Assembly: GCA_024763455.1 (NCBI GenBank)
Contig: JANTFL010000001.1
Coordinates: 26,678 to 90,677, forward strand
Source of the DNA: Sediminispirochaeta sp.
Lineage (GTDB): Bacteria > Spirochaetota > Spirochaetia > B11-G9
Direction: 5' to 3'
Length of the DNA stretch: 64,000 nucleotides
Shown: positions 1 to 64,000 of the stretch, in pieces
Position numbering within the stretch: the stretch's first letter is position 1
Layout: each line of letters opens with the position of its first letter
Notes under the pieces: generated by a model
Told to the model about the DNA's origin: nothing
Database searches by the model: none
The model's input: only the letters and a program-made list of their open reading frames with translations
Translations under genes and position numbers: made by a program

Positions 1-27
1 CTTTAAAAGAGAGTAACGGAGGTACGT

Positions 28-876
28 ATGATTCGCGGTTTGTATACCGGTGCAAGCGGAATGGTAGCACAGATGCACCGTATGGATGCCCTTGCCAACA
101 ACATAGCCAATGTGGATGTAACGGGGTATAAAAAGGACACATCTGTAAGCAAGGCTTTCCCGCAGATGCTGTTACGTAGGATGAACGATGACGGGCTGTA
201 CAAGTTCCCCTTTGGAAGTATTGATGTTGCCCCTGTTATAGGAACCCTGGGAACAGGGGTAGAGTACAACGAATCCTACACTATCTTCAGCCAGGGGGCC
301 ATGAAACAGACTGAAAACCCCTTTGATGTTGCCCTTGACGGGAAAGGATTCTTCTCGGTAGATGTTGACGGTAAGGAAAAATACACCAGAAATGGTTCTT
401 TCCTGATTAACAGCAGCGGTGTTCTGGTAACTAAAGAGGGGCATCCCGTCCTTGGAGAAAAGGGAATTATACAGTTAAAGAAGAATAACTTCGTTATAGA
501 TGAAAAGGGAAATGTTTATCAAAACGCAGCTTTTGCAGATGATCCCGGAAGACTGGTTTCTATGAGGGAAAACGAATGGGATCAGTTGGAACTTGTGGAT
601 AAACTAAAAATTGTTGATTTTAAACGGCCACGGTATCTCAAAAAAGAAGGAAGCAGTTTCTGGAAGGATACTGAGGAATCAGGCAAGGCTGCCATAACAG
701 ATACAGGAAATGAAACGAAGGTTCTTCAGGGGTTTCTGGAAAGCAGCAATGTTAATCCGGTTACCGAGATGGTTGCAATGATTCAGGTGAACAGAGCTTA
801 TGAGGCAAATCAAAAGGTAATTCAGACCCAGGATTCATTAACCGGAAGAATACTGAATGACGTACTGAGAGTTTAA
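28..876 (+). CDS. flgF: flagellar basal-body rod protein (FlgF/FlgG family, likely FlgF)
   Basis: 282 aa. It has the N-terminal rod motif MIRGLYTGASGM..NNIANVDVTGYKK and the C-terminal rod helix NPVTEMVAMIQVNRAYEANQKVIQ. GGAGG lies 5 nt upstream of the ATG, and the gene sits immediately upstream of flgG. Confidence 0.8.
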   Translation: MIRGLYTGASGMVAQMHRMDALANNIANVDVTGYKKDTSVSKAFPQMLLRRMNDDGLYKFPFGSIDVAPVIGTLGTGVEYNESYTIFSQGAMKQTENPFDVALDGKGFFSVDVDGKEKYTRNGSFLINSSGVLVTKEGHPVLGEKGIIQLKKNNFVIDEKGNVYQNAAFADDPGRLVSMRENEWDQLELVDKLKIVDFKRPRYLKKEGSSFWKDTEESGKAAITDTGNETKVLQGFLESSNVNPVTEMVAMIQVNRAYEANQKVIQTQDSLTGRILNDVLRV

Positions 877-893
877 GAAGGAGAGTTAGTCGT

Positions 894-1688
894 ATGATGA
901 GATCACTATGGACTGCAGCATCGGGAATGACCGGACAGCAGTTTAACATAGATACAATTTCGAACAACCTGTCAAATGTAAACACAACCGGATTCAAAAA
1001 AATGAGAGCCGATTTCGAAGACCTTATTTACCAGACTTCCAGGATTGCGGGTACTCCTGCTACTGAATTGACAACGGTTCCCACAGGGATACAGGTTGGT
1101 CACGGTGTAAAGGTAGCTGCTACTCAAAAGGTGTTTACCCAGGGAGCGCTGCAGAGTACCGGAAACATTGCAGACCTTGCAATTCAGGGAGAAGGATTTT
1201 TTAGAGTACTGCTTCTTGACGGAAGTTACGGTTATACAAGGGACGGTTCTTTCAAAATTGATTCAAACGGACAGATTGTAAACTCCAATGGTTACCGGCT
1301 TATGCCGGAAGTCACTCTGCCGGAGAACTTTGTTAGAGAAAGCCTGGCAATTTCCCAGGACGGCAGGGTTACGGTTAAGGTTGCCGGTAATGATAACCCG
1401 ATTCAGGTAGCGCAGCTGGAACTTTACCGCTTTGTAAATCCTGCAGGGCTTCAGTCGATAGGCCAGAACAATTTTAAGGTAACCAATGGTTCAGGACCTG
1501 CAATCGGCGGGAGACCGGGATTTGACGGAATGGGTCTTGTAAACCAGAAATTCCTTGAGATGTCAAATGTTTCCGTTGTTTCAGAAATGGTAAACATGAT
1601 TGTAGCCCAACGGGCTTATGAGCTTAATTCCAAGGCTATTCAGACCTCTGATACAATGCTTGGAATAGCAAACAATCTAAAGCGGTAA
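894..1688 (+). CDS. flgG: flagellar basal-body distal rod protein FlgG
   Basis: 264 aa. MMRSLWTAASGMTGQQ..ISNNLSNVNTTGFKK at the N-terminus and SNVSVVSEMVNMIVAQRAYELNSKAIQT at the C-terminus are the canonical FlgG signatures. The length is typical. Confidence 0.9.
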   Translation: MMRSLWTAASGMTGQQFNIDTISNNLSNVNTTGFKKMRADFEDLIYQTSRIAGTPATELTTVPTGIQVGHGVKVAATQKVFTQGALQSTGNIADLAIQGEGFFRVLLLDGSYGYTRDGSFKIDSNGQIVNSNGYRLMPEVTLPENFVRESLAISQDGRVTVKVAGNDNPIQVAQLELYRFVNPAGLQSIGQNNFKVTNGSGPAIGGRPGFDGMGLVNQKFLEMSNVSVVSEMVNMIVAQRAYELNSKAIQTSDTMLGIANNLKR

Positions 1689-1700
1689 AGGAAGTGATGG

Positions 1701-2018
1701 ATGAACAGTATTGATTCACTTTACAGTCTTAATATTCAAAACAGCAGTATCGGAAAGACACAAGATATGAAAAACAGCCTCCGGAGCAGCAATGACCGGA
1801 GGCTGAAGGATGCATGCAGCGACTTCGAAGCACTGTTTATCAAACAAATGCTTGATTCCATGCGAAAAACAGTAGATAAAAGCGGATTACTGGACGGTGG
1901 AATGGCTGAAAATATCTTTCAGGATATGCTTTATGATAAATATGCAGAAAAAATGAGTAAAACTGGAAATTTTGGAATAAAAGATATACTTTATAAACAG
2001 TTAAAAAGTGTCTATTAA
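1701..2018 (+). CDS. flagellar rod-binding protein (FlgJ N-terminal-domain-like, no muramidase domain)
   Basis: 105 aa. DACSDFEALFIKQMLDSMRKT..FQDMLYDKYAEKMS fits the rod-binding domain pattern. The gene follows flgG. Confidence 0.7.
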   Translation: MNSIDSLYSLNIQNSSIGKTQDMKNSLRSSNDRRLKDACSDFEALFIKQMLDSMRKTVDKSGLLDGGMAENIFQDMLYDKYAEKMSKTGNFGIKDILYKQLKSVY

Positions 2019-2108
2019 ACTATACAAAATTCTGATCCAATCTCTTATGAATTATATAATTACTTACAATGTAAATAAATAGATATTTAATTGGTAAAAT
2101 GATGTTTT

Positions 2109-2125
2109 TGGCATGAAACTTGCAT
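2109..2125 (+). promoter_or_regulatory. candidate sigma54 (RpoN) -24/-12 promoter
   Basis: TGGCAT-gaaac-TTGCAT has one mismatch to TGGCAC-N5-TTGCA, with GG and GC exactly 10 nt apart. It ends 20 nt before the ATG at 2146 of the sigma factor gene. Confidence 0.5.
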
Positions 2126-2145
2126 GTTATTATGCAGGAGCTGTT

Positions 2146-2982
2146 ATGAAAAGAAATATAGAGAACGAAGAAAGTGCACTGAAAACATATTTTAACCAGA
2201 TTCAGAATACGCCCCTGCTAAGTTTTGAAGAAGAGCTTGAGCTTTCACGTAAGATCCAGAAGGGTGATGAGACTGCCAGGCAGCAGCTTGTCAAGGCTAA
2301 TTTAAGACTTGTTGTCAAGATTGCAAAAGCCTATACAACGGCAGATTACAGTTTTCTTGATATCATTCAGGAAGGTAATCTGGGGCTTATAAAAGCCGCA
2401 TCCCGGTATGATTATAAAAAAAATGTGCGGTTTTCAACCTATGCAGCATGGTGGATAAAACAATCAATAGTCCGGGCTTTATCAAAAAAGAAACGACCTA
2501 TACGCCTTCCGCACCGAAAAGAAGAGCTTTTAAAAAGGATTCAAAGAACATATTACGTTCTGAATCAAGAGCTTTCTAGAAAACCATCAGTTGAAGAGAT
2601 TGCAGAAGAGTTACAAGAAAAACCGGAGGATGTTGCGGCCCTCTTAAACTCCTCGACCCCCCTTTATTCTTTGGACAGTACCTTAAATGAGGATTCTTCA
2701 ACTCTCATGGATATGTACGAAGATACTACCTTCGATCCGGATGAGATGCTTATGAAGAAATGTTTTAAGGAAGAAACCATGCATTTCCTTGAACATCTCC
2801 TGGAAAAAGAGAAACAGATACTTATGTACCGGTTTTCCTTTTACGGAGGTAAGAAGTACACTCTTAAAGTAATTGGAGAGGAGATGGGCATCTCACCGGA
2901 AACAGTCAGGCAGATTGAGATGCGGGCTATCAGGAAGCTGAAAGACCATGCCAATGAGCTTAAAGATTTCATTTACAACTGA
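2146..2982 (+). CDS. RNA polymerase sigma factor, sigma70 family (group-2, RpoS/RpoD-like)
   Basis: Regions 2 to 4 are recognisable: ANLRLVVKIAKAY, DIIQEGNLGLIKAASRYD, FSTYAAWWIKQSIVRAL, and the C-terminal HTH LKVIGEEMGISPETVRQIEMRAIRKLK. I moved the start from the track ATG at 2113 to the ATG at 2146, which has AGGAG 5 nt upstream. Confidence 0.85.
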   Translation: MKRNIENEESALKTYFNQIQNTPLLSFEEELELSRKIQKGDETARQQLVKANLRLVVKIAKAYTTADYSFLDIIQEGNLGLIKAASRYDYKKNVRFSTYAAWWIKQSIVRALSKKKRPIRLPHRKEELLKRIQRTYYVLNQELSRKPSVEEIAEELQEKPEDVAALLNSSTPLYSLDSTLNEDSSTLMDMYEDTTFDPDEMLMKKCFKEETMHFLEHLLEKEKQILMYRFSFYGGKKYTLKVIGEEMGISPETVRQIEMRAIRKLKDHANELKDFIYN

Positions 2983-3026
2983 TAGAGTGTTGACCAAGAG
3001 TATAAATAATACTATTTTCTACTTCA

Positions 3027-3935
3027 GTGAAGAAAGGTAACGGAAAACTACTACTTGTATATATTCTTCTTGGGGTAATCGCAGCTGCCCTCTTGCTGAC
3101 CCTTGTTATACTACCGCCGGGGGCAATACAGGGAACGGCAGAAAGGGAAACAGAAAAAAGAGAGATAGAGAACGCGGAAGTAAAACCTCCGGAGCATCTG
3201 CCTGAGAGTCAGCCCGGGAAAGAGATCGTTAAAAAACCGCCGGCAAAAGGGCATCTTATCTTTGTAATCGATGATGTCGGAAACAATCTTTTTCAGTTGA
3301 AACCCTTTCTTGATCTCCCTTTTAAAATAACTTTTGCTATTTTACCCGGGCTGCCCTATACTGAAGAAGCTGCTGCGATGATCCATAAGGCAGGGAAGGA
3401 ATATATTCTTCACCAGCCTATGGATGCTGTCAATGGAGGTGATACAGGACCCGGAGCCATTCATACAGGGATGTCATTAGACGAGGTAAGGCATAGTGTT
3501 ACCGTAAATCTTGCACCCCTCCCTTATGCTCAGGGAATTAACAATCACATGGGTTCGGCCGGGACGGCAGACAAGGATTTAATGGTTTCGTTGTTTACAG
3601 TTTTAAAGGAAAAGGGTATGTTCTTTCTTGACAGCCGAACAACATCAAATAGTGTCGGGGCAGAGGTTGCCGCCCAGATAGGGCTTCCGTTTGCTGAAAG
3701 GAGTGTTTTTCTGGACAACAATAAAGAGAAAAAAGCGATAGAAGAATCCATTGAGAAGGGTGTTGATATTTCTGAAAAGAAAGGACATGCGGTTATGATA
3801 GGTCATATCTGGTCTGCAGAACTTGCAGAGGTTCTTCTTGAAATGTATCCAGCACTACTGGAGGATAATTACACTTTGAATAATCTTACTGAGCTTTTTA
3901 TGGGATATAAGGACGATGAAGATACTTGGTATTGA
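3027..3935 (+). CDS. divergent polysaccharide deacetylase family protein (YibQ-like), N-terminal membrane anchor
   Basis: 302 aa with a GTG start. It has an N-terminal TM helix followed by LIFVIDDVGNN..FAILPGLPYTEEAA..HQPMD..NNHMGS, the pattern of the YibQ/DUF610 family. Confidence 0.7.
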   Translation: MKKGNGKLLLVYILLGVIAAALLLTLVILPPGAIQGTAERETEKREIENAEVKPPEHLPESQPGKEIVKKPPAKGHLIFVIDDVGNNLFQLKPFLDLPFKITFAILPGLPYTEEAAAMIHKAGKEYILHQPMDAVNGGDTGPGAIHTGMSLDEVRHSVTVNLAPLPYAQGINNHMGSAGTADKDLMVSLFTVLKEKGMFFLDSRTTSNSVGAEVAAQIGLPFAERSVFLDNNKEKKAIEESIEKGVDISEKKGHAVMIGHIWSAELAEVLLEMYPALLEDNYTLNNLTELFMGYKDDEDTWY

Positions 3936-4929
3936 AAGCTCTTGTGATGAGTGTTCCGCCTCTGTTGTAGAAGATGGAAAAAAAATTTTAAGCAATGTAA
4001 TTGCTACTCAGATAGACTTTCACCGGGAGTACAATGGTGTCGTTCCTGAAATAGCATCGCGGCTGCATACTGAATGGATACTGTCTGTCGTGCGAGAAGC
4101 ACTTGAGAAAAGCCATTTGGCCCTTGGGGATATAGACGGTATTGCAGTAACTGCCAGACCGGGATTAGTCGGTTCACTTCTTGTCGGGGTTAGTTTCGCA
4201 AAAGGGATTGCTCTCTCTCTGGACAAACCATTAATTGGCGTTGACCATATAAGGGCTCATCTATACGCTCCTCATCTGGAGTATGATATTGAATATCCCT
4301 ATCTGGGGCTGCTTGTGTCAGGGGGACATACCGTGATAAGCAGAGTTGATGGGTTTGATACTATAGCTGTAATGGGGACCACCATCGACGATGCCTGTGG
4401 AGAAGCTTTCGATAAGGTTGCAAAGTTTTATAAGCTTGGGTATCCCGGAGGGGTGGCAATTGATAATCTATCCTCCAGGGGTGATCCGGAGGCCTTCGCC
4501 TTCCCGGACCCTTCGTTGCACAAAGGTGATCACCGGTATGACGTATCATATTCAGGTTTAAAAACAGCTGTAATCAATCAACTGGATCAATTCTGGAACG
4601 GCAAAAGTGAAAAGAGTAATGAGAACATTGCTGCGAGTTTTCAGAAAGCTGCAGTCGGCATGCTTATAAAAAGAGTTAAACGGGCTGTAGAAGACACGGG
4701 GATTACAACTGTTGTTGCCGGAGGCGGAGTTGTTGCCAATTCGTTACTACGGTCTGAGCTTAAAAATATCAAAGACGTCAAGGTGATTGTTCCTTCAATC
4801 AGCTTGTGTACCGATAACGGAGCCATGATTGCCGGGCTTGGTTATCATTACCTGAGTACAGGGATTACATCAGACCTTTCGTTAAACGCTTCTGCCAGGG
4901 TTCAGGCCTTCAGAAAGAAATATCCTTAA
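3916..4929 (+). CDS. tsaD: tRNA N6-adenosine threonylcarbamoyltransferase TsaD
   Basis: 337 aa. MKILGIESSCDECSASVV, the HIRAHLYAP metal-site region and GGGVVANSLLR are characteristic of Kae1/TsaD. Confidence 0.9.
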   Translation: MKILGIESSCDECSASVVEDGKKILSNVIATQIDFHREYNGVVPEIASRLHTEWILSVVREALEKSHLALGDIDGIAVTARPGLVGSLLVGVSFAKGIALSLDKPLIGVDHIRAHLYAPHLEYDIEYPYLGLLVSGGHTVISRVDGFDTIAVMGTTIDDACGEAFDKVAKFYKLGYPGGVAIDNLSSRGDPEAFAFPDPSLHKGDHRYDVSYSGLKTAVINQLDQFWNGKSEKSNENIAASFQKAAVGMLIKRVKRAVEDTGITTVVAGGGVVANSLLRSELKNIKDVKVIVPSISLCTDNGAMIAGLGYHYLSTGITSDLSLNASARVQAFRKKYP

Positions 4930-4937
4930 TAACTCTA

Positions 4938-4966
4938 TTGACAAAATGATAGGGTTTTTGTACATT
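4938..4966 (+). promoter_or_regulatory. sigma70-type promoter of the tRNA-Gln/tRNA-Glu pair
   Basis: TTGACA (4938-4943), a 17 nt spacer and TACATT (4961-4966). The tRNA 5' end lies 17 nt downstream. Confidence 0.5.
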
Positions 4967-4983
4967 ACCACGGTAACATTCTC

Positions 4984-5055
4984 TGGCCTATTGTGTAATT
5001 GGTAGCACAGCGGATTCTGGTTCCGTCAGTGAGGGTTCAAGTCCTTCTAGGCCAG
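4984..5055 (+). tRNA. tRNA-Gln (anticodon CUG)
   Basis: Hand-folded cloverleaf: acceptor TGGCCTA/TAGGCCA, anticodon arm GCGGA-TTCTGGT-TCCGT, T arm GAGGG-TTCAAGT-CCTTC. It resembles the E. coli tRNA-Gln2 layout. No CCA is encoded. Confidence 0.85.
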
Positions 5056-5061
5056 CTGCTT

Positions 5062-5133
5062 GGTCCCTTCGTCTATCGGCTAGGATGGAAGATTCTCAGT
5101 CTTCAGAGAGGGGTTCGATTCCCCTAGGGACTA
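5062..5133 (+). tRNA. tRNA-Glu (anticodon CUC)
   Basis: Acceptor GGTCCCT/AGGGACT (G1:U72 wobble), anticodon arm GAAGA-TTCTCAG-TCTTC, T arm AGGGG-TTCGATT-CCCCT. No CCA is encoded. Confidence 0.85.
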
Positions 5134-5134
5134 G

Positions 5135-5170
5135 AACGGCCTTTCTTGTGATTGGCCGTTTTTCTTTTTT
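5135..5170 (+). terminator. candidate intrinsic terminator after the tRNA pair
   Basis: 7 bp stem AACGGCC/GGCCGTT with a 12 nt loop, followed by the T-rich run TTTCTTTTTT. Confidence 0.45.
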
Positions 5171-5180
5171 ATGATATACT
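5152..5180 (+). promoter_or_regulatory. sigma70-type promoter positioned for a leaderless transcript of the 5189 gene
   Basis: TTGGCC (5152-5157), a 17 nt spacer and TATACT (5175-5180), then 8 nt to the ATG at 5189. No Shine-Dalgarno sequence lies in between. Confidence 0.45.
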
Positions 5181-5188
5181 CTTAAATA

Positions 5189-6892
5189 ATGAACAATTCC
5201 GTATTTGACAAACTAATTTCCGGTCTCACAGTGGAAGAGCGGATGAAAATGGCGGAGAAGATGAAAATCTCTTCCGTAATAACCAGTGAACCGCTTGTTG
5301 TAGAAGACGAAACAGCAGCTTTAGATTATTCAACCTATGTTCATAATCTGTCTATTATTGAAAGGCTGATAATTTTTCTAAAATCCCTCTTTTCCTCAAA
5401 CGAGTATGAAAAAGTTCTGGGTGATCATTTAATCAGTAAACTTGGTAAGAATGTGGAACGGAAAAGCCCCGGCATCATGCATTACCATGAAAGAGAGTTT
5501 ACCCAGGGGTTTTATGTCGAAATAGTAAATTTCAGAGATTCACTTTTAGATCTGAAGGAATATATCTGTACTACCCTTGAAATAAACAAGATGGATTTTC
5601 TTGCATTCCTTGGTGGATGGTTTCTTCCGCAAATTCATCAGCGGTTTATCAGTGAAACTGATCCCTGGGCGCTCAGTAAGGAAAATGATGAGCTTCTAAA
5701 TTTCGAGATCCGCAGGGAACTGGAATTCCGTCTGGAAGATATTCTGAGCTCTGTTTCAGAAGATGAGCGGAGGATGATGTACCGTTACTCCCGTTCTCTT
5801 CATATACTCAATACGCTCTTAAAGTTCGACTTTAATCATATCCTGGATGCTTTTGGACCTTCCGGGACAAAACAGGGAAAGGTCTGCAGATTTTCAGATA
5901 TCAGGAACAGTTTGAAAGAACTGGACAATATACTGTACAGCTTCAGGTTCCCACCGGAGCAGGATCTATTCAGGGCAGTATACTATTACTACAGGATTAA
6001 AGAAAACCAGGATCCTGAGGATGTTGATAAAGTGAGAGAGTTTCTCGAAACAGCTGAACAGACCATGAAAAGCATACGGTTATTCAACAAAAAGATACCT
6101 ATGGACACTATTCTTAAAATTGTTTACAGAAACATCAGTTATAATCCCACTGAAATAAGCGGGGGAGAAGACTGGTTTGCTCTGTATAAAAAGTTTTGGT
6201 ATAAAAAATTTGAAGTCTCCATGCTTACATTTACCTTGGAGAATAAAAAGAAAGAGCTGCTGGCCGAAAACAAAGAACGACTGAAGGTAGATAAGATTCA
6301 GTACCTTACCTATTACCGAAACAGGATCTGGGGGAATGACCTTTCGATACGGTATGAAGAATCAACTGCAATTCTTTATACTTTTTTGTTAACCATGTAC
6401 ACTCGTGAGATCCTTCCAACTTTGAAACTTATTCTTGAGGATGGCAAGTTTTATAAGAAACAGAACCAGCAGGAATTCACTTCATCATACACATCAATTA
6501 TACAAACTCTGGAAAGATTAAAGTTTCTTGACTCCTCACTTGCACCGGGAGGCGAGTATGCTCTGGAGATTGAGTCAATCAAGGAGGGTGAAGAGGGTGA
6601 TCTGGAGAAGATCGACAGAATACGGAAATTGTTTCTGAGAATAGATGAAAAGGTGGAATCGATAATAATGGACTTTGTCTCATCCTTAAATCTTATGAGC
6701 AGACTCCTTAAAGGGATAACTCATGGAGATGTGGGCGGACCCTACGATACCCTTTCAAACCTCGGGTATATAGGCAAAGGTAAAAATAATGATCTACTGT
6801 CCCTTCTGATTCAGATCTGCTACACCCTGGACGGGTTCCTTGAAAATTTTACTGCCTTGTACGATGTCGAGAAGAGCAGTGCTGCAGAATAG
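5189..6892 (+). CDS. hypothetical protein, paralogue of the 52619-54367 product
   Basis: 567 aa long ORF. It shares collinear motifs with the 582 aa protein at 52619: VFDKLISGLTVEER vs VFHDLSKGLTQNER, FNKKIPMDTILKIVYRN vs FSDKIPLSDLIRYFKKN, and LDSSLAPGGE vs FDDSLSPDSE. I recognise no catalytic motif. Confidence 0.6.
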   Translation: MNNSVFDKLISGLTVEERMKMAEKMKISSVITSEPLVVEDETAALDYSTYVHNLSIIERLIIFLKSLFSSNEYEKVLGDHLISKLGKNVERKSPGIMHYHEREFTQGFYVEIVNFRDSLLDLKEYICTTLEINKMDFLAFLGGWFLPQIHQRFISETDPWALSKENDELLNFEIRRELEFRLEDILSSVSEDERRMMYRYSRSLHILNTLLKFDFNHILDAFGPSGTKQGKVCRFSDIRNSLKELDNILYSFRFPPEQDLFRAVYYYYRIKENQDPEDVDKVREFLETAEQTMKSIRLFNKKIPMDTILKIVYRNISYNPTEISGGEDWFALYKKFWYKKFEVSMLTFTLENKKKELLAENKERLKVDKIQYLTYYRNRIWGNDLSIRYEESTAILYTFLLTMYTREILPTLKLILEDGKFYKKQNQQEFTSSYTSIIQTLERLKFLDSSLAPGGEYALEIESIKEGEEGDLEKIDRIRKLFLRIDEKVESIIMDFVSSLNLMSRLLKGITHGDVGGPYDTLSNLGYIGKGKNNDLLSLLIQICYTLDGFLENFTALYDVEKSSAAE

Positions 6893-6899
6893 AGAGGAT

Positions 6900-7589
6900 A
6901 TGCTCATCTTTAGCCCCCCCATCGACGGTCCAGACATCCTGATCAGTTTAAAAAAAGCAGGGAATATGGCCTATCGGGAGAATGGGATAACTCCTGAACG
7001 GCTAAATTTCTATGCTTCAATCGGGATAGATTCTGAAAGAGTTGTCAGTTGCCGTCAGATCCATTCCCGGAATATATTTCTGGTGGATAATCATCCGGAA
7101 GAAGAGCTACAGGGGGATGGCCTGATTACAGGAAATAAAAACCTTATACTCTGCGCTACTGCTGCTGATTGTATGCCGGTTTATTTATTTGACAGAAATA
7201 GCGGAAGTTTTGGAATTGTTCATTCTGGTTGGAAGGGGACCGGGATTGCAGCCGATGCGGTAAAAATATTCACGGAAAAAATGAATTCCCATAGAGATGA
7301 TCTGGTGGCGGTCATGGGTCCTTCTGCCGGGGTATGCTGCTACGAGGTGGATGAAGAACGATACCATATTTTTCGGAGAAAATGGGGAGCTGAAAGCGTT
7401 GATAAGAGGGATGGATCCTACTATATTGATTTGCCTTCGGCGAACAGGCATATTCTGGAGAGTACAGGATGTAAAAACATTTACAGTTTTCACGAGTGTA
7501 CAATCTGTAATGACATATACGGTTCATTCCGGAGGGAGGGGCCCGGCAGTTTTACCCTGATGCTTGCAATGATCGGTTATTTTAGATAA
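6900..7589 (+). CDS. pgeF: peptidoglycan editing factor PgeF / YfiH-family (laccase-domain) protein
   Basis: It carries CRQIHS, AADCMPVYLFD, GIVHSGWKGT and ECTICN..YGSFRREG motifs. I moved the start to the ATG at 6900, the first ATG after the upstream stop; the track start at 6840 overlaps the previous gene by 53 nt. Confidence 0.8.
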   Translation: MLIFSPPIDGPDILISLKKAGNMAYRENGITPERLNFYASIGIDSERVVSCRQIHSRNIFLVDNHPEEELQGDGLITGNKNLILCATAADCMPVYLFDRNSGSFGIVHSGWKGTGIAADAVKIFTEKMNSHRDDLVAVMGPSAGVCCYEVDEERYHIFRRKWGAESVDKRDGSYYIDLPSANRHILESTGCKNIYSFHECTICNDIYGSFRREGPGSFTLMLAMIGYFR

Positions 7590-7613
7590 TCTTGGACTTC
7601 CGAGGAGAATGTA

Positions 7614-9374
7614 ATGGAAGCTTTAAAAAATATTTGGAAAGACAGGATAAAAAAGGCTCTTATTGATTCAGCAGAAAAGTACGGGCTTGATGCCGGATCT
7701 GTTGATGGTATCCCCCTCATTCTTGAGACACCACCGAAAGCGGAGCTTGGCGATATAGCCTTTCCTCTTTTCCCCTTTGCAAGGGTATTTAAGCGAAATC
7801 CTGCCCAGATTGCTGCAGAAGTGGCTGAGATTTTAAACAGAGATTCTTCGTTCGGGTCTGCCGAAGCGGCGGGACCCTATATAAATATTAAACTCGATCT
7901 CTCAGGGCAGATTGAGAAAACCATTCTTGCAGTGAACAGTGAAGGGAATGACTACGGGAGAACCTCTCTTTACAAAGACGAAAAAATAATGGTTGAGTTT
8001 TCCTGTCCCAACACGAACAAACCTCTCCATTTGGGGCATCTGAGAAATGACTCCATCGGCGAGAGTGTTTCCAGAATTTTGGCAATGAACAGTGCTGATG
8101 TCAGGAAAGTTAATCTGATTAACGACCGGGGTATACACATCTGTAAATCAATGCTGGCTTATAAAAAATTCGGAGGAGATACTACTCCTGAAAGCGAAGG
8201 GATAAAAAGTGATCACTTTGTGGGAAAGTACTATGTCAAATACAACGAGTGGTCAAAGGAGTATCCCGGAGCTGAGGAGGAGGCACGAGCAATGCTCAGG
8301 GCGTGGGAAGCAGGCGACCCGGAGGTTACGGCATTGTGGAAAAAGATGAACAACTGGACAATAAGCGGTATTCAGGAAACCTACCGCAAAACCGGAATCA
8401 GTTTTGATACCTTCTACTATGAAAGTGAGACGTATAAAGCCGGGAAAGAAGAAATTTTAACTGGTCTGGATAAAGGTGTATTCTATGCTGAAGAGGACGG
8501 TTCAGTGTGGGCAGATCTTTCAGAGATAGATCTCGATAAGAAGGTCCTCTTGAGGAGCGACGGTACCTCACTGTATCTTACACAGGATATTGGAACTGCT
8601 ATTGCACGCCATAAAGACTGGCCCTTTGAAAGGTTACTATATGTTGTCGGGTCTGAACAGCAGTATCACTTCAAAGTGCTCTTTTACATTCTCAAAAAAC
8701 TGGGGTTTAAATGGGCTGAAAAGCTCTACCATCTCTCCTACGGTATGGTTAACCTTCCCGAGGGTAAGATGAAATCACGGGAAGGAACGGTTGTAGATGC
8801 AGACGATCTGTTTCAGGAACTGAAAAGGATTGCCTTCGAAGAGATCGAGTCAAAGGATAGAATCAGCGAAGTTGGAGATGTTGAGAAGACAACAGATGCC
8901 GTTGCCCTTGCTGCCCTCAATTACTATCTGCTACAGGTTTCACCGGGCAAGGATATGATATTTAATCCCAAGGATTCAATATCCTTTAATGGAAATACTG
9001 GTCCGTATCTGCAGTACATGGGAGCCAGGATTTCAAGTATGCTCAGAAAATTTGAAAAAAAAGAGAATCAGTATGCCGGAACAGCCCCGGATTTCAGTTC
9101 CCTGAATGAGGAATCTGAAAGGGAGCTTGTAAAACTTCTTTCCGCTTTCCCCGCAGTTGTGAAGGAAGCGGCAAAAGAGCTGAATCCGGCTGTTGTGGCA
9201 GGTTATTTATACAATCTTACAAAACTTTTTAGCAGGTTTTATCATGATGTGCCTGTTTTGAATGATGAGAACAAACAGCGTGTTTTGGCAAGAGTTGAGC
9301 TTGTAAAAGCTATTCGGCAGGTTCTCAAAAACGGTTTTTTCCTGATTGGGGTTCCCTTTCTGGACAGGATGTAA
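7614..9374 (+). CDS. argS: arginine--tRNA ligase
   Basis: 586 aa. It has the class I HLGHLRN (HIGH-type) motif, a DALR-type anticodon-binding C-terminus and ends in M, as is typical of ArgS. Confidence 0.95.
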   Translation: MEALKNIWKDRIKKALIDSAEKYGLDAGSVDGIPLILETPPKAELGDIAFPLFPFARVFKRNPAQIAAEVAEILNRDSSFGSAEAAGPYINIKLDLSGQIEKTILAVNSEGNDYGRTSLYKDEKIMVEFSCPNTNKPLHLGHLRNDSIGESVSRILAMNSADVRKVNLINDRGIHICKSMLAYKKFGGDTTPESEGIKSDHFVGKYYVKYNEWSKEYPGAEEEARAMLRAWEAGDPEVTALWKKMNNWTISGIQETYRKTGISFDTFYYESETYKAGKEEILTGLDKGVFYAEEDGSVWADLSEIDLDKKVLLRSDGTSLYLTQDIGTAIARHKDWPFERLLYVVGSEQQYHFKVLFYILKKLGFKWAEKLYHLSYGMVNLPEGKMKSREGTVVDADDLFQELKRIAFEEIESKDRISEVGDVEKTTDAVALAALNYYLLQVSPGKDMIFNPKDSISFNGNTGPYLQYMGARISSMLRKFEKKENQYAGTAPDFSSLNEESERELVKLLSAFPAVVKEAAKELNPAVVAGYLYNLTKLFSRFYHDVPVLNDENKQRVLARVELVKAIRQVLKNGFFLIGVPFLDRM

Positions 9375-9389
9375 AGGCTTTGGCGGTAT

Positions 9390-9419
9390 TGACCAGCTTT
9401 ACCCGATTATGCTATAAGG
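9390..9419 (+). promoter_or_regulatory. candidate sigma70 promoter of the rplU operon
   Basis: TTGACC (9390-9395), an 18 nt spacer and TATAAG (9414-9419), 38 nt upstream of the rplU ATG. Confidence 0.35.
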
Positions 9420-9457
9420 TATTCACTTAAGAATATAGATTTGTTGAGGTTGACTTC

Positions 9458-9772
9458 ATGTACGCAATGGTTGAAATTAAAGGTAAGCAGTATAAAGCTG
9501 AGAAAGGTGCTGTTCTAAAAGTAGATAAAATCGATGGAGAGAAGGGTGATGCAGTCGATTTTGACTCTGTTCTTCTTTTAAACGATGAAAAGAATGTAAA
9601 GGTTGGAACTCCGTATGTTGATGGAGTTACCATTAAAACCACTATAGAAGAGCATAAGAAGGACAAAAAAGTCGTTATCTTCAAGTTCAAGAGAAGGAAA
9701 GGGTACCGCAGAAAGCAGGGGCATAGAGAAACATACTCTTATTTGAAGGTAAATGAGATTACAGGAGCTTAA
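9458..9772 (+). CDS. rplU: 50S ribosomal protein L21
   Basis: 104 aa. MYAMVEIKGKQYKAEKG..FKFKRRKGYRRKQGHR is the canonical L21 sequence. Confidence 0.95.
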   Translation: MYAMVEIKGKQYKAEKGAVLKVDKIDGEKGDAVDFDSVLLLNDEKNVKVGTPYVDGVTIKTTIEEHKKDKKVVIFKFKRRKGYRRKQGHRETYSYLKVNEITGA

Positions 9773-9778
9773 TCTTTA

Positions 9779-10108
9779 TTGATTGAGGTCACCATACGGC
9801 TGAATGAATCCGGTGTCATATCCGGAATCAGAGCGGTCGGTCATTCGGGAGCTGCTGCGAAAGGACAGGATATTGTCTGTGCATCAGCTTCAGTTTTGTT
9901 CAGAACCCTTGGACGGTCGCTTGAAGGCAAAGAAGGTATTGTTATTGAGGGTTCTGCTGACAGCAGAGGAGAGTTCTTTCTGGAAGTTGTTTCCTATCCT
10001 CGTACTCTTTATGGATGGCTGGAAGGGATAACTTCCTACATCCTTACAGGGTTAAAGGATCTGGAAGTAGAAAATCCGGATGAATTGTCTGTCAGTATAA
10101 AAGTATAG
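9779..10108 (+). CDS. prp: ribosomal-processing cysteine protease Prp homologue (DUF464)
   Basis: 109 aa with a TTG start. It lies between rplU and rpmA. The His/Cys dyad context is conserved (AVGHSG ... [10 protein letters not shown]). Confidence 0.8.
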
Positions 10109-10122
10109 ATCAAGGAGAAGTT

Positions 10123-10377
10123 ATGGCACATAAGAAAGGTGGCGGTAGTTCTAAAAACGGAAGAGATTCAAACTCGCAGAGACTCGGTATTAAAAGATAC
10201 GGCGGACAGATTGTTAAAGCCGGAGAGATCATTGTAAGACAGCGGGGAACCAAATTCCATCCTGGAGCAAACGTTGGTAAAGGTAAAGATGATACGCTCT
10301 TTGCCAAAGAAGCAGGAACTGTTGTTTTTTCAAGACGGCTTGGAAGAAAGTACGTTACTATCGAAACTTCTCTCTAA
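10123..10377 (+). CDS. rpmA: 50S ribosomal protein L27 (no N-terminal propeptide)
   Basis: 84 aa starting [30 protein letters not shown] lies 5 nt upstream, and an in-frame TGA 14 codons upstream excludes an N-terminal extension. Confidence 0.95.
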
Positions 10378-10400
10378 ATTTAAACCCTTCAGAGGTAATT

Positions 10401-11378
10401 ATGCATGGGTTTGCTGATGAAACCTTTATCGATGTTACCTCTGGGAACGGGGGGCATGGCTGTGTCTCGTTCCGAAGGGAAAAATATGTTCCTAAAGGTG
10501 GTCCAGACGGCGGAGACGGCGGTAAAGGCGGCGATGTCATTTTTGTTGTCCGGGATAATTTAAAAACTCTTTCCCATTTAAAGACGAAACGTGTATACAG
10601 GGCCGAAAACGGCAGACCCGGCGAAGGGCGCAGAAAACACGGCAGGAATGGAAAAGATGCTGTTATCGCGGTACCTCCGGGAACCCTTATTAAGGACCCT
10701 GAAAACGGCGAGGTTATTAAAGATCTCACCGGTCTTGAGTCCTGGGTTTTCCTTAAAGGGGGACAGGGCGGCTTAGGGAACTGGCATTTTTCTACCTCTA
10801 GAAAACAAACTCCCCGGTATGCTCAGAGCGGGATGAGCGGAGAGGAGAGAAGGGTTCATGTAGAGCTTCAACTCATTGCGGATGTCGGGTTGGTCGGATT
10901 GCCGAATGCAGGGAAATCTTCCATGCTGAAAGCTCTTACCAATGCGCAGCCTAAAGTTGCTGCATATGCGTTTACAACAAAGATCCCCAATCTCGGGGTA
11001 ATGAAAGGTACATACAAAAGGATAGTCATTGCAGATATCCCCGGAATTATTGAAGGTGCCTCCAGCGGCGCCGGAATGGGGATCAAATTCCTTAAACATA
11101 TTAACAGGACAAAGGCTATTGCATTTGTTATAGATCTTACGGAAGAGGATCCATTTTCTGTCTACCAGACCCTTATTCAAGAACTCAAGGAATATGCTCC
11201 TGATCTTGCACAGAGGAAAAGAGTAATTATCGGCACAAAAAATGACCTCCCTGGAAGCGAAGCAGGGTATGATGCTCTTAAGGAAAGAATAAAGGACGGT
11301 TTTACTGTCTCCATATCATCCTTTACCCGGTCGGGGCTGGATGAACTCACGAAATACTTAGAGAAGATCACCGAATGA
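10401..11378 (+). CDS. obg: GTPase Obg/CgtA
   Basis: 325 aa. It has the glycine-rich Obg fold (GNGGHGCVSFRREKYVPKGGPDGGDGGKGGDV) and G motifs GLPNAGKSS, DIPG and NKND-like TKND. Confidence 0.95.
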   Translation: MHGFADETFIDVTSGNGGHGCVSFRREKYVPKGGPDGGDGGKGGDVIFVVRDNLKTLSHLKTKRVYRAENGRPGEGRRKHGRNGKDAVIAVPPGTLIKDPENGEVIKDLTGLESWVFLKGGQGGLGNWHFSTSRKQTPRYAQSGMSGEERRVHVELQLIADVGLVGLPNAGKSSMLKALTNAQPKVAAYAFTTKIPNLGVMKGTYKRIVIADIPGIIEGASSGAGMGIKFLKHINRTKAIAFVIDLTEEDPFSVYQTLIQELKEYAPDLAQRKRVIIGTKNDLPGSEAGYDALKERIKDGFTVSISSFTRSGLDELTKYLEKITE

Positions 11379-11379
11379 T

Positions 11380-11952
11380 ATGAAAACTGTTGTTTTCGGA
11401 GGAACATACAATCCTGTTCACAATGGACACCTTTATATCGGTGAAGAGATAAGGAAACAGCTTGGGTATGAGCGCATCCTGTTTATACCTTCAAACATTC
11501 CTCCCCATAAAGCAGCTGACCGGAAGACGAAAGCGGCACACAGGATACACATGCTGGAGTATGCATTGGAAAAAAGCCCTTTTTCTATTGAAAAGTGTGA
11601 GATTCACCGGGGAGGAACTTCCTATACTATCGATACAATCGATTTTCTCCGTGATAAATATCGTATATCAGATAAAATCGGTCTTGTTATCGGTGATGAC
11701 CTTGTTGATGGTTTTAAGAAGTGGCACCGTTGGGAAGAACTCATTGAAAAGGTTAACCTGATTATTGTGCACAGGAATTTTAAAAAGGAACAAACCATCG
11801 ATCTGCCGCACCGTTACCTGAACAATTTGTTGATCCCTGTTTCTTCACGGGAAATACGGAGAAGGATAAGAAAGGGAATGGCCTACCGGTATCTTGTCCC
11901 GGAAAAAGTCTATGCCTATATTGTAGAAAATCAACTGTACCTGGATACATAA
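11380..11952 (+). CDS. nadD: nicotinate-nucleotide adenylyltransferase
   Basis: 190 aa. GGTYNPVHNGHL (the HxGH motif) and ISSREIRRRI-like VSSREIRRRI are present. Confidence 0.9.
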   Translation: MKTVVFGGTYNPVHNGHLYIGEEIRKQLGYERILFIPSNIPPHKAADRKTKAAHRIHMLEYALEKSPFSIEKCEIHRGGTSYTIDTIDFLRDKYRISDKIGLVIGDDLVDGFKKWHRWEELIEKVNLIIVHRNFKKEQTIDLPHRYLNNLLIPVSSREIRRRIRKGMAYRYLVPEKVYAYIVENQLYLDT

Positions 11953-12536
11953 TGTACACTGAACTTAAAGATTATATAGAGAAAAATCTATCCCACCTGC
12001 GGTTTGAGCACCTCCTTTCAACTGCAAAGGAATGCGCCTATCTGTGCCAGATGTTCGGTCTGGACAGCAATGCAGGGAGGATCGCAGGCATATCCCATGA
12101 TATAGCGAGAGAACTCTCTGAAAAGGAGATTGTTACTCTTGTGGAAAAGGACGGAATGGATATTAGTGATTATGAATATACACATCCTGTTCTACTTCAT
12201 GGAAGAGCCGGAGCAGTGATTCTTCAGGAAGAGTTTGGAATAAACGAAGACGTCATCCTTAATGCAGTACGCTGGCATACCGTAGGACATCCGGATATGG
12301 GATCTATAGGAAAAGTTCTGTTTGTTGCCGATTATATTGAACCGGGGAGAGAACATATTACTGAAGACTTCCGGCGCAGGGTGCATGGTTTGAATCTGAA
12401 CGGAATGGTGATAGAGGTGCTTTCCCGTCAAATTGAATACCTGAGAAACAAGGGCAATATAATTGTCGAAAGTTCTATTTTATTGTATGATAAGCTGCTG
12501 TCGGAAAATGACAGGAAACATTTAAGTGTAGGTTGA
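11952..12536 (+). CDS. yqeK: HD-domain bis(5'-nucleosyl)-tetraphosphatase YqeK
   Basis: 194 aa. It has the HD motif (GISHDIAR) and WHTVG, and follows nadD as in Firmicutes. Confidence 0.8.
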   Translation: MYTELKDYIEKNLSHLRFEHLLSTAKECAYLCQMFGLDSNAGRIAGISHDIARELSEKEIVTLVEKDGMDISDYEYTHPVLLHGRAGAVILQEEFGINEDVILNAVRWHTVGHPDMGSIGKVLFVADYIEPGREHITEDFRRRVHGLNLNGMVIEVLSRQIEYLRNKGNIIVESSILLYDKLLSENDRKHLSVG

Positions 12537-12540
12537 TTGT

Positions 12541-13740
12541 TTGAATAGAAGAAAACAAATAGATAAAGCCGTGATTTTCATTATACTGATTTTTCTCGTT
12601 CTTTTTATGACGTCAATGTTCGTTTACACACGTTTGAAGAAGGATAAGATAACTGGAGCGGTGGAAAACGGTGAGACCTTAAAAACCCTTATTATGATAA
12701 CAAATGGTAATACACTTCTGTATACCGAGCTCTTTATGTACAACTCAGCAACCCACAAGGGAGCGCTATTTGATATTCCCGGAAACGTTGGTTCAATAAT
12801 CAGTCAGACAGATAAAATGGACCGAATCGATACTCTTTTTGTTGGTAACAAACCAGAACCATATATAGAAAAAGTGGAGGAAATCCTTAATACTTCAATA
12901 CCGTACTATCTAATTATTGAAAGAGAGAATTTTAAGGGATTAGTTGACCTCTTTGAAGGGATAAAGCTGTTCATTCCCAATCCTGTTGAACTTGTTACAC
13001 AAGAGAATATTCTTTTACTTCCTTCCGGAAATGTAGTTCTTGACGGAGAAAAAGCGGTTACTTTCATGATGTATCAGGAAGAGGGAGAAGAAAACATAGA
13101 GAGTATAAGCAGAAGGCAGAAAGTCGTTCAATCGCTTTTAGGTACAATTGGAGAGAGAAATCAGCTGCTGGAAAACAGAAAACTTTCATCTGTTCTGTAT
13201 TCGCTTATTGATTCAAATCTCTCAAAAACAGCTGTTACAGCCCTGTTCTCAGAGATGAAGTTCCTGGATTCAGACAGAATGGTTTTTCAGAGGGTTCTGG
13301 GGGCAAAGCGAATAACCGGCGATAAAACACTTTTATTCCCTCACTATGAGGGTAAACTTCTGAAGGAGACCCTGTCACAGACAATTGACTCACTTGCCGA
13401 TCAAGAGGGACAAAGTAACAAGGCACTACAGATGAGTATTGACATACTGAATGGTACAGGACAGAACGGTCTTGCTGCGAGAACATCCGAGGTTTTCAAG
13501 AGTTTTGGTTTTGATATAATCAAGGTCGGTAACTATAGTGAAGATGACTTGGAAAAAACTTTGGTAGTGAGCAGAAGCCTTGACACGAGTGCAGCTGAGA
13601 AAGCTGCTGAGTTAATAAAGTGCAAAAATATAAAGTTTTCTACTGCTGTAGAGATACCAACTGAAAGTGTATCAGGTGACAGTGCAGATGTCATTGTGAT
13701 TCTGGGGAAGGATTTTGATGGAAGATATTGCAAAGATTAA
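12541..13740 (+). CDS. LCP (LytR-CpsA-Psr) family protein with LytR_C-like C-terminal domain
   Basis: 399 aa with a TTG start and an N-terminal TM helix. A diverged LCP core (DRIDTLF..IPYYLIIERENFKGLVDLFEGI) is followed by a C-terminal ILNGTGQNGLAART..DVIVILGKDF module. Confidence 0.65.
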   Translation: MNRRKQIDKAVIFIILIFLVLFMTSMFVYTRLKKDKITGAVENGETLKTLIMITNGNTLLYTELFMYNSATHKGALFDIPGNVGSIISQTDKMDRIDTLFVGNKPEPYIEKVEEILNTSIPYYLIIERENFKGLVDLFEGIKLFIPNPVELVTQENILLLPSGNVVLDGEKAVTFMMYQEEGEENIESISRRQKVVQSLLGTIGERNQLLENRKLSSVLYSLIDSNLSKTAVTALFSEMKFLDSDRMVFQRVLGAKRITGDKTLLFPHYEGKLLKETLSQTIDSLADQEGQSNKALQMSIDILNGTGQNGLAARTSEVFKSFGFDIIKVGNYSEDDLEKTLVVSRSLDTSAAEKAAELIKCKNIKFSTAVEIPTESVSGDSADVIVILGKDFDGRYCKD

Positions 13741-14095
13741 GAATGAAAATGAAATAGCTGTAGAGATAGGTAAATTTATCGATGAGCACAAAGGGACCGG
13801 AACAGTCGTTCTGGATATTTCTGAATTCAGCAGCTGGACAAAATACTTCATTATCTCAACTATTTCGAGTATGGGACACCTGAAGGGTATTGTGAAACAG
13901 CTGAAACTATACCTTCTCGAAAGAAATATCGACATATATCATCGACATAAAAATATAGCAGAAGATGGGTGGGAACTTGTCGACTGCGGAGATTATGTTA
14001 TCCATCTTATGAGTAGTGAAGTAAGAAAATTTTACAATCTGGAGAAGCTCTGGTTTAACGGGGAGATTCTGTATCAGTCATCAAAATCCTCATAA
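13715..14095 (+). CDS. rsfS: ribosome silencing factor RsfS (iojap-like)
   Basis: 126 aa. TKYFIISTISSMGHLKGIV..WELVDCGDYVIHLMSSEVRKFYNLEKLW is the RsfS signature. Confidence 0.85.
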   Translation: MMEDIAKIKNENEIAVEIGKFIDEHKGTGTVVLDISEFSSWTKYFIISTISSMGHLKGIVKQLKLYLLERNIDIYHRHKNIAEDGWELVDCGDYVIHLMSSEVRKFYNLEKLWFNGEILYQSSKSS

Positions 14096-14298
14096 TCAAG
14101 ACCATCGTAGTAGTCTATTTCATCATCATCGTCATCAATAAAATCTTCATCCTCTTCAGGAACCGCTTCATCGTTCTCTAAACTCTCATCGTCAAAGGGA
14201 TCTTCGGCGAAACTGTCGTCAAATTCTGAGAAGTTATCATCATAGTCAGTTTCGTAATCATCAAAACTGTCATCGTAAAAATCATCTTCGTCAATCAT
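14074..14298 (-). CDS. hyper-acidic aromatic-rich microprotein (74 aa), function unknown
   Basis: MIDEDDFYDDSFDDYETDYDDNF...YEDFDD. By hand count it has 41 of 74 residues D/E, 14 F/Y and no K/R/H. It has its own near-consensus promoter ending 6 nt upstream of the ATG at 14298. The track start at 14334 is a TTG inside that promoter's -35 hexamer. Confidence 0.5.
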   Translation of the reverse strand: MIDEDDFYDDSFDDYETDYDDNFSEFDDSFAEDPFDDESLENDEAVPEEDEDFIDDDDDEIDYYDGLDYEDFDD

Positions 14299-14304
14299 TA
14301 CCAC

Positions 14305-14334
14305 ATTGTATGGTAATGAATAAATTATTGTCAA
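14305..14334 (-). promoter_or_regulatory. sigma70-type promoter (leaderless geometry) of the acidic microprotein gene
   Basis: On the minus strand: TTGACA (14334-14329), an 18 nt spacer and TACAAT (14310-14305), then gtggta (6 nt) and the ATG. No SD is present. Confidence 0.5.
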
Positions 14335-14351
14335 TAAACAACAGGGATAAA

Positions 14352-14816
14352 TTACTTGATTCCTACATATAGTGTAAATAAACCGTAACTTCCGGTAAGT
14401 GACTTGTGCAGTATATACCTGGTGTCAGCAGGTTCGGAAAAAATATTTTTCCCAATAATAAGAGTAGGTGGAGTTATGTCGCAGCAATAGCCTTTTTTTT
14501 CCAGGAGCATCATACTTCTGCCGGAAATTTGGTTGAGGAGCTCACCCATAGCCTCTTTATGAAACCGGCCGAAGCCCTTTTCCCCTTCCGGATTCATTCC
14601 GAGATTAGCCAGCATCTTCTTTATAAAATTGGAGGCACTGGAGATGTCTGATTTAAGACTAAGAAACCCCTTTAGATCGCCGGTAATTCCGATGTTAGCG
14701 ACGACTTCTGTGCTATTACATGTATTTATGGTATCAGTAGGAGTAATTTCAAAGCCTGCTTGCTCAAACACAATTTTGGTTGCTTCGGTGAATAGTTCAA
14801 GATCCTCAATTCTCAT
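14352..14816 (-). CDS. cheX: chemotaxis phosphatase CheX
   Basis: 154 aa. MRIEDLELFTEATKIVFEQ.. and GITGDLKGFLSL fit the CheX/CheC family, and the N-terminus resembles spirochaetal CheX. Confidence 0.85.
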   Translation of the reverse strand: MRIEDLELFTEATKIVFEQAGFEITPTDTINTCNSTEVVANIGITGDLKGFLSLKSDISSASNFIKKMLANLGMNPEGEKGFGRFHKEAMGELLNQISGRSMMLLEKKGYCCDITPPTLIIGKNIFSEPADTRYILHKSLTGSYGLFTLYVGIK

Positions 14817-14824
14817 AGGTGGTA

Positions 14825-14853
14825 AGTATAGGAAAAAGCAATTATGTTGTCAA
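14825..14853 (-). promoter_or_regulatory. sigma70 promoter (leaderless geometry) of cheX
   Basis: On the minus strand: TTGACA (14853-14848), a 17 nt spacer and TATACT (14830-14825), then 8 nt (taccacct) to the ATG at 14816. No SD is present. Confidence 0.5.
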
Positions 14854-14875
14854 ACCGGAGCAAATCTCCTATGAT
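14847..14875 (+). promoter_or_regulatory. sigma70 promoter (leaderless geometry) of ispE
   Basis: TTGTCA (14847-14852), a 17 nt spacer and TATGAT (14870-14875), then 6 nt to the ATG at 14882. Its -35 overlaps the cheX -35 on the opposite strand. Confidence 0.5.
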
Positions 14876-14881
14876 ACAGTG

Positions 14882-15763
14882 ATGGCAACAATTACACTTA
14901 CTGCTCAGGCTAAGATTAATCTGCATTTGGAAATAACCGGATTAAGGGATGACGGTTTCCATACGATAAACTCCATCTTTCAATTGGTTTCTCTCGCAGA
15001 CCTGATAAAAATATCAACGAAAAAAGATACCGGGTTCTATTCTCTTAAAGGTAACTTTAATTTTCCCCGGGAGCATAATCTTATTACCAAAGCTTTAAAA
15101 CTGTTTAGAGAGGTTACCGGTCTCCATGACGGGGTTGAGATCGAGTGTATAAAGAAAATCCCCGCTGGTGCAGGGCTTGGAGGAGGTTCAAGCGACGCTG
15201 CATCAGTTTTAAAAGGTTTGAACCTGCTTTTTAATGCCGGCCTTTCAAGTAAAGAGATGGCTGAGGCGGGGAGTACCCTCGGAAGTGATATCCCGTTTTT
15301 TTTTGGCACCGGAACAGCAGTTGTTATGGGTAGAGGTGAAGAAGTAAAGGGAATCGAAACGTTGTGGGATCTTCCTGTTGTGATTATTGACACCGGTATT
15401 CATGTGTCAACGCAGGAAGCATACAGGAAATTTGACGAGTACAGTAATCATTCTCCTGCAAAGATTGGAGCGTTGGAGGATGAATACCGCAAAAAGCCCT
15501 CTTTATGGCCCTTCTATAATGATTTTTTTACCGTTCTCGATTTGGAAGATCCTGTTTACAGAAACTGCATTAACCGTTTAAAAAGCTTTGGAGCTTTATA
15601 TTCTGCTATTTCAGGAAGCGGATCTGCAGTTTTCGGGATCTTCTCCGATGGGAAGGGAGCTGCTGCGGCTGCCGGGGCTTTGGAAAAAGAATTTAAAGGG
15701 GTTCATAAAGGAAAAATGCTTGCGATTCCTCCTAAGGCGGTTTACAATTCAGACAATAACTAG
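14882..15763 (+). CDS. ispE: 4-(cytidine 5'-diphospho)-2-C-methyl-D-erythritol kinase
   Basis: AKINLHLEITGLRDDGFH and the GHMP motif IPAGAGLGGGSSDAA are present. I moved the start from the track GTG at 14819 (2 nt from the cheX start) to the ATG at 14882, which gives the usual ~10 aa before AKINL. Confidence 0.9.
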   Translation: MATITLTAQAKINLHLEITGLRDDGFHTINSIFQLVSLADLIKISTKKDTGFYSLKGNFNFPREHNLITKALKLFREVTGLHDGVEIECIKKIPAGAGLGGGSSDAASVLKGLNLLFNAGLSSKEMAEAGSTLGSDIPFFFGTGTAVVMGRGEEVKGIETLWDLPVVIIDTGIHVSTQEAYRKFDEYSNHSPAKIGALEDEYRKKPSLWPFYNDFFTVLDLEDPVYRNCINRLKSFGALYSAISGSGSAVFGIFSDGKGAAAAAGALEKEFKGVHKGKMLAIPPKAVYNSDNN

Positions 15764-15785
15764 TGTGTAACGTCATGGAGGTCGT

Positions 15786-16082
15786 ATGGAGATTACTGAC
15801 ATTAGGATTCGAAGAGTTGGAGCAGAAGGGAAACTAAAAGCGTACGTAACGGTAACATTTGATGATTGCTTCGTTGTCCACAATGTAAAGGTAATTGAAG
15901 GGAAAAACGGTGCATTTATTGCCATGCCGAGTAGAAAAACAAAGGCTGGAGATTATAAAGATGTCGCACATCCTATAAATTCCGATTTTAGAAGCTTACT
16001 GCAGGCTAAAATACTAGAGGCTTATGAAAATGAACCTGCAGAAGAGTCCGGTTCTGAGCAAGAAGCGGCTGAAACCCTATAG
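15786..16082 (+). CDS. spoVG: SpoVG family nucleic-acid-binding protein
   Basis: 98 aa starting [53 protein letters not shown] lies upstream. Confidence 0.9.
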
Positions 16083-16127
16083 ACTTTTAATAGAAAAAAA
16101 GTATAATACTCAATTATTCTGATACTG

Positions 16128-16199
16128 TGGGGCGTTGGCAAGTGGTTAAGCCCCCGGTTTTTGGTGCCGGTATCGTAGGTTCGAATCCTACCGCCCCAG
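16128..16199 (+). tRNA. tRNA-Gln (anticodon UUG)
   Basis: Acceptor TGGGGCG/CGCCCCA, anticodon arm CCGGT-TTTTGGT-GCCGG, T arm GTAGG-TTCGAAT-CCTAC. It is collinear with E. coli tRNA-Gln1. No CCA is encoded. TATAAT lies at 16102-16107 upstream. Confidence 0.85.
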
Positions 16200-16230
16200 A
16201 AAACTAAAATGATGTTAAGGAGAATTTCCC

Positions 16231-16872
16231 ATGGAGCAGAAGACTCTCACAGGTTATGAGAGAAAGGAACTGAAAAAAGGTCCTTCACGGAGACTGAGAA
16301 AAGAAGGCAGAATACCAGCAATAATTTATGGTCATGATACTCCAAAACCAATATCCGTTGACCGGAAAGAGTTTCATACAAAATTCAAAAACAGTTCCGC
16401 GAGTACTATTCTCACCATTAAGGTGGGAAAGAAAGACTATGAGGTCCTTGTAAAAGGGTTTCAGGAAGATTATATCAAAGAAGTAATAACTCATATTGAT
16501 TTCTTTGAACTCGAAAGAGGAAAGCTTCTTAAAACCAAGATTCCTGTACGTGTAGAAGGTTCAGCTGTCGGAGTACGGGAAGGGGGACTTCTTGAGCAGA
16601 GGATACATGAACTGGAAGTGGAATGTCTTCCCAAAGACATCCCTGAGGTAATTGTTGTTGACGTTAGTGAGCTTGAAATAGGGGAATCTATTCACGTTGA
16701 GGATTTGAATGTTGCGGAAGAGGTAAAGGTTCTTAACCTTCCCAATCAGACAATTGTCAGTGTTACAAGCTTCAAGGAAGCTCCTGTTGAAGAAGAAGCA
16801 GAAGGAGAAGAGGAAGGACTTGAAGAAGAAGCAGCAGCTGAAGATTCCGGAGAAGAAGAAGAGGAAGCATAA
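16231..16872 (+). CDS. rplY: 50S ribosomal protein L25 / general stress protein Ctc (long form with acidic tail)
   Basis: 213 aa. It has LRKEGRIPAIIYG, both Ctc beta-barrel domains and a poly-E/A C-terminal tail. Confidence 0.9.
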   Translation: MEQKTLTGYERKELKKGPSRRLRKEGRIPAIIYGHDTPKPISVDRKEFHTKFKNSSASTILTIKVGKKDYEVLVKGFQEDYIKEVITHIDFFELERGKLLKTKIPVRVEGSAVGVREGGLLEQRIHELEVECLPKDIPEVIVVDVSELEIGESIHVEDLNVAEEVKVLNLPNQTIVSVTSFKEAPVEEEAEGEEEGLEEEAAAEDSGEEEEEA

Positions 16873-17445
16873 CTGTTTCTATTTATCGGTCTGGGCAATC
16901 CGGGAGAGAATTATTCGCAAACCCGGCACAACGCCGGGTTTCTTGTCTTGGACAGGATTGCTCAGAAATATTCAATTAATTTCAAGAAACCTTTCTTTAA
17001 AAAGTATCTCTACGGCAGAGGACAGTTACACGGCAAAGAGTTCATTATCGTAAAACCCCTTACTTATATGAATAATTCAGGGTTTGTTATCCCGGGATTA
17101 CTTAAAAAATTCCGCATCCCCTCTGAAAAAATGGTAGTTATCTGCGATAACATGGATCTGCCCTATGGTATGTGCAGAATAAAAAAGAAAGGGTCCGGTG
17201 GAGGGCACAATGGGCTCCGGTCCATTGATTCTTTTATGGAAGGCAGGGATTATACACGCCTCTTTGTAGGAGTTTCCAGACCGGATCGTAGTGTGAGTAT
17301 TATCGATCATGTCCTTTCTGTTCCCGATGGTTCCGACTTCCGGGATTTTATGAATGGGGTTGATAGAGCGTCGGGGGCCGTGGAAACGATAGTAGACAAA
17401 TCTGTAGAAGAAGCAATGCATGAATATAACAGAAGAATTACTTGA
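16873..17445 (+). CDS. pth: peptidyl-tRNA hydrolase (non-canonical start; 5' end uncertain)
   Basis: The conserved Pth N-terminus LFLFIGLGNPGENYSQTRHNAGF is encoded at 16873-16941, upstream of the track's TTG at 16948. There is no ATG/GTG/TTG between the rplY stop (16870-16872) and 16948. The candidate start is CTG at 16873, with GAGGA 7 nt upstream. Confidence 0.8.
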   Translation: MFLFIGLGNPGENYSQTRHNAGFLVLDRIAQKYSINFKKPFFKKYLYGRGQLHGKEFIIVKPLTYMNNSGFVIPGLLKKFRIPSEKMVVICDNMDLPYGMCRIKKKGSGGGHNGLRSIDSFMEGRDYTRLFVGVSRPDRSVSIIDHVLSVPDGSDFRDFMNGVDRASGAVETIVDKSVEEAMHEYNRRIT

Positions 17446-18814
17446 CAGGATATCCAGGTATCTGAGAGAAAACGGTGTAACTGCCGGGGATAGTGTTCAG
17501 ATTGGGTTTTCCGGCGGCCCCGATTCGACAGTGCTGTTGTTTCTGATGAACCAGCTTCAGCCTGAGTTTCGTTTTTCACTTCAGGCATTATACGTTGATC
17601 ACGGTATACGGCCCGGGAAAATAATAAGAAAAGAGATTGAAGGTGTCGAAAATAGTGCTTCAAGGATTGGATGTCCACTTGTTGTTGAACACATCCCGCC
17701 GGGTGAAATAGAACATAAAGCAAGGACAGAGGGAAGGAGCATAGAAGATCTTGCACGGGAATACCGCTACCGGATCTTTAGAAATAAAATGGGAGAATCC
17801 GCAGTGTCGTACACTGCCCTGGGGCATAATCTTGACGATAATGTCGAAACTTTGATTATGCGGGTTTTTCAGGGCTCTGGGATGGAAGGACTCAAGGGGA
17901 TCCCGTCAAGCCGTGATGGTTTTCTGCGACCGCTGCTGTCAGTTGAACGAAGTTTAATAGAACAATGTGCGGATGAAAACGGGCTCAAGCCCCTTCTGGA
18001 TGAAACAAATAATGAACTGATATATTTAAGAAACAGGATAAGAAAAGAACTAATCCCTGCAGTTGCTCAGATTTTCCCCGGTTACAGACGGTCAATGGTA
18101 ACTCTCGGCCGTAAGATGGAAGCAGCGAGTGACTATGCAAACCGGGAAATCAAGAAACGAATAAGCGGATTCACCGCTGATGGTGCTTTAAATGTGTCGG
18201 TTCAAGAGTTTAAAACGTTTCTCCCATTTGAAAGAATGAAGCTTCTCTATGAAAGCTGGGATATCTGGGGTGAAAAACCTTTTGAAACATTGCGTTACAG
18301 GACAATTGAGTCTCTATTGTACCATAAAGATCTTCCTTCAGGGAGAATTCTCCTGTCAGGAGGAGATTATATTCTGGAGCAAAGGGAAGGTATGATTTGG
18401 TGGAATAGGCTTGTCGTTTTATCCAAAAAAAGTTATCTTAGAGTGGTATCTCCTGGAGTTGTATCCATTCCCGGGAATCTCAGGCTGGAAGTGATAACTG
18501 GCGGGGGTAGCCCGGTCAAGAGTGATGTTTGGTTTGATAAGAGCAGGATACATGGACCGGTGGTGATCAGATCCAGAAAGCCCGGCGATTTTATTAATCT
18601 TTCCGGAGGAAGGAAGAAGATAAAAAAACTGTACAGCGAGTGGAAAATCCCTGAAAAGGACCGGTGGCAGATCCCTGTTGTTTGTGACAGGAAGGGCATT
18701 ATTGCTGTTCTGGGTGAACCGTTCGGATATAAAAACAGAGTTGCATCGGTACAGAGAGTGCAGAAGAGTAAAGCAGCAGATAATATATTGATTTTAAGAG
18801 CATACATGGAGTAA
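17420..18814 (+). CDS. tilS: tRNA(Ile)-lysidine synthetase
   Basis: 464 aa. It has the PP-loop GFSGGPDSTVLL, HNLDDNVETLIMR and a TilS C-terminal domain. Confidence 0.9.
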   Translation: MNITEELLDRISRYLRENGVTAGDSVQIGFSGGPDSTVLLFLMNQLQPEFRFSLQALYVDHGIRPGKIIRKEIEGVENSASRIGCPLVVEHIPPGEIEHKARTEGRSIEDLAREYRYRIFRNKMGESAVSYTALGHNLDDNVETLIMRVFQGSGMEGLKGIPSSRDGFLRPLLSVERSLIEQCADENGLKPLLDETNNELIYLRNRIRKELIPAVAQIFPGYRRSMVTLGRKMEAASDYANREIKKRISGFTADGALNVSVQEFKTFLPFERMKLLYESWDIWGEKPFETLRYRTIESLLYHKDLPSGRILLSGGDYILEQREGMIWWNRLVVLSKKSYLRVVSPGVVSIPGNLRLEVITGGGSPVKSDVWFDKSRIHGPVVIRSRKPGDFINLSGGRKKIKKLYSEWKIPEKDRWQIPVVCDRKGIIAVLGEPFGYKNRVASVQRVQKSKAADNILILRAYME

Positions 18815-18819
18815 TTACT

Positions 18820-20712
18820 GTGGGAACACAAAATGAGCAGCCTAATGATAACAGAAATAAAGAACCTAACAATTTAAAATTTGATTTTAACAAGAACAGG
18901 TTTGCGCTGTTTTTTCTGTTATCACTCATAGCAATGTTTTTTATCCTTTTTCTGGTTAATGGAGACACTCCATCAATGGAGATTCCCTATTCAACATTTC
19001 TTACGTATCTTGAACAGGATCAGATCACTTCGGTCAAGATTCTGGATGGGAACGAAATTTATGGTACATTGTCCGGTCAGGCGGATAACCTTTCTACCTT
19101 CAAGACCCGAATTCCGTACTATGATGAATTGCTGATGAAAGATCTTCGGGAGAAAGGAGTCAAGGTGACCGGTGCACCAAAGCCTGTTTCTTTTGGTGAA
19201 ATTCTCCTTCAGCTTCTGCCATGGGTACTTTTTCTGTTTTTCTTCTGGTTCATGTTCAGACAGGTTCAGGGAGGGGGCAGCAAGGCTTTTTCCTTCGGCA
19301 AGAGCAAAGCGAGACAGTATTCCGACGAAAAGGAAAAGGTTCGGTTTAACGATGTAGCAGGTCAGGAAGAAGCCAAATATGAATTGAGTGAAGTTGTTGA
19401 TTTCCTCAAAAATCCATCGAAGTACACCCAGATGGGTGCAAAAATTCCAAAGGGAGTTCTTCTCGTCGGCATGCCGGGTACAGGAAAAACTTTAATGGCA
19501 AAAGCTGTAGCAGGGGAAGCCGGGGTTGCTTTCTTTCATATGTCCGGATCAGATTTTGTCGAGATGTTTGTCGGGGTCGGTGCCAGCAGGGTTAGGGATT
19601 TGTTTGATAAGGGACGTAAAAATGCACCCTGTATCCTGTTTATTGATGAGCTTGACGCAGTCGGAAGGACCAGGGGAGCTGGTTACGGCGGAGGCAACGA
19701 CGAGCGGGAACAGACTTTGAATCAAATGCTTGTTGAAATGGATGGATTTAATACAAAGGATGGAGTAATTATTCTGGCTGCAACCAACAGACCTGATGTA
19801 TTAGACCCTGCATTGTTACGCCCAGGACGGTTTGACAGACAGGTAGTTGTCGATATGCCGGATGTCAGGGAACGGGAGCAGATTCTTAAGATACATGCAT
19901 CCAAAATACCCTTGGGGAAGAACGTGGATCTGAACAGAATCGCAAAGGCTACTCCGGGCAGTTCGGGGGCTGATCTTGCCAATCTGGTAAATGAAGCAGT
20001 TTTGTATGCTGCGCGGTACAACGCAAAGGAAGTTACCATCGAGCATTTTGAAGAAGCAAGGGACAAACTCCTCCTCGGTGTTGCGAGGAAATCAAAGCTT
20101 ATTACCGCCGAGGAAAAGCGGGCAACTGCATATCATGAAGCCGGACACGCACTGCTTCACTATCATCTCGAGAATTCCGATCCCCTTCACAAGGTTACCA
20201 TTATTCCCCGGGGGAGAGCTTTAGGTATGGCTATTTCTCTTCCAGAAAAAGACTCTTATTCAAGGAAAAAAGGATGGCTTCTTGACAGGATAAAAATTGC
20301 CATGGGCGGATACGTTGCAGAGGAGCTTATTTACTCGGAAACAACGACCGGAACCCAGAATGATATCAAGCAGGCTACCGAAATAGCCCACCGGATGGTT
20401 ACTGAATGGGGGATGAGTGAAGAACTTGGTTTTATCTCATTAGGAAAGGAAGATGAGCCGATATTCATAGGGAAAGAAATAGCCAGACATAAAGATTACT
20501 CCGAGGAAACAGCCAGGAAGGTAGATGAAGAGATCAAGAAAATTATGGAAAGTTGTCTTGCAGAAACAAGAAAGATCCTTTCTGATAATATCAACCAGCT
20601 TAAAACTCTTGCAGAAGAACTTATTGAAAAGGAAACCCTTGATGATGCGGATATCAAGAAACTCCTTGGAATCCCTGAAAAGGATACTGAGCAGGAAGAA
20701 GAGAAAGAATAA
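18820..20712 (+). CDS. ftsH: ATP-dependent zinc metalloprotease FtsH
   Basis: 630 aa with a GTG start. It has two TM segments, Walker A GMPGTGKT, Walker B ILFIDELD, the SRH and the zinc motif HEAGHAL. Confidence 0.95.
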
Positions 20713-20728
20713 AACCCCGGCACAGCTT

Positions 20729-22405
20729 TTGACAGCAAAACTGTCAGCAGCAGTGTTGTTACTATTTTCTCTCTCCTTTTATGTGTTCCCTGAAAATTTG
20801 GAAACCCGGCAGGACAAAGAACTTGCCGGGGTTTACTTCAATAATGCCCTTTCCGCCTTAAAGGCGGGCAATAGTACCGGTTCCCTTGAATTACTGAATG
20901 TTTCAATCCTGTTCAACAAAGATTCCTCCGACTCAAGATATTTGAAAGCTTTAATTCTTTCAGATATGGGCAAATACCGACTCTCGCAGAAAGAATTGAA
21001 GATTGCTTTCCTCCTTGGCTCCTGGGAACATTTCAGCAGTTTTGACGGAAAGAAACTCTTTGCGGATAATTTCCTGCGTCAGGGAGATTCCACATCTGCA
21101 TACGAGACACTTGCTCCCCTTGCAGATACCCTCGGTACAGATGCATCAGCAGCAAGGGTTTTTGCCCTTTCATCGGCAGCTTCGGGGCACGTAAACCAGG
21201 CTGTCCAAACAGCACGGCTGTTCCCTTCAAAGGATTTTTCCCAAAAAATACTTGCAAGATATGATACAGGATGGCGGAATAGTGCAATCGGAAAGATACT
21301 GCAGGGTGATCCCGCATTGTACTATACCAAGGAGGCTGTACAGGAGATCATCTTACTCGCTCCCGATGCGTACCTGCCGAAAATGCTTTCATATTATCAA
21401 AACAGGTGGGGGGATGACCGCTTTTTCCAGATTAACTCGCTTATTACCAATGATTCCAGCCTGGAAAAAAGAATAGAGTTGGTATTTGCCAAAGCAGAGT
21501 CTATAGACAGAGCAGATATAGTGAGAATCAAACAGATTCTTGACAGAAAAAATATTGTGTATGATGCCAAAGCATTTTTTAAAGATAAAAAGATTATAAT
21601 CAATGAGGATGACAACAAAGACGGTCTTATAGACGGCCGGACAATACTTGATTCAGGGTTTATTACGGAAACAGTTGCAGATGCAAACCATGATACCCTC
21701 AACGATTACAAAATAACCAGTCCCGGTGGGAAAATTACAACAGTAATGATAAGGACCAATGACAAAAAGATAGAAGCTGCATATAAACCATACCCATTTC
21801 TCTCTGAATATACCGTTACCCTGGAAGGCCGGCGGAGAGTGTACCATCTTTTGCCATACAAAGCTGTGTACCCTGTTGTGGTGATTCCTGAATCCATTAT
21901 AGATGATACCCTGAGGTTAAATGAATATACACAAGAGCTTTCTCCTCTGTATTTGGAGACTGTTTCAACGCAGATAGAGGAAACCTCTTTGACTGGAGAT
22001 GATGTTCTCATTGCAGAAAGAAAGAGTCTGCAGGATACAGAACTCAAACTATTACATGATAACGGATTGGTTTTCTCAGAACGTGAGTACAGCGGTGAAA
22101 AAGTTACGGCTGAAAAAAAGGATTTAGATGGAGACGGTATACCGGATCTTCTATATACGTACAAAAACGGCTCTCTACAATCCGCACGTGTTGACAGAAA
22201 CCATAATGGCTACCCTGAATACATGGAAGAATATATTCCTGTGCACATAACGAAGTGGGATTTTGATGATGACGGGACTTTCGATTACCGGGAGTACATG
22301 GAAAAGGATAATCTGATTAGGGAGTATTCTACTAACATGGATGGAAATTTCGATCTGCGTTTTGAAGGAAGAGCAGGTACAGAAAACAGTGGTTTAGTTC
22401 AATGA
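20729..22405 (+). CDS. secreted/periplasmic hypothetical protein with TPR-like N-region and repeated DxDxDG calcium-binding-like loops
   Basis: The ORF is open from 20525, but the first 188 nt overlap ftsH. The TTG at 20729 gives a signal-like N-terminus (TAKLSAAVLLLFSLSFYVF). Loops DDNKDGLID, DLDGDGIPD, DFDDDGTFD and NMDGNFD are present. The start is uncertain; an alternative ATG lies at 20645. Confidence 0.5.
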   Translation: MTAKLSAAVLLLFSLSFYVFPENLETRQDKELAGVYFNNALSALKAGNSTGSLELLNVSILFNKDSSDSRYLKALILSDMGKYRLSQKELKIAFLLGSWEHFSSFDGKKLFADNFLRQGDSTSAYETLAPLADTLGTDASAARVFALSSAASGHVNQAVQTARLFPSKDFSQKILARYDTGWRNSAIGKILQGDPALYYTKEAVQEIILLAPDAYLPKMLSYYQNRWGDDRFFQINSLITNDSSLEKRIELVFAKAESIDRADIVRIKQILDRKNIVYDAKAFFKDKKIIINEDDNKDGLIDGRTILDSGFITETVADANHDTLNDYKITSPGGKITTVMIRTNDKKIEAAYKPYPFLSEYTVTLEGRRRVYHLLPYKAVYPVVVIPESIIDDTLRLNEYTQELSPLYLETVSTQIEETSLTGDDVLIAERKSLQDTELKLLHDNGLVFSEREYSGEKVTAEKKDLDGDGIPDLLYTYKNGSLQSARVDRNHNGYPEYMEEYIPVHITKWDFDDDGTFDYREYMEKDNLIREYSTNMDGNFDLRFEGRAGTENSGLVQ

Positions 22406-24171
22406 AACGAGTAGTACTCCTTTTTCTCTCTTCCCTACTGATAATCTCCTGTGCAGGGCTCAGGGGTAATATCGGGAAAGATCCCCAACCTGTAGAGAAG
22501 GTTACGGTTGAGCGAATCAATTCGCTGATAGATGCAGGAGAGCTCGCAGAGGCATTTCAGGATCTTTCATGGCTGCCTGTTAACAGTAAAGCTGATAAAG
22601 CGGTCCTGGAGGAAAGATTAAAGAGCAAATTCCAATCCGAATATGATAAAGCTCTGGATAACAGTGGATATCTCGATGCCTACAGGATACTCATTTCAGT
22701 AAAAACCGCTGGGATTGAGATCAATAGCCGGGGTAGAACAGCAAACGATCTTATAAAGGAGCTGGTCTATTCACGGTCTGAAGAAAGCAGCCATGAATCA
22801 AGACTTTATGTTGCCAGAAAGTACTTTGACTTTGGCAGCCTGGGAAAAGAGGATCTGGGACGAATAACAGAAATGGCTGTGAAAGATGGGGATAAAGGGT
22901 TCCTTGAGTTTGTTGAGCCTTTTCTGAAGGAAAGAGGTCTTGACCCATCTCCTGACTTTAAAAAGGTACAAAAAAGCAGATATGCAAGTTCTCAGCTTAT
23001 TAAAGGAACCGTTACGATCTGGGTAAACCGGGGGATGAAAATTGAGAACGGTATGGGTATACCTGACCGGGTAATTGGCAGTGGTTTTTTTATTGACAGG
23101 AACGGATATATTCTCACCAACTACCATGTAATATCCAGTGAAGTAGATCCTGAGTATGAAGGATACTCCCGGTTGTATGTAAAGCTTTCAGATAATAGAA
23201 AGGAAAAGATTCCTGCGAAGGTTGTTGGTTGGGATTCTGTTTTTGATATTGCCTTGCTAAAAGTGGACAGTACTCCTGAAACGGTGTTCCGGTTCGGAAA
23301 AGAACAAGATTATGAACCGGGGACCCCTATTATTGCAATTGGCTCTCCAGGGGGGTTGGAAAATACAATTACATCAGGGATAATTTCAGCCTATGGGAGG
23401 AAGTTTCTTCAGCTTGGAACCGTTATCCAGGTTGATGCCCCGATAAATCATGGCAATAGCGGCGGACCGCTACTCGATATGGATAATAATCTTATCGGAG
23501 TCGTTTTCGCTGGTATTGAGCAGTTTGAAGGAATCAATTTTGCAATACCGAGCAGGTACATAGTAAGCCTTCTTCCTGATTTGTACCGGGGCGGAAAGGT
23601 AAAGCATCCTTTTCTCGGATTTTCCCTGACAGAAAAGAACAATACTGTATCGGTTACGTATGTAATGCCAGGGAGCAGCGCCGGCAGATCGGGAGTAGGA
23701 AAGGGCACGGTTATTAGAGAAATAAACGGTACCGGTATTGATTCTATTGAGAAGCTGCAGAGAGAGATGCTGAAGTATTCACCGGGCATGATCGTAAAAC
23801 TTGGAATGGAAAAAGATGGAAATCCCTTTAACGGATTCTTCGCTCTTTCGGCAAGACCTGAAATACCGGCGGAAGATGCTTATGACAACGATGCTACCGA
23901 AAATCTGTTTCTTCCTTTGTTTGGGATGGATGTGGATTCTGTTTCAACAGGAATAACAGGGAATAAATTTATAATCACTTCAATCCTTGAAGGATCAATT
24001 GCAGATGAATCAGGATTATCCGTCAACGATCCATTTACTGTGCAGAGGATCAAGATAGATAATGAAAATCATATCCTGTACATGGAGATTCGGATAAAAA
24101 GGAGAAAATCCGGTTTTCTAGAAAGCGGACTCATGCTGAGTACCTACCTGGAAACCGGTGATTTTATTTAA
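22402..24171 (+). CDS. S1C (HtrA/DegP-like) serine protease lipoprotein with PDZ-like C-terminal region
   Basis: 589 aa. It has a lipobox (LLIISC), the catalytic triad contexts TNYHVI, DIALLKV and GNSGGPLLD, and PDZ-like segments (LGFSLTE.., GSIADESGLSVND). Confidence 0.8.
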   Translation: MKRVVLLFLSSLLIISCAGLRGNIGKDPQPVEKVTVERINSLIDAGELAEAFQDLSWLPVNSKADKAVLEERLKSKFQSEYDKALDNSGYLDAYRILISVKTAGIEINSRGRTANDLIKELVYSRSEESSHESRLYVARKYFDFGSLGKEDLGRITEMAVKDGDKGFLEFVEPFLKERGLDPSPDFKKVQKSRYASSQLIKGTVTIWVNRGMKIENGMGIPDRVIGSGFFIDRNGYILTNYHVISSEVDPEYEGYSRLYVKLSDNRKEKIPAKVVGWDSVFDIALLKVDSTPETVFRFGKEQDYEPGTPIIAIGSPGGLENTITSGIISAYGRKFLQLGTVIQVDAPINHGNSGGPLLDMDNNLIGVVFAGIEQFEGINFAIPSRYIVSLLPDLYRGGKVKHPFLGFSLTEKNNTVSVTYVMPGSSAGRSGVGKGTVIREINGTGIDSIEKLQREMLKYSPGMIVKLGMEKDGNPFNGFFALSARPEIPAEDAYDNDATENLFLPLFGMDVDSVSTGITGNKFIITSILEGSIADESGLSVNDPFTVQRIKIDNENHILYMEIRIKRRKSGFLESGLMLSTYLETGDFI

Positions 24172-24175
24172 AAGA

Positions 24176-25588
24176 ATGCTTGATGACTTGATTGAAGACA
24201 AAGCTGTGAAAATTCTCGTTGTAGAGGATGAAGCGATCATTGCACATAATCTTATCAAGGAATTGAATACGAGTGGCTTTTCAGCCTCAGGGTTTGTAGA
24301 TACCGGAGAAAAGGCTTTGACGGAAATTGCAGAAAACCGTCCTGATCTTGTTATTCTGGATATTTCAATTAAGGGTAAAATAGATGGAATTAAGACGGCG
24401 GAGATAATCAAATCTCAATTTGGGATACCGTGTATATTCTATTCCGGTTGCGACGATCTTTCCTGTCTTAAGAGAGCCCGGCGTGCTGAACCCTATGGAT
24501 ATATCCCAAAGAATTCCACAAGAATCGATCTTTATACGACCGTCAGGATTGCTCTGCAGCGGTTCAGGATAGAGCAGGAATTTCGATCAAAAGATAGAAT
24601 GTTAAATGCAACGCTTAAAAGTATTTCCGATGCAGTTGTAGGGTTGAATCCCGAAGGAAAGATTATTGCATGGAACTGCGGAGCCGAAAAAATCTTCGGG
24701 TGGGTTGCTGATGATATTCTTGGTGATAATGTTGCTATCCTTGTCCCATCATACATACCGAACGAATTTCCGGGAATAATGGACGATCTCATTAAGACCG
24801 GCGATTTTAGACAATACGATACCCTTTTTCAACGGAAGGATAAAAAGATCTTCAATGCTGCAGTGACAATTTCACCGGTTGATGAACTTGGGGGTGGTAT
24901 CACAGGGTTTTCCCTGGTGGTCAAGGATATAAGTGATCGAAAAGAACTGGAAAAACAGATAATTGATATTCTGGAAGATGAACGGTTCAGAATCGGCAGG
25001 GATCTTCATGACAACCTCGGTCAATACCTGACAGGGATACTTTTAAAACTGAAGGTGCTTGAAACTTCCCTGGGGAAAAAGGGTATAGATGATGACAAGG
25101 CTATTGTTGTCAGAATTTCAAATCATGTGAAGATGGTCCTCGACAGGATGAGGGAGCTTTCAAGAGGGCTGATATCTCTGGGACTTCAGAAGATGAGTCT
25201 TAGGGAGGCAATTCATGAGCTCACCCTTTTCTATTCCAGAGTTAATGAGATAGAGGTTCTGTTCAATTCCGAGATGGAGTATAAAATCGTGAACTACCGG
25301 GTCGTTGTGCAGCTCTACCATATAACCCAGGAAGCTATAACAAATGCATTAAAACATGCATCATGCAGCCGTATCGAAATAGTCCTGAAAACCGATGAGA
25401 CCGATATAGTTCTTTCCATAAAGGATAATGGAAAGGGGTTCACCCTCAACGGCAGCTCCGGGATAGGACTGAAGATTATGAAGTATAGAGCTGGAATAAT
25501 AAATGGTCAACTTCAGATTTACAGTAACAGCTCCGGTTCCACCGTACAGTGCAGCATACCGAGGAAACTCATAAAGGAAGAGGTATGA
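24176..25588 (+). CDS. cytoplasmic hybrid sensor: N-terminal receiver + PAS + HisKA_3/HATPase histidine kinase
   Basis: REC (KILVVEDEAIIAHN..DLVILDISI), PAS (LNATLKSISDAVVGLNPEGKIIAWNCGAEKIFGW), the H-box ERFRIGRDLHDNLGQ, and N/G boxes (EAITNALKHA, DNGKGF, GIGLKIM). No TM segment is present. I chose the ATG at 24176; the track GTG at 24158 is also possible. Confidence 0.8.
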   Translation: MLDDLIEDKAVKILVVEDEAIIAHNLIKELNTSGFSASGFVDTGEKALTEIAENRPDLVILDISIKGKIDGIKTAEIIKSQFGIPCIFYSGCDDLSCLKRARRAEPYGYIPKNSTRIDLYTTVRIALQRFRIEQEFRSKDRMLNATLKSISDAVVGLNPEGKIIAWNCGAEKIFGWVADDILGDNVAILVPSYIPNEFPGIMDDLIKTGDFRQYDTLFQRKDKKIFNAAVTISPVDELGGGITGFSLVVKDISDRKELEKQIIDILEDERFRIGRDLHDNLGQYLTGILLKLKVLETSLGKKGIDDDKAIVVRISNHVKMVLDRMRELSRGLISLGLQKMSLREAIHELTLFYSRVNEIEVLFNSEMEYKIVNYRVVVQLYHITQEAITNALKHASCSRIEIVLKTDETDIVLSIKDNGKGFTLNGSSGIGLKIMKYRAGIINGQLQIYSNSSGSTVQCSIPRKLIKEEV

Positions 25589-26232
25589 ACGAAAAGAAAA
25601 TCCTGATTATAGAGGATCATCCTATTGTCAGAAAGGGTTTCAGTATGCTGATAAATCAGGATGATGAATTACAAACCATAGGGGAAGCAGGGGATTATCA
25701 CAGTGCTCTTGAAATGGTGCGGAATACAGAGGCAGACCTGATTTTGCTGGATTTATCACTGGGTGACGGAAACGGGATAGAGCTTATCAAAGAGATTAAA
25801 GTTATTAACCCGGCACTTCCGGTTTTGGTTGTATCACTCCATGATGAGAATCTATACGCCGAGCGGGCTCTTAAAGCAGGTGCTAAAGGGTACGTTATGA
25901 AAAGTGAAGCAACCGATAATATTCTGACTGCCATAAAAAAAATCATGAACGGCGAGGTGTATCTCAGCGAAGGGATGAAAGATAAATTCATAAACAGAAT
26001 GGCGGGAATGGGTAAGGAGGGTTCTTCTCCCATGGATATCCTGAGTGACCGGGAATTTGAAGTCTTTCAGTTTATCGGTGACGGCCGTACAACAAAGGAG
26101 ATAGCCCAGTTTTTAAACCTGAGTATCAAAACTGTAGAAACATATAAATCACATATAAAAACCAAACTTGAAATCAAAGATTCAACAGACCTTATCAGGA
26201 GAGCTGTTGAATGGAAAGTTGCTGACAGCTGA
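25585..26232 (+). CDS. NarL/LuxR-family response regulator
   Basis: REC ([28 protein letters not shown]) plus a LuxR HTH ([39 protein letters not shown]). The ATG at 25585 overlaps the kinase stop (ATGA). Confidence 0.85.
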
Positions 26233-26278
26233 AACCCCTCTTATTGAAGTCCTTACTCCTTTCAGGTATAGTGGGCTT

Positions 26279-28081
26279 ATGAAAGTACCGAGAGAACGAA
26301 TTAGAAATTTCTGTATTATTGCGCATATAGACCACGGCAAATCGACCCTGGCAGACAGGTTTATCGAAAAAGCCATGATTATAGATAAACGTAAATTCCA
26401 GAATCAGCTTCTGGACAGTATGGATATCGAGCGGGAACGAGGTATTACTATTAAATCCCAGGCGGTAACAATTCCCTATATCGGGAAGGAGGGGGAGATG
26501 TACACTCTGAATCTTGTTGATACCCCTGGACATGTGGATTTCTCCTATGAGGTTTCAAGAGCAATTTCCTCCTGTGAAGGCGCTCTTCTTCTTATTGATG
26601 CAAGTCAAGGAGTGGAAGCACAGACCCTGGCAAATATGTATATGGCTCTTGAACACGATCTGGAAATAATCCCGGTAATTAACAAGATAGACCTGCCCAG
26701 TGCTGATATAGATTTTGTCAAGCACCAGATCGATCATGATCTTGGTCTCGATTCCGATACCGCAGTGCTTGTATCAGCAAAGACGGGGGAGGGGGTAGAT
26801 GACCTTCTTGAGGCTCTGGTTGAATATGTTCCAGCTCCCAGAGGTGATGAAAACATTCCTCTAAAGGCCCTTATCTTCGATTCTCACTACGATCCATACA
26901 GAGGGGTGATTATACACGTAAGAGTCTTCGAAGGCACCCTGAAAAGCGGTGATACCATAAAACTCTTCTTTTCAGAGAATAGCTATAAAGTTGAGGAAAC
27001 CGGTATTTTCAGAATAGATTTGGAAAAAAAGGATAGACTGACATCCGGCGAGGTAGGATACATTATTGCAGGTATCAAGACCATTTCCGACATCAGAATC
27101 GGAGATACGATAACTGTAGTGGATAACCCCTGCAGTGAACCTTTGGATGGATTCAAAGAGGTACAGCCTGTTGTTTTTTCGTCGATTTATCCCGTCGATT
27201 CCGAGGATTACGAGGAACTGCATACAGCAATAGACAGGCTGAAACTGAATGATGCTTCCTTGGTATATGAAAAGGATTCTTCAGCCGCCCTTGGCTTCGG
27301 TTTCAGGTGCGGGTTTCTCGGTCTGCTTCATCTGGAAGTTGTACAGGAGCGGTTGGAGCGGGAATTCGGCCTCTCCATAGTGTTTACTTCCCCTTCGGTT
27401 CAGTATCATCTGTTTTTGAAAAACGGGGAGGATCATTTTATAGATAACCCTCTTGAGTTCCCTGATCCGATGCAGATAGAGTATGTTGAGGAGCCTTATA
27501 TCAAAGCAACCCTTATTACCCCCTCCGAATTTGTCGGGGGTATTATAAAGCTGTGCCTTGAAAAGCGGGGGGTTCAGGAATCAATGCATTATCTCGATGA
27601 GAAACGGGTGGAGCTTGTCTATGATATGCCTCTTGCAGAAGTTATTTTTGATTTTTATGATAGACTTAAATCAATCAGTCGGGGATATGCATCCTTTGAC
27701 TACGAGATCGATGACTTCAGGAGAACAGATCTTGTCAGACTTGATATCATGGTTAACGGGCAGGTAGTGGATGCTCTCTCCCAACTTGTATTCAGGGAGA
27801 ACGCTGTTCCAAGAGCAAGAGTAGTCTGTAAGAAGCTCAGAGAAGAGATCCCCCGTCAACAATTCAAGATACCCATACAGGGTGCAATTGGAAGCACAAT
27901 CATTGCCAGGGAGACAATATCCGCTCTACGAAAGGATGTCACTGCTAAATGTTACGGTGGAGATATATCTCGGAAGAGAAAACTTCTCGAGAAACAGAAA
28001 GAGGGAAAGAAGCGGATGAAAATGGTGGGGAATGTCGAAGTACCCCAGTCAGCTTTTCTTTCTGTCCTCAAGAGTGATTGA
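26279..28081 (+). CDS. lepA: translation elongation factor 4 (LepA)
   Basis: [32 protein letters not shown] and the LepA-specific C-terminal domain are present. I moved the start to the ATG at 26279, giving ~600 aa; the track start at 26168 overlaps the regulator gene. Confidence 0.95.
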
Positions 28082-29707
28082 CAGTGATTTTGTAAGAATG
28101 CCCCTGAAATATTCAGCCGAGAGCAGTACTCTTTTTATGTAATCTGGTGAAGCTTCATCTTTTGGAGGGAAGTCGGGGAAGTGTTTAAACAGGTAGTCCA
28201 TGGAGGAAAGGAGTTTTTTGACAGCTTCCCTGTCGGAAACTTCTCCCGCCAAAAATCTGTAGAGACCTGAATGCAGTTCCTCGATTTTTTTAAGCTCCTC
28301 TTCAAGAAATGAGATGTTTTTTACTAATCCCGGTTCAGTAACACTCCGTTTCGCTGAAGCATCTTCCCCTGCTGCAGGAATACTGCCCTCCTCACCAATA
28401 GCTTCGTCAATTTCTTGAATTATTCTTCCAGCGGATCTAAGTCCCAAAGTACCCAAATCGTACAATCTTTTTTCTTTTCCAAAATAAGCATTCATTAGGA
28501 GTGCGTATGAATAAAGAATTGTGTTTGAAAGCCTCATTGCTCCTCTTTTATCCTCTGTTTTCCTATACGGACGTGTAAGGAAAATATCGATGTTTTCGAC
28601 CGGAATAAGGCGTGTTGTATCAAAAAGTATAGAGGACTGAAAAGGGGTCCCCCTGGCATGAGACTTTCCGAGAATATATGAAAAATCAAGCCCCGTGTGA
28701 ATAACCGGTCCGCTGCTCATCATAAGGGCTATATAGACAGCGGTTATCCCGACCGATCCAAGGGGAGGGAGCATTGCAAGGTCCTTGAATTGGCTTCTGA
28801 CCCGTGTTATCAGGGTATTGTCATTGAATACCGAAAGGAAGGGATAAAGTGGGCCATTGAAGTTTCTGACTATGGAGGGGTAACAGGTTAAGTCGAAGAA
28901 CAAGGGGATGGAACTTTTTGTAAGTCCGATAAAATCAAAAAGATTGTAAACTTGCGCATCAACAGCAACTATGTAATCAGGGGTAATACCACTCTTCAAA
29001 AGGGCTGAAACCGCTGTATCAACAGCAACTAGTGCGATTTCATGCTGGTGGCGTTTTATCTGCGGTATCGATTCTTCCAGGGACTCACCGGCTCCCGTGA
29101 CAAGAACAGGACGGGAGTGTTCTATTCCGGTAAAATTCCCATTAATTATCCTGTCTTGATGTTCTTCGGTTAACGAAGCCATATTTAAAAATATATTTCT
29201 GATCCAGAGCGGCGCCATGTGTATTTCAGTCATCCTGTTCTGCCAGAACTCTTTGACTGCTGCTTCCAGAACCCCGAGTATCCTTTGATACTCATCTTTG
29301 TTCAGAAGATATCCCCCGGTAAGGGTAATCATTGATACTCTTCTGAAATGGTGAATACCGGCTTGCCGGAGTATTTGTAGGGCTTCCTGGATGTCGTTTC
29401 CGATATAATGAAAGCGGCTGTCCCGGGGGACAGAGGTACCAGTTTTTTCATAAAGATTAAAAAGTTTTTGATCAGTTTCGATAGCCAGGACCAGGCAGTC
29501 ATCCGGTAGATTTTGCAGCAGGGGTTCAATACCGTAAAAAAGGAGCGGAGAGGGAATAAAAAGGACAGTTTTCGGCAGAATCTTTATATGCCGAACTTTC
29601 CTTTCAACGGATTCTACAGGTGTTAGTGTATTGTAAAGATGTCTTTTCCGGTAAAAAACAGAAAACCCTCTGCCTGTATCAACAAGAAGAGGGTTTTGAG
29701 GCTTCAT
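28049..29707 (-). CDS. Maf-like (motility accessory factor) DUF115/MptE-like domain protein, putative glycosyltransferase
   Basis: 552 aa. The core [46 protein letters not shown] matches the GAGPSL...D...PD..v..D pattern of DUF115/Maf. It is co-directional with, and 13 nt downstream of, the PpiD-like gene. Confidence 0.7.
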
Positions 29708-29720
29708 ACCTTTACTGCCC

Positions 29721-31223
29721 TTAGTTGGTTCTTAACACTTGCTGTGAGAAAACTGACAGGAAGTTATTCTTGAGTTTATCGGAACTCAGAAATTTCCTGT
29801 ATAACGACTCCTGTCTGAACTGATCAACAAGATATGCATAATATGCATCCAGATAGGCAAGTTCATCTGCACCAACGTTTCGTTCTTCAATGAGCTGTGC
29901 CACAATCACTGAATTGTCCAGAATCAAAGGCTCGGTTGTTTCATTTTTCTTTAATGAAAAGAGAGCTTTCAGGGCTCTTTCGTCGGTTGCAGCAGCGTTG
30001 AGTTCTTTGTCGTCATCCAAGGCTCTGATCTGCTTCATAAAATAGCTGTTACCATAGTTAATTGGAAAGTAGTCAGTCACATGAGAGGTAAGGTTCATTC
30101 CACTGCCTGCCGTATCGAATCCTGAAGTGGAAGCATTTTTTCTGAAATTTTCAGCTTTTGATACAAAGAAATCTTCGACTTTACCTTTTTCATTAGTAAG
30201 GAGATAATTTCTGATGTCAGCAATATCTTCTTCCGCAGCAAAGTCGGGATCGGTCCTTTCGTTATTTACCCGGTAAATACTGTAGCCGTAAGGTGTTTTG
30301 ATCAGGGAACTTAACTCTCCTGATTTAAGCGTGAAAACGGTATCAAGGTCTTTACTGTCAGAGAAATCCCCGGTAAGTGAGTGGTATCTGACCCAGCCCA
30401 TATCTCCGCCTTTATCAGCGTATATATCAGTTGACTGATTCTGGGCAATTTCTTCAAAGCGTGCAGGGTTTTCTTTAAGCTGTGTATAGAGAGTATCAGC
30501 TGTTTTTTTATCATCCTTAAGTGAAATGCGGCTTAGATTTACCTTTGCAAAAAGAGCTGAGTTATCCCTGCCGTAGGATATCACTTCCGAATCAGGATAT
30601 GCATCAAAGCTGAATGCCACGTATTTAAAACTCCGTTCAGGAGAAGACATTCCCTTTACAAAATCTTTTTCCTTTTCAGATGAGAGGGTACTGCTTACAT
30701 CACTTAAATACTGCTGCTGCGTAAGCTCTTCACGGTAGAGCTGCCGGGTTGCGTATTTCTCCGAATTAGGGGTGGAATTATAGATTTCAGGGCTGAATTT
30801 CCCGTTATCCATATATGGACCGTACTGGGTAAGAGCTTTGTCTATCCGGTGGTCGGAAATATACAGACCGCTCTCTTTTGCACTGTCAAGGATTGCCATA
30901 TGGAAGACTGTACTGTCAAAGGCACCCTTCCAGATCTGATACGTCTGGTACTGGTAGTTTGAACTGGTGGTATCTGTATTCTGATATTTTTGAACAAAGG
31001 AGTCCAACTGACGTGCGAAATAGCTATTTTGAGTGTATTTTATATCCTTACCGGCGTATTGACCGAAAGTCATATCCTGCCCGCCGCCTAATAGTCCTCT
31101 GAAAAAGGGCGCTCCTACAAAACTGACAACAACCAGTACAAGGATTGCAATACTGAAAACCCATAGAAACGGGTGTTTATGTTGTTTTTCTGCTACAATA
31201 TTTTCTTTGTTTTTTGAAGGCAT
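29721..31223 (-). CDS. membrane-anchored peptidyl-prolyl isomerase/chaperone (PpiD/SurA-like, parvulin domain)
   Basis: It has an N-terminal TM helix (FLWVFSIAILVLVVVSFVGAPFF), a parvulin-like segment (DKGGDMGWVRYHSL..LKSGELSSLIKTPYGYSIYRV) and long chaperone-like flanks. I moved the start to the ATG at 31223, which is preceded by GAGGA. Confidence 0.7.
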   Translation of the reverse strand: MPSKNKENIVAEKQHKHPFLWVFSIAILVLVVVSFVGAPFFRGLLGGGQDMTFGQYAGKDIKYTQNSYFARQLDSFVQKYQNTDTTSSNYQYQTYQIWKGAFDSTVFHMAILDSAKESGLYISDHRIDKALTQYGPYMDNGKFSPEIYNSTPNSEKYATRQLYREELTQQQYLSDVSSTLSSEKEKDFVKGMSSPERSFKYVAFSFDAYPDSEVISYGRDNSALFAKVNLSRISLKDDKKTADTLYTQLKENPARFEEIAQNQSTDIYADKGGDMGWVRYHSLTGDFSDSKDLDTVFTLKSGELSSLIKTPYGYSIYRVNNERTDPDFAAEEDIADIRNYLLTNEKGKVEDFFVSKAENFRKNASTSGFDTAGSGMNLTSHVTDYFPINYGNSYFMKQIRALDDDKELNAAATDERALKALFSLKKNETTEPLILDNSVIVAQLIEERNVGADELAYLDAYYAYLVDQFRQESLYRKFLSSDKLKNNFLSVFSQQVLRTN

Positions 31224-31258
31224 ATGTTCCTCATATTTCTCATAAAATGGCGTTCCAA

Positions 31259-31287
31259 ACCATACCACGTGCTTTTAGATGTGTCAA
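31259..31287 (-). promoter_or_regulatory. candidate sigma70 promoter of the PpiD-like/Maf-like operon
   Basis: On the minus strand: TTGACA (31287-31282), a 17 nt spacer and TATGGT (31264-31259). It gives a ~35 nt leader carrying GAGGA. Confidence 0.4.
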
Positions 31288-31302
31288 TTCTCTTAATAGT
31301 AA

Positions 31303-31331
31303 TTGTATTTTCTCACTATTGTTTGTATATT
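31303..31331 (+). promoter_or_regulatory. candidate promoter (leaderless geometry) of mcsA-mcsB-clpC
   Basis: TTGTAT (31303-31308), a 17 nt spacer and TATATT (31326-31331), then aaaaat (6 nt) to the ATG at 31338. No SD is present and the -35 is weak. Confidence 0.35.
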
Positions 31332-31337
31332 AAAAAT

Positions 31338-31853
31338 ATGTTATGCGATGTTTGCGGAAAAAGAGAAGCGGCGATACATATTCAGCAGATCATAGGAAAG
31401 AAAGTGATTGATCTGCACTTGTGCCGGCAGTGTGCCAGGGAGAAGAATGTCTCGGAAACAGAGGGGTCTGTAAACAATTCAATTATAAATTTGGTAAAGA
31501 ATCTCCTGGATGGAACTCGTTTGACACAGTTCATTGATCAAAAAACTACGTATTGCCCGACTTGTAATACAAAACTGCATGAAATCAGAGAAACCGGAAA
31601 GACGGGTTGCCCCGACTGTTACAGAGAGTTTAGAACAGTTATCCGTGAATCTCTGGGTGTGGGAAACACACCTCTTCTGCATAACGGCAACATCCCTGAA
31701 AAGCTGAAGAGCTATAAAACAATTCTGGTTGACAGAGAAAAGCTGAAAAAAGAGCTTGAAGAGGCAGTGTTTAAAGAGGATTACGAAACTGCCGTTGTAC
31801 TGCGGGATAAGCTGAAGGAACTTGAGATTGAGCTGGGAAGGGGTAATGAGTAG
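31338..31853 (+). CDS. mcsA: protein arginine kinase activator McsA-like (zinc-ribbon repeats + UVR motif)
   Basis: 171 aa from the ATG at 31338. It has CDVCGKREA..CRQCA and CPTCNT..CPDCY cysteine pairs and the UvrB/C motif AVFKEDYETAVVLRDKLKELE. It lies directly upstream of mcsB. Confidence 0.75.
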   Translation: MLCDVCGKREAAIHIQQIIGKKVIDLHLCRQCAREKNVSETEGSVNNSIINLVKNLLDGTRLTQFIDQKTTYCPTCNTKLHEIRETGKTGCPDCYREFRTVIRESLGVGNTPLLHNGNIPEKLKSYKTILVDREKLKKELEEAVFKEDYETAVVLRDKLKELEIELGRGNE

Positions 31854-32901
31854 TTTTTCAGGATTTGAAACTGCTCCTCTTTGGTGCAGGAAGGAAGGAG
31901 AAGCGCGTGATGTAGTCCTATCCAGCAGGGTAAGACTGTCGAGAAACCTGGCGGGATTTACTTTTCCTGAAAAATTGACCCTAAAGGATGAGGAAGAGGT
32001 AAAGAATATTGTCCTTTCAGCGGTAGAAACAAGCAACCAGTACAAGGATATGGAAGTTCTGTACATGAACGATGTTATTCCTGTTGAAAGAATGATGCTG
32101 TTCGAGAAAAGGCTTGTTTCCAGGGATTTTTCTGAAGGCAGGAATAAAGCGGTCGTTATACGGAGTGATAAGAGTCTTTCCTGCATGGTTAATGAAACCG
32201 ACCACCTTAAGATAGCTGCGTATACCGGTGGGCTTGATCTTGAAGAGGCATTTAATGAAGCCCGGGAGTTTGACGTAGCATTGGAAAAAAATCTGGATTA
32301 TGCAGTTTCTCTGGAGTTTGGATATCTCACCAGTCAGATAAAGAATGCCGGGACCGGTATGAAAGCTTCAGTTATGCTTCACCTGCCGTTTCTTGTAAGA
32401 ACAGGGCTGTTGGATAGAGCGATTAAATCCTCACTGACGGAGGAATTCTCAGTAAAAGGCTTTTTAAGTGATGAAGAAAACTCTCTGGGAGACCTGTATC
32501 AGGTTTCAAACGAAGTATCGATAGGAATAAGCGAAGAGGCATATTTGAAAAAACTGCAGACAGTGGCATCTTCACTCATGGGGTATGAACGACGGGCACG
32601 GGACCAGTTCTACAAGAGTAAAAGCATGGAGCTGGAAGATATATTTTACCGGGCTTATGGAATCCTTAAAAACTGCAGACTTCTGTCTTTGAAGGAAGCG
32701 GTACGGTATCTTATGGATTTTAGAATTGGAATAATAATGGGTTGGTCCGATGTCCCTTTGGAACGGATTGACTATCTGATAATTCTGGTGCAGAAAGCGC
32801 ATATCCAGTCTACTCTTGACTTTGATGAGGAATCAAACTCAAAAATTATTAATTATACCCGTTCAAAGCTTGTCAAAAGATATCTTGAGTTACTACAATA
32901 G
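31846..32901 (+). CDS. mcsB: protein arginine kinase McsB (ATP:guanido phosphotransferase family)
   Basis: VVLSSRVRLSRNLAGFTFP, NETDHLKI and the TSQIKNAGTGMKASVMLHLP phosphagen-kinase signatures are present. The start is the ATG at 31846. Confidence 0.85.
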   Translation: MSSFSGFETAPLWCRKEGEARDVVLSSRVRLSRNLAGFTFPEKLTLKDEEEVKNIVLSAVETSNQYKDMEVLYMNDVIPVERMMLFEKRLVSRDFSEGRNKAVVIRSDKSLSCMVNETDHLKIAAYTGGLDLEEAFNEAREFDVALEKNLDYAVSLEFGYLTSQIKNAGTGMKASVMLHLPFLVRTGLLDRAIKSSLTEEFSVKGFLSDEENSLGDLYQVSNEVSIGISEEAYLKKLQTVASSLMGYERRARDQFYKSKSMELEDIFYRAYGILKNCRLLSLKEAVRYLMDFRIGIIMGWSDVPLERIDYLIILVQKAHIQSTLDFDEESNSKIINYTRSKLVKRYLELLQ

Positions 32902-32916
32902 GAGTAGGGGGATCAT

Positions 32917-35409
32917 ATGTATAAGGGGCTAACACAACGGGCTAAATTAATAGTAACCGTATACTCACAGGAAGAGGCAAAGCGGTTCAGATCAGACCAG
33001 CTTTTACCGGAACATATACTCCTGGCAATAATAAAAGAGGGCGAAGGGACAGGTTTAAAGGTTTTGAAATCCTTAAAAATAAATCCTGTTGAACTTCAGC
33101 TGGAGATTGAGAAGGGAATTCCCAGAAAACACTCAGGATATATCCTGGGAGACGTATCACTATCCAGAAGAGGGACGCGAATTATTGAAGACTCTGCCGA
33201 AGAAGCAAAAGCTCTTGGCCATGAGTATATTGGTACAGAACATTTTATTCTTGCAGCTATTAAAGAGCAGGGGAGTATTCTTCAGCGTTTCCTCGGAAAA
33301 AACGGAGTTTCATACAGTGATTTTCGGAAGGCAGTCATTGCCATGCGGGGCGCCGGTTCAAATTCGGCAAGTAGAAATACCCGGTTTCAGGCACAAAAGA
33401 AGAATCAGCCGGTGAGCAGCAAGAAGGGAACACCTACCCTGAACGACTTCTCCAGGGATCTTACAGAGTATGCCCGCAAAGGAGCCCTTGACCCTGTCAT
33501 AGGTCGGGAACAGGAGATTAAAAGGGTTATCCAGATTCTTGCCCGGCGCACAAAAAACAATCCGGTTCTTGTAGGTGAGCCGGGAGTAGGGAAGACGGCA
33601 ATAGTCGAAGGACTGGCCCAGCGGATCGTGGACGGGACGGCACCCGATTTACTTCTTGGTAAACGGGTTTTGACCCTGGATATTGCTTCTCTCATTGCGG
33701 GAACAAAATACAGGGGAGAGTTTGAGGAACGTCTAAAGCGTGTAATGAAAGAGATCCGTAATGATGGAAACGTGATTCTTTTTATTGATGAACTGCACAC
33801 AATAATAGGAGCCGGCGGTGCTGAGGGGGCAATTGATGCGTCTAATATGTTAAAACCTGCCCTTTCCAGAGGTGAGATTCAGTGCATCGGTGCAACTACA
33901 TTAAATGAATACAGGAAATATATTGAAAAAGATTCAGCTTTGGAGAGAAGATTTCAGAGTATTTTTGTGGATGAACCTACGGTGGAGGATACAATAAAAA
34001 TACTTAACGGAATTAAAAAGCAATATGAGAATCATCATAATGTAGAATATGAAGATAAGGCAGTTACCGCAGCTGCAATGCTCTCGCACAGGTATATCTC
34101 AGACAGGTTCCTTCCTGACAAAGCAATTGATCTGCTGGATGAAGCAGGTGCAGTAAAAAGAATTAACAATACTGTACGGCCGGGCAGTATACGGAAGATG
34201 GAGGAAGAGATTGAAGAACTCACTTCAAAAAAGATTGAACTGGTCAATAATCAGGACTACGAGAGGGCAGCAGCTGTCAGAGATCAGGTTCGCCAGCTTA
34301 AGCTCGAAATGGATAAAAAACTCAATGACTGGAATAGTTCCATGAAGGTGGAAAAGGTAACAGTCTATGAAACCGATATAGATGAGATAATATCCAGTAT
34401 CACCGGGATACCAGCAGCCAGGATTGCTGAGAGTGAATCGGAAAAGCTCCTTCAGATTGAGAGTGAACTGCATAAAACAGTAATAGGACAGAATGAAGCA
34501 ATAACCGCTATTGCATCAAGTATAAGACGGTCAAGAACAGGACTTTCTTCTCCTGGAAGACCTTTGGGGTCCTTTATTTTCCTGGGACCCACAGGGGTGG
34601 GAAAGACTCTCCTTGCAAAAACCCTTGCACAGTATCTTTTTGGAAAAGAAGATGCACTTGTAAGGATAGATATGTCCGATTTTATGGAAAAACACAACAT
34701 TAGCCGGCTGGTTGGAGCACCCCCCGGGTATGTAGGATATGAAGAGGGAGGACTTCTCACCGAGAAAATTCGGAGACGACCTTACAGTGTTATCCTTCTT
34801 GATGAGATTGAAAAAGCACATCCTGACGTTTTTAATCTTCTGCTTCAGCTTCTTGAGGAAGGGGAGCTTCAGGATAATCTGGGACATAAGGTTTCTTTTA
34901 AGAATACTGTTCTTATTATGACATCCAACGCAGGAGCCAGAGAAATCTCACAGGAAAATTCTCTGGGGTTTAAATCCAACGATGGAATACTGAGTTACTC
35001 AGAGATACGGGCTTCTGCTTTAAATGAACTCCGGCTTCAATTCCGACCTGAGTTTATAAACAGAGTGGACGAGATTGTAGTCTTCAACAGCCTCACAAGA
35101 GAAGAGATAAGAAATATTGTGGATATTCTCCTTGATGAGATTAAGTTACGGCTGCTTGAGATGAATATAATCCTGGAATTGAAGAAAAGTGCCAGAGAGT
35201 ATCTGGTTGATAACGGTTATGATCCGAAGTTCGGCGCACGGCCATTACGAAGAGTCCTTCAAAAAGAGATAGAAGACCCCCTTTCCGTTCAAATACTTGA
35301 GGGGAAATGTCCTGCCGGTAGCAGGGTTACCGCAGGAGTACGTAAAGGGCATCTCTCTTTTGCGATAGATAAACCAAAACTTATAGAAGCTAAAACACCG
35401 GTTGTATAA
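32917..35409 (+). CDS. clpC: ATP-dependent Clp protease ATP-binding subunit ClpC
   Basis: 830 aa. It has a Clp_N repeat, two AAA+ modules (GEPGVGKT, GPTGVGKT), a UVR-like linker (QDYERAAAVRDQVRQLK), and follows mcsAB. Confidence 0.9.
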   Translation: MYKGLTQRAKLIVTVYSQEEAKRFRSDQLLPEHILLAIIKEGEGTGLKVLKSLKINPVELQLEIEKGIPRKHSGYILGDVSLSRRGTRIIEDSAEEAKALGHEYIGTEHFILAAIKEQGSILQRFLGKNGVSYSDFRKAVIAMRGAGSNSASRNTRFQAQKKNQPVSSKKGTPTLNDFSRDLTEYARKGALDPVIGREQEIKRVIQILARRTKNNPVLVGEPGVGKTAIVEGLAQRIVDGTAPDLLLGKRVLTLDIASLIAGTKYRGEFEERLKRVMKEIRNDGNVILFIDELHTIIGAGGAEGAIDASNMLKPALSRGEIQCIGATTLNEYRKYIEKDSALERRFQSIFVDEPTVEDTIKILNGIKKQYENHHNVEYEDKAVTAAAMLSHRYISDRFLPDKAIDLLDEAGAVKRINNTVRPGSIRKMEEEIEELTSKKIELVNNQDYERAAAVRDQVRQLKLEMDKKLNDWNSSMKVEKVTVYETDIDEIISSITGIPAARIAESESEKLLQIESELHKTVIGQNEAITAIASSIRRSRTGLSSPGRPLGSFIFLGPTGVGKTLLAKTLAQYLFGKEDALVRIDMSDFMEKHNISRLVGAPPGYVGYEEGGLLTEKIRRRPYSVILLDEIEKAHPDVFNLLLQLLEEGELQDNLGHKVSFKNTVLIMTSNAGAREISQENSLGFKSNDGILSYSEIRASALNELRLQFRPEFINRVDEIVVFNSLTREEIRNIVDILLDEIKLRLLEMNIILELKKSAREYLVDNGYDPKFGARPLRRVLQKEIEDPLSVQILEGKCPAGSRVTAGVRKGHLSFAIDKPKLIEAKTPVV

Positions 35410-35411
35410 TT

Positions 35412-36341
35412 ATGAATTTAGAATTATTTATTCTCGGTACAGGGGGTATGATGCCCCTGCCCGGGAGATTTCTCACGTCAGCACTCCTCAGGAGAGAGGG
35501 AGAACTTTTCCTTTTTGACTGTGGTGAAGGGACCCAGGTATCTTTACGAAAGCTTAATTTAAAATGGAAAAAGATATCAGTAATCTTTATCAGCCACACC
35601 CATGCAGATCATGTTACCGGCCTTCCCGGGATACTTATGCTCTCCAGTCAAGTTGAGCGGGACGAGCCGTTATACATAATAGGACCTCCGAATATAAAGG
35701 AGTACGTCGAATCCAGCAGAAAAGCTTTGGATATGTACATAAACTATGAGATTATAGTCAAGGAGATTAATGAACCGGGAATTGTATACGAAGGAGACGG
35801 CTATTCGGTCAAAGCTTTTTCCCTTCAGCATACAAAACCCTGCTTTGGCTATACGCTGGTGGAGGATCCCCGTCCCGGTGTCTTTAATCCGGATGCTGCC
35901 CGGAATCTTCAAGTCCCCATGGGACCTTTATGGGCACGGCTGCAGTCAGGTGAAAATGTTACTCTGGAAAACGGAATTGTCATAACACCGGAGATGGTGC
36001 TTGGGGAGCAGCGAAAGGGGAGAAAATTTTCCTTTGTTACAGATACAAAATATTTTAGTGGTATAAAGGATAATGTGAAAAATTCTGATGTTCTTATCTG
36101 TGAGGGGATGTTCAGGGATGAGCTGAAGGAAAGTGCCGCAGAAAAAAAACATATGACTGCCACCCAGGCGGCTACCATAGCAAAAGAAGCAGGAGGTGTT
36201 AAAAAAATGGGACTGATTCATTACAGCCCACGGTACACCGAATATGACTTGAGGTTTCTCTTAAAAGAAGCAAAAACGATTTTTCCAAATACCTTTCTTT
36301 CCAGGGATGGTCAATCCGTGAATATCCCTTTCGAGGATTAA
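35412..36341 (+). CDS. rnz: ribonuclease Z
   Basis: 309 aa. It has an MBL fold with ISHTHADHVTG, the exosite region and the IHYSPRY C-terminal motif. Confidence 0.85.
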   Translation: MNLELFILGTGGMMPLPGRFLTSALLRREGELFLFDCGEGTQVSLRKLNLKWKKISVIFISHTHADHVTGLPGILMLSSQVERDEPLYIIGPPNIKEYVESSRKALDMYINYEIIVKEINEPGIVYEGDGYSVKAFSLQHTKPCFGYTLVEDPRPGVFNPDAARNLQVPMGPLWARLQSGENVTLENGIVITPEMVLGEQRKGRKFSFVTDTKYFSGIKDNVKNSDVLICEGMFRDELKESAAEKKHMTATQAATIAKEAGGVKKMGLIHYSPRYTEYDLRFLLKEAKTIFPNTFLSRDGQSVNIPFED

Positions 36342-36343
36342 CT

Positions 36344-37012
36344 GTGGTATCTGTTCATAATATTTCCCGAAGGTACGGCTCAAAAAAAGTTTTGGATAAT
36401 ATAAGTTTTACCCTCGAAAACAACGGTGTTTATGGCTTTTTAGGACCGAACGGTGCCGGAAAATCAACACTTTTAAAAATTATTTCCGGTTTTAAATTCC
36501 CGGATGAGGGAATGGTACGTACCGATTCATCTATCGGGTACCTGCCTGAGAATTCACCCCTGGATGGAAATCTTACTGTTTATGAATTTCTTTTTCTTTT
36601 TGCATCGTTGAAAGGTCTCAAAGGAACTGAAAGAACTGAGGAGCTTAGGAGGGTTATTGAGCTCTGTTCTATACAGGATGTAGCTGGATTCAGAACGGAT
36701 ACGCTCTCCAAGGGGTATAAACAGCGGACAGGGCTAGCCCAGGCTCTTTTAAACCGCCCAGGGATACTTCTTTTGGACGAACCTCTTTCGGGACTGGACC
36801 CGGAACAGGTGGTCAGTGTCCGTAAAATAATTGAAAATGCTGCAGAAGAGAGTATTGTTATCGTATCTTCCCATAATTTGAAGGAAATGGAGCAGATAAG
36901 CAGCCGGATATTTATACTGAATAAAGGAAGCATTGAAGCACAAGCAAACTTTTCCGATGACATCAACCTTGAAGAGTTTTATTTGAAAACAATTGGCAGC
37001 ATTTTATTATGA
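36344..37012 (+). CDS. ABC transporter ATP-binding protein (GldA-like)
   Basis: 222 aa with a GTG start. It has Walker A GPNGAGKST, the signature LSKGYKQR and Walker B ILLLDEP. Confidence 0.85.
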   Translation: MVSVHNISRRYGSKKVLDNISFTLENNGVYGFLGPNGAGKSTLLKIISGFKFPDEGMVRTDSSIGYLPENSPLDGNLTVYEFLFLFASLKGLKGTERTEELRRVIELCSIQDVAGFRTDTLSKGYKQRTGLAQALLNRPGILLLDEPLSGLDPEQVVSVRKIIENAAEESIVIVSSHNLKEMEQISSRIFILNKGSIEAQANFSDDINLEEFYLKTIGSILL

Positions 37013-37731
37013 GAAACGCGTACTACGTATTTACAAGAGATATAAAAAAATTTTATAGATCCCGGGGAGCCTCTTTTCTTTATTTCACCTTTTTGATAAT
37101 TACTTCGCTTTGGCTCTATAAAATAGATAATTTTCTCATACGGGGCAGAGCTGATTTCACCAGCTATTTTACTTTATTTCCCTATATTCTTACTATTATT
37201 ATCCCTGCACTCACCATGGGTAGTATCGCCGGGGAAAAAAATAGAGGTACCTACGAATTGCTTCTTGCTCAGGGGGTTAGTGTACTTTCCTTAACAGTAG
37301 GAAAGTATGCTGCTGTCCTTGTTCAAATCGCTAGTATGATACTCCTTACCGTCCCGGTCCCCGTATCTCTCAGCAGCCTCGGCGATTTTGACGGTGGTAG
37401 AATAGTTGCCAACTATATCGGTGTACTGCTTTTTTCTTCTACCCTGGCTGGATTGGGTCTTTACATTTCAGCTTTATCCCGAAAACAGATTCAGGCATTT
37501 ATTCTCTCTGTACTGTTTATCCTGATTCTGGTATTACCCTGGACGGTTGTCAGTGTATCAGCTGGCGGGGGGATTTTTGCAGAAATCTTGAAAAATAGTT
37601 CTCCCTGGTATCACCTTGCTTCTTTCTCCAGAGGACTGTTGGACAGCAGGGATCTGATATACTTCGTTGCAACAGCACTATTTTTTATCTTTTTAACTAT
37701 ACGGAAGATTAACCTGGAGCGATGGTCATGA
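37009..37731 (+). CDS. ABC-2 type permease (GldF-like)
   Basis: 240 aa with about 6 hydrophobic segments. It includes the GEKNRGTYELLL motif typical of ABC-2/GldF permeases. Confidence 0.7.
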   Translation: MRNAYYVFTRDIKKFYRSRGASFLYFTFLIITSLWLYKIDNFLIRGRADFTSYFTLFPYILTIIIPALTMGSIAGEKNRGTYELLLAQGVSVLSLTVGKYAAVLVQIASMILLTVPVPVSLSSLGDFDGGRIVANYIGVLLFSSTLAGLGLYISALSRKQIQAFILSVLFILILVLPWTVVSVSAGGGIFAEILKNSSPWYHLASFSRGLLDSRDLIYFVATALFFIFLTIRKINLERWS

Positions 37732-39221
37732 AGAGACGGGAAATACTCTTTACAATTGCAGGTGGAGCGGTTTTTATCATTATACTGTTCTACAGTAACC
37801 TGTTTAATTTCCGGATAGATATTACCGACACAAAGGCATACTCCCTTACCCGGATTTCCAGATCCATAGGTAAGGAACTTCCCCAGCCGGTGAGGATAAC
37901 CTATTATAAAACAAAGGGTATTGAGGGAATATTCCCCGGTACGGCGGATATAATACCTCTTCTGGATGAATTTGCAAGGACATCAGGAGGAAAGATCAGT
38001 CTTAAAATTGTTGATCCTGATTCTATCGTAGATGAAAAAGTTTTTGAGGCCGAAGGAATAGCTTCCCGGCAGGTGAGAATTGTCCGGGATAACAAGAAGT
38101 TTGATTTAAAGGTATATTCTTCGATAACAATCAATTTCCTTGACAGGACAAAGGTTCTCAATTTTGTATACGACATCTCCAGCCTGGAGTATCAGGTTGT
38201 AAGTGCTATCAGGGAGTTAGTTCAAAACAGGAGACGGGTAGTCGGTCTTCTTTTAGGTGACCAAACCCGAAGTTTAAATAAAGATTACACCATGCTGACC
38301 GGCACATTAAGCAGAGATTTTGATTTGGTACCGGTAGATTCCACCAGTTCCTCTACTGTCGGAATGAACGTTCTTCTGGTCCTGGGAAGCAGGGATATAA
38401 CCCTGTTGGACACACAAAAAATAAAGAGTTTTATTGAAAACGGCGGGAATGTATTTTTTGCTGCGGAGGGAGTATTCGTTAATGTGAAAAACAGCTTTTC
38501 TGCTGAGCCGGTTAAGAATAATCCGCTTTTTCAACTGCTTGCAGACTACGGGGTATCTGTTAAAAATACACTGGTTATTGATCCTCTTAACCCGAAGGAT
38601 TTTCGAATACCGAAATCTTTTTATGGCGATGTTGCGTGGAAAACCATCGGACCCTATCCCCAATGGATAACAGTGAGTCATGCTGTTTCAGTAGACAATC
38701 CGATAACTGCTCATTTTGCCGGAGTGGACCTTTTATGGGCAAGCCCCCTCATTCTGGATAGAGATAAAAATGACGGAAGCAGTGTCCTTTTTACAAGTTC
38801 AACTCTCGCTTGGGAAATGAGTGCTCCCTTTGCAACGGATCCATTCAGTACCGAACAGTATAATGAGGGTAGAGCAGCAACTCGTTCAGTACACGTTCTG
38901 GGTGTTTCGATTATCAAAGGTAACTCTCGGATGATTGTGGTGGGTGATTCTGATTTTTTATCTGATCTGATAACCTGGAGCGAAAGCTACCGGAACATGA
39001 ATTTTATTCTTGATTCAGTTGACTGGTTATCACAAAATGAGGATTTTATGGAGATCAGAACCAAAAGAAATGTTAACAGGAGCCTTGATATCCTTGATGA
39101 GGGGCGAACCCAGGCCGTGTACAGCCTTTCTGAATTTTTAAATGTTATTTTAATACCGGTACTTATTCTGGTTGCAGGATTTATTAAAAAGAGTAGAAAA
39201 CGAAAGAGAAATGAAGATTAA
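37722..39221 (+). CDS. GldG-like ABC-transporter auxiliary protein
   Basis: 499 aa with N- and C-terminal TM anchors. The pattern YSLTRISRSIGKELPQPVRITYY fits the GldG/ABC_transp_aux family. It follows the ATPase and permease genes. Confidence 0.65.
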   Translation: MVMKRREILFTIAGGAVFIIILFYSNLFNFRIDITDTKAYSLTRISRSIGKELPQPVRITYYKTKGIEGIFPGTADIIPLLDEFARTSGGKISLKIVDPDSIVDEKVFEAEGIASRQVRIVRDNKKFDLKVYSSITINFLDRTKVLNFVYDISSLEYQVVSAIRELVQNRRRVVGLLLGDQTRSLNKDYTMLTGTLSRDFDLVPVDSTSSSTVGMNVLLVLGSRDITLLDTQKIKSFIENGGNVFFAAEGVFVNVKNSFSAEPVKNNPLFQLLADYGVSVKNTLVIDPLNPKDFRIPKSFYGDVAWKTIGPYPQWITVSHAVSVDNPITAHFAGVDLLWASPLILDRDKNDGSSVLFTSSTLAWEMSAPFATDPFSTEQYNEGRAATRSVHVLGVSIIKGNSRMIVVGDSDFLSDLITWSESYRNMNFILDSVDWLSQNEDFMEIRTKRNVNRSLDILDEGRTQAVYSLSEFLNVILIPVLILVAGFIKKSRKRKRNED

Positions 39222-40104
39222 AACCATAATTATCTTTTCCATCATTGTAGTAATCCTGCCTGGAATATTTGTTTTTAAAAAGTCTCACACCCGTTCTCTG
39301 CTTTCTGCATCGTTTATCAGTACGGTTAACACTATGACGATGGAAAATGGGAGCGGGAGTTATACCTTGATAAAGCAGGGCAGAGACTGGTTCCTCGACG
39401 AAGGAGCTACGCATTTTATCTGCAGAAACGGAACGGTTAATGCTTATCTCCAAAAACTTGCTGGTTTAAAAATAATTGAAACGGCTGGTACTTCCAAAGC
39501 TGTCTGGGGAGATCTCGGAGTTGCTGATAACGATCATCATTCAACCACGCTGAAAAACGGTAAGGAAACAGTAAAGCTTTTCTGGGGAAAAAAGAGTGCT
39601 GGCGGAGAAGAGGTTTTTGTCCGGAAAAACCGGGAAGAGTCAGTCTATGTTACAACCTTTCCGGGGGCCGCCATTTATGCAGATAAATGGGGTTGGGTCA
39701 ATGTAAAAATTTTGCCAGTTGCTATTGATACTACTGAAATTATCTCCCTGGACTTTAAGAAAGAGGGGCAGGACTACTCGATAATACGGAAGAATTACTG
39801 GGAGTTGCACTCTGCACGAGGAACCGCCAGGATGGATACCAGGAAGATGAATCTATTACTGGAGAGGATAAAGAACCTGAAGGGAGAAGCTGTGGTCTTG
39901 AAAACGAAGAAGGCTGAGATGATGTCCGCAGGTACACTTATAGTACACCTTGCCGGAGACACCGCTTTGATACTGAATTTCTTAAAAGACAAAAAAGGCA
40001 GTTATTTTGCTGCAGAAGAAAGCAGTGGCTACCTCTACAGGATAAACACAGCAGAAAGAAACGGCGTGTTACCGGATGTAAAATACCTTCTGGATCACTT
40101 TTGA
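39211..40104 (+). CDS. DUF4340-like membrane-anchored protein
   Basis: It has an N-terminal TM helix and a beta-rich body, and occupies the usual position after gldG-like genes. I moved the start to the ATG at 39211. The assignment is by context and weak pattern only. Confidence 0.5.
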   Translation: MKIKTIIIFSIIVVILPGIFVFKKSHTRSLLSASFISTVNTMTMENGSGSYTLIKQGRDWFLDEGATHFICRNGTVNAYLQKLAGLKIIETAGTSKAVWGDLGVADNDHHSTTLKNGKETVKLFWGKKSAGGEEVFVRKNREESVYVTTFPGAAIYADKWGWVNVKILPVAIDTTEIISLDFKKEGQDYSIIRKNYWELHSARGTARMDTRKMNLLLERIKNLKGEAVVLKTKKAEMMSAGTLIVHLAGDTALILNFLKDKKGSYFAAEESSGYLYRINTAERNGVLPDVKYLLDHF

Positions 40105-41154
40105 CTAACCGTTTTTAGTTAAGAACTCCCGGTATTTTGCCGGGTCAGGTCTAAATCCAATTATATTTGCATCTTGTTCTTTTCCAGCCCTTTTAAGTGC
40201 AGCCGAAGCTTCTGAAAACAGAACATCTCCGTCTACAAGCCGCCCGTTTCTTGAACTGATACCGTACAGGATTGTATACCGTGTAAGAATATCAATCTTT
40301 GTTGAGGTGTTTTGATCAAAATCACGAATCAGTGCTATTCCCTTTTCAATATCAGCGTTTGGAATGATTACAGCATACAAATCAGAGGCACATCTGCATA
40401 TAAGGTCGGAATAGGTAAAGGTTTCCTGCAAAAGCCTTTCAAAAGAATTCATGGCTGAAGCAGAGGTCTCGTTTGGAATGTTTACCAAAGCCAGGACCAT
40501 ATCCTGATCGAATGATGCCGAACGTTTCAGTTCATTAGAAATCTTTGAGATAAATTCATATCTCATCCCTGATCTGTCTTTCTCAGCTTTTCGATCTTTT
40601 GAGTAGTGAGCTGCTTTAGAGATATCTTTCGAGTCCCTGCTGGATATAAGAATAATAAATGCGATAATGATAAATACCAGGGATGCTGCAATTGCATATT
40701 TTAGAAGAGATGCAAACTGATTAATCTGAAGTACCGTAAATACGGTTTTTATTTGATAAATCCTGCCTCGGTAGGGTTTGAACGTTGAAAGAGACGTATC
40801 CCTGATAGTGTCAACCACCTGCGTAAACGTCTCTGCTGTAGTGGATACCGCAGTTGCATTCCTGGCAAATACATAGAGGGATGATCCCTTATCATCAGAG
40901 ATTATCAGGGATTTTAACGAAGGGGAAGAAAGTGCCAGGTTTGAAAGTTTGACAAAGTTAGAAGTTTTTGATGAAGCACTGGTTTTGCTAAAGAGATCAT
41001 CAATAACAGTTTCCGAGATTGAATCAAACATAGTCTTTGCCTTCAAAGTATTCAGATGAAGATTAAAACCCATACTCAAAACAAGGTACAGAACGAGAAT
41101 TGTTATAAAAACAACACCGAAAACGTTAAAATATAATAATTTATTATCCTTCAT
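40105..41154 (-). CDS. membrane protein with C-terminal degenerate GGDEF-like domain (signature replaced)
   Basis: 349 aa with two TM helices flanking a periplasmic-looking segment. The C-terminal layout (VLALVNI...DLICRCASDLYAVIIPNADIEKGIALIRDF...YGISSR..LFSEASAALKRAGKE) resembles a GGDEF fold with ASDLY in place of GGDEF. TATAAT lies 6 nt upstream of the ATG. Confidence 0.4.
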   Translation of the reverse strand: MKDNKLLYFNVFGVVFITILVLYLVLSMGFNLHLNTLKAKTMFDSISETVIDDLFSKTSASSKTSNFVKLSNLALSSPSLKSLIISDDKGSSLYVFARNATAVSTTAETFTQVVDTIRDTSLSTFKPYRGRIYQIKTVFTVLQINQFASLLKYAIAASLVFIIIAFIILISSRDSKDISKAAHYSKDRKAEKDRSGMRYEFISKISNELKRSASFDQDMVLALVNIPNETSASAMNSFERLLQETFTYSDLICRCASDLYAVIIPNADIEKGIALIRDFDQNTSTKIDILTRYTILYGISSRNGRLVDGDVLFSEASAALKRAGKEQDANIIGFRPDPAKYREFLTKNG

Positions 41155-41233
41155 TCGACTATTATAAGCATGAATCTCTGATTTTAAAACCTTTTTTCTT
41201 TTCTTTTTAAGTATAAAATACTATCCTAATGAT

Positions 41234-42067
41234 ATGAAACTTTACGAAAAAAGAGACAGGTCACTACCTTCAGGCTGGTATCCTGATACAGAAGAAGGGG
41301 TGCGGAAAATTTTAATAAACTGGGAGGAGCGCTACGGGAAAAGAGAAGAGGGCTGTATCTCGGGAATAGTCCCCCATGCTGGATGGTTTTTTTCAGGGTA
41401 TATTGCTTTCTCTGTAATGAGTAACCTCTCTCCAGATGCGGATACGATTGTGATTGCAGGCGGTCATTTGCCTGGCGGAGTATCACCAATGCTCTTCAAC
41501 TATAAGGTAATGGAAACACCTATCGGTCCTTTGGAGACAGATTTAACCTTCCTTGAGGAGCTTTCAGGGCGAATTACATTTTACGAAGGTACAGAAGCAG
41601 ACAACACTGTTGAAATCCAGCTGCCTATTGTCAAGTATCTTTTCCCTGGGAGTAAGGTCGTAGCTTTAAGGGTTGGTGCAGGCAGCGATGCAATTGAACT
41701 AGGCGGGGAAATTGCAGCCGTTTCAAGAAAGCTGGGTAAAAAGACTGTTGTTGTTGGATCAACTGATCTCACCCATTACGGACCTTCATACGGATTTACC
41801 CCCCATGGGACCGGTAATTCAGCCCTCCGCTGGGTTAAAGAAGTAAATGACAAGAAAATAGTAAATGCTTTTTTATCAATGGAAGAAGAAAAAGTTCTGG
41901 AGTACGGGAACAGGAACAAGGCGGCATGCTCATCCGGCGCTGCTGCGAGTGCTATAGCATTTGCCCGTCACTTTGGCAGGTCACAAGGGGAGCTTATTTC
42001 ATACATGACCAGTAATGATGTCTATCCATCAGACTCCTTTGTCGGTTATGCCGGAGTAGTGTACTAA
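41234..42067 (+). CDS. MEMO1-family protein (AmmeMemoRadiSam system protein B-like)
   Basis: 277 aa. GWYPD, IVPHAGWFFSG, AGGHLPG, VEIQLP, STDLTHYG, AACSSG and the terminal FVGYAGVVY match the Memo family layout. Confidence 0.8.
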   Translation: MKLYEKRDRSLPSGWYPDTEEGVRKILINWEERYGKREEGCISGIVPHAGWFFSGYIAFSVMSNLSPDADTIVIAGGHLPGGVSPMLFNYKVMETPIGPLETDLTFLEELSGRITFYEGTEADNTVEIQLPIVKYLFPGSKVVALRVGAGSDAIELGGEIAAVSRKLGKKTVVVGSTDLTHYGPSYGFTPHGTGNSALRWVKEVNDKKIVNAFLSMEEEKVLEYGNRNKAACSSGAAASAIAFARHFGRSQGELISYMTSNDVYPSDSFVGYAGVVY

Positions 42068-43746
42068 GATGCAATTACCTTCGCTACTGTTTCAATTGTC
42101 CAGTCAAGAGTTTTTCTAAGAATCTCCATCCCTCCTGTATCAGGGGAACACACTCTCCTGATTGCAGCTGCTGCGGGGAAAAGAGTGATGCAAACCTCTT
42201 TTTGTCTTGAGGTAAGAGAGTGCATATATCCGGATAAAGACTCTGCCGGTACTGGAAGAGATTTAAGATCCTGGTAGTACGAGTAAAGAAAATGATTCCA
42301 TGAGAGATCAGCTGGCCCTGCGGAAAATATACTTGATATTCCGTATGATTCGGGTATTTTTTGATATGCAGGGATTTCTATCATTTCACCTTCCCCTTCA
42401 GGAATGATTACTTCGGATTTGAGACTGCTGATCAGTTTTTCAAGTCTTTTTTTATAACTAATCATTGGTTTCGTCACATACCGTGAGCTTCTCGTATCAG
42501 TTACATGGTTAGTCTCATCGTTGTGAAAAATAAAATCAATAAAAAAATCTTCAAGAGGTTGTGTTCTGTGTGTCAGAGCGCTGAAATATGGATATAAATA
42601 GGTACCTCTGGCATAACTCTTGCCGTAGGGATAAGAGAAGTCAACCCCGAAAAGCAAAATTTTTTTTGCCCCCAGAGAGTAGGCAAGGGATACTGCGGCA
42701 TGGCTGACATTTCCGCCTGAAGTATCAATAAAAGGGAATTCCCTCCATCTTTTTTTTACATACAATGAGAACGGGTGACCGCTGGTAAAAAAAAGAACAT
42801 TGTCTGTAAGCCGGGTTATGAGCTGAGGCGATGCAAGATCAAGAACAAGAGGGATATCATTGGGGATTCCAGTCATAAAGTGATGAAACGTAATATGCTG
42901 GCAGTCGATAGATAATATCAGGTCAGGTTTAATCCCATTTTGTATAAGAGCGGGATAAGCGGTGTCTGTTGTAATCAGAAATCCATCTTTTGAATGCTCC
43001 TTTAATTGTGGCAGCTGCTTTTCTAACGACGGACCGGCTCCGGCTATGAGTGCTTTATTAACAGGAGAAATAACAGTAGTAGTTTTTTCTGCCGCCTTCA
43101 GGTTAAGAAGTGTGTTCACAAACCACCTTTTGCCGAAGTAAGATTGTACTGAAAAATCCTCTGAAAGCGGTGTTATTACATCATTGATTGTTTTTGTAAC
43201 ACTGGAAAAAAATTCGTTTTCCATTTCAACTCTTGCTCTGAGTTTAAGAATATCAAGGTTTCCTGATATGGCAGGGATATAGTTTTCAAGAATATGACTG
43301 GATATATCCTCTGGTGAGGGATCAATAAGTATGCGTACTCTTTTATCAAGAAAAAGTGAGGTGAGATTAAAATGAGTGAGTATTTTCTTGAAAAAGCCAT
43401 AATCCTTGTCAATTACAAGAATCTCAGATATTTGTTTATCTTCAGTAAAGGGTAGTATATGATAACCGGCACCAAAACCGAGGATAATTATGTAACCACT
43501 TGCTTTAAACGTAGAATAAAACCTCTTCCCTTCTTTCTCCGGATCAAAGGTTGAATGAAGAGGGACTTCTCTATCGTTTTTTTTCAAAAACGGAACCCGC
43601 ATTCCTGTTCTGCTTTCTTTTATCAGGTACTGATCAGATTCATCAACATAGCTTATCTTGGAGGCAAGACTGGAATTCGTCGCCGAAAGTGCAAGAAGAT
43701 TGGATTCAAGAAACGACTGATTACTCTGTTTCTGCATTATGTTCAA
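42064..43746 (-). CDS. Maf-like DUF115/MptE-like domain protein, putative (flagellin) glycosyltransferase
   Basis: 560 aa. The core ALIAGAGPSLEKQLPQLKEH..ITTDTAYPALIQNGIKPDLILSIDCQ is present, with a Maf-type N-terminus (..PLHSTFDPEKEGKRF..ILGFGAGYH). It is the last gene of the 48395-42064 operon. Confidence 0.75.
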   Translation of the reverse strand: MNIMQKQSNQSFLESNLLALSATNSSLASKISYVDESDQYLIKESRTGMRVPFLKKNDREVPLHSTFDPEKEGKRFYSTFKASGYIIILGFGAGYHILPFTEDKQISEILVIDKDYGFFKKILTHFNLTSLFLDKRVRILIDPSPEDISSHILENYIPAISGNLDILKLRARVEMENEFFSSVTKTINDVITPLSEDFSVQSYFGKRWFVNTLLNLKAAEKTTTVISPVNKALIAGAGPSLEKQLPQLKEHSKDGFLITTDTAYPALIQNGIKPDLILSIDCQHITFHHFMTGIPNDIPLVLDLASPQLITRLTDNVLFFTSGHPFSLYVKKRWREFPFIDTSGGNVSHAAVSLAYSLGAKKILLFGVDFSYPYGKSYARGTYLYPYFSALTHRTQPLEDFFIDFIFHNDETNHVTDTRSSRYVTKPMISYKKRLEKLISSLKSEVIIPEGEGEMIEIPAYQKIPESYGISSIFSAGPADLSWNHFLYSYYQDLKSLPVPAESLSGYMHSLTSRQKEVCITLFPAAAAIRRVCSPDTGGMEILRKTLDWTIETVAKVIAS

Positions 43747-45253
43747 AAGTTCCCCTTACTATTTCTTCGGCTGTTGTAATTATCGGATAAAGATCATCTA
43801 CAGTGCAGCTTTCGCCTGAAGAAAGTTTTTTTACACAGATAATAATTTCCTGGAGTGAAAATAGATAGAATAAACCGGTTAAAGATTCATCTCTGGTAAG
43901 AAAGCGGACTAAGTCCTGAAAACCAGTTATCTCAGGGATCTCCCTCTTTACGATTTGAAGTTTTTTTATGATTGCATGAAGGGAAGAATCAATGAGATCA
44001 AAAGATTTCGGTTTTGCTACTGAAGAAAAAAAGAATTCAGTGGAATCGGCACGTATATTCCCGGTTACTAATTGAATGATTTCACTACCCTTTACTGAGT
44101 GGAAAAAATTTAATGTGGAAGACGATGGATTAACCCTGTAAATATTGTTACTGATACGGACATTATTAAACCAGTTAGCATAGGTTTGGTAAGCTCTATT
44201 GCTCCCCTGATGCTGTGAATCAATCTTGTGTGAATACAATATGTCAAGATATGGGTGAACCCTGGATTCTCGGCATTTAAAATAATTATCAAAAGTATGG
44301 GGGCTTACATGGCTGTGGACATCATTGAATGCAAGATCCAGTCCAGCTACAAATACTGAGGGACTGCCAAGTTTTAACGAGAGTACTAGAGCTGTAGCTG
44401 CAACAGTGCCGGTTTCAAAGAGTTTTACTGAGGGGATCGAAATAAATGAAGACACCCATTTTTCCAATTCAGAGTTCTGGTTAATCAGGAGAACAGGTCC
44501 ATCAACTTTGAGGTGGGTTGCAGTCAAAGGCATGGCAAATGGAATTCCCCGAATAAAATCCTGCCTGAAATGAAATCGATTCCAGAAACCGGGATCAGTA
44601 TTTACAATTAAATCAGGATAAATCGAATAGTATTCAAGTGCATGAAGCGATGAAGGAAGTGCTGTTATAAAAAAAAGTTCCCGATGCTCTTTTATCAGCG
44701 GTAACATCTTGGAAAGAGACGGTCCTGCGGCAGTAATAAGAACAGGCTTTGAAATTTTAAATGAATCCGGGTTTATAAACGTATTGATGTATTTTAGATT
44801 TAGGTATAAATTTCGAATCCATTTTCTACTGAAGTTAACTGTTGTAACTACAGAGCCGTTTCTTTCTTCCATGAATGAAAAAATAGTATCAGCTACCAAT
44901 TGATGGATCTCTGGGAAAGCTTTTGAACACGGTTTCCAAACAATCAACCGGAGAACCGGAATCATGAAATCGGGTATTGAAGAGCCCAAAAAACTTTTCA
45001 ATGAAGTATTTGAACCGACGTACCATGAAAGTTTTTTATCCTTGGCTTTGTCATAAAAAATCTTGTTGTAATATACAGAAACAACTAAGGAACCAGGATA
45101 CCTATCCATCAGATACTTTTTCAGATATTCCCCTCCCGGCCCGGTCAGGAGAAATAGATAACATCCCTTTTTAATATTTAAAGAATCCACATACCGTGAG
45201 GCTGCACGCTCAGGCGCATAAGGTGAATGAATGGTAATACCGTTGTATTTCAA
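43721..45253 (-). CDS. Maf-like DUF115/MptE-like domain protein (second tandem paralogue)
   Basis: 510 aa. The core VLITAAGPSLSKMLPLIKEH..ALPSSLHALEYYSIYPDLIVNTDPG is present. Its 3' end overlaps the next Maf-like gene by 26 nt. Confidence 0.7.
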   Translation of the reverse strand: MKYNGITIHSPYAPERAASRYVDSLNIKKGCYLFLLTGPGGEYLKKYLMDRYPGSLVVSVYYNKIFYDKAKDKKLSWYVGSNTSLKSFLGSSIPDFMIPVLRLIVWKPCSKAFPEIHQLVADTIFSFMEERNGSVVTTVNFSRKWIRNLYLNLKYINTFINPDSFKISKPVLITAAGPSLSKMLPLIKEHRELFFITALPSSLHALEYYSIYPDLIVNTDPGFWNRFHFRQDFIRGIPFAMPLTATHLKVDGPVLLINQNSELEKWVSSFISIPSVKLFETGTVAATALVLSLKLGSPSVFVAGLDLAFNDVHSHVSPHTFDNYFKCRESRVHPYLDILYSHKIDSQHQGSNRAYQTYANWFNNVRISNNIYRVNPSSSTLNFFHSVKGSEIIQLVTGNIRADSTEFFFSSVAKPKSFDLIDSSLHAIIKKLQIVKREIPEITGFQDLVRFLTRDESLTGLFYLFSLQEIIICVKKLSSGESCTVDDLYPIITTAEEIVRGTFEHNAETE

Positions 45254-45265
45254 AGAGGTATTCCT

Positions 45266-46186
45266 CTAAAGGATATCCAGCTTGGAAAGAAGCAAATCCA
45301 CATCTCTGCCCTGTTCAGGATACAAGATATAGGAATGTTTTATAACCGGAAGATCAGTCTGAATATTAAAATAATTTTTTAAGGTTAATTCAATTTGAGT
45401 TGTTAGAATCTGCGGTTTTTTCATAGTATGTGATGAAAAGAGCAGCAAGGATGTATAAAGATCAATCTGTAATAATCTGCCGGATATATTAACCATAGAG
45501 TAGATTGTGTCAAAAATATCCTGGGATATCTGTTTATCTTCCTGGCTTTCAGATCCGGACTCAGAAATAATGGAAATAAGCTCTTCAAAGTTGAGTTTAA
45601 TAAGGAAAATAACAGAATCCCTATGTTTTGAAAGGTACCGTGATACGAAAGGAATTATTGATGAATCAGCGGACACTGCAGTTTTTTTACTGCTTTCAAT
45701 TTTGGATAGCTTTTCAAGAATAAGTCTTAGAGTTTTTATTGCTTCATCAACAGCTCGTGGTTTTTGAATCATCGGTGAATTGATACCCAGAAATGCAGTA
45801 TCTTGATGCTTCATAAAAGTGATGTTCTTCAGTCCTGTGAATTCGCGTATTGAAAGCAGCGGTTTAAAATTCTGCAGATCCTCAGGTGAAGTAAGTATGT
45901 TAAACCCTTCTGTTTTGAAGATGGAACTTAAAAATTTATTGTTAAATCTAACTCTTCGGCTGGAGGTTATATCAATACCGGTTTGGGCTGCCGGTAACCA
46001 AAGATCTTCTTTGGGGTTATAAGAAAGAAACAAAGCTTTTTTAAGACCAACAAAATCACAAAAAAGGTTTAATGACTTTAAAGGATATGATTCATCAGTG
46101 GATAAATCTCTTTCACTACGAACAAAATCTTCGTAGCTTTTTTTTTTAGAATCTTTTGTATCTAAAACAGTGTTTAGTAAACCCAT
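45266..46186 (-). CDS. hypothetical protein (306 aa), operon partner of the acidic repeat protein and Maf paralogues
   Basis: Long ORF lying 4 nt after the upstream stop and 12 nt before the next start. I recognise no diagnostic motif. A possible small-ligand-sensor-like two-domain layout is only a guess. Confidence 0.5.
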   Translation of the reverse strand: MGLLNTVLDTKDSKKKSYEDFVRSERDLSTDESYPLKSLNLFCDFVGLKKALFLSYNPKEDLWLPAAQTGIDITSSRRVRFNNKFLSSIFKTEGFNILTSPEDLQNFKPLLSIREFTGLKNITFMKHQDTAFLGINSPMIQKPRAVDEAIKTLRLILEKLSKIESSKKTAVSADSSIIPFVSRYLSKHRDSVIFLIKLNFEELISIISESGSESQEDKQISQDIFDTIYSMVNISGRLLQIDLYTSLLLFSSHTMKKPQILTTQIELTLKNYFNIQTDLPVIKHSYILYPEQGRDVDLLLSKLDIL

Positions 46187-46190
46187 CTAC

Positions 46191-48395
46191 CTAATGAAGC
46201 CCCAACTCATCAAAAAGTTTTTTATAAACTGAAAAGTACTCGGAGTTTGCAAACTCTTCTATCTTCTCCTCTGGGAGGGACTCGAGCAGCTGATCCATAT
46301 ACGATAGAACTGAAATAACCTCAGATTGCAGATGAGATGGAATCGGTTCTTCTCCAGGAGCATTGTCTGCTATTTCAGTATCCTCTGTTATTTCTTCAGG
46401 AATTTCGATTTCCTCAGGTGCCTCAACAGAATCAGACAATAAATCATCATCCTGGAGTTCCGGTATCTCGATATCAATAGCAGTACTTTCCATAGGTTCA
46501 GAAGGTTCTTTAGGGGGAAGAATATCAAATTCCTCATCAAGATCATTAAGCTCCGGCAGGTCTTCTACAAACTGTTCTTCACTTACTTCTGGAACTTCTT
46601 CAACACGTGCTGCCTCTTCCGGAATCTCAAGATCGGTAAGGTCGGAATCCAGAGAAAGTTCTTCTTCCTCCGGCATCTCCAGGTCGGTAAGGTCAGAATC
46701 CAGAGAAAGTTCTTCTTCCTCCGGCATCTCCAGGTCGGTAAGGTCGGAATCGAGAGAAAGTTCTTCTTCTGGGATCTCAAGATCAGTAAGGTCGGAATCA
46801 AGAGAAAGTTCTTCTTCCGGGATTTCAAGATTCGGCAGATCTGAATCCAGGGATAACTCAGCCGGTTCTTCCTCTTCCTCGATATCAATAAGTTCCGGAG
46901 TTTCGTCGGCTGCCTCATCAAGTACTTCCAGATCGATCAGATCTTCATCTTCAGCGTCCAAATTTAGTTCCGAAACGTCATCAAGCTCAAGGTTTTCGAG
47001 TTCCAGGTCAGGTTCGTCTGTAAAATCTACATCTTCGGAAACTACAGCTTCCGGTATCTCCTCTGCTTCATCGAGTTCGAGTTCTTCAACTTCCGGAATT
47101 TCTTCTTCCATGGAAAGTTCATCCAGTATATCTGGCTGATCAATTAAATCCAGATCTTCTGCTTTGGTTAGTTCCTCGTCCATGGAAAGTTCTTCAGAAT
47201 CTTCAAGAGATTCAGTTTCTACAGCCAGTTCCTCTGTTATATCAGCCGTATTAAGGATATTATCGAGTTCATCCCCTGTTAGAGCAATAGTTTCGTCATC
47301 ATCCTCATTAAAGAAATCACTCGTCTCCTCAGCTGTTTCATCCGTTTGAGAAGCGGTAACCGGAACTGTTTCAGTTGTTTTTAGAGTAGATAACTCCTCT
47401 TTCATTGTAAGAATTTCATTCTTTATGGTAAGGAGTTCGTTTTCAATCTTTTTTAATACTTCAGAAGCCGATTCAACGGATACTTCAGATGCCGTATAAG
47501 AGGGGATGTCACTTTCAACGATATCCTCCTCCTCACCAGTTGTAAGATCTTCAATGATACTTTCAGTTTCATCGAAGTCAACAGAGAAGTCATCAGGGGC
47601 TCCATCACCGGCTTCTTCATCTTCGGAGATTTCAAGGTCAGGGAGTTCTTCAATAGCAAGTTCTTCAGCTCCAGAGATCTCTTCGGCGTTGCCGGGAAGA
47701 GCAGCCTCTTCTTCTCCTTCTTCGTTAAGGAGGATATCATCATCTTCAAGAAAGCTGTCAACATCAAGGTCTTCAAAATCTTCATCGAGGCCGGAACTGA
47801 GTAGATCATCTTCATCAAGATCAAGATCAAGATCATCAACTGAATCTGTCTCAGGGTTAACGGAACTTATACTCTCAGTTTCACGTTCCGGTTCTGTGAC
47901 AGCCTCGATATCTTCTATATCCTCAAGCTCAAGGTCTTCCAGTTCACTGTCCAGGTCATCAAGATCAGCCAATTCTACATCTTCAAGTTCCAGATCATCC
48001 TCTTCCATAGTCTCCATTTCCGGTTCATCTCCTATGCCAGCAGTTTCAGTCTCTTTGGTATTTTCAGGAGACTCATCAAAAGTCTCTGAAGATTCTATAT
48101 CAAGAGGCATGTCAAAAGATTCGTCTTCTTCAAGATCGAAGTCAAGATCATCCAGTTCGTCAATCTCGTCATCGATTTCTTCTGTAACAAGTTCCTTTTC
48201 AAGTTCTCCCAGAAGATTTTCTTCTTCCTCTGTAATTGCACTCTCAGTAGTATCCTGAATATCATGAAGAGAGAAATCTTCTCCTGTATTTAAAGTGTCT
48301 TCGGTTTCAATCTCTTCCGGACCTGCTTTTACCCATACTCCGTACTGTTCAAGCTCTTTTTCTTTTTTTATGTCATCATTCCCGTTTGACACCAT
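46191..48395 (-). CDS. hyper-acidic repeat protein (~734 aa), function unknown
   Basis: Long ORF. 39 of the first 100 residues are D/E by hand count and the composition is similar throughout. There is no TM helix or signal peptide. Three non-acidic islands are present: N-terminal KELEQYGVWVKAGPEE, a central coiled-coil-like VLKKIENELLTIKNEILTMKEELSTLK, and C-terminal VISVLSYMDQLLESLPEEKIEEFANSEYFSVYKKLFDELGL. AGGAG lies 6 nt upstream of the second ATG (48395); the first ATG at 48401 abuts the SD. Confidence 0.6.
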   Translation of the reverse strand: MVSNGNDDIKKEKELEQYGVWVKAGPEEIETEDTLNTGEDFSLHDIQDTTESAITEEEENLLGELEKELVTEEIDDEIDELDDLDFDLEEDESFDMPLDIESSETFDESPENTKETETAGIGDEPEMETMEEDDLELEDVELADLDDLDSELEDLELEDIEDIEAVTEPERETESISSVNPETDSVDDLDLDLDEDDLLSSGLDEDFEDLDVDSFLEDDDILLNEEGEEEAALPGNAEEISGAEELAIEELPDLEISEDEEAGDGAPDDFSVDFDETESIIEDLTTGEEEDIVESDIPSYTASEVSVESASEVLKKIENELLTIKNEILTMKEELSTLKTTETVPVTASQTDETAEETSDFFNEDDDETIALTGDELDNILNTADITEELAVETESLEDSEELSMDEELTKAEDLDLIDQPDILDELSMEEEIPEVEELELDEAEEIPEAVVSEDVDFTDEPDLELENLELDDVSELNLDAEDEDLIDLEVLDEAADETPELIDIEEEEEPAELSLDSDLPNLEIPEEELSLDSDLTDLEIPEEELSLDSDLTDLEMPEEEELSLDSDLTDLEMPEEEELSLDSDLTDLEIPEEAARVEEVPEVSEEQFVEDLPELNDLDEEFDILPPKEPSEPMESTAIDIEIPELQDDDLLSDSVEAPEEIEIPEEITEDTEIADNAPGEEPIPSHLQSEVISVLSYMDQLLESLPEEKIEEFANSEYFSVYKKLFDELGLH
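46614..46862 (-). repeat. in-frame tandem repeat, 5 units of 48 or 51 nt (ELSLDSDLTDLE[I/M]PEE[E])
   Basis: Five consecutive near-identical DNA units are visible, e.g. ccggcatctccaggtcggtaaggtc[a/g]gaatccagagaaagttcttcttcct occurs twice. They encode 17+16+17+17+16 aa. Confidence 0.9.
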
Positions 48396-48593
48396 TTCCA
48401 TCTCCTGATATTTAGTTCACTTTTACAAATATCGGCAAATAAATTTAAAGTATGACTTATTTATCAGTTTCAATACTATTAATTACAAGTTATCAGAATT
48501 ATAGAGAAATAACAATCAAAATCTAAAAAATATTGAGCCCTTTTCTCTTTCCCGGCTCAAGATTAAGACCTGAATTTCCGTAAAAAAGAACAT

Positions 48594-49067
48594 ATGAAGC
48601 TCATTCACCGTTTACTGATAAGTTTATACACCGCATTTATAGTATTTACCTGGTTATCCTTCTTTGTGGGTCCAAATGGACTGGCAGAAAGCCGCCAGCT
48701 GGAACAATACAAGGAGAAGCTTGTAAAAGGGAATCTCGAAATGGAGAAGATAAACCAGAAGCTTGACAATGAATTTAGAAGACTTGAAAGTGACCCTGAT
48801 AGAATTGCCCTGGAAGCAAGAAGCCTTGGATACTATCGTGATAATGAGGGGATATTCCTTTTGGAAGGATATCATGTAAACCGTAAGGGCTATTCGGTAG
48901 GATCACTTTTCAGAGAATATTCGGGTAAAACTTCAAGTATAGCGGCAATCAGGCTGACAGCAGTATCGCTGGGTGTTGTTGTGTTCTTTTTTCTGACCAT
49001 ATTTTCGAGGAACAAAAATGATTATACTATCCGCAGAAGACGATATTCGGAAGCACGTTATAATTAA
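48594..49067 (+). CDS. FtsB/DivIC-like septum formation initiator family protein
   Basis: 157 aa. It has an N-terminal TM helix, a coiled coil (QLEQYKEKLVKGNLEMEKINQKLDNEFRRLESDPDRIALEARSLGYYRDNEGIFL, matching the family pattern ending ..AR.LG....E) and an extra C-terminal TM helix. Confidence 0.6.
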   Translation: MKLIHRLLISLYTAFIVFTWLSFFVGPNGLAESRQLEQYKEKLVKGNLEMEKINQKLDNEFRRLESDPDRIALEARSLGYYRDNEGIFLLEGYHVNRKGYSVGSLFREYSGKTSSIAAIRLTAVSLGVVVFFFLTIFSRNKNDYTIRRRRYSEARYN

Positions 49068-49584
49068 AACACTGAAAGAAAACGGAATTGTTATTATGCC
49101 CTGCGATACCATATACGGTTTTGTTGGTGCTGTCCCTGATACGGGAGAAAAAATCGCATCAATCAAGGGGAGGGAAGAGGGGAAAAAGTTTCTTCAGCTT
49201 ATTCTTCCATCATGGCTCGGCAACTTTACCGATATGAAAATAGAAGAGGAGCTTCTTAAGGTGAGTCCCGGCTGTATTACCTTTATTATTAAAAACCGGA
49301 CAGGAGATACTACAGCAGTCAGGTTCCCTGAAGATCCCTTCCTTGCTGATATTATTGATGGTGTTGGCAGACCGTTGTACTCAACCAGTGTAAACAGGAG
49401 CGGAGCACAGATCCTGTTCCGCCCCGTTGAAATGATTGAGGAATTCGGCAACGAAATAGATGTTCTGCTTGATGCCGGTGAAATTCCCGGTAAAAAACCA
49501 TCCACCATACTCGATGTTACTGCGAGACCTTACAGAATACTAAGACAGGGTGCAGGTGCTGTTCCGGAAAAGTACCTTACCTGA
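49018..49584 (+). CDS. tsaC: L-threonylcarbamoyladenylate synthase (TsaC/YrdC family)
   Basis: 188 aa. VIMPCDTIYGFVG, KGREEGKKF, PLYSTSVNRSG and STILDVT are YrdC-domain motifs. GAGGA lies 6 nt upstream of the ATG. Confidence 0.8.
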   Translation: MIILSAEDDIRKHVIIKTLKENGIVIMPCDTIYGFVGAVPDTGEKIASIKGREEGKKFLQLILPSWLGNFTDMKIEEELLKVSPGCITFIIKNRTGDTTAVRFPEDPFLADIIDGVGRPLYSTSVNRSGAQILFRPVEMIEEFGNEIDVLLDAGEIPGKKPSTILDVTARPYRILRQGAGAVPEKYLT

Positions 49585-50917
49585 CTATTTTTCGGCACTC
49601 GATATAGTATCTTTTCTCATCTGCCTCCCCCATGGAGAATGTTTTCCTTGGAAATGTTTTATCTTTGACTATTGTCTGAAAGAACGAGTGCTTATCGATA
49701 GCCGGAAGAAAGATTCCAATAGTACCTTTCTTCCGTCCCAGTTTCTCTGTTTCTTCTTTGCCGTGAATGTAGTCAACAGATGCATCTTTATTCTCTGCAA
49801 GAATCGAATCTATGACCCTTTGTATTGAACCTGCAGTAATTGTAGCAGCAGGAGCTTCGATATCAATGGTTCCCAGAACAGATTCGTCACAGTATCCTAT
49901 TCTCTGGTGTGGTTTTTGATTCTCAAGAGAAGCCATAACCTCTTGTAAAGATGATTTTTCACTGATCCTGCAGGAGCTGTATTTTTTTAGTTCTTTAAAG
50001 AAGGTTTCTCTGGAACAGTTAAAAACAACTCTGTGAATCGGTTCGAAAACAATCCCCTCGTCGTGAATGTTCTCAAGCTCAACCAAAGCCCATCTGGCTG
50101 GATGATTCATAAGATCAGGATCAGATGAGTTGTTTTTTTTGATCTCTTCCCAGACTGATTTCGCAGTGGCAAGTGAGTGGTTCCCGTCGCCCATTGCGTA
50201 TAGCAGCAGATCAGAGGAGCCGTATTTGTTTTTAAAGGTATCAATATCCGCAAGTTTTTCAAGTGCGGCTGCAATAGATGAAACAGTTTCTGGGTCATCA
50301 ATCCTATATCCCTCGATATGCCCGCCATTTTTCATCAGATCAAAGTTGTATATCTCCTGAAGTTCAGATGTTTTTGCAGCTAAGGGTTCGATAACGGTTT
50401 TATCCGGATCATCGATAAGAACGAGAATATGAGGCAGCTCCAGTGATGCATCGATCCTGATTTTTTTTCTCGGGGGTATTCTCTCTTCGATTGTTCCTTC
50501 AGTCGCTCTGATCAGGCTTTTAGAGTCTTTTGAATAGTCATACTTTTCAAGATCAAGAGCGGCAACCAGCCCCCATCTATAGGATCCCTCTTTCCCGTTT
50601 TGTCTTTTTACAAGATAGAAAGCAGGGTCATATCTTTTTAAGATTCCATTTTTAAGGTAGTTTTCCATTGTTGTATTGATCTGTTTAATCCTGCGTTCGG
50701 GATTATCCTCTCCAAGATAACATTCTGGGTATATCAAGTTCAGGGTTGAAGGAGAATCCCCGACTGTTTTTTGTACATCTTCCCAATAGCCGGTATCTGA
50801 AGTGTATTGATCACAGGCTACAACCGCCCATTCTTTCATCTTTCCGGTATCTGCAGGTAGGTACACCTCTGGCATTCTGATACCTAATTTAGCAAGTCTT
50901 TTTTCTAAATTGGTCAT
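49577..50917 (-). CDS. DUF1015-like protein
   Basis: 446 aa. The overall layout and the LLYAMGDGNHSLATAK segment (family motif ..ADGHHR..) suggest DUF1015. AAGGGGG lies 6 nt upstream of the ATG. Confidence 0.6.
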   Translation of the reverse strand: MTNLEKRLAKLGIRMPEVYLPADTGKMKEWAVVACDQYTSDTGYWEDVQKTVGDSPSTLNLIYPECYLGEDNPERRIKQINTTMENYLKNGILKRYDPAFYLVKRQNGKEGSYRWGLVAALDLEKYDYSKDSKSLIRATEGTIEERIPPRKKIRIDASLELPHILVLIDDPDKTVIEPLAAKTSELQEIYNFDLMKNGGHIEGYRIDDPETVSSIAAALEKLADIDTFKNKYGSSDLLLYAMGDGNHSLATAKSVWEEIKKNNSSDPDLMNHPARWALVELENIHDEGIVFEPIHRVVFNCSRETFFKELKKYSSCRISEKSSLQEVMASLENQKPHQRIGYCDESVLGTIDIEAPAATITAGSIQRVIDSILAENKDASVDYIHGKEETEKLGRKKGTIGIFLPAIDKHSFFQTIVKDKTFPRKTFSMGEADEKRYYIECRKIVR

Positions 50918-50970
50918 AAATTACCCCCTTAAGTGTCGAATAATATTAGGAAAATAAATAAAATACAAGT

Positions 50971-51993
50971 ATGCATGGTATTTATCTTGATTGTCAGGAC
51001 GCACCCTACAAAACAAACCTGTTGTTCAAGTTCCTTGAAGGAATGAGCTCTGCCGGATTCCGGTATTTGTTTTTTAATCCCGGAAGATTCTTCCCCTGGT
51101 CGGAGGATTTCCATTTCTCTTCCTTCTATACTTATCCGGAAGAATTTATGCAGAAATTCGCAGAGAAGGCAGCACAAAAAGGGATCGTTTTAATCCCTGT
51201 CCTTGATGCTGGAAGCGGAAGCGGTTTTATTGTGGAAAAATTGTTTTACAGATTCATGGCGCCGGAATATCCTGAAAAGGCAGCAATAGATCCCGACACC
51301 GCAGGAACTGTGCTCTTTTTTGAAGAATTAATGGAAGACCTTTTTTCAGTTATTCCGGAAGCCGGGTATCTTCTTGTCCTCACAAGCAGGAGCCTCCCCG
51401 CAGAATCAGAGATCCGGTTTCTTTCCCGGATCATAAAAACTGCTGAAGCACTTGGTAAAAAAATTATATTCACTGAGGGGGGAGGCGGGTGTCTCAACGA
51501 TATTCCGGGGGCTGCAGGGTCTCTGTGTGAGGGGATACAAGAACCTGGCAGAAGTATTCTGAAGTTAGAGAATAGTGAGATAATTATCCGGAGGATACCT
51601 GGGGTAGATCCGTTTACACCTTTCAGTGGCTGGAAATCTCTCTGGGATAAAAGTTCAGAAAGGGAATTTGTAACAGACCGGGAACTGCTGGAATCATTCA
51701 TAAACAATAAAAAGAACTGTTGGGAACTATACAGTACATTGGAAGCTGAAATTTCACTTCTTATCTACGGTAGTGCACGGGGGTCTGTACTAAAAGCTTT
51801 TGACATATACCGGAGGCTTGAAGAATGCTATGGTAAAACTTCAGCTATTCGAAATAGGATTGAATCAGTGTTCTCATCAAGTTTTGAAGGACAATACGTT
51901 GAAAACCTGTGTCTTTCCATTATGGAACCACTTGAGAGTATTGCAAACAGAGCCAAGGAAAAAATCAGAATTCTGGAAAGAAGGAGCTTATGA
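50971..51993 (+). CDS. hypothetical protein (340 aa)
   Basis: Long ORF translationally coupled to thiN (overlapping ATGA). The N-terminal GIYLDCQD..GFRYLFFNP.. is faintly reminiscent of a TIM-barrel glycosidase start, but no catalytic motif is recognised. Confidence 0.45.
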   Translation: MHGIYLDCQDAPYKTNLLFKFLEGMSSAGFRYLFFNPGRFFPWSEDFHFSSFYTYPEEFMQKFAEKAAQKGIVLIPVLDAGSGSGFIVEKLFYRFMAPEYPEKAAIDPDTAGTVLFFEELMEDLFSVIPEAGYLLVLTSRSLPAESEIRFLSRIIKTAEALGKKIIFTEGGGGCLNDIPGAAGSLCEGIQEPGRSILKLENSEIIIRRIPGVDPFTPFSGWKSLWDKSSEREFVTDRELLESFINNKKNCWELYSTLEAEISLLIYGSARGSVLKAFDIYRRLEECYGKTSAIRNRIESVFSSSFEGQYVENLCLSIMEPLESIANRAKEKIRILERRSL

Positions 51994-52622
51994 CGGGGAT
52001 AATCTTTACAGGAGGGGAAGGTCCGGAAAAGAGATTTATTGAAAACGAGATAAAGGCAGGAGACTACATAATAGCAGCCGATTCCGGACTGGATAGAGCC
52101 CTTTTATGCGGATATTCACCGGATCTTGTCGTAGGGGATCTGGATTCTGTAAAAAACAAAACTTTTTTAGATGACATTCCTGCTGACTGTGTTAAGATAT
52201 TCCCTGAAGATAAAGATGAAACGGATACAGAAATCGCCTTGAGAATTATGAAAGAGATAAAGGTTGATCGGGTAATCCTCGCAGGCGGGGGAGGGGGACG
52301 TCTCGACCATCTTCTGGGCATTGTATCCATCTTCGACCGTTCATATTATCCTGATGTTTGGTATACCGCAATGGAGAAGATTGTACCTGTCAGCAGCAGG
52401 GATGAGTTTTACGGAATGCTGGGTAAAACGGTTTCACTGTTTCCCGCCGGTAAGGAACCCTGCAGGATAAAAAGCACCGGTTTGAAGTGGAATCTTGATA
52501 CAGTGCAATGGAGTAAAGGTGATGCAGGGATCAGTAACATTGTTGTTGAAGATCCTTTTACAATAACCATGGTAACCGGAAAAGTACTGCTGATAAGTTT
52601 TTTGAAGGAGTTTGGCGAATGA
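51990..52622 (+). CDS. thiN: thiamine diphosphokinase
   Basis: 210 aa. IIAADSGLD, PDLVVGDLDS, DKDETDTEIAL and AGGGGGRLDHLL are the TPK signatures. Confidence 0.8.
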   Translation: MTGIIFTGGEGPEKRFIENEIKAGDYIIAADSGLDRALLCGYSPDLVVGDLDSVKNKTFLDDIPADCVKIFPEDKDETDTEIALRIMKEIKVDRVILAGGGGGRLDHLLGIVSIFDRSYYPDVWYTAMEKIVPVSSRDEFYGMLGKTVSLFPAGKEPCRIKSTGLKWNLDTVQWSKGDAGISNIVVEDPFTITMVTGKVLLISFLKEFGE

Positions 52623-54367
52623 CGAAAAAAGATGTGGTATTCCACGATCTTTCAAAGGGGCTTACGCAAAATGAAAGGGATGAATTTCTTAAAAAAATAA
52701 AATACAGTCTCAGTTTAGATAATGAAGAAAGTGGGCTTCATCAGGAGGAAATGGACAAGGATGAACGGCTTGCTCTGATTAAAAAAGAGAAGAATGAAAT
52801 ATCCATGTTATGGAGGTTTTTTCTCTGGATACAGTCAAAATTTACCGGGAAGAGTGTTGAAGAGCTGCTCCTTGCTGGAAAACTCCTTCGAATAAAAAAG
52901 AAAATAAAGAAAAAGCACTCCGGGCTTACAGGGTTTGAGACCAGAAATCTTACTCCTCATTTTGCAGAAATGGTGTACGATCTCTATAAATCCACGGTAC
53001 CGGTAAGGACCCTTTTTAAAAGGATTTGGCTGGACGAAAAAGCTCTTAATACATTTTTTATGGATATAGTAGAGGAAGCGGTCGGGGAAAGAATTCTCGA
53101 TCTTGAGGATGTAGCAAGTTTTGATTCCATAATTGGTGCTTTCGGAGAAGCGGGAAAAAAAGATGATGTTAAGAGACTGATCATAGAAAAACTTGATGCT
53201 TACCTTGAATCGCTTAACAGTAATATCTTTAAACAGCTGGAAATCGATCTGCTTCCCATATACAGGCTGAGAGATCTTGTTCTATTCCCCTATGTTCAGT
53301 TTTTTCAGCAATTTGGCTATACCCTCCTTGATACTCCCTATACGGAAAATCCCCAATTTAAAAATGCCTCCGCCATACTCTGTCTGAATGATCTCGAAAA
53401 ACTGAATTTTGCTGTGTATTCTGCTACAAAACTGGAAAGAAGAGTCAATTTTAACTCCAGAATGCTGGACCGCCTTGGAGTTGTCGCGGGGAATGAACCT
53501 GATGAAAATGTTGAGCATTTTTCTTCTGATATGGAATTAGTCATTCAAAAAGCAAAATGGTTTTCTGATAAGATTCCTCTTTCTGATCTCATACGGTACT
53601 TTAAGAAGAATCCTTTTATAAAAATGATCTTTTATATTCCTGAAGTTAATCTAAGAACCTTTTACAGGACCAGCTTGACTGTAAGGATGATAACCCGGAT
53701 TGATGAACGACTTGCAGAAATACAGGAAAAGTATATCGCCCATGAAATAGAGTCGCTTTTTGCCGGAAAGCATTATGTGAAATTTCAAAACTACCGGGAA
53801 TATTCATCAATAGATTACGAGAAACTTGGAGTTTCCTCCTTCAGGAATATGGAGCCATTGTCCCTGATATATAACTTTATCGAGTGCTACTACAGAGGTA
53901 ATGTAATACAATCGATAGTCAGGGTCCTTGAAAAAGGTGTACTGGCGCAGAACAGACTTATGAGGGATAATATGCTGCAGTACGCTTCTGTTATCGAAGA
54001 TGTAGCAGAAAGGATTCGGGTTTTTGATGATTCCCTTTCCCCTGATTCTGAGGAAGGTAAGGTTTTTCACAAACTCAGATTTTCCATGACCAAGGATATT
54101 TCTCAGCAAAAGGTTTTTAGAAAAATTGTTATCCAAAAAGACCGGGAAGCAAGAAATTTATGCGAAGCAGGTATGGATGCTCTGACAGGGTTAAAAAGAG
54201 TGTTGGGTGAGATAAACCGGAGTACGAATGATGCCGTTACCGAGCAGTTAAAACAACACTATCTTATTAACAACAAACCTGTTGTGCTGCAGGATCTGCT
54301 CACTGGTTCTCTGGAGAATCTGAATAAGGTTGAACACCTCTATCATCACATGCTTACAACCGTATAG
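52619..54367 (+). CDS. hypothetical protein, paralogue of the 5189-6892 product
   Basis: 582 aa. It shows collinear motif similarity to the 567 aa protein at 5189 (see that entry) and is coupled to thiN (ATGA overlap). Confidence 0.6.
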   Translation: MTKKDVVFHDLSKGLTQNERDEFLKKIKYSLSLDNEESGLHQEEMDKDERLALIKKEKNEISMLWRFFLWIQSKFTGKSVEELLLAGKLLRIKKKIKKKHSGLTGFETRNLTPHFAEMVYDLYKSTVPVRTLFKRIWLDEKALNTFFMDIVEEAVGERILDLEDVASFDSIIGAFGEAGKKDDVKRLIIEKLDAYLESLNSNIFKQLEIDLLPIYRLRDLVLFPYVQFFQQFGYTLLDTPYTENPQFKNASAILCLNDLEKLNFAVYSATKLERRVNFNSRMLDRLGVVAGNEPDENVEHFSSDMELVIQKAKWFSDKIPLSDLIRYFKKNPFIKMIFYIPEVNLRTFYRTSLTVRMITRIDERLAEIQEKYIAHEIESLFAGKHYVKFQNYREYSSIDYEKLGVSSFRNMEPLSLIYNFIECYYRGNVIQSIVRVLEKGVLAQNRLMRDNMLQYASVIEDVAERIRVFDDSLSPDSEEGKVFHKLRFSMTKDISQQKVFRKIVIQKDREARNLCEAGMDALTGLKRVLGEINRSTNDAVTEQLKQHYLINNKPVVLQDLLTGSLENLNKVEHLYHHMLTTV

Positions 54368-54848
54368 GTGACTTTTCAAGGGCTTTTTTAATCCTTTTAC
54401 AGGTAACCCGGGGATCTTCAACAAGTACTTTTTTACCAGCGATAAGATCAGAGATGCCTATCTCCCGTGGATAACGGGGAATAATATGTCGATGAAGATG
54501 GTTTATGGAAGCCCCTGCGACTGGACCCATATTATACCCCAGGTTATAAGCTGAAGGTTTGTGTGTTTTGTCAATAATATTCAGCAGACTTTTAGTAATA
54601 ACGATCATCTGTCTTTCTTCTTCTTCGGTAAAATCTCTTATGTCGGTTATGTGCCGACGGGGAAATATAATCAAATGCCCAGGGTTGTATGGATAGAGAT
54701 TGACGGATACGATAAAAAGTTCGTTCTCCCAAACCTTAAGTTTTTTAACCGCTGATGAATTTTCAGCAATCATGCATAGAATACAGCCATCAGGCTTCTC
54801 CCCTGTAAGATACTCCATCTTGCTGAAGCTGAAAAAATAGTTACTCAT
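54354..54848 (-). CDS. HIT-family nucleotide hydrolase/transferase
   Basis: It has the histidine triad HLHRHIIPR and the CILC..NLYPYNPGHLIIFPRRH pattern. I moved the start to the ATG at 54848, preceded by GAGAGGA; the track start at 54926 lies inside the upstream gene. Confidence 0.8.
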   Translation of the reverse strand: MSNYFFSFSKMEYLTGEKPDGCILCMIAENSSAVKKLKVWENELFIVSVNLYPYNPGHLIIFPRRHITDIRDFTEEEERQMIVITKSLLNIIDKTHKPSAYNLGYNMGPVAGASINHLHRHIIPRYPREIGISDLIAGKKVLVEDPRVTCKRIKKALEKSPIRL

Positions 54849-55698
54849 TTTTTTCCTCTCCGGGAAGTGAAATTGAGGGAATAACATTGCTGCGCAGGGA
54901 GCTGTCGGTTGAAAGTACTTGAACAAGTTCAGGATATTTTTTTAAAAGATCGCCATATTTCTTTAAAAGCTCAATCTTTGAAGCTTCTCGTATTTCATCC
55001 TCCGCTGCTCTCTGTTTTGCTTCTGCGTCTATGGCTGTCCGGGAACTCAAGTAGTTAAAATAATTTTCTTTTGCCTTCCTGTACAGTGCAATATCTGGGA
55101 ATTCAATGCTTGTTATGGTAAGATTTATTAAAGAGATATACGGGATAGTTTCTTTCAGCGCATCGCTTGCTGCATTGGTAAAATCAATGGAAAGCAGGTC
55201 TTTATAATCACTTTTTGACGTTTCATCAAGTTTATTAAAAACAGCTGTTTGAATCAGGTTGGTAAGTTTGTCTTTAGTGTCTCCGTAAAACTGCTCCATG
55301 GATCCGGGGTCAATGAGATTTTTCTGCAACAGTCCGGGAAGTGATTCCTCTTTCAGCAGGTATGAAACAGAAAATGAGAGGGAGTAGGAAAAATCCGGTT
55401 CACCGGTCATAAATTTACCGTACACTCTCCCCGACGGAAGTATCCCGTTTTTAGAAAACGAAAATGAACGGGGGAGAATTTTTACTTTGATGAGCTTTAA
55501 ATTTCCGGGAATGATTTTTTGTAAACTCCAGGAAAAAGCTCCCGGCTTGTATACCCGCTCTCCGTATCCTGCTGATTTGGTAAAGGCTACAGCGTAAGTA
55601 TTTTCATCAAGATGAATCTGGATCCATCCCAGATAAAATATCACTGCTGCCATAAGGAGTAATATAATCAGTACAAATATATTTCTAATTTTTTTCAT
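54841..55698 (-). CDS. membrane-anchored hypothetical protein (possible SPFH/band-7-like)
   Basis: 285 aa. An N-terminal TM helix is followed by ..YAVAFTKSAGYGERVYKPGAFSW.., which resembles the start of SPFH domains. This is a weak call. Confidence 0.4.
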   Translation of the reverse strand: MKKIRNIFVLIILLLMAAVIFYLGWIQIHLDENTYAVAFTKSAGYGERVYKPGAFSWSLQKIIPGNLKLIKVKILPRSFSFSKNGILPSGRVYGKFMTGEPDFSYSLSFSVSYLLKEESLPGLLQKNLIDPGSMEQFYGDTKDKLTNLIQTAVFNKLDETSKSDYKDLLSIDFTNAASDALKETIPYISLINLTITSIEFPDIALYRKAKENYFNYLSSRTAIDAEAKQRAAEDEIREASKIELLKKYGDLLKKYPELVQVLSTDSSLRSNVIPSISLPGEEKNE

Positions 55699-56600
55699 AC
55701 TATCCTCTCATACAGTTGATTGAGACTCGTAATAATTGCATCTGGAACACTATCCGGGCATACATCTTCCCGAATACGGAGCGATCTCTGGTCTCCTGCA
55801 AAAAGTACGGTCTTTAATCCGGCAGAAGAGGCTGTCTTTACATCGTTGAGCATATCATTCCCAATATAAACAGTTTCATCAGCAGTTATTCCGTAGATAT
55901 TATACAGTCGATCTTTGAGTTTTTCAAACATAATCGGAGAAGGTTTTGCCTGACCGTATTCATAGGAGTAAAATGTCAGATCCTTTTTAAACCCATTTCC
56001 CGCCACGTCTTCTCCTGTCAGAGCTTTAAAAAGCAGGGGGGTATAAAACTGGGCATTGGATACAATACCAGTGACAAATCCCCGTTGTCCAAGAGCTTTT
56101 AGGGTTTCTTCCAAGCCGGGCATTGGCCATACCGGGTTGGAAAGAATTTCATAGTAAACAGCAAACGTACGAATTTCTGTCTCTGACGGCAGAGTGAGAA
56201 CCAGATTATCTTCTTTCAGTTTGGAAAAAAAATCGGTCCAGATTGAAATAATATCAACCTCAGGATGGGGGATCCCCTTTGCCCTGGAATCTGAATGACT
56301 TTTGGAAATAAGAGAGGAGAAAAGATTTCCCAAGATTTCACATGGTGTATCATAATGTATAACAATACTGCTCTTCTCTGCAGCTTTAAGATAAAGGCAA
56401 TCCCTTTCCCGTTTGTGAATCGTTCCGATATCACCGGAACCTGAAATAAAAAGTGTCCCGTATACATCAAAAATAACACTCCTGATATGATCTATTGTAT
56501 TGAAAGAGGGTGTTATCTCTGTCTTAATAGGCACCAGAGGGGATGAATTGGCTCTTATAATTTCAATCAAAGAATCCCTGAACGCCGGTATTAGTGTCAT
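55695..56600 (-). CDS. HAD-superfamily hydrolase
   Basis: HAD motifs I (VIFDVYGTLF), II (GIVSNAQ) and IV (YIGNDMLNDV) are present. I chose the ATG at 56600, supported by TTGCAA-N17-TTTAAT-N6-ATG on the minus strand. The track start at 56798 would overlap the divergent gene at 56689. Confidence 0.7.
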   Translation of the reverse strand: MTLIPAFRDSLIEIIRANSSPLVPIKTEITPSFNTIDHIRSVIFDVYGTLFISGSGDIGTIHKRERDCLYLKAAEKSSIVIHYDTPCEILGNLFSSLISKSHSDSRAKGIPHPEVDIISIWTDFFSKLKEDNLVLTLPSETEIRTFAVYYEILSNPVWPMPGLEETLKALGQRGFVTGIVSNAQFYTPLLFKALTGEDVAGNGFKKDLTFYSYEYGQAKPSPIMFEKLKDRLYNIYGITADETVYIGNDMLNDVKTASSAGLKTVLFAGDQRSLRIREDVCPDSVPDAIITSLNQLYERIV

Positions 56601-56606
56601 ACACTG

Positions 56607-56635
56607 ATTAAAGAACAAAAAAGGATAACTTGCAA
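56607..56635 (-). promoter_or_regulatory. candidate promoter (leaderless geometry) of the HAD-SPFH-HIT operon
   Basis: On the minus strand: TTGCAA (56635-56630), a 17 nt spacer and TTTAAT (56612-56607), then 6 nt to the ATG at 56600. Confidence 0.35.
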
Positions 56636-56652
56636 TATAAAAAATACCTGTA

Positions 56653-56681
56653 CTGACTTTTTCAATCCAAACCGATACAAT
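56653..56681 (+). promoter_or_regulatory. candidate promoter (leaderless geometry) of the 56689 membrane-protein/aroH/map operon
   Basis: CTGACT (56653-56658), a 17 nt spacer and TACAAT (56676-56681), then 7 nt to the ATG at 56689. No SD is present. Confidence 0.4.
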
Positions 56682-56688
56682 AGGCAGA

Positions 56689-57024
56689 ATGAGAAAGGAA
56701 AAAAATATCATTTGGCTTCCGGATATAATTAATAAAATCACCCTTTTTACGTTTATGCTGTCGATACTGATAGTATTTACCTTTCTTGCCGGTAACAAAC
56801 AAGGGTTTATTGATTCTACTCAAAACCTGCTGCTCAGGCTGTTCAGAACAACAGCCCTGGTTTTCATCGTTACCGGAGTATATAACATTTTAATCAGTCT
56901 TGCAGTTCTCATAAGAAAACGGCGGTTATACTCTTCCCGGTTAATAATGACAATATTGGCGGAGGGCTTGATGATCTCTTTTTTTCTGGGAACGAGCGGT
57001 ATACTTGCAATCATTAAGGGATAG
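56689..57024 (+). CDS. small integral membrane protein (3 predicted TM helices), unknown function
   Basis: 111 aa with three hydrophobic stretches. The start is supported by the promoter geometry above, and the gene abuts aroH. Confidence 0.45.
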   Translation: MRKEKNIIWLPDIINKITLFTFMLSILIVFTFLAGNKQGFIDSTQNLLLRLFRTTALVFIVTGVYNILISLAVLIRKRRLYSSRLIMTILAEGLMISFFLGTSGILAIIKG

Positions 57025-57039
57025 GTGAGGATTATGGTC

Positions 57040-57399
57040 ATGAGGACTCGTGCAGTAAGGGGCGCAGTGCAGATAAGCAAAGACTCTGTAGAGTTGATTG
57101 AGAGAAATGTCGGCGAATTGGTTAAAACTATTATTAAAGTGAACGGAATAAATGAGGAAGATATAATTTCAATACAATTCACCATTACTGGAGACTTGCG
57201 ATCTAAAAACCCTGCAGCAGCGTTAAGAAAATACGGCTTTGAAACTGTTCCGCTGTTCTGCAGCCTGGAACCGGATATTGAAGGAGCAATGGAAAGGGTA
57301 ATCCGGGTTCTTGTTACCTTTGACCAGGCAGCTGGTGATCCGATTGTTCCTGTATACTTGTATGGTGCTGAAAAGTTACGACCGGACCTGGCAAAATGA
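57040..57399 (+). CDS. aroH: chorismate mutase, AroH class
   Basis: MRTRAVRGAVQI.. aligns with the B. subtilis AroH start MMIRGIRGATTV. ISIQFTITGDL, PLFC and RVIRVLVTF motifs are present. GAGGA lies 8 nt upstream of the ATG at 57040. Confidence 0.8.
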   Translation: MRTRAVRGAVQISKDSVELIERNVGELVKTIIKVNGINEEDIISIQFTITGDLRSKNPAAALRKYGFETVPLFCSLEPDIEGAMERVIRVLVTFDQAAGDPIVPVYLYGAEKLRPDLAK

Positions 57400-58172
57400 G
57401 AGATGATACGATACTGCTAAAGACATCTGTAGAGGTAAACAGAATTCGGCGTTCATGCAGTCTGGTAGAAAGGATCCTGGATGCACTTGAAACAGTTATT
57501 GCCCCGGGGATTTCTACTCTGGAGATAGAAGAAATTTGTAAATCCGCACTTAAATCTGCCATGGCAAATTCCTCCGCTCTTAACTTTAAGGGTTTTCCCT
57601 CAACGATCTGTACCTCGGTTAACAGTGTTGCTGTACATGGTATTCCTGACCACACTGTTCTTGAGAACGGTGATATTCTCACCGTTGATATATCGCTAAA
57701 CCTTGACGGGTGGCATGGGGACAGTGCCAGAACCTATGTTGCAGGGACAGGAAGTAACGATGTCCTCCGCCTTCAGAAAGCAGCCTATGCAGCGACTGTT
57801 GCCGGAATAAATGCTGCTGTTTCAGGGAAACGTTTGGGAGATGTTGGGTGGGCAATAGAAACAGCAGTGAAAAAATGGGGGTGTTCGGTGGTAAGAAAAT
57901 TTGCCGGACATGGGATAGGCCGGGATCTCCATGAAGATCCTGTTATCCTCCCATACGGTGAAAAAAATACCGGTTTAAGGATAATACCGGGGATGGTTTT
58001 TACCATAGAACCCGTTGTTGTCCTGGGCAGAGGTGACGTGAAGCAGATGGATGACGGGTGGTCATTCGTAACCAGTGACGGATCTCTTTCTGCCCAGTAT
58101 GAGCACACTCTTGCCGTTTTCAGTGACAGGACAGAAGTACTTACAGACGATAACCTGTCCATTCATTTATAA
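57396..58172 (+). CDS. map: type I methionine aminopeptidase
   Basis: 258 aa. Metal-ligand contexts VAVHGIP, DISLNLDGWHGD, GHGIGRDLHE, FTIEP and QYEHT are present. Confidence 0.9.
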   Translation: MRDDTILLKTSVEVNRIRRSCSLVERILDALETVIAPGISTLEIEEICKSALKSAMANSSALNFKGFPSTICTSVNSVAVHGIPDHTVLENGDILTVDISLNLDGWHGDSARTYVAGTGSNDVLRLQKAAYAATVAGINAAVSGKRLGDVGWAIETAVKKWGCSVVRKFAGHGIGRDLHEDPVILPYGEKNTGLRIIPGMVFTIEPVVVLGRGDVKQMDDGWSFVTSDGSLSAQYEHTLAVFSDRTEVLTDDNLSIHL

Positions 58173-58196
58173 GATTAAATCATTCTTAGTGGTGTC

Positions 58197-58225
58197 TTGA
58201 CATAATTCATAAAAACAATTATGTT
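58197..58225 (+). promoter_or_regulatory. sigma70-type promoter of the tRNA-Thr/tRNA-Tyr pair
   Basis: TTGACA (58197-58202), a 17 nt spacer and TATGTT (58220-58225), 12 nt upstream of the tRNA 5' end. Confidence 0.5.
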
Positions 58226-58237
58226 CTCTTTCAAGAC

Positions 58238-58311
58238 GCCACCTTAGCTCAGCTGGCCAGAGCACGTGACTTGTAATCTCGGGGTCGTCAGTTCGAATCT
58301 GACAGGTGGCT
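58238..58311 (+). tRNA. tRNA-Thr (anticodon UGU)
   Basis: Acceptor GCCACCT/AGGTGGC, D arm GCTC-AGCTGGCCA-GAGC, anticodon loop CTTGTAA, T arm GTCAG-TTCGAAT-CTGAC. It is 74 nt long and no CCA is encoded. Confidence 0.85.
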
Positions 58312-58356
58312 TGACCATATTGGACAACTTATGATAGTGTCTTTTCAAGGTTTTAT

Positions 58357-58438
58357 GGGGAGGTTCCCGAGTGGTCAAAGGGGGCAGACTGTAAATCTGT
58401 TGGCTACGCCTTCGAAGGTTCAAATCCTTCTCTCCCCA
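58357..58438 (+). tRNA. tRNA-Tyr (anticodon GUA), long variable arm
   Basis: Acceptor GGGGAGG/TCTCCCC, anticodon arm GCAGA-CTGTAAA-TCTGT, a long variable arm, T arm GAAGG-TTCAAAT-CCTTC. It is collinear with E. coli tRNA-Tyr. No CCA is encoded. Confidence 0.85.
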
Positions 58439-58440
58439 TA

Positions 58441-58471
58441 GGTCTTCTCGAAAGAGAAGGCCTTTTTTTTT
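58441..58471 (+). terminator. intrinsic terminator after the tRNA-Thr/Tyr pair
   Basis: 9 bp stem GGTCTTCTC/GAGAAGGCC with a GAAA tetraloop, followed by nine T residues. Confidence 0.7.
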
Positions 58472-58482
58472 AGGGAAAAATT

Positions 58483-58929
58483 ATGAATAAACCGTTCTAC
58501 AAAAAAGGCTTGAATTTTGAGTGCGTCCAGTGTTCGGCGTGCTGCAGGTTTGATCCGGGATATGTATTTCTTTCTGCTTCAGATATGGATAGACTCGTTC
58601 TATACTTCAAGATGGAGAAGAAGGATATCGTGGAAAAGTATTGCCGGATTGTCGATATGGGAGACAGCAGACGTCTAAGTTTTAATGAAAAAAGGAATTT
58701 TGACTGCATCTTCTGGAAAGATGGAGGATGTTCTATTTATGAAGCAAGACCGCTTCAATGCCGCAGTTATCCATTCTGGCGCCCCTTTCTTGTAAATGAA
58801 GAAGCATGGAATAAAGAAGCTGAGAACTGTCCCGGGATGAACAGGGGGAAAAAACATTCTTTAAAAACTATTGAAAATTGGCTTGAAAAAAGAGATAATG
58901 AAACGTACAGACTTGAGGATATACTATGA
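58483..58929 (+). CDS. YkgJ-family cysteine-cluster protein (CxxCxxCC)
   Basis: 148 aa. FECVQCSACCRF and the second cluster CIFWKDGGCSIYEARPLQCRSYPFW fit the YkgJ/UPF0153 family. Confidence 0.7.
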   Translation: MNKPFYKKGLNFECVQCSACCRFDPGYVFLSASDMDRLVLYFKMEKKDIVEKYCRIVDMGDSRRLSFNEKRNFDCIFWKDGGCSIYEARPLQCRSYPFWRPFLVNEEAWNKEAENCPGMNRGKKHSLKTIENWLEKRDNETYRLEDIL

Positions 58930-59870
58930 AGGTACGGTTCTGGGGGGTGCGCGGCTCAATCCCCACTCCATTGACTTCGTCTCAGATACAGGGAAAGATT
59001 TCAGCGGCTGTCCAGCGTATACAGCCCAAGGATATAGTTGATCAAAAATCCAGAGAGTTGTTCATTGCATCTTTGCCGGAAAACCTGTTTGGAACGGTCG
59101 GTGGAAATACTACCAGCGTTGAGGTTCGTCTTGATGACGATACCGTTATAATTTTCGATGCAGGTTCAGGAATTTGCCGTCTTGGCGCGGATTTGGTACG
59201 GAAAAACGAGCATTTAAGGGATTATCATATCTTCTTTACCCATTTTCACTGGGACCATATACAAGGCTTGCCGTTTTTTTCTCCCCAGATGTATGATCCC
59301 CGATGTACCGTAAACTTTTATACACCCGAAGAGGGACTCAGGGATATCTTGAGCGGTCAGATGAGAAAACCCTACTTCCCTATAACGATGGATGTTTTCC
59401 ACGAGAATATAACCTATAACCAATTGAAAGGAAATTCTTTACGAATAGGCAATGCTGTAATTTCCTGGAAAAGAATGAAACATCCCGGTGGAGTTTTTTC
59501 ATATAAGATAGAAGAGAATGGCAAAACATTGATATTCTCCACCGATACGGAGCTTTCGGACAAAGATTTCGAAAAGAGCAGCAGGAATAGTGATTACTTC
59601 AAGGATGCTGATGTTTTGATTATCGACAGCCAGTATACCCTTGATGAGGCGATAGAAAAGTATGATTGGGGACACTCCTCCTACAGTTTATGCGTAGATT
59701 TTGCCTCAGTCTGGAATATAAAAAAACTTGTCCTCTTCCATCATGAACCTTCCTATGATGATAACAAAATGTATTCCATCCTCCAATCGGCGCGATGGTA
59801 TAGACAGTATCAGCAAAACTCAAATATATCCGTTTCTCTGGCGAAAGAGGGTATGGAGATTGTGCTTTGA
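58926..59870 (+). CDS. MBL-fold metallo-hydrolase
   Basis: 314 aa. It has the FTHFHWDHIQG (HxHxDH) motif and downstream D/H ligands (STDTE, WGHSS, LFHHEP). Confidence 0.75.
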   Translation: MKVRFWGVRGSIPTPLTSSQIQGKISAAVQRIQPKDIVDQKSRELFIASLPENLFGTVGGNTTSVEVRLDDDTVIIFDAGSGICRLGADLVRKNEHLRDYHIFFTHFHWDHIQGLPFFSPQMYDPRCTVNFYTPEEGLRDILSGQMRKPYFPITMDVFHENITYNQLKGNSLRIGNAVISWKRMKHPGGVFSYKIEENGKTLIFSTDTELSDKDFEKSSRNSDYFKDADVLIIDSQYTLDEAIEKYDWGHSSYSLCVDFASVWNIKKLVLFHHEPSYDDNKMYSILQSARWYRQYQQNSNISVSLAKEGMEIVL

Positions 59871-60064
59871 TAATTCTTCAGGGGAAAGAACTGGTTGCAG
59901 TGTATTTGCTGCTGAAAAAAGATGATAGTGATCTTGATCCTGCACAACTCAGTGTAAAGAACAGGATAGAAAAAGTCCTGTTTGAATCTCTTTCCATAGA
60001 AGAAATTGAATCTATAGAAGAACTATACAAAAAGAATGTTGATGTTCTGGGAAAAAAGCTATAA
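59867..60064 (+). CDS. small hypothetical protein (65 aa)
   Basis: The TTG start overlaps the MBL stop, and the ORF fills the gap before the giant ORF. There is no motif support, so coding status is uncertain. Confidence 0.3.
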   Translation: MIILQGKELVAVYLLLKKDDSDLDPAQLSVKNRIEKVLFESLSIEEIESIEELYKKNVDVLGKKL

Positions 60065-60073
60065 ATTCATAAC

Positions 60074-63000
60074 ATGAAAAAATATAAATTTATCAGTATT
60101 GCAGTAGTTTTTTTGGGTTTAACCACACTAGGCTCGTTCGGGCAGGAAAATGCCCGGGTAAAGGAATTTTATTCGCCGCTTTTCCTTTCTGGAACATGGA
60201 ATGAGACTGAACAGGCTGCTCCGCAGTCAGATGCCGTCAATCCTGCATCGTCTGCTCTTTACCAACGGACGACCCTTGATCTAAGCTATATGGGAATTGT
60301 CGGTGATGAAGGTACGCTTACGGGACAGAACGGATTCGCTTTTAATCTGGGGAATACCATTCCGACGAGAGCCGGGGTTTTTTCCTGGTCCGCACATATG
60401 CTGAAGTCAGATTATCTGAACTTTAATGTACCTTTTTATTTTGCAGTTTCGGGGTCTTTTTCAAAGGATCTCTATCCGAATCTTCTTGCTGGTCTAGGGG
60501 TGAAGGCTGCATATTCTTCCTTGCCCGGGTACAGTGCTGCAGTTGATCTGGGGATAATCTATCTTTCCGGAAATTTCTGGAAATTCACCGATACTGCCGT
60601 TGGCCTCACCCTTGCTGATTTGGGTTACAGCACAATTACAAAGGGATATCAACAGCCCTTTACTCCCTCTGCAGGAGTAAGCGGAACCCTGTTCAAGACT
60701 GATATTTTTTCCATGAAGCTCAACAGTAATATTAGTTCACCCGGTTTAAGTTCTGTTTTTATGAGCCTTGGGGGAAGTGTTGACTTTAAAAACATTATCT
60801 CTCTTACCTTTGGCAGCAGAATGGATTTAAGGTCCCTTCTAAACGGCAACAGCGCGGGGTTGATCCCTTCTGTAGGGCTTAATTTCAGATTTAATCCATC
60901 ACTAGGAGAAAACTCAACGTTTCTCGGGCTATCCGAAAAGGGCTGGAACAAGGGGCAGGTTGAGCTGCAATCATCTTTTGCACCCATTGCAGACGGGATT
61001 TGGTCATACGGCGCAGGGGCTAACGTGCAACTTGGAGTTTTAGATAAAGATCCACCGGAAATAGAGATCGATATTTCCGGTTTTGAATCGCAATCCATGA
61101 ACGTTCCGGCAAAGGGGCATAGTGAAAAGTACTCTTCCCACAGTAAACAAAGTAAAAAAATTGTTTATGTGGATTCAGGTAAAGACTCGATAAAAAAGAA
61201 TGCTCTGAAAAGTGACGGAGCAGTGCTTACCTATCTTTCTCCAAACAATGATGGAATTAAAGATGATTTGAAACTACCCATTAAAATAAAGGATTCAAGG
61301 TACATAAAAGGGTACTCTCTCGTCGTTACTGATTCTGAAGGAAATTTAGTCAGAGAGATAAAAAATAAAGAGAAAAGATCCGAAAATCAGGGATTTATGG
61401 GCTTTTTTGACCGTCTTACTGCAGTGAAGAGCGGTATAGATGTGCCGGAGGAACTGCGGTGGGATGGGTACAACGATTCGGGGAAGGTTGTTCCGGACGG
61501 AACCTACTATTTCCATGTCGAAGCCTGGGATGATAATGGTAACGTGAGTAAAACAAAAGAGTATGCGGTCGTTATCGATACTACTCCGCCGGAGGTAACC
61601 ATTAAGGAACCGCCGGAGGAAGAAAAAATATTCTCCCCGAATAACGACGGCAGCAAGGACACAGTATCGTTTGAACAGAATGGTTCCGTTGAGGATACAT
61701 GGACCGGAACAATACTGGATTCAAATGGAACAGTTGTAAAAACTTTTACCTGGTTAAATTCCGAACCGGAAAAAGTTGTCTGGAATGGTCTTGATAATAA
61801 CGGGAATATGGCTCCCGACGGAGTATATTCGTATGCAGTTACTAGTACTGACAGAGCCGGGAACAGCGTAGAGAAGGATTTTCAGAATATTATAAAGAAC
61901 ACAGAAGAGACACCCATTGCACTTAAAATTGATAAACAATTTTTCAGCCCAAACAACGACAAGATCATGGACACAATAATTCTTACTCCGGAAGTAAGTG
62001 TTAAAACAGGTCTGAGGAGCTGGAGCCTTTCTGTTTTTAATGCAAAGGGTGACGTTGAAAAGATCTTTTCAGGAACAGACAGTATACCTGAGAATCTGAT
62101 ATACGATGGCAGAGATAATTCCGGAATTATTCTTAAGGAAGGTACGTATTACGCCCTGCTGGACGTACAGTATGTAAACGGAAATAATCCTTCTGCGAAA
62201 TCTCCTGAATTTACAGTGGATGTTACTCCTCCCTCTGCAACAGTGAGGGTAAGTACAAAAGTTTTTTCACCCAATGGGGATGGACAGAAAGATACGGTAA
62301 AATTCTTTCAGGAAACATCCTTGGAAGAGGTGTGGACCGCTTCCATTTATTCCGCAGAGGGTGAGGTGGAGTATGACTACAACTGGATAGGTACTGCCGA
62401 ACCAGAGATTGAATGGAATGGGATCAGTAAAGACGGCAGACTTGGTTCTGACGGTGTTTATACCTACCAGCTTAGTGCTATTGACAGGGCTGGAAATCTG
62501 GGTAAATCAAATATCGTTTCGTTTAAGCTTGATACAGAAAAGACTGCAGTCATTCTTACAACCGAATACAATGTTTTTTCTCCTAACAACGATGGATCGA
62601 AGGATGAGATTAAGATAATACCTCAGTTGTCAGTAAAAGAGGGTATAGCGGCCTATACAATGAATATCTATGACAGCAGTAACACATCGGTGAGGGTATA
62701 TAGGGGCACAAAAAGTATTCCCGAGTATTTCCTCTGGGATGGGTCGGATGGTAAAGGAGTGAGAGTCCCTGATGGAGTCTACTATGCAAAACTGGATATG
62801 GAATATGACAAGGGGGATAAACCATCGGCTGTTTCGAGAAACATTGAGGTCGATACTGCATATCCTCAGATTACCCTGGCAACAGAGTATGTTTTGTTCT
62901 CGCCTGATGGTGACGGGAAAAAAGATTCGGTTATAATCAGCCAGCGATCTGAGGGAAGCGAGCAGTGGAGAGGAGAGATTCTAGATGCTGAAGGGAATAC

Positions 63001-64000
63001 GGTAAAGACCGTTTTTTGGAAAAATAGCGTAACCGACTTTTTGTGGGACGGGAGCGATACTGCAGGAAATATTGTAAAAGACGGGGTCTATACCTACAGA
63101 GTGAGTGCCGAGGATCAGGCAGGGAACCTCACCAAGAAAGAGATCAAAGGAATTACCGTTGATACCTCTATAACCAAAGTTTTTATTACTGCCAGTGATT
63201 CTTACCTGTCACCCACCGGGAACGGAAAGTATGAGAATTTAACGTTTAGGACCATCGTAACAAATAAAAAAGGGATAGCTTCCTGGTCGTTAATGCTTGT
63301 CAGAGAAGATTCAGGAAAGGTCGAAAAACTTTTCACTGGTGAAAACAGAATCCCCTCTAAGGTTATCTGGGATGGTGTGAACGATGATGGCCGATATTCC
63401 GAGGGTGAATATACTGCCGTATTTAAAGTTGTTTATCTGAAGGGAAATGAACCTGAGGCGCGTTCTTCAAAATTCATTCTCGATATATCTCCTCCCCGTG
63501 CGGATCTAAAACTGTCTCCCATCCCTTTCTCTCCGGATAATGACGGATTGAATGATGAGCTGACACTATCACTGAATGTGAGTGATCTGAGCGGAGTAGA
63601 AGATTGGGAACTGAATATCTACGATCCAGAGAAGAAACCTTTTATAAGTTTTAGTGGAAAGGGGACTCCTGCAGATTCCATTATATGGAACGGTAAGTCG
63701 TCCACCGGAGAACTTGTTTATGCGGCAATGGACTATCCCGTAATCTTTAAGGTAAAAGATATTCTCGGTAACGTTACGGTAAAACAGGATAAAATACCAA
63801 TTGATGTTCTTGTGGTCAAAGAGGGAAACGTACTCAAGATAAAGATCGCAAACATTGTTTTCAAGCGGGACAGTGCTGAACTTGTTGATGACGATCCTGA
63901 AAAAGCCAGGACGAATGAATATGTTCTGAACAGAATCAGTGAAATTCTGAGGAAATACAAGTCTTACCAGATAGTTATTGAAGGACACGCGGTTGTGACA
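60074..64000 (+). CDS. giant OmpA-family envelope protein, partial (3' end beyond window): signal peptide + beta-rich N-domain + 8 FlgD-Ig-like modules + OmpA-like C-terminal domain
   Basis: This ORF is not in the supplied ORF track because it has no stop in the window. Hand translation from the ATG at 60074 gives 1309 sense codons to 64000 in one frame. It has a signal peptide (MKKYKFISIAVVFLGLTTLGSFG/QEN) and eight modules each starting [FL]SPN(N/G)DG.KD and containing W(D/N)G.D..G....DG.Y.Y...A.D.AGN. From ~63830 it reads KIANIVFKRDSAELV...NRISEILRKYKSYQIVIEGHA, the start of an OmpA C-terminal-like domain. Confidence 0.85.
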   Translation, partial: MKKYKFISIAVVFLGLTTLGSFGQENARVKEFYSPLFLSGTWNETEQAAPQSDAVNPASSALYQRTTLDLSYMGIVGDEGTLTGQNGFAFNLGNTIPTRAGVFSWSAHMLKSDYLNFNVPFYFAVSGSFSKDLYPNLLAGLGVKAAYSSLPGYSAAVDLGIIYLSGNFWKFTDTAVGLTLADLGYSTITKGYQQPFTPSAGVSGTLFKTDIFSMKLNSNISSPGLSSVFMSLGGSVDFKNIISLTFGSRMDLRSLLNGNSAGLIPSVGLNFRFNPSLGENSTFLGLSEKGWNKGQVELQSSFAPIADGIWSYGAGANVQLGVLDKDPPEIEIDISGFESQSMNVPAKGHSEKYSSHSKQSKKIVYVDSGKDSIKKNALKSDGAVLTYLSPNNDGIKDDLKLPIKIKDSRYIKGYSLVVTDSEGNLVREIKNKEKRSENQGFMGFFDRLTAVKSGIDVPEELRWDGYNDSGKVVPDGTYYFHVEAWDDNGNVSKTKEYAVVIDTTPPEVTIKEPPEEEKIFSPNNDGSKDTVSFEQNGSVEDTWTGTILDSNGTVVKTFTWLNSEPEKVVWNGLDNNGNMAPDGVYSYAVTSTDRAGNSVEKDFQNIIKNTEETPIALKIDKQFFSPNNDKIMDTIILTPEVSVKTGLRSWSLSVFNAKGDVEKIFSGTDSIPENLIYDGRDNSGIILKEGTYYALLDVQYVNGNNPSAKSPEFTVDVTPPSATVRVSTKVFSPNGDGQKDTVKFFQETSLEEVWTASIYSAEGEVEYDYNWIGTAEPEIEWNGISKDGRLGSDGVYTYQLSAIDRAGNLGKSNIVSFKLDTEKTAVILTTEYNVFSPNNDGSKDEIKIIPQLSVKEGIAAYTMNIYDSSNTSVRVYRGTKSIPEYFLWDGSDGKGVRVPDGVYYAKLDMEYDKGDKPSAVSRNIEVDTAYPQITLATEYVLFSPDGDGKKDSVIISQRSEGSEQWRGEILDAEGNTVKTVFWKNSVTDFLWDGSDTAGNIVKDGVYTYRVSAEDQAGNLTKKEIKGITVDTSITKVFITASDSYLSPTGNGKYENLTFRTIVTNKKGIASWSLMLVREDSGKVEKLFTGENRIPSKVIWDGVNDDGRYSEGEYTAVFKVVYLKGNEPEARSSKFILDISPPRADLKLSPIPFSPDNDGLNDELTLSLNVSDLSGVEDWELNIYDPEKKPFISFSGKGTPADSIIWNGKSSTGELVYAAMDYPVIFKVKDILGNVTVKQDKIPIDVLVVKEGNVLKIKIANIVFKRDSAELVDDDPEKARTNEYVLNRISEILRKYKSYQIVIEGHAVVT
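61235..63850 (+). repeat. eight tandem FlgD-Ig-like coding modules with alternating A/B subtypes (~633 nt super-period)
   Basis: The [FL]SP motif codons start at 61235, 61631, 61943, 62264, 62576, 62897, 63206 and 63527. From the second module the spacings alternate 312/321/312/321/309/321 nt. Conservation is at the protein-motif level, not the DNA level. Confidence 0.75.

Follow-up and report, generated by a model that had tools for sequence, protein, structure and literature searches.

Does a spirochaete other than Borrelia place one alternative sigma factor under the control of another? The question is raised by a short intergenic region near the start of the 64-kb stretch of DNA analyzed here (the window), where the first-pass annotation had proposed a sigma-54 promoter directly upstream of a sigma factor gene. 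In the Lyme disease spirochaete, transmission from tick to mammal is governed by a master switch, the Rrp2-RpoN-RpoS pathway, which work on Borrelia has described as a novel regulatory network (for example PMC2940757).

The putative sigma-54 (RpoN) type -24/-12 promoter, TGGCATgaaacTTGCAT, occupies positions 2109-2125 of the + strand, the strand of the sigma gene, and consists of TGGCAT (2109-2114), gaaac (2115-2119), and TTGCAT (2120-2125). Its GG (2110-2111) and GC (2122-2123) doublets are exactly 10 nt apart, and 20 nt separate the end of the element from the ATG at 2146, with no gene in between. The element has a single mismatch to TGGCAC-N5-TTGCW, at the sixth position, where the window has T and the consensus has C; half of the orthologues carry T there too. 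The positions first given for this motif, for the AGGAG, for the ATG at 2146, for an ATG at 2113 inside the motif, and for a TAAAAT at 2095-2100 were all confirmed in the sequence. The motif alone is not above chance in the window: with up to one mismatch allowed, TGGCAC-N5-TTGCW matched 2 times where 1.05 were expected, and at least 2 matches arose in 30 of 100 shuffles. Its significance rests on position and conservation. Matches of the -24/-12 type at 8591 and 42609 were rejected as promoters because they lie within coding sequence, and the 64-kb window yielded no second sigma-54 promoter.

We examined conservation at the loci of orthologues sharing 49-89% protein identity, drawn from Spirochaetaceae MAGs, Marispirochaeta, Alkalispirochaeta, Spirochaeta UBA5339, and Treponema. 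Scans of genome and metagenome contigs, in which generic peptide words were used, returned 11 spirochaete loci along with many ~40%-identical sigma factors of Verrucomicrobiota, Omnitrophota, and Planctomycetota, which served as negative controls; additional spirochaete loci were obtained by exact-protein look-up. The element tTGGCAYGg-N3-tTGCWT was present upstream of the 278-aa group-2 sigma gene in 22 of 22 orthologous spirochaete loci, its position relative to the gene unchanged. A loose regular expression gave one match each within 300 nt 5' of the orthologous gene in 19 of 19 loci, and it also matched in 3 of 3 additional Treponema loci; with both strands counted, 484 kb of these sequences gave a background of 14 matches elsewhere. 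The GG and GC doublets were invariant (19/19 loci in the profile, 22/22 in alignment A1). Information content reached 1.5-2.9 bits at T-G-G-C-A, at G+7, and at T-G-C, while the spacer and flanks, at less than 0.3 bits, were unconserved. The profile, tTGGCA(C/T)Gg-N3-tTGC(A/T)T, reproduces the sigma-54 consensus YTGGCACGrNNNTTGCW, and the 13 conserved positions fit that consensus exactly, including the G after TGGCAY and the T before TGC. In Treponema, the element stays with the sigma gene although the upstream neighbor is a different, divergent gene. The first-pass annotation had made its promoter claim depend on conservation of the motif in relatives. This came out in its favor, with the motif kept down to ~49% protein identity, and together with the sigma-54-like information profile and synteny with Borrelia (below) it supports the claim.

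The gene downstream (2146-2982, + strand) encodes a group-2 sigma-70 family sigma factor of 278 aa in which Pfam recognizes sigma-70 family regions 1.2, 2, 3, and 4. The start at ATG 2113 in the open reading frame track was rejected in favor of ATG 2146-2148, because nearly all homologues are 278-283 aa long, with starts aligned to ATG 2146, in agreement with the start preferred in the first-pass annotation. Homologues of this length number in the thousands in spirochaetes; when a Treponema MAG protein seeded a further homology search, the matches were all termite-cluster Treponema. The protein scored below the cut-offs of TIGR02394 (rpoS_proteo; 234.0 bits against 378.7) and NF004207 (229.7 bits against 394), the NCBIfam rpoS and RpoD models each giving ~230 bits, under their cut-offs. 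Among solved structures it was equally close to SigA and RpoS chains, and E. coli and Pseudomonas RpoS structures were among its best PDB sequence matches. By these scores it is a generic group-2 sigma factor and not an equivalog of proteobacterial RpoS. A sigma-70 family gene of T. denticola, TDE0937, a candidate orthologue, is strongly stress-induced. In the Opitutales, a related GG-N10-GC element lies upstream of a homologous sigma gene, which hints that sigma-54 control of group-2 sigma factors may extend beyond the spirochaetes.

Upstream of the sigma gene, all on the + strand, lie flgF (28-876) and flgG (894-1688), both assigned by profile matches, and a 105-aa rod-binding protein with the FlgJ N-terminal domain (1701-2018), the last gene of flgF-flgG-flgJ. 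These family assignments bear out the earlier statement that the sigma gene immediately follows flgF, flgG, and a rod-binding gene. The order in related loci is flgF-flgG-(flgA-flgI)-flgJ-sigma, and the Treponema loci have no co-directional operon upstream of the sigma gene. Downstream on the + strand, a PF04748 divergent polysaccharide deacetylase gene (3027-3935, by Pfam) and tsaD (3916-4929, by Pfam and neighbor tables) may be co-transcribed with it. Neither the gap between flgJ and the sigma gene nor the sequence after the sigma gene showed a terminator-like site, and a sigma-70-like TTGACC-17-TATTTT lies at 2990-3018, downstream of the sigma gene. A consensus scan of 2019-2145 found no sigma-70 consensus promoter. 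The TAAAAT at 2095-2100, which the first-pass annotation had offered as the -10 of an alternative sigma-70 promoter should the 2113 start be real, is left without support, since it lies in an unconserved stretch and the 2113 start is not real.

Transcription from sigma-54 promoters starts about 12 nt after the C of the GC doublet, within a usual range of about 11-14 nt downstream of the doublet. For Borrelia, our comparison is drawn from primer sequences and figure legends, and these place the mapped rpoS start of B. burgdorferi 14 bp downstream of the GC doublet. In the window, the predicted start is at 2135-2137 (+ strand), 12-14 nt downstream of the doublet. The Shine-Dalgarno sequence AGGAG (2136-2140, + strand) lies 5 nt before ATG 2146, and its GGAG is nearly invariant in alignment A1. 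The predicted leader would be ~9-11 nt, with the Shine-Dalgarno sequence at its very 5' end. A spacing of 21-23 nt is kept in 13 loci, despite a leader that is short for efficient initiation; the predicted short leader (~11 nt), entered earlier as a caveat to the promoter, is real and is shared by relatives. An inverted repeat, TTGCATG-ttat-TATGCAG (2120-2137, + strand), runs from the -12 element to the first Shine-Dalgarno bases. Its predicted hairpin has an energy of -6.0 kcal/mol (z = -1.9), and across 19 loci z averages -1.27.

Two further conserved islands lie upstream of the core element. The farther is a dyad, TGTCTAttaaacTATACA, at 2009-2026 (no strand assigned), which overlaps the flgJ stop codon and belongs to a family with the consensus (T/C)GTAT-N8-ATAC(A/G) and an A-rich spacer. 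Its center lies 92.5 bp upstream of the GG in the subclade of the window and 102.5 bp upstream in eight loci, one helical turn more, with an overall range of 92.5 to about 105 bp. Dyads scoring at least 15 numbered 10 in the expected zone versus 2 in the other 241 kb, and the dyad is kept in Treponema loci that have no flgJ upstream. In the window subclade it carries a mismatch (TGTCTA versus TATACA), which switches arm in locus L001. Elsewhere in the window a strict GTAT-N8-ATAC occurs just once, at 62643; it was discounted, as the region reads as coding and has no A-rich spacer. Conservation, phased spacing, and enrichment make the dyad a candidate activator site, and suggest an enhancer in these lineages. 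The nearer island is a 20-bp box, ACTTACAATGTAAATAAATA, at 2062-2081 (no strand assigned), identified both by a position weight matrix scan and as an island in alignment A1. Its consensus, cCTTAtaaTgTAAgtAAaTTA, is partly dyad-symmetric (CTTA-N5-TAAG), and its offset is fixed at ~47 nt upstream of the T of TGGCA. In the scan, 14 of 19 loci scored above 14 at offsets of 45-48, with a background of 6 matches scoring at least 10 in 240 kb; the box is also present in loci L168-L170. In many loci its first half is TATAAT or a near match, and in the window it contains TTACAAT (2064-2070). On inspection, the box fit neither a Per/Fur box nor an IHF site consensus.

Open complex formation at sigma-54 promoters requires an enhancer-binding protein, an AAA+ protein with a GAFTGA loop. 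A six-frame scan for GAFTGA, Walker A, ESELFGH, and RpoN box motifs found no rpoN or enhancer-binding protein gene in the 64-kb window or in the flanks of loci L001-L160, and tblastn of the same sequences with NtrC central-domain and RpoN C-terminal segments as queries gave no match. A 2025 survey reported rpoN in 15 of 15 Spirochaetia genomes, found COG0533 (TsaD) enriched in the predicted sigma-54 regulon of Spirochaetia, and associated COG0568 sigma genes with predicted sigma-54 promoters (PMC12316311); spirochetes have 1-2 activators on average (PMC3162934). From this class-level literature, we assume that rpoN and an activator gene are present in this genome.

The closest known counterpart is the rpoS gene (bb0771) of B. 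burgdorferi. As given in primer sequences and figure legends, its promoter, TGGCACAGTTTTTGCATG, has nearly the same -24/-12 sequence as the window, TGGCATGAAACTTGCATG, and the primer-extension product from it is lost in an rpoN mutant (PMC1976401). We confirmed the Borrelia gene order from bb0767 to bb0774, and the order flgI-flgJ-rpoS matches flgI-flgJ-sigma of the related loci, with the promoter between flgJ and a group-2 sigma gene in both. By this synteny, the sigma gene would be the positional orthologue of Borrelia rpoS, and the locus would thus be the free-living-spirochaete version of the RpoN-to-RpoS cascade, in which, here by prediction, one alternative sigma factor controls another. 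We take bb0769 to be tsaD/gcp. The two systems differ in several respects. In the Borrelia sources the distance from promoter to ATG is ~62 bp and the leader ~48 nt, whereas the window has 20 nt and a predicted leader of 9-11 nt. Borrelia Rrp2 is reported to be enhancer-independent, binding no upstream DNA or specific site, whereas the conserved phased dyad here suggests an enhancer. The BosR direct repeats, TAAATTAAAT, abut the -24 element in the same Borrelia sources, whereas the -11 to -1 region before TGGCA is unconserved here; the window has just TAAATAAAT, inside the box (2072-2080), which relatives do not keep in that form. So far as primer sequences allow the Borrelia -46 to -25 region to be reconstructed, it bears no resemblance to the box.

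The arrangement of dyad, box, and core has the same three-part layout as classical sigma-54 promoters (glnAp2 with NtrC; nifH with NifA and IHF), in which a dyad ~100 bp upstream and an intermediate site precede the core; activator sequences of sigma-54 promoters generally sit some 80-150 bp upstream. At the intermediate site IHF usually bends the DNA, but the box does not match the IHF consensus, WATCAANNNNTTR. NifA sites are TGT-N10-ACA, in comparison to TGT-N12-ACA for the dyad, and we know of no activator site that the dyad sequence matches. The target also differs, being a sigma factor gene in the window and a metabolic or flagellar operon in the classical cases. Proteobacterial RpoS (sigma-S or sigma-38) is likewise a group-2 sigma-70 family protein of similar length that lacks region 1.1; its gene is not known to be under a sigma-54 promoter in proteobacteria.

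It is possible, though we would not bet on it, that the sigma-54 promoter is real but that much or most transcription comes from read-through of flgF-flgG-flgJ or from a sigma-70 promoter with its -10 at TTACAAT (2064-2070), a dual control that would complement the sigma-54 promoter, not replace it. Such transcripts would resemble the long sigma-70 rpoS transcript of Borrelia, which starts upstream; putative upstream promoters have been described for Borrelia rpoS, and the small RNA DsrA has been proposed to control translation of its mRNA. The lack of a terminator-like site after flgJ and the TATAAT-like first half of the box speak for this arrangement, as does the hairpin between the -12 element and the Shine-Dalgarno sequence, which could form only in longer transcripts. 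On the other hand, alignment A1 contains no conserved -35-like element upstream of the box, the consensus scan of 2019-2145 yielded no sigma-70 promoter, an independent promoter would have no need of the rigid 47-nt spacing between box and -24, and in Treponema there is no co-directional upstream operon to read through.

Three further readings compete with the sigma-54 promoter. We consider it highly unlikely that TGGCAYG-N4-TTGCW serves another DNA-binding protein as its operator, or belongs to a promoter of the sigma-70 type: between -12 and +3 the sequence does tend toward an operator-like palindrome, and neither rpoN nor an activator gene turned up in the window, but the conserved positions agree exactly with the sigma-54 consensus, the corresponding Borrelia site is experimentally RpoN-dependent, and rpoN is universal in sampled Spirochaetia. 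That the three conserved islands are instead a structured RNA leader or a small RNA, as inverted repeats in the dyad and box and the hairpin tendency near the start might imply, is extremely improbable. Positions 1850-2250 matched no Rfam family, stems of 5 A-U-rich pairs are too weak, and nothing conserved would pair with the invariant GG and GC; the dyad arms, moreover, are conserved by sequence (TGTAT/ATACA) and not through compensatory change, the subclade mismatch simply appearing on the other arm in L001. A functionless chance match in AT-rich intergenic DNA has a negligible claim. A match with one mismatch is to be expected roughly once in 64 kb, but the recurrence of the element in every orthologous locus, at one position relative to the gene and amid neighboring bases that vary, effectively refutes this explanation.

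We therefore favor the reading that 2109-2125 is a functional sigma-54 promoter of the sigma gene, and possibly of the PF04748 gene and tsaD, within an RpoN-to-RpoS cascade of free-living spirochaetes, and on the comparative sequence evidence we hold this to be very probable. RpoN holoenzyme would bind the GG and GC doublets as a closed complex, which would be remodeled with ATP by an AAA+ enhancer-binding protein whose gene would lie outside this stretch of the genome. The activator would probably dock at the dyad (TGTAT-N8-ATACA), ~93-103 bp upstream, and the box would occupy the place that, in classical sigma-54 promoters, is taken by architectural (IHF-like) proteins or co-regulators. Transcription would then begin near 2135-2137, giving an unusually short leader that opens with the Shine-Dalgarno sequence.

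The suggestion in the first-pass annotation that such a cascade is widespread in spirochaetes is supported by the conserved element in free-living and termite-gut lineages and by the Borrelia synteny, and this conservation suggests that the sigma-54-to-RpoS cascade is older than Borrelia. A more specific history, to which we give slightly less than an even chance, is that the cascade was ancestral to Spirochaetaceae, Treponemataceae, and Borreliaceae as a fully enhancer-dependent three-part switch (dyad, box, and core), that the enhancer-independent, BosR-assisted form reported for Borrelia is a derived simplification, and that promoter and ribosome-binding site lie so close together in Spirochaetaceae that the transcript is nearly leaderless.

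The signal was already present, without interpretation, in the 2025 COG-level survey, in which TsaD and sigma genes fell within the predicted Spirochaetia sigma-54 regulon (PMC12316311). The two extra phased elements kept by relatives offer an enhancer candidate and a co-regulator site candidate that can be tested, where in Borrelia Rrp2 was reported to bind no specific site, and Marispirochaeta, Sediminispirochaeta, Treponema primitia, and Leadbettera offer cultivable, non-pathogenic models for the circuit. If free-living marine, alkaline-lake, and termite-gut spirochaetes share this promoter at one and the same place in their genomes, the cascade would be an inherited general-purpose circuit and not an invention of the pathogen.

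The first-pass annotation had proposed a sigma-54 (RpoN) promoter directly upstream of an RpoS-like sigma factor gene, itself downstream of flgF, flgG and rod-binding genes. Rereading of the sequence bore out its positions: TGGCAT (2109-2114), the spacer gaaac, TTGCAT (2120-2125), the Shine-Dalgarno sequence AGGAG (2136-2140) and the ATG at 2146 that starts the sigma gene, with another ATG at 2113 inside the motif and TAAAAT at 2095-2100. The genes before it are flgF (28-876), flgG (894-1688) and, at 1701-2018, a gene for a 105-aa protein with the Rod-binding/FlgJ N-terminal domain. On its own the motif is not above chance (2 one-mismatch matches to TGGCAC-N5-TTGCW in the window vs 1.05 expected), so the case for it rests on comparative data. 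The second such match (8591) and a looser one (42609) were both intragenic and were set aside.

We gathered 22 loci with an orthologous sigma gene, the window included. The set contained uncultured Spirochaetaceae (69-89% protein identity), a contig whose encoded protein is identical to that of Marispirochaeta aestuarii, Alkalispirochaeta, Spirochaeta sp. UBA5339, and several Treponema MAGs (∼49-50% identity). Conservation of the motif upstream of orthologous sigma genes, which the first-pass annotation had named as a check, was found throughout: a loose pattern, [TCA]GG[CT]A[CT]-N5-NTGC[ATC], matched once before the sigma gene in 22 of 22 loci (within 300 nt, or 260 nt for three extra Treponema loci), with only 14 more matches in 484 kb of these sequences, both strands counted. 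When sequences were anchored on the motif, information content reached 1.5-2.9 bits at the positions T, G, G, C, A, G(+7) and T, G, C, was intermediate at the flanking t and at the Y and W positions, and was below 0.3 bits at the 3-nt spacer centre and in the 11 nt upstream of the motif. The logo, tTGGCAYGg-N3-tTGCWT, is the sigma-54 consensus, and an unguided MAFFT alignment of the 22 upstream regions gave the same conserved island. Treponema has another, divergently transcribed gene as upstream neighbour and retains the element all the same, so the predicted promoter belongs to the sigma gene rather than to the flagellar operon.

The same arrangement is found in Borrelia burgdorferi, where the gene order is flgI-flgJ-rpoS and the -24/-12 promoter of rpoS, TGGCACAGTTTTTGCATG as read from the primers, lies 62 bp upstream of the ATG; primer extension placed the end of its product 14 bp past the GC doublet, and an rpoN mutant lacked that product (Burtnick et al. 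2007, PMC1976401). The window sequence TGGCATGAAACTTGCATG is the same element in the same genomic position. We confirmed the Borrelia gene order from bb0767 to bb0774; bb0769 we take to be tsaD. Marispirochaeta-like loci have the order flgF-flgG-flgA-flgI-flgJ-sigma-PF04748-tsaD. Comparison with three loci (L162 7778-9534, L164 7722-9561 and L165 6913-8743) indicated that flgA-flgI, kept between flgG and flgJ in Borrelia and the Marispirochaeta-like relatives, has been lost there in the window subclade (flgF-flgG-flgJ; window 876-2018). The proposed orthology with Borrelia rpoS rests on synteny and promoter. With presence in every locus, a sigma-54 consensus logo and a Borrelia equivalent, the first-pass interpretation is supported, and the site is very probably a functional sigma-54 promoter.

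The downstream protein (278 aa) belongs to the sigma-70 family, with regions 1.2, 2, 3 and 4; region 1.1 was not found in it. RpoS and RpoD models each gave it a score of ∼230 bits, under every curated cut-off, and since SigA and RpoS chains are equally close to it among solved structures, we assign it by sequence to the group-2 sigmas. The protein is no closer to RpoS than to RpoD/SigA. Almost all homologues are 278-283 aa long, with a start that corresponds to ATG 2146, so the ORF-track start at 2113 is an artefact. A possible orthologue of the window sigma gene is the T. denticola sigma-70 family gene TDE0937. Heat raises its expression 2.8-fold, oxygen 21.8-fold and osmotic downshift 14-fold, and it has been proposed as a general stress regulator (PMC2965109).

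In the window, 22 nt separate the C of the GC doublet (2122-2123) from the ATG, and in 13 loci this distance is 21-23 nt. A start 12-14 nt past GC would give a leader of ∼9-11 nt opening with the Shine-Dalgarno sequence, in line with the ∼11 nt first predicted; leaders in Treponema and Borrelia are longer. Bases of the -12 element show a tendency to pair with those just 5′ of GGAG (mean folding z = −1.27, 19 loci), as in the inverted repeat TTGCATG-ttat-TATGCAG (2120-2137), which runs to just before the Shine-Dalgarno sequence and has equivalents in 18 loci; GGAG is also preceded by a conserved GCA. The hairpin could form in longer transcripts only, its 5′ arm lying outside a transcript started by sigma-54. 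The promoter region had no Rfam match, and no terminator-like site was found at 2019-2145.

Further upstream, a dyad with an A-rich spacer, (T/C)GTAT-N8-ATAC(A/G), overlaps the flgJ stop codon (2009-2026). The distance from its centre down to the GG doublet (2110-2111) is 92.5 bp in the window subclade, 102.5 bp (exactly one helical turn more) in eight other loci and 94.5-109.5 bp in the rest. Dyads scoring at least 15 numbered 10 in the expected 25-nt zone vs 2 in the other 241 kb. The arms are conserved in sequence, and in locus L001 the window-subclade variant arm, TGTCTA, is on the opposite arm; a site for a dimeric protein would explain this better than a hairpin. Alkalispirochaeta and Treponema loci carry a second, weaker copy, TGTAT-N8/10-ATACA, 33 bp (three helical turns) further upstream (L006 2789-2806, L008 2773-2790, L009 about 2766-2785), an arrangement reminiscent of tandem activator sites in NtrC-type promoters. 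Between dyad and promoter is a 20-bp box (2062-2081; consensus cCTTAtaaTgTAAgtAAaTTA), which scored above 14 in 14 of 19 scanned loci at 45-48 nt (mostly 47) from the T of TGGCA; three more matched weakly at the same offset, two had no match, and 240 kb of background held 6 comparable matches. The box is also present in L168-L170, from Treponema. Its first half resembles TATAAT and may mark a second, sigma-70 promoter, but no sigma-70 consensus promoter was found at 2019-2145; nor did the box match IHF, Fur/PerR or BosR-repeat sites. Unconserved spacers keep their lengths over ∼50% protein divergence, which argues for constrained spacing, and dyad, intermediate site and -24/-12 element together have the layout of classical enhancer-dependent promoters.

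Genes of t6A-tRNA modification accompany the sigma gene in both families: in Spirochaetaceae, tsaD (window 3916-4929) is two genes downstream, and in Treponema a divergent Sua5/YciO/YrdC (TsaC-like) gene is upstream (L009 1609-2271, L168 8627-9292, L169 9089-9754, L170 4587-5255). tsaD is usually essential, and a sigma-70-like TTGACC-17-TATTTT (2990-3018), within the 44 nt that separate the sigma gene from the PF04748 deacetylase gene, could allow its sigma-54-independent expression. A 567-aa DUF5312 protein (window 5189-6892) is a conserved cluster neighbour in Spirochaetaceae loci L161, L163 and L165-L167.

Nine Opitutales (Verrucomicrobiota) loci with a ∼40%-identical sigma homologue (L101, L134, L034, L046, L050, L062, L061, L031 and L047) share an intergenic CGGCATCC-N3-ATATGCA(A/G)GG with GG-N10-GC spacing, positioned ∼55-65 nt before the ATG of the sigma homologue (∼230-300 nt ahead of where the tblastn match begins) and preceded by GGGAATTTCC and by GGCACAGAACCGCGTATT. 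This could be a sigma-54 promoter of a sigma gene in another phylum; AG in place of GG in L059 counts against that reading.

No gene for RpoN or for an enhancer-binding protein was found in the 64-kb window or the flanks of loci L001-L160. Spirochetes have on average 1-2 activators (Francke et al. 2011, PMC3162934), and the supplement of a 2025 survey lists rpoN for all 15 of its Spirochaetia genomes, among them Sediminispirochaeta, Oceanispirochaeta, Salinispira, Treponema primitia and Leadbettera (PMC12316311). That survey found COG0533 (TsaD) enriched in the predicted sigma-54 regulon of Spirochaetia and COG0568 sigma genes associated with sigma-54 promoters, evidently this same operon at COG level, and did not interpret the signal as a conserved RpoN-RpoS cascade (PMC12316311). 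No report of the promoter conservation was found in the literature searched. The type of circuit is already known; the candidate enhancer, phased box and minimal leader differ from the Borrelia paradigm. Because Leptospira lacks RpoS, the cascade, suggested to be ancestral or widespread in spirochaetes, would trace back to the lineage of Spirochaetaceae, Treponemataceae and Borreliaceae, not to the ancestor of the phylum.

Follow-up and report, generated by a model that had tools for sequence, protein, structure and literature searches.

In the window analysed here, a single 64-kb stretch of DNA in which re-annotation gave 19 curated operon heads, leaderless-type organisation is displayed by 9 to 11 of these heads. 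Leaderless mRNAs at many operon heads, about half of those in the window, are thus a well-supported reading of the DNA. Probably, sigma-70-type housekeeping promoters are placed there in such a way that transcription would begin at the A of the ATG or 1-3 nt ahead of it. Transcription starting at the ATG gives an mRNA devoid of 5′ leader and of Shine-Dalgarno (SD) sequence; translation would presumably proceed via direct binding of the ribosome to the 5′-terminal AUG, a known route for leaderless mRNAs. We infer transcription start positions and the translation mode from motifs, spacing, SD exclusivity and conservation, which are themselves read directly. The original prediction that transcription starts at the ATG or within a few nucleotides of it gains support from a 6-nt spacing peak, from box and SD excluding each other, from conservation and from leadered orthologues.

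All nine promoter-to-ATG strings of that prediction were found in the sequence at their coordinates. ATG is the start codon at each of them, as well as at two heads it had overlooked, lepA (26279) and a Memo-family gene (41234); the gene at 3027 is possibly another. The DUF5312 gene (5152..5191, plus strand) is headed by an extended -10 promoter, TTGGCC-17-(TGa)TATACT-8-ATG. The conserved element at this head is the extended -10, TGnTATACT, kept as TGnTATACT/TATAAT in L001, L002, L004 and L005 at spacings of 8, 8, 9 and 9 nt. Its -35, TTGGCC, is unconserved in relatives and sits in the stem of a terminator-like hairpin following tRNA-Glu. The genes for a very acidic 74-aa protein (TTGACA-18-TACAAT-6-ATG; 14296..14334, minus strand) and for CheX (TTGACA-17-TATACT-8-ATG; 14814..14853, minus strand) both match the consensus at 11 of 12 positions. 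The CheX -35 overlaps that of the divergent ispE promoter (GHMP kinase; TTGTCA-17-TATGAT-6-ATG; 14847..14884, plus strand). The former promoter is kept in five genomes (spacing 8, 8, 8, 9 and 6) and the latter geometry in L002, L003, L004 and L005 (spacing 6, 6, 7 and 7), where no SD was detected upstream of ispE. In the alignment of their shared spacer (A2), AGTATAG and TGTCAAA form invariant blocks.

Downstream, lepA (26244..26281, plus strand) is preceded by TTGAAG-17-TATAGT-6-ATG; its product has 600 aa, in agreement with relatives, and the spacing is also 6 in L009, L010 and L011. Of 74 different lepA upstream regions from metagenomes, 19 have a complete promoter-like site whose end lies 5-8 nt from the start. 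The McsA-like gene opening the mcsA-mcsB-clpC operon (31303..31340, plus strand) displays TTGTAT-17-TATATT-6-ATG, with TATATT-7-ATG in L009, and its -35 shares 3 of 6 positions with TTGACA. A gene for a 349-aa protein of unknown function (41152..41188, minus strand) begins with TTTAAA-16-TATAAT-6-ATG; L009 and L011 carry TATACT-6-ATG, the true start of the L011 orthologue being an ATG upstream of the called one. The Memo-family head (41219..41236, plus strand) has TACTAT-9-ATG and no SD; a good -35 was sought and not found there, and the spacing of 9 recurs in L009 (TTCTAT) and L011 (TACTAT). With their spacing of 8-9 nt, the DUF5312, CheX and Memo mRNAs are predicted to have short leaders of 1-3 nt instead of being strictly leaderless: probably 1-3 nt at 5189 and 14816, with 1-2 nt likely for the DUF5312 mRNA, and likely 2-3 nt for that of Memo.

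At 50959..50973 (plus strand), TAAAAT-6-ATG with a weak -35 heads a gene for a 340-aa protein of unknown function, a length shared by its relatives. In L006 and L008 its 53-nt intergenic spacer shows 98-100% identity, compared with 74-86% at the DNA level for the flanking genes. Since the whole spacer is invariant, the site is conserved but its -10 is not singled out, and this locus does not discriminate between explanations. The weakest site belongs to a HAD hydrolase gene (TTGCAA-17-TTTAAT-6-ATG; 56598..56635, minus strand), with no SD 3-13 nt upstream; L006 and L008 carry TTGAAA-17-TTTAAT-6 there. The neighbouring gene for a 111-aa membrane-type protein (CTGACT-17-TACAAT-7-ATG; 56653..56691, plus strand) precedes chorismate mutase and MetAP genes, and its geometry is kept in the same two genomes. 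The possible further case, a Polysacc_deac_2 gene (TTGACC-17-TATTTT-8-GTG; 2990..3029, plus strand), is held with low confidence because of its GTG start and the lack of a diverged relative for comparison.

Eight of the nine predicted sites, and lepA, have a Pribnow-type TANNNT box 6-8 nt ahead of the start codon, the exception being 56600 with TTTAAT; at Memo the spacing is 9. We considered as sigma-70-type a -35 matching TTGACA at no fewer than 4 of 6 positions, 16-18 nt upstream of a -10 having A at position 2 and T at position 6. The sites at 5189, 14298, 14816, 14882, 26279, 41154, 56689 and 3027 are of this type. Those at 31338, 41234, 50971 and 56600 are not, the first three having weak -35 elements and the last a -10 without the conserved A as its second base. 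The original prediction counted six good -35 elements; TTGGCC (5152) is located in the terminator-like stem, and TTGTAT (31338) has the 3/6 match already mentioned. Its statement that tRNA promoters follow TTGACA-N17-TAnnnT was correct: the tRNA-Gln/Glu promoter (TTGACA-17-TACATT; 4938..4966, plus strand) and further tRNA promoters (16080-16107 and 58197-58225) serve as reference for the promoter consensus of the organism, and a PpiD-like gene has a promoter of the same form. The latter gene (31221..31287, minus strand) constitutes a leadered control, in which TTGACA-17-TATGGT is separated from the ATG by 35 nt (a leader of about 29 nt) and a GAGGA SD is present. This architecture is kept in L009, L010 and L011, and the gene shares its spacer with the 31338 head.

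None of the SD cores GGAG, GAGG, AGGA, AGGT and GGTG was detected 3-13 nt upstream of the nine predicted starts, in line with the absence of SD announced for them. Most of the remaining heads and many internal genes carry GGAG-type cores, so that the predicted contrast with SD genes was also correct. Box and SD are mutually exclusive: box-bearing heads lack an SD and SD-led heads lack the box.

For eight of the nine sites, orthologous loci of related genomes retain hexamers and spacing, with drift in the bases between them. Hexamers and ATG distance persist although the orthologous proteins are only about 50-70% identical. This is the case for CheX and IspE (five genomes) and lepA (four), and likewise for the genes of DUF5312, 41154, Memo and 56689. 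The arrangement of the 74-aa gene is identical in L002 to that of the window, and in L003, L004 and L005 TTGACA-18-TACATT is followed by 24-27 nt of leader that includes an AGGAG/GGGAG SD. Similarly, the McsA-like gene in L010 and L011 has TTGTAt-17-TATATT, then a leader of 35-37 nt containing a GAGGTGG/AGGTGG SD. Thus, more distant relatives keep the promoter and insert an SD leader of 24-37 nt, and since the same hexamers precede these leaders they are promoters. The relatives concerned have marker proteins of moderate identity (IspE 57-61% identical for the 74-aa gene, McsB 61-63% for the McsA-like gene); judging from these two genes, leader loss appears to occur on short evolutionary timescales.

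This comparison bears on the most serious alternative, which we nevertheless regard as unlikely, namely that the mRNAs are leadered but SD-independent. They would be transcribed from promoters further upstream, inside the neighbouring gene, and the A/T-rich hexamers near the ATG would be kept as unstructured, S1-binding, translation-enhancing or regulator-binding sequence. Non-SD, A/U-rich initiation regions are known in other phyla (PMC5397173; group B, PMC6028130). In addition, the -35 is weak at several sites, TTTAAT (56600) makes a poor -10, and promoter-like sites are found inside genes too. An A/U-rich enhancer, however, would have no need of a TTGACA-like hexamer at a distance of exactly 16-18 nt upstream or of a TAnnnT pattern peaking sharply at 6 nt, and the same hexamer pairs are obvious promoters in SD-leadered orthologues. 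Conservation also resides in the two hexamers and not in the bases beside the ATG, as the conserved blocks of alignments A2 and A3 illustrate. In favour of promoters abutting the ATG, spacers between divergent genes measure 53-88 nt, leaving no space for a second intergenic promoter. The genome has a GC content of 42% and its intergenic DNA is AT-rich.

Promoters abutting the start codon thus remain the preferred reading, and it depends on correct starts. Start codons were curated in the course of the analysis, a possible source of some bias, and were checked against those of homologues. Four ORFs run upstream of the predicted ATG, making their starts ambiguous, and all four were checked independently. 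The aligned M of IspE (14882) is the N-terminus of most homologues, the N-terminal MLCDVCGK of the McsA-like protein (31338) is kept in relatives, MIDEDDFY of the 74-aa protein (14298) is conserved in five genomes, and the ATG of the HAD gene (56600) is conserved in L006 and L008. The ORF of 111 aa at 56689 differs from its L008 counterpart by 10, 5 and 35 changes at the three codon positions and is a real gene under purifying selection. If true starts lay elsewhere, downstream or upstream, and were SD-led, the promoter-ATG distance would be irrelevant, a possibility to which we give little weight. For ispE, automatic gene callers did settle on the GTG at 14819; in L002 they began DUF5312 at a downstream ATG with GGAGG, and the 50971 gene was called in a 281-aa version. 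However, callers are inconsistent between genomes and orthologous N-termini begin to align at the predicted ATGs, upstream of which conservation concerns promoter hexamers and not codons. Downstream, variation is of synonymous type, as in the conserved N-terminal NSVFD of DUF5312, and the alignment to the Pfam DUF5312 model begins at residue 4.

The frequency of the pattern was assessed against several controls. A TANNNT box ending 6-9 nt 5′ of the start is present at 11 of the 19 curated heads versus 2 of 39 internal genes. In an earlier, uncorrected list of 21 heads, the box ends 6-8 nt from the start codon at 12 (Fisher p = 1.3e-5 for the contrast with internal genes). Dinucleotide shuffles of that list (n = 5000) gave a mean of 2.3 and a maximum of 9, none reaching 12, the overall shuffle expectation being 2.3-3.1 heads. 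Of the 19 curated heads, 8 have a complete -35/-10 site that ends 6-9 nt from the start; the expectation was 0.20, and 3000 shuffles gave no more than 3 such heads. When intergenic promoter-like sites upstream of protein genes are ranked by strength, four of the top six end 6-8 nt from an ATG. The positional profile of TANNNT peaks sharply at 6 nt, the spacing of 9 heads, most other offsets having about 0-2 heads and at most 3. Such a peak at exactly 6 nt would make the +1 of a sigma-70-type promoter fall on the A of the ATG. AT-rich intergenic DNA could by itself produce TANNNT near starts, at some 2-3 of about 20 heads with three or four allowed offsets, and free choice among ATGs, four of them ambiguous until checked, could find them, but this explanation has practically no probability left given these counts, the single preferred offset, starts verified by homologue N-termini and an arrangement conserved across genomes. 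The chance model raised with the original prediction, run at the window level as shuffles and positional profile, thereby excludes chance, and a chance origin of the pattern is refuted at that scale.

The pattern is real and conserved, and gene organisation of this kind is already known, including in spirochaetes. The suggestion that it might be undescribed does not stand at the level of the phylum (PMC5243855, PMC5314773, PMC3160421). The geometry matches the published sequence signature of leaderless genes (PMC3160421, PMC6028130). Zheng et al. 2011 defined TA-led genes by a TANNNT whose first T lies about 12 bp ahead of the start, validated by shuffling, as was done with the same criterion for the window. 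They also described orthologues switching between SD-led and leaderless initiation (PMC3160421). Of the 18 Spirochaetes genomes surveyed, 6 had predicted TA-led genes, which made up 1.8-6.9% of their genes (PMC3160421), whereas the window, which is one window and not a whole genome, has about 15-18% (9-11 of 61), closer to Actinobacteria.

Within the phylum, leaderless mRNAs were demonstrated by transcription start site (TSS) maps, whereas here they are deduced from DNA alone. In Leptospira interrogans, dRNA-seq revealed about 440 genes with a primary TSS 0-10 nt from the start codon (PMC5243855), and in Borrelia burgdorferi 5′-end RNA-seq placed the TSS of 85 mRNAs, about 19% of 5′ UTRs, in that range (PMC5314773). 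The share of window heads, 47-58%, exceeds the 15-19% of these two species (binomial p = 0.005 to 2e-5, a comparison of sequence-derived with mapped starts). The Leptospira data yielded no sigma-70 motif (PMC5243855), unlike the clean promoter consensus of the lineage studied here. Two features are modestly notable: the large proportion of operon heads concerned, and orthologues switching between leadered and leaderless forms.

A further close parallel is group C of GeneMarkS-2, including Mycobacterium tuberculosis and Deinococcus and composed mostly of Actinobacteria and Deinococcus-Thermus. In this group a Pribnow-type box lies 6-8 nt from first-in-operon starts, two gene-start models coexist, with SD for other genes, and about 25-50% of operons are predicted leaderless (PMC6028130). 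The window resembles it in box geometry, in SD at other genes and in a comparable leaderless share (9-11 of 19 heads). It differs in carrying full TTGACA-17-TATAAT-like promoters at 42% GC, unlike the bare TAnnnT of high-GC group C genomes. Tentatively, and with slightly less than an even chance in our estimation, this uncultured spirochaete family of Guaymas-type marine sediment might as a whole be leaderless-dominant and group C-like, with about half of its operons leaderless. If so, its leaderless share would lie far above the values for cultured spirochaetes, 2-7% of genes by prediction and 15-19% of 5′ ends by mapping.

All nine starts put forward in the original prediction, at 5189 (DUF5312), 14298 (a 74-aa product), 14816 (cheX), 14882 (ispE), 31338 (McsA-like), 41154, 50971, 56600 (HAD) and 56689 (a 111-aa product), carry the quoted motif strings letter for letter, and no Shine-Dalgarno (SD) core lies 3-13 nt upstream of any of them. 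We re-annotated the window (61 protein genes) and counted a gene as an operon head if 40 nt or more of non-coding DNA precede it or if its neighbour is divergent. On this first list a TANNNT box ends 6-8 nt before the start at 12 of 21 heads. When the upstream DNA was shuffled with dinucleotides preserved, 2.3 heads on average carried the box (3.1 if spacings of 6-9 are allowed), and none of 5000 shuffles reached 12. Chance occurrence in AT-rich spacers, the objection that the original prediction had raised against itself, was thus modelled and leaves the pattern standing. The clearest result is the positional profile: the box stands exactly 6 nt from the start at nine heads, a spacing of 7 is seen once and one of 8 three times, and the remaining offsets from 0 to 38 hold mostly 0-2 heads and never more than three. 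Among internal genes, such a box precedes 2 of 39 (Fisher p = 1.3e-5). A curated list of 19 heads was obtained by dropping pth (16948), whose coding sequence begins directly after the rplY stop, and the gene at 60074, which has a 65-aa ORF called immediately upstream. Under stricter promoter-scan criteria, a complete -35/-10 site ends 6-9 nt from the start at 8 of these 19, for a shuffle expectation of 0.20 and a maximum of 3 in 3000.

The two discarded genes display peculiarities of their own. The 65-aa ORF (59867-60064) overlaps the preceding gene's stop and is called in the short contig L012; the 60074 gene, encoding a 1383-aa OmpA/FlgD_ig protein, shows TAAATT-6-ATG and is not an operon head if this ORF is real. 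For pth (16870-16950), the conserved N-terminal motif GLGNPG..Y..TRHN.GF is encoded 5' of the first canonical start (TTG, 16948), and only CTG TTT CTA TTT ATC separates the rplY stop (TAA, 16870-16872) from the motif. It seems that pth uses a non-canonical start or is translationally coupled to the rplY stop. The syntenic contig L002 (~11959) is organized as the window, whereas L004 and L005 carry 191-aa forms.

The heads and genes cited as contrasts behave as described. GGAG-type SDs are present at flgF, flgG, argS, spoVG, rplY and the PpiD-like gene; for the DUF1015 gene AAGGGGG is visible by eye, but the motif scan flagged no core. Box and SD are mutually exclusive in the window, never occurring together at one head. 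The promoter type attributed to the tRNA genes is also found, as TTGACA-17-TACATT, TAGACT-16-TATAAT and TTGACA-17-TATGTT. An Rfam search of the window returned five tRNAs only, and no riboswitch or leader RNA accounting for any upstream region. Near-consensus promoter-like sites also occur within two genes: ispE contains TTGACA-16-AATAAT in antisense orientation (15383-15410, minus strand), and the HAD gene contains TTGAAA-17-TATAAT (55899-55927, minus strand), with the start of the following gene, 55698, 200 nt downstream.

In a sigma-70-type promoter the -10 hexamer occupies positions -12 to -7, which leaves six bases before +1. With a spacing of 6, the first transcribed base would be the A of the ATG; with spacings of 7-9, transcription would start on this A or leave a leader of 1-3 nt. 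The resulting mRNA would have AUG at its 5' terminus and lack an SD. For such mRNAs, direct ribosome binding to the 5' AUG is the established route of translation according to works cited in PMC5314773 and PMC5397173. It is from observed motifs, statistics and conservation that we infer both the transcription start positions and the translation mode at these heads. Promoter-adjacent ATGs at many heads are confirmed, and their leaderless reading is supported by the statistics and by comparative genomics.

At 14298, 14882, 31338 and 56600 the ORF continues 5' of the proposed ATG. Each start was therefore verified independently. For ispE (14882), the aligned methionine is the start in most homologues; a 314-aa IspE form was rejected as a gene-caller extension, its extra "residues" being promoter hexamers translated. 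The N-terminus MIDEDDFY of the 74-aa product (14298) is kept in five genomes, and ML/ICDVCGK of the McsA-like protein (31338) in four; the latter matches the zinc-finger start of Bacillus McsA. The HAD ATG (56600) is kept in the two relatives L006 and L008. Between the 111-aa ORF (56689) and its L008 counterpart, differences at codon positions 1/2/3 number 10/5/35, so the ORF is coding.

Conservation was followed in the syntenic loci L001-L011, whose orthologous proteins are ~50% to 89% identical. In the 65-bp cheX-ispE spacer, the two start codons and the blocks AGTATAG (the cheX -10 on the other strand), TGTCAAA (overlapping -35s) and TAT..T (the ispE -10) are invariant in five genomes; the sequence from each -10 to its ATG is variable. 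The spacings are 8, 8, 8, 9, 6 for cheX and 6, 6, 6, 7, 7 for ispE. At 5189 the element kept, 8-9 nt from the ATG, is an extended -10 of the form TGnTATACT/TATAAT, whereas the proposed -35 TTGGCC at 5152 sits in a terminator stem, is unconserved and was rejected as a functional element. The terminator-like hairpin itself (acggcc...ggccgt then a T run, 5135-5170) directly follows tRNA-Glu, is kept in L001, L004 and L005, and covers the expected -35 position of the DUF5312 promoter. The window has two DUF5312 paralogues, the leaderless-type operon head at 5189-6892 and an internal SD-led copy at 52619-54367.

The 41154 gene shows TATAAT/TATACT at exactly 6 nt in three genomes, and the 56689 gene keeps CTGACT-17-TACAAT-7, also in three. 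Least convincing is the site upstream of 56600, where TTGCAA/TTGAAA-17-TTTAAT-6 is kept but the -10 has no A in its second position. Ahead of the 340-aa gene at 50971, the entire 53-nt spacer to the divergent DUF1015 gene (50918-50970) is 98-100% identical in L006 and L008, for only 74-86% in the flanking genes. The comparison shows a spacer under constraint but does not single out the -10, and this constraint is stronger than a pair of -10 boxes plus an SD would call for. The spacer of the divergent genes 41154 and 41234 contains an A-rich block, agaaaagaaaaaaggtttt (minus strand, ~41176-41215), which recurs in L009 and L011 and may be an UP-element common to both genes or a site for a regulator. 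A DUF5312 protein search of genome contigs found one relative only (L001, overlapping the window), the first metagenome search with IspE gave no match, and the short contigs L012 and L013, examined for operon heads outside the window, brought no additional ones.

Two genes, the most informative of the comparison, change mode between relatives. The 74-aa gene is preceded by TTGACA-18-TACAAT-6-ATG in the window and L002; in L003, L004 and L005, a leader of 24-27 nt that bears an SD (AGGAG or GGGAG) comes after TTGACA-18-TACATT. Similarly, TATATT lies 6-7 nt from the McsA-like ATG in the window and L009, and L010 and L011 have TTGTAt-17-TATATT, then 35-37 nt in which GAGGTGG or AGGTGG occurs. Where the relative is leadered, these hexamers are plainly its promoter; since the window has that promoter directly against the ATG, +1 is expected on its A for both genes. 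Each gene offers a clean natural comparison between leadered and leaderless orthologues behind one common promoter, useful for studying gain and loss of leaders. The 74-aa product (14074-14298, minus strand) is extremely acidic, roughly half D/E, without Pfam match, and its gene is flanked by rsfS and cheX in each of the five genomes compared.

The arrangement extends beyond the nine starts. It is found at lepA (26279, TTGAAG-17-TATAGT-6-ATG, spacing 6 kept in four genomes), at Memo (41234, TACTAT-9-ATG without SD, spacing identical in three genomes) and, as a candidate, at 3027 (TTGACC-17-TATTTT-8-GTG). A LepA metagenome search yielded 80 loci with 74 distinct upstream regions, and in 19 of these a full promoter-like site stops 5-8 nt short of the start; within 60 nt upstream, 19 of 24 such sites fall at this spacing. 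In a simpler motif count, 26 of 75 loci bear an SD instead, and a TANNNT box and an SD occur together at only three. The lepA/MptE/PpiD (TP_0929-type) neighbourhood is kept at many loci of both types. The arrangement is thus widespread among relatives and toggles with SD-led initiation.

Gene callers deal poorly with such heads. They run ORFs through promoter DNA at ispE, cheX and HAD (window 14819-14881 and 56601-56798; L004/L005 ~9933-9957), or cut back to a downstream ATG, as for DUF5312 in L002 (206-259), the 50971 gene (50971-51147) and the 41154 orthologue in L011 (19391-19405); the ATGs chosen in the shortened forms are SD-led. The conserved 111-aa gene is left uncalled in L006 and L008. 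Consequently, starts in MAGs of this lineage will be systematically wrong unless the gene-start model permits leaderless genes, and annotation quality is the main practical consequence of our results.

The window (42% GC) contains flagellar, CheX, DUF5312 and TP_0929-type genes and is 87% identical in DNA to a Guaymas Basin MAG labelled "Spirochaetes bacterium B11_G9"; its McsB falls in one 90%-identity cluster with a "Spirochaetes bacterium" DRP59 protein. IspE is only ~40% identical to its nearest named homologues (Treponema, Spirochaetales MAGs). The source of the window is therefore an uncultured, fairly deep spirochaete lineage.

Leaderless genes have been defined by TANNNT ~12 bp upstream of the start, with dinucleotide-shuffle validation (Zheng et al. 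2011, PMC3160421), which is exactly the signal of the window. That study reported them in 6 of 18 Spirochaete genomes (1.8-6.9% of genes), with orthologues switching initiation mode. The "group C" of GeneMarkS-2, in which a Pribnow box lies 6-8 nt ahead of the first gene of an operon, comprises 1028 of 4769 bacterial genomes with 25-50% of operons leaderless (PMC6028130). UTRs shorter than 10 nt were mapped for ~440 genes of Leptospira interrogans by dRNA-seq (PMC5243855), and 85 such mRNAs, ~19% of UTRs, in Borrelia burgdorferi by 5'-end RNA-seq (PMC5314773). The phenomenon, first thought possibly undescribed for the lineage, is thus known in kind and in the phylum; no new mechanism is revealed and the interest of the finding is modest. 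Its distinctive trait is the share of heads, 9-11 of 19 in this one window (Wilson 95% intervals 27-68% and 36-77%). It lies above the 15-19% of Leptospira and Borrelia (binomial p = 0.005 to 2e-5), in a comparison of sequence-predicted heads of a single window with mapped 5' ends, and, for this one window, near that of mycobacteria or Deinococcus. An uncultured and deep-branching clade of spirochaetes would thereby join the bacteria relying heavily on leaderless initiation.

Follow-up and report, generated by a model that had tools for sequence, protein, structure and literature searches.

Convergent to the ribosome silencing factor gene rsfS, the window (the whole stretch of 64,000 nt that was analyzed) carries a minus-strand ORF for a 74-residue protein with 55% acidic and no basic residues. 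The preferred reading, given a probability of about 0.5, is that this is a separately transcribed gene of a small family, the product of which would be a disordered polyanion docking two modules on a basic partner.

Locus and composition

The ORF and its neighbors were placed as follows (positions are those of the window; related loci and contigs carry L numbers).

13718..14095, plus strand: rsfS, ribosome silencing factor (Pfam PF02410, E = 3.8e-23)
14074..14095, no strand: 3′-3′ overlap of the acidic gene with rsfS, 22 nt, conserved in relatives
14074..14298, minus strand: coding sequence of the hyper-acidic protein, 74 aa (ATG 14298-14296, TGA 14076-14074)
14352..14816, minus strand: cheX, the upstream same-strand gene (Pfam PF13690)

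The 74 minus-strand codons and their translation were identical to those of the initial annotation, as were the composition (41 D/E, 14 F/Y, K+R+H = 0) and the 22-nt overlap of the 3′ end with that of rsfS (14074-14095). The product contains D 29, E 12, F 8 and Y 6, is D/E-rich from residue 3 onward, and has a mass of ~8.9 kDa and a net charge near -41. It was by far the most acidic product among the 119 window ORFs of at least 70 aa, and no paralogue was found within the window. If made, it would rank, on general impression, among the most acidic proteins known to be conserved in bacteria. A mechanically called ORF of 86 aa (14334..14074) starts at a TTG inside the -35 hexamer, and this start is not the conserved one; on Logan contig L044 a gene had been called that encodes the identical 74-aa protein. 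Codon usage equaled the genome average and is uninformative as an expression proxy.

Coding potential and conservation

Judged by its pattern of substitution, the ORF is a genuine protein-coding gene under strong purifying selection. Estimates of dN/dS were 0.075, 0.024 and ~0.12, with synonymous sites saturated, and dN was lower than that of cheX. Variable columns at codon positions 1, 2 and 3 numbered 20, 22 and 66 of 74. Every CheX-syntenic contig had a called ORF of 74-80 aa between cheX and rsfS, the product of which retained 97-68% identity among relatives where CheX retained 92-58%. The ORF, its start and its promoter recurred in every syntenic relative examined. Indels in the spacer region were frame-preserving, with no orthologue interrupted between the conserved ATG and the conserved C-terminal module, and no tandem repeat was found in the DNA of the gene (TRF). 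The syntenic recurrence, the coding-type substitution pattern and the lack of a tandem repeat together indicate that the feature is more than chance. The initial annotation had argued for a real ORF from the promoter alone; the case now stands on conservation of both promoter and ORF, with dN/dS of 0.02-0.12. Loss of the ORF in relatives with the promoter persisting, which had been named as evidence against expression, was not seen, the ORF being kept everywhere.

Promoter and 5′ end

14329..14334, minus strand: -35 hexamer TTGACA of the acidic gene, invariant in 8 aligned relatives
14305..14310, minus strand: -10 hexamer TACAAT of the acidic gene, with an 18-nt spacer to the -35 and 6 nt to the ATG
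14295..14319, no strand: perfect 9-bp inverted repeat TCATTACCA / TGGTAATGA, which spans the -10 hexamer and includes the ATG

The promoter is a conserved one of sigma-70 type. The TTGACA-N18-TACAAT sequence reported 6 nt before the ATG was recovered, with 11/12 matches to the consensus. TACA(A/T)T was kept at the -10 in the aligned close relatives, and a -35 was visible upstream of nearly all more distant members too (group 2, L011/L037, L014/L028 and L045); within the 75 nt inspected, none was found in L019 and L042. Both hexamers are conserved across lineages.

A promoter close to the gene had been described correctly, but the description missed that a distance of 6 nt between -10 and ATG predicts a leaderless mRNA. 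The usual sigma-70 start site is an A seven nt downstream of the -10. Since an A, that of the ATG, stands at this position, the transcript is expected to start there. The 6-nt distance was shared by the window, L001, L002, L006 and, separately, L045, while L004, L007, L008 and L009 carry an insert of 22-26 nt with a GGAG-type Shine-Dalgarno sequence between -10 and ATG. The window gene has no Shine-Dalgarno sequence, and relatives have a Shine-Dalgarno leader at the equivalent place. With the short distance and the missing leader taken together, the promoter geometry predicts that the window clade should have lost the leader and should produce a leaderless mRNA. The same leaderless-type geometry was shown by the adjoining genes cheX (promoter-like site at 14853..14825, geometry conserved in relatives) and ispE, and leaderless mRNAs have been documented in spirochaetes (PMC5243855, PMC5314773). 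The locus would be a clean example of a switch between Shine-Dalgarno-led and leaderless mRNA under an unchanged promoter. L001 and L002 retain only part of the inverted repeat over the -10 and ATG, and L006 lacks it; about 0.08 such repeats were expected by chance (own estimate), and it is possibly an operator, possibly chance.

Family distribution and database searches

An orthologue convergent to rsfS was found in ~30 related spirochaete contigs. The wider family, recovered by motif scan and tblastn synteny, comprised group 2, L011/L021/L037, L014/L028, L027 and L045/L046. S/K-rich tails, the antisense signature of the acidic gene, were present in 55 of 58 RsfS homologues (at least 57% identity). 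All family members came from metagenome-assembled genomes or metagenomes, and as far as sampled the family is confined to uncultured Spirochaetaceae/Sediminispirochaetaceae-like spirochaetes. Half of the metagenome motif matches (16/32) were unrelated and included membrane proteins with acidic tails and an ABC ATPase, among others. The genome contig scan used the group-1-specific motif DYYDGLDY, and its matches, at least 2, describe one subfamily and not the spread of the family. Neither motif pattern occurred in viral contigs; the gene is chromosomal and vertically inherited.

A word-index search and a full phmmer scan of 1.84 billion representatives gave no match to the acidic protein, and exact look-ups of the 74-aa and 86-aa forms and of CheX returned nothing. 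Exact family sequences were missing from that collection, though gene callers had called them on contigs, and the phmmer and word-index nulls are therefore uninformative. No meaningful match to the acidic protein was obtained in Pfam, NCBIfam, PHROG or PADLOC, a PDB sequence search with the family profile gave no match at E <= 10, and a literature search found nothing on an rsfS-overlapping gene. The family is absent from very large protein collections and is rejected by composition filters, so that conserved microproteins with such low-complexity sequences systematically escape notice.

Modules of the protein

The family alignment resolved two conserved end modules around a variable spacer.

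14185..14298, minus strand: N-terminal acidic-aromatic module, residues 1-38 (mean pairwise identity 0.68, 7 D-only columns)
14125..14184, minus strand: variable poly-acidic spacer, residues 39-58 (mean pairwise identity 0.42)
14077..14124, minus strand: C-terminal module, residues 59-74 (mean pairwise identity 0.83, 4 D-only columns)

The N-terminal module follows the pattern M-x-D-E-D-DFYDD[SN]FDDYE-x-[DE][YF][DE]D-x-[FY]SE..., in which D6, F7, Y8, D9, D10, F12, D13, D14, E16, D21 and D33 are invariant. Its aromatic residues recur every ~3.8 residues, a periodicity matched by 2 of 5000 shuffles. The spacer showed indels, free D/E exchange in all acidic columns and 0 D-only columns. It contained the longest D/E run in 20/20 members, and this run began at residue 38 or later in each of the 20; N-terminal runs were at most 5 residues long. 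The C-terminal module ends the protein with D[DE][ILV]DY[YD]DGLDY[ED]DFD[DE]-COOH, where Y63, D65, G66, L67, D68, Y69, D71, F72 and D73 are invariant; residues 59-67, which lie outside the rsfS overlap, were equally conserved. A single-sequence AlphaFold2 model (pLDDT 58, pTM 0.13) had no secondary structure, which is weak evidence for disorder.

The EF-hand loop (D-x-[DNS]-x-[DNS]-G-x-[ILV]-x-x-x-[ED]) was also tried on the C-terminal module and rejected: with G66 at position 6, positions 1, 3, 8 and 12 are taken by I/L, Y, D and F. Pfam gave no EF-hand match in the family.

Comparison with known systems

DSS1/Sem1 proteins (PF05160) are eukaryotic, 70-89 aa long and disordered when free, with conserved aromatics in acidic patches; two linker-joined binding sites clamp the basic grooves of their partners, and they can mimic DNA. 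The spirochaete protein resembles them in design only, being small, acidic and predicted to be disordered, with aromatics in two modules around a variable spacer. None of 19 family members matched PF05160 at E <= 1, and hhalign of the family alignment against human DSS1 gave a probability of 0.07%. DSS1 also differs in occurring only in eukaryotes, in being less acidic, and in having basic residues and a C-terminal helix; the account in PMC8442969 describes it as a small, highly acidic disordered protein.

The DNA mimics Ocr, ArdA, DMP12, DMP19, HI1450 and Ugi are likewise small and strongly negative, and they occupy the surfaces with which basic proteins bind DNA, as described in PMC3643605 for DMP12 and HU. 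These are folded scaffolds with ~20-35% acidic residues, however, whereas in the spirochaete protein, with its predicted disorder, the share is 55%. Many of them are phage- or plasmid-borne, in contrast to the vertically inherited chromosomal gene studied here, and no Pfam, PHROG, PADLOC or PDB match to Ocr (PF08684), ArdA (PF07275), DMP12/DMP19 or Ugi was found.

The initial annotation had drawn an analogy with the SSB tip, in which a run of acidic residues, together with aromatic or hydrophobic ones, serves as a docking peptide. The SSB tip (D-D-D-I/L-P-F) depends on a hydrophobic last residue whose carboxylate is free, whereas 19/19 aligned family members end in F-D-D or F-D-E and have no OB-fold domain. 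In the RpoE delta subunit of Firmicutes, a tail of ~80 disordered, D/E-dominated residues with interspersed hydrophobics mimics nucleic acid on a basic channel. The spirochaete protein shares this kind of tract, but delta is anchored by a folded N-terminal HARE-HTH domain (PF05066), while the spirochaete protein has no Pfam domain or other anchor and its conserved parts are its two ends.

Proposed function and alternatives

The acidic-aromatic motifs are plausible, if putative, docking tips for basic surfaces, and the modular conservation, with D-only columns in the end modules and D and E freely interchanged in the spacer, fits specific docking motifs. The product would be an intrinsically disordered polyanion that binds a conserved cellular partner by docking its two conserved modules in basic or hydrophobic grooves, with the acidic spacer serving as a flexible, nucleic-acid-like tether. 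Its role would then be that of a decoy, competitor or molecular clamp, similar to DSS1/Sem1 or to the acidic tail of RNA polymerase delta. Two modules conserved residue by residue imply a conserved spirochaete partner, possibly in the area of ribosome silencing or ribosome assembly. Because rsfS and the ribosome-related cluster around the gene (L27, obg, rsfS, L25 and pth) are its sole persistent genomic association, a ribosomal or ribosome-associated basic protein would be the first candidate. RsfS and CheX are not obvious electrostatic partners, since the neighbor-encoded proteins are acidic to neutral (pI 5.7 for each of the two).

An Asp-rich cytoplasmic polyanion could instead buffer or chelate cations (Ca2+, Mg2+ or polyamines) without a specific protein partner. 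Asp predominates over Glu in calcium-binding and mineral-binding proteins, and a 74-residue chain with 29 Asp, 12 Glu and no basic residue would suit this role. Bulk ion binding, however, needs no strict conservation of aromatics, of G66-L67 or of D versus E in the end modules. The C-terminal module fitted neither the EF-hand loop nor DxDxDG on manual comparison, and no calcium-binding family was matched in Pfam. Cation binding as the function is considered unlikely.

The N-terminus of the protein raises the question of how it is translated, which the initial annotation overlooked: such a sequence should be hard to translate because of intrinsic ribosome destabilization. In E. coli, at least 3 D/E/P in a 6-residue N-terminal window lead to frequent abortion of translation, which is sensitive to Mg2+, bL31 and EttA/YbiT (PMC11162784, PMC11282234). 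Residues 2-7 of the acidic protein (I-D-E-D-D-F) include 4 D/E, and every 10-residue window in the first 30 residues contains 5-7. By the E. coli rules translation should often abort at this N-terminus, and the full-length yield is uncertain. The destabilization is opposed by bulky residues and by a nascent chain that fills the exit tunnel (10.1101/2021.02.02.429294); the regular bulky aromatics and the restriction of long D/E runs to positions after residue ~38 probably also let the ribosome make so acidic a chain. The periodic aromatics and late D/E runs look like an adaptation to ribosome destabilization, or like the design of a sensor. Extreme acidity, if the protein is made, and an N-terminus of the kind avoided across bacterial proteomes for destabilizing the translating ribosome make the gene a natural test case for how ribosomes of other phyla handle poly-acidic nascent chains and for whether periodic bulky residues are an evolved countermeasure.

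As a translation-continuity sensor, the acidic N-terminus would make ribosomes fall apart stochastically, as in MgtL, and more often at low Mg2+, at low energy or with weakened 70S particles. Completion of the ORF would decide on antisense transcription into rsfS, by Rho-type polarity or an RNA duplex, and the level of the ribosome silencing factor would thereby follow ribosome integrity. The acidic start of the chain would serve such a mechanism, and so would the strong conserved promoter directed into rsfS: no terminator was predicted past the stop codon of the acidic gene, and downstream lies no co-directional gene, only the antisense of rsfS, with the overlap conserved. Selection, however, acts on the whole finished chain, with the C-terminal module invariant also outside the overlap, and destabilization needs no D-only columns. 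The sequence seems built against abortion, with a bulky F/Y before each short acidic run and the long D/E runs held back until after residue 38. In MgtL, acidic residues are likewise enriched directly after Met, with Mg2+-sensitive abortion of translation in E. coli, but known sensors of this type are short leader peptides (17 aa in MgtL) that share an RNA with the gene they regulate and are encoded ahead of it. Here the ORF has 74 codons and only the antisense of rsfS-lytR downstream, and the protein is conserved to its last residue and arranged to lessen destabilization. A sensor of this general kind is improbable. Slightly more doubtful still is a version wired to RsfS: the nascent chain would probe 70S stability through intrinsic ribosome destabilization (sensitive to Mg2+, energy and ABCF factors), translation as far as the stop codon inside the rsfS tail would decide whether the transcript of the strong promoter runs on as antisense RNA over rsfS, and RsfS production would then track the condition of the ribosome pool. 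A further target of the completed polyanion might be free 50S subunits or uL14.

Under a generic chaperone or solubilizer function, the protein would give electrostatic shielding to clients that are basic or prone to aggregate, for example ribosomal proteins, with no single defined partner. Its extreme charge and predicted disorder would fit, as would the strong, constitutive-looking promoter and the position within a ribosome-related cluster. The residue-specific conservation of two modules nevertheless points to a defined interface, and the family is limited to one spirochaete lineage, which leaves this function little probability.

Neighboring genes and the rsfS overlap

The location of the gene, previously said to give no functional clue, proved informative, since the rsfS overlap was kept at every locus where rsfS could be examined, whereas cheX was absent in two lineages. 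The obligate neighbor of the acidic gene is rsfS, the last gene of an obg-nadD-yqeK-lytR-rsfS run, and not cheX. This adjacency may be no functional link and may simply have been inherited vertically, with the overlap fixing the gene in position. Joint action with the CheX phosphatase, encoded directly upstream, is very unlikely. In the window, as in all loci of group 1, group 2 and the L011 type, a distance of 53 nt separates the acidic gene from cheX upstream on its strand, but the acidic gene persists without cheX in L014/L028 and L045/L046 and has its own conserved promoter in the gap, and read-through transcripts in the window clade would leave it without a ribosome-binding site.

That the region is no protein gene at all, and yields just an RNA antisense to the 3′ end of rsfS or has an ORF that arose by accident in GAT-rich DNA of low complexity, is hardly credible: GAT/GAC-rich DNA does leave several frames open (for example an MMMM frame in L010) and the transcript must overlap the rsfS mRNA, but the substitution pattern (dN/dS as above, with third positions far more variable than first or second) effectively refutes it, the reading frame survives spacer indels in every orthologue, the ATG is conserved, relatives have Shine-Dalgarno sequences, the DNA is not a tandem repeat, Rfam gave no match for the region, and neither a terminator nor significant RNA structure appeared in folds of both strands downstream of the two stops.

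The overlap measured 22 nt in all 19 tested loci of group 1, L011/L037 and group 2, and was longer elsewhere (49 nt in L014/L028, 40 nt in L045/L046). On the rsfS side, the RsfS domain ends at W113, and 13 further residues reach into the acidic gene, whose terminal DFDD and stop codon are read in antisense as the RsfS tail YQSSKSS.

Locus and coding evidence

The acidic open reading frame (ORF) between rsfS and cheX, its translation, its composition, its promoter and its 22-nt 3' overlap with rsfS were all as the initial annotation had described them. Features of the locus, in window coordinates, were:

14298..14074, minus strand: acidic ORF, ATG at 14298, TGA at 14076-14074, 74 codons translated
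14334-14329, minus strand: -35 hexamer TTGACA of the acidic gene, from a consensus scan
14310-14305, minus strand: -10 hexamer TACAAT of the acidic gene, 18-nt spacer from the -35, ATG 6 nt later
13718..14095, plus strand: rsfS, Pfam PF02410
14816..14352, minus strand: cheX, promoter-like sequence at 14853..14825 (TTGACA-N17-TATACT), ATG 8 nt later
14882..15763, plus strand: ispE, promoter-like sequence at 14847..14875 (TTGTCA-N17-TATGAT), ATG 6 nt later

The protein contains 29 Asp and 12 Glu (41 D/E), 8 Phe and 6 Tyr (14 F/Y) and no Lys, Arg or His, and ranked first in acidity among the 119 window ORFs of ≥70 aa. A mechanically listed 86-aa ORF, whose first codon is the TTG within the -35 hexamer, was rejected as the real start. 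A second, far larger acidic low-complexity protein is encoded in the window at 46191-48401 (minus strand, 736 aa, 40% D/E), with internal repeats of EEELSLDSDLTDLE(I/M)PE.

Direct homology searches with the acidic protein gave nothing, so the family was traced by the synteny check that the initial annotation had proposed, from CheX orthologues (92% down to 58% identity) to their contigs. On every contig with a traced CheX orthologue a 74-80 aa ORF had been called between cheX and rsfS, and the acidic orthologues aligned at 97-68% identity, better than CheX. Nei-Gojobori dN/dS against individual related loci was 0.075 (L001), 0.024 (L002) and ∼0.12 (L008, L009), with synonymous sites saturated in the remaining pairs; dN was consistently lower than that of cheX and near that of rsfS. 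Across ten sequences, variable columns fell mainly at third codon positions (66/74; first 20, second 22).

Promoter and leader

The acidic-gene promoter matched 11/12 consensus positions, and its TTGACA and -10 were conserved in the eight closest loci (upstream alignment A2). Both elements were also recognisable in the second large family group (group 2, not L019), L011/L037, L014/L028 and L045; L019 had none within the 75 nt examined upstream. It is firmly shown that the gene codes for a protein, is conserved and is served by a conserved promoter of its own.

Between the -10 and the ATG, L004, L007, L008, L009, group 2 and L014 have a leader that contains a Shine-Dalgarno sequence of the GGAG/GAGG type. 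In the window, L001, L002 and L006 this 22-26 nt leader is missing, which places the ATG 6 nt past the -10, and the same geometry arises independently in L045 (TTGACA-N18-TATACT-N6-ATG). Transcription from sigma-70-type promoters normally starts ∼7 nt past the -10, so the predicted transcript begins with AUG and expression in the window clade is probably leaderless. The cheX promoter design (ATG 5-8 nt past the -10) was conserved in nine relatives, and the three adjacent transcription units (acidic gene, cheX and ispE) look leaderless. Only four such arrangements were present in the 64-kb window, the fourth being at a GTG ORF (3027..3935, plus strand). Leptospira and Borrelia provide well-documented examples of leaderless mRNAs (PMC5243855, PMC5314773).

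In the divergent cheX/ispE region (14825-14882) the promoter-like sites lie back-to-back and overlap. A perfect 9-bp inverted repeat (TCATTACCA / TGGTAATGA, 14295-14319) is centred on the -10 hexamer and includes the start codon. The closest relatives retain only part of it and L006 lacks it, so the repeat may be an operator or may have arisen by chance.

Synteny and overlap with rsfS

Using tblastn with the window's neighbouring proteins, all member loci long enough to show neighbours were found to share the backbone obg-nadD-yqeK-lytR-rsfS, acidic gene, (cheX), ispE-spoVG-L25-pth-tilS. The acidic gene was convergent to rsfS wherever the contig included rsfS, and was present without cheX in L014/L028 and L045/L046. 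Its independence of cheX and its obligate tail-to-tail overlap with rsfS are firmly shown; rsfS is thus the constant neighbour and cheX a later or dispensable one.

The overlap was exactly 22 nt in 19/19 main-group loci, 49 nt in L014/L028 and 40 nt in L045/L046. Beyond W113, where its Pfam domain ends, RsfS of this lineage carries a Ser/Lys-rich extension of 13 to 27 residues (window 14057-14095; homologues P0013-P0066), whose length and sequence shift with the overlap (22, 40 or 49 nt). Its tail …YQSSKSS (elsewhere YQSSKSSKSSPSS, YQSPESSKSS or YHSSSSSSPPSSSSTE) is the antisense reading of the last codons of the acidic gene. Such S/K-rich antisense-type tails occurred in 55/58 retrieved RsfS homologues, including entries named Sediminispirochaeta sp., Sediminispirochaetaceae and Spirochaetia bacterium, and were lacking in the three most distant, which indirectly suggests that the acidic gene is widespread in this spirochaete lineage.

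Protein architecture

Mean pairwise identity across 19 sequences was 0.68 for the N-terminal 38 residues (N-module), 0.42 for the spacer (39-58), where indels occur, and 0.83 for the C-terminal 16 (C-module). Invariant residues were D6, F7, Y8, D9, D10, F12, D13, D14, E16, D21 and D33 in the N-module and Y63, D65, G66, L67, D68, Y69, D71, F72 and D73 in the C-module, and acidic columns restricted to Asp numbered seven and four, respectively. The end modules are therefore constrained residue by residue, as expected for binding interfaces. Asp and Glu exchange freely in every acidic column of the spacer, so generic negative charge suffices there. A modular architecture is firmly shown.

Aromatics at positions 5-37 show a periodicity of ∼3.8 residues (observed moment reached by 2/5000 shuffles), which fits either an amphipathic helix that forms when the protein binds or repetition of a D-D-x-aromatic unit. 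The protein is probably disordered, and single-sequence AlphaFold2 (pLDDT 58, pTM 0.13, zero secondary structure) is weakly consistent with this.

Translation of the acidic N-terminus

Studies in E. coli (10.1101/2021.02.02.429294, PMC11162784, PMC11282234) show that intrinsic ribosome destabilisation results when at least three of the six residues after Met are D/E/P. Translation then aborts with Pth-sensitive peptidyl-tRNA, more so when Mg2+ is low or bL31 is missing, and the ABCF proteins EttA and YbiT relieve the effect. It is also counteracted by ∼30 nascent residues in the tunnel or by bulky residues immediately ahead of the acidic stretch, and destabilising sequences are generally avoided at bacterial N-termini. 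The acidic protein has four D/E at residues 2-7, and acidity continues throughout the chain. In 20/20 family members, D/E runs starting within the first 30 residues were just 3-5 long and the longest run (4-17 residues) started at residue 38 or later; nearly all early runs in the window sequence were preceded by F or Y. Since run placement was not significant against shuffles for single sequences and the members are related, the arrangement is read as compatible with adaptation to destabilisation without proving it.

Proposed function and alternatives

The inferred action is bipartite: both modules would dock onto a conserved partner, at a surface that is basic or hydrophobic, and the spacer would form an acidic tether. 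The design resembles DSS1/Sem1 and the delta-subunit tail, but homology is absent. RsfS and CheX are mildly acidic (both pI 5.7), which argues against either as a simple electrostatic partner.

Five alternatives were ranked by descending credence. The first, a programmed ribosome-destabilisation sensor that sends antisense transcription into rsfS, would accord with the lack of a detected terminator past the acidic-gene stop codon and with antisense of rsfS being the sole thing downstream; however, the entire finished chain is conserved, especially the C-module outside the overlap, which points to selection on the protein itself. A cation buffer ranked second and a generic electrostatic chaperone third. 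A CheX accessory came fourth; the gene persists in loci without cheX. Last, a purely non-coding element or accidental ORF is effectively excluded by the substitution pattern, with no tandem repeat, Rfam match or significant RNA structure found at the locus.

Family extent

Types of the acidic family.
Window-like sequences
L011/L021/L037
Second large group (group 2): MDEEDFYDDNFDDYENEFEDKYSEVEDDLLDDEY...DLDYDDGLDYDDFDD
L014/L028: longer
L027: truncated

L045/L046, from a Sediminispirochaetaceae MAG, encodes a 77-aa acidic product (MVNREDSYSDDDFFQDSFDDYDSDLDNSF...LDYDDGLDFDDFDD). All family sources were MAGs or metagenomes, and their hosts are uncultured. Among GTDB species representatives, two MAGs, each named 'Spirochaetaceae bacterium', matched a degenerate DNA pattern built on the C-terminal motif; the count is a lower bound, as the pattern is specific to one subfamily. 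An N-terminal motif pattern gave 32 metagenome loci, of which 16 encode family members; the other 16, unrelated proteins with similar acidic stretches, were rejected. Viral contigs contained none of the family motifs.

The family is unannotated and without homologue in curated libraries (searches of Pfam, NCBIfam, PHROGs and PADLOC and a profile search of PDB matched nothing). It was also absent from a 15-billion-sequence protein collection and its representatives, even though gene calling on the underlying contigs had yielded the ORF. Large protein collections appear to drop low-complexity microproteins, which makes negative homology searches for them uninformative. Small disordered acidic-aromatic binders have precedents; what is new here is that the gene is bacterial, fixed in the chromosome, interlocked with rsfS and hyper-acidic at the N-terminus of its product.

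Ten further loci (L012, L017, L020, L023, L026, L030, L032, L034, L035 and L041) encode unrelated ∼87-120 aa single-pass membrane proteins that end in a closely similar acidic-aromatic tail (…YEDDFYDDDFDDFEDDFEDEDF…). Such tails suggest that D-D-F/Y repeats are a functional tail design used elsewhere as well.
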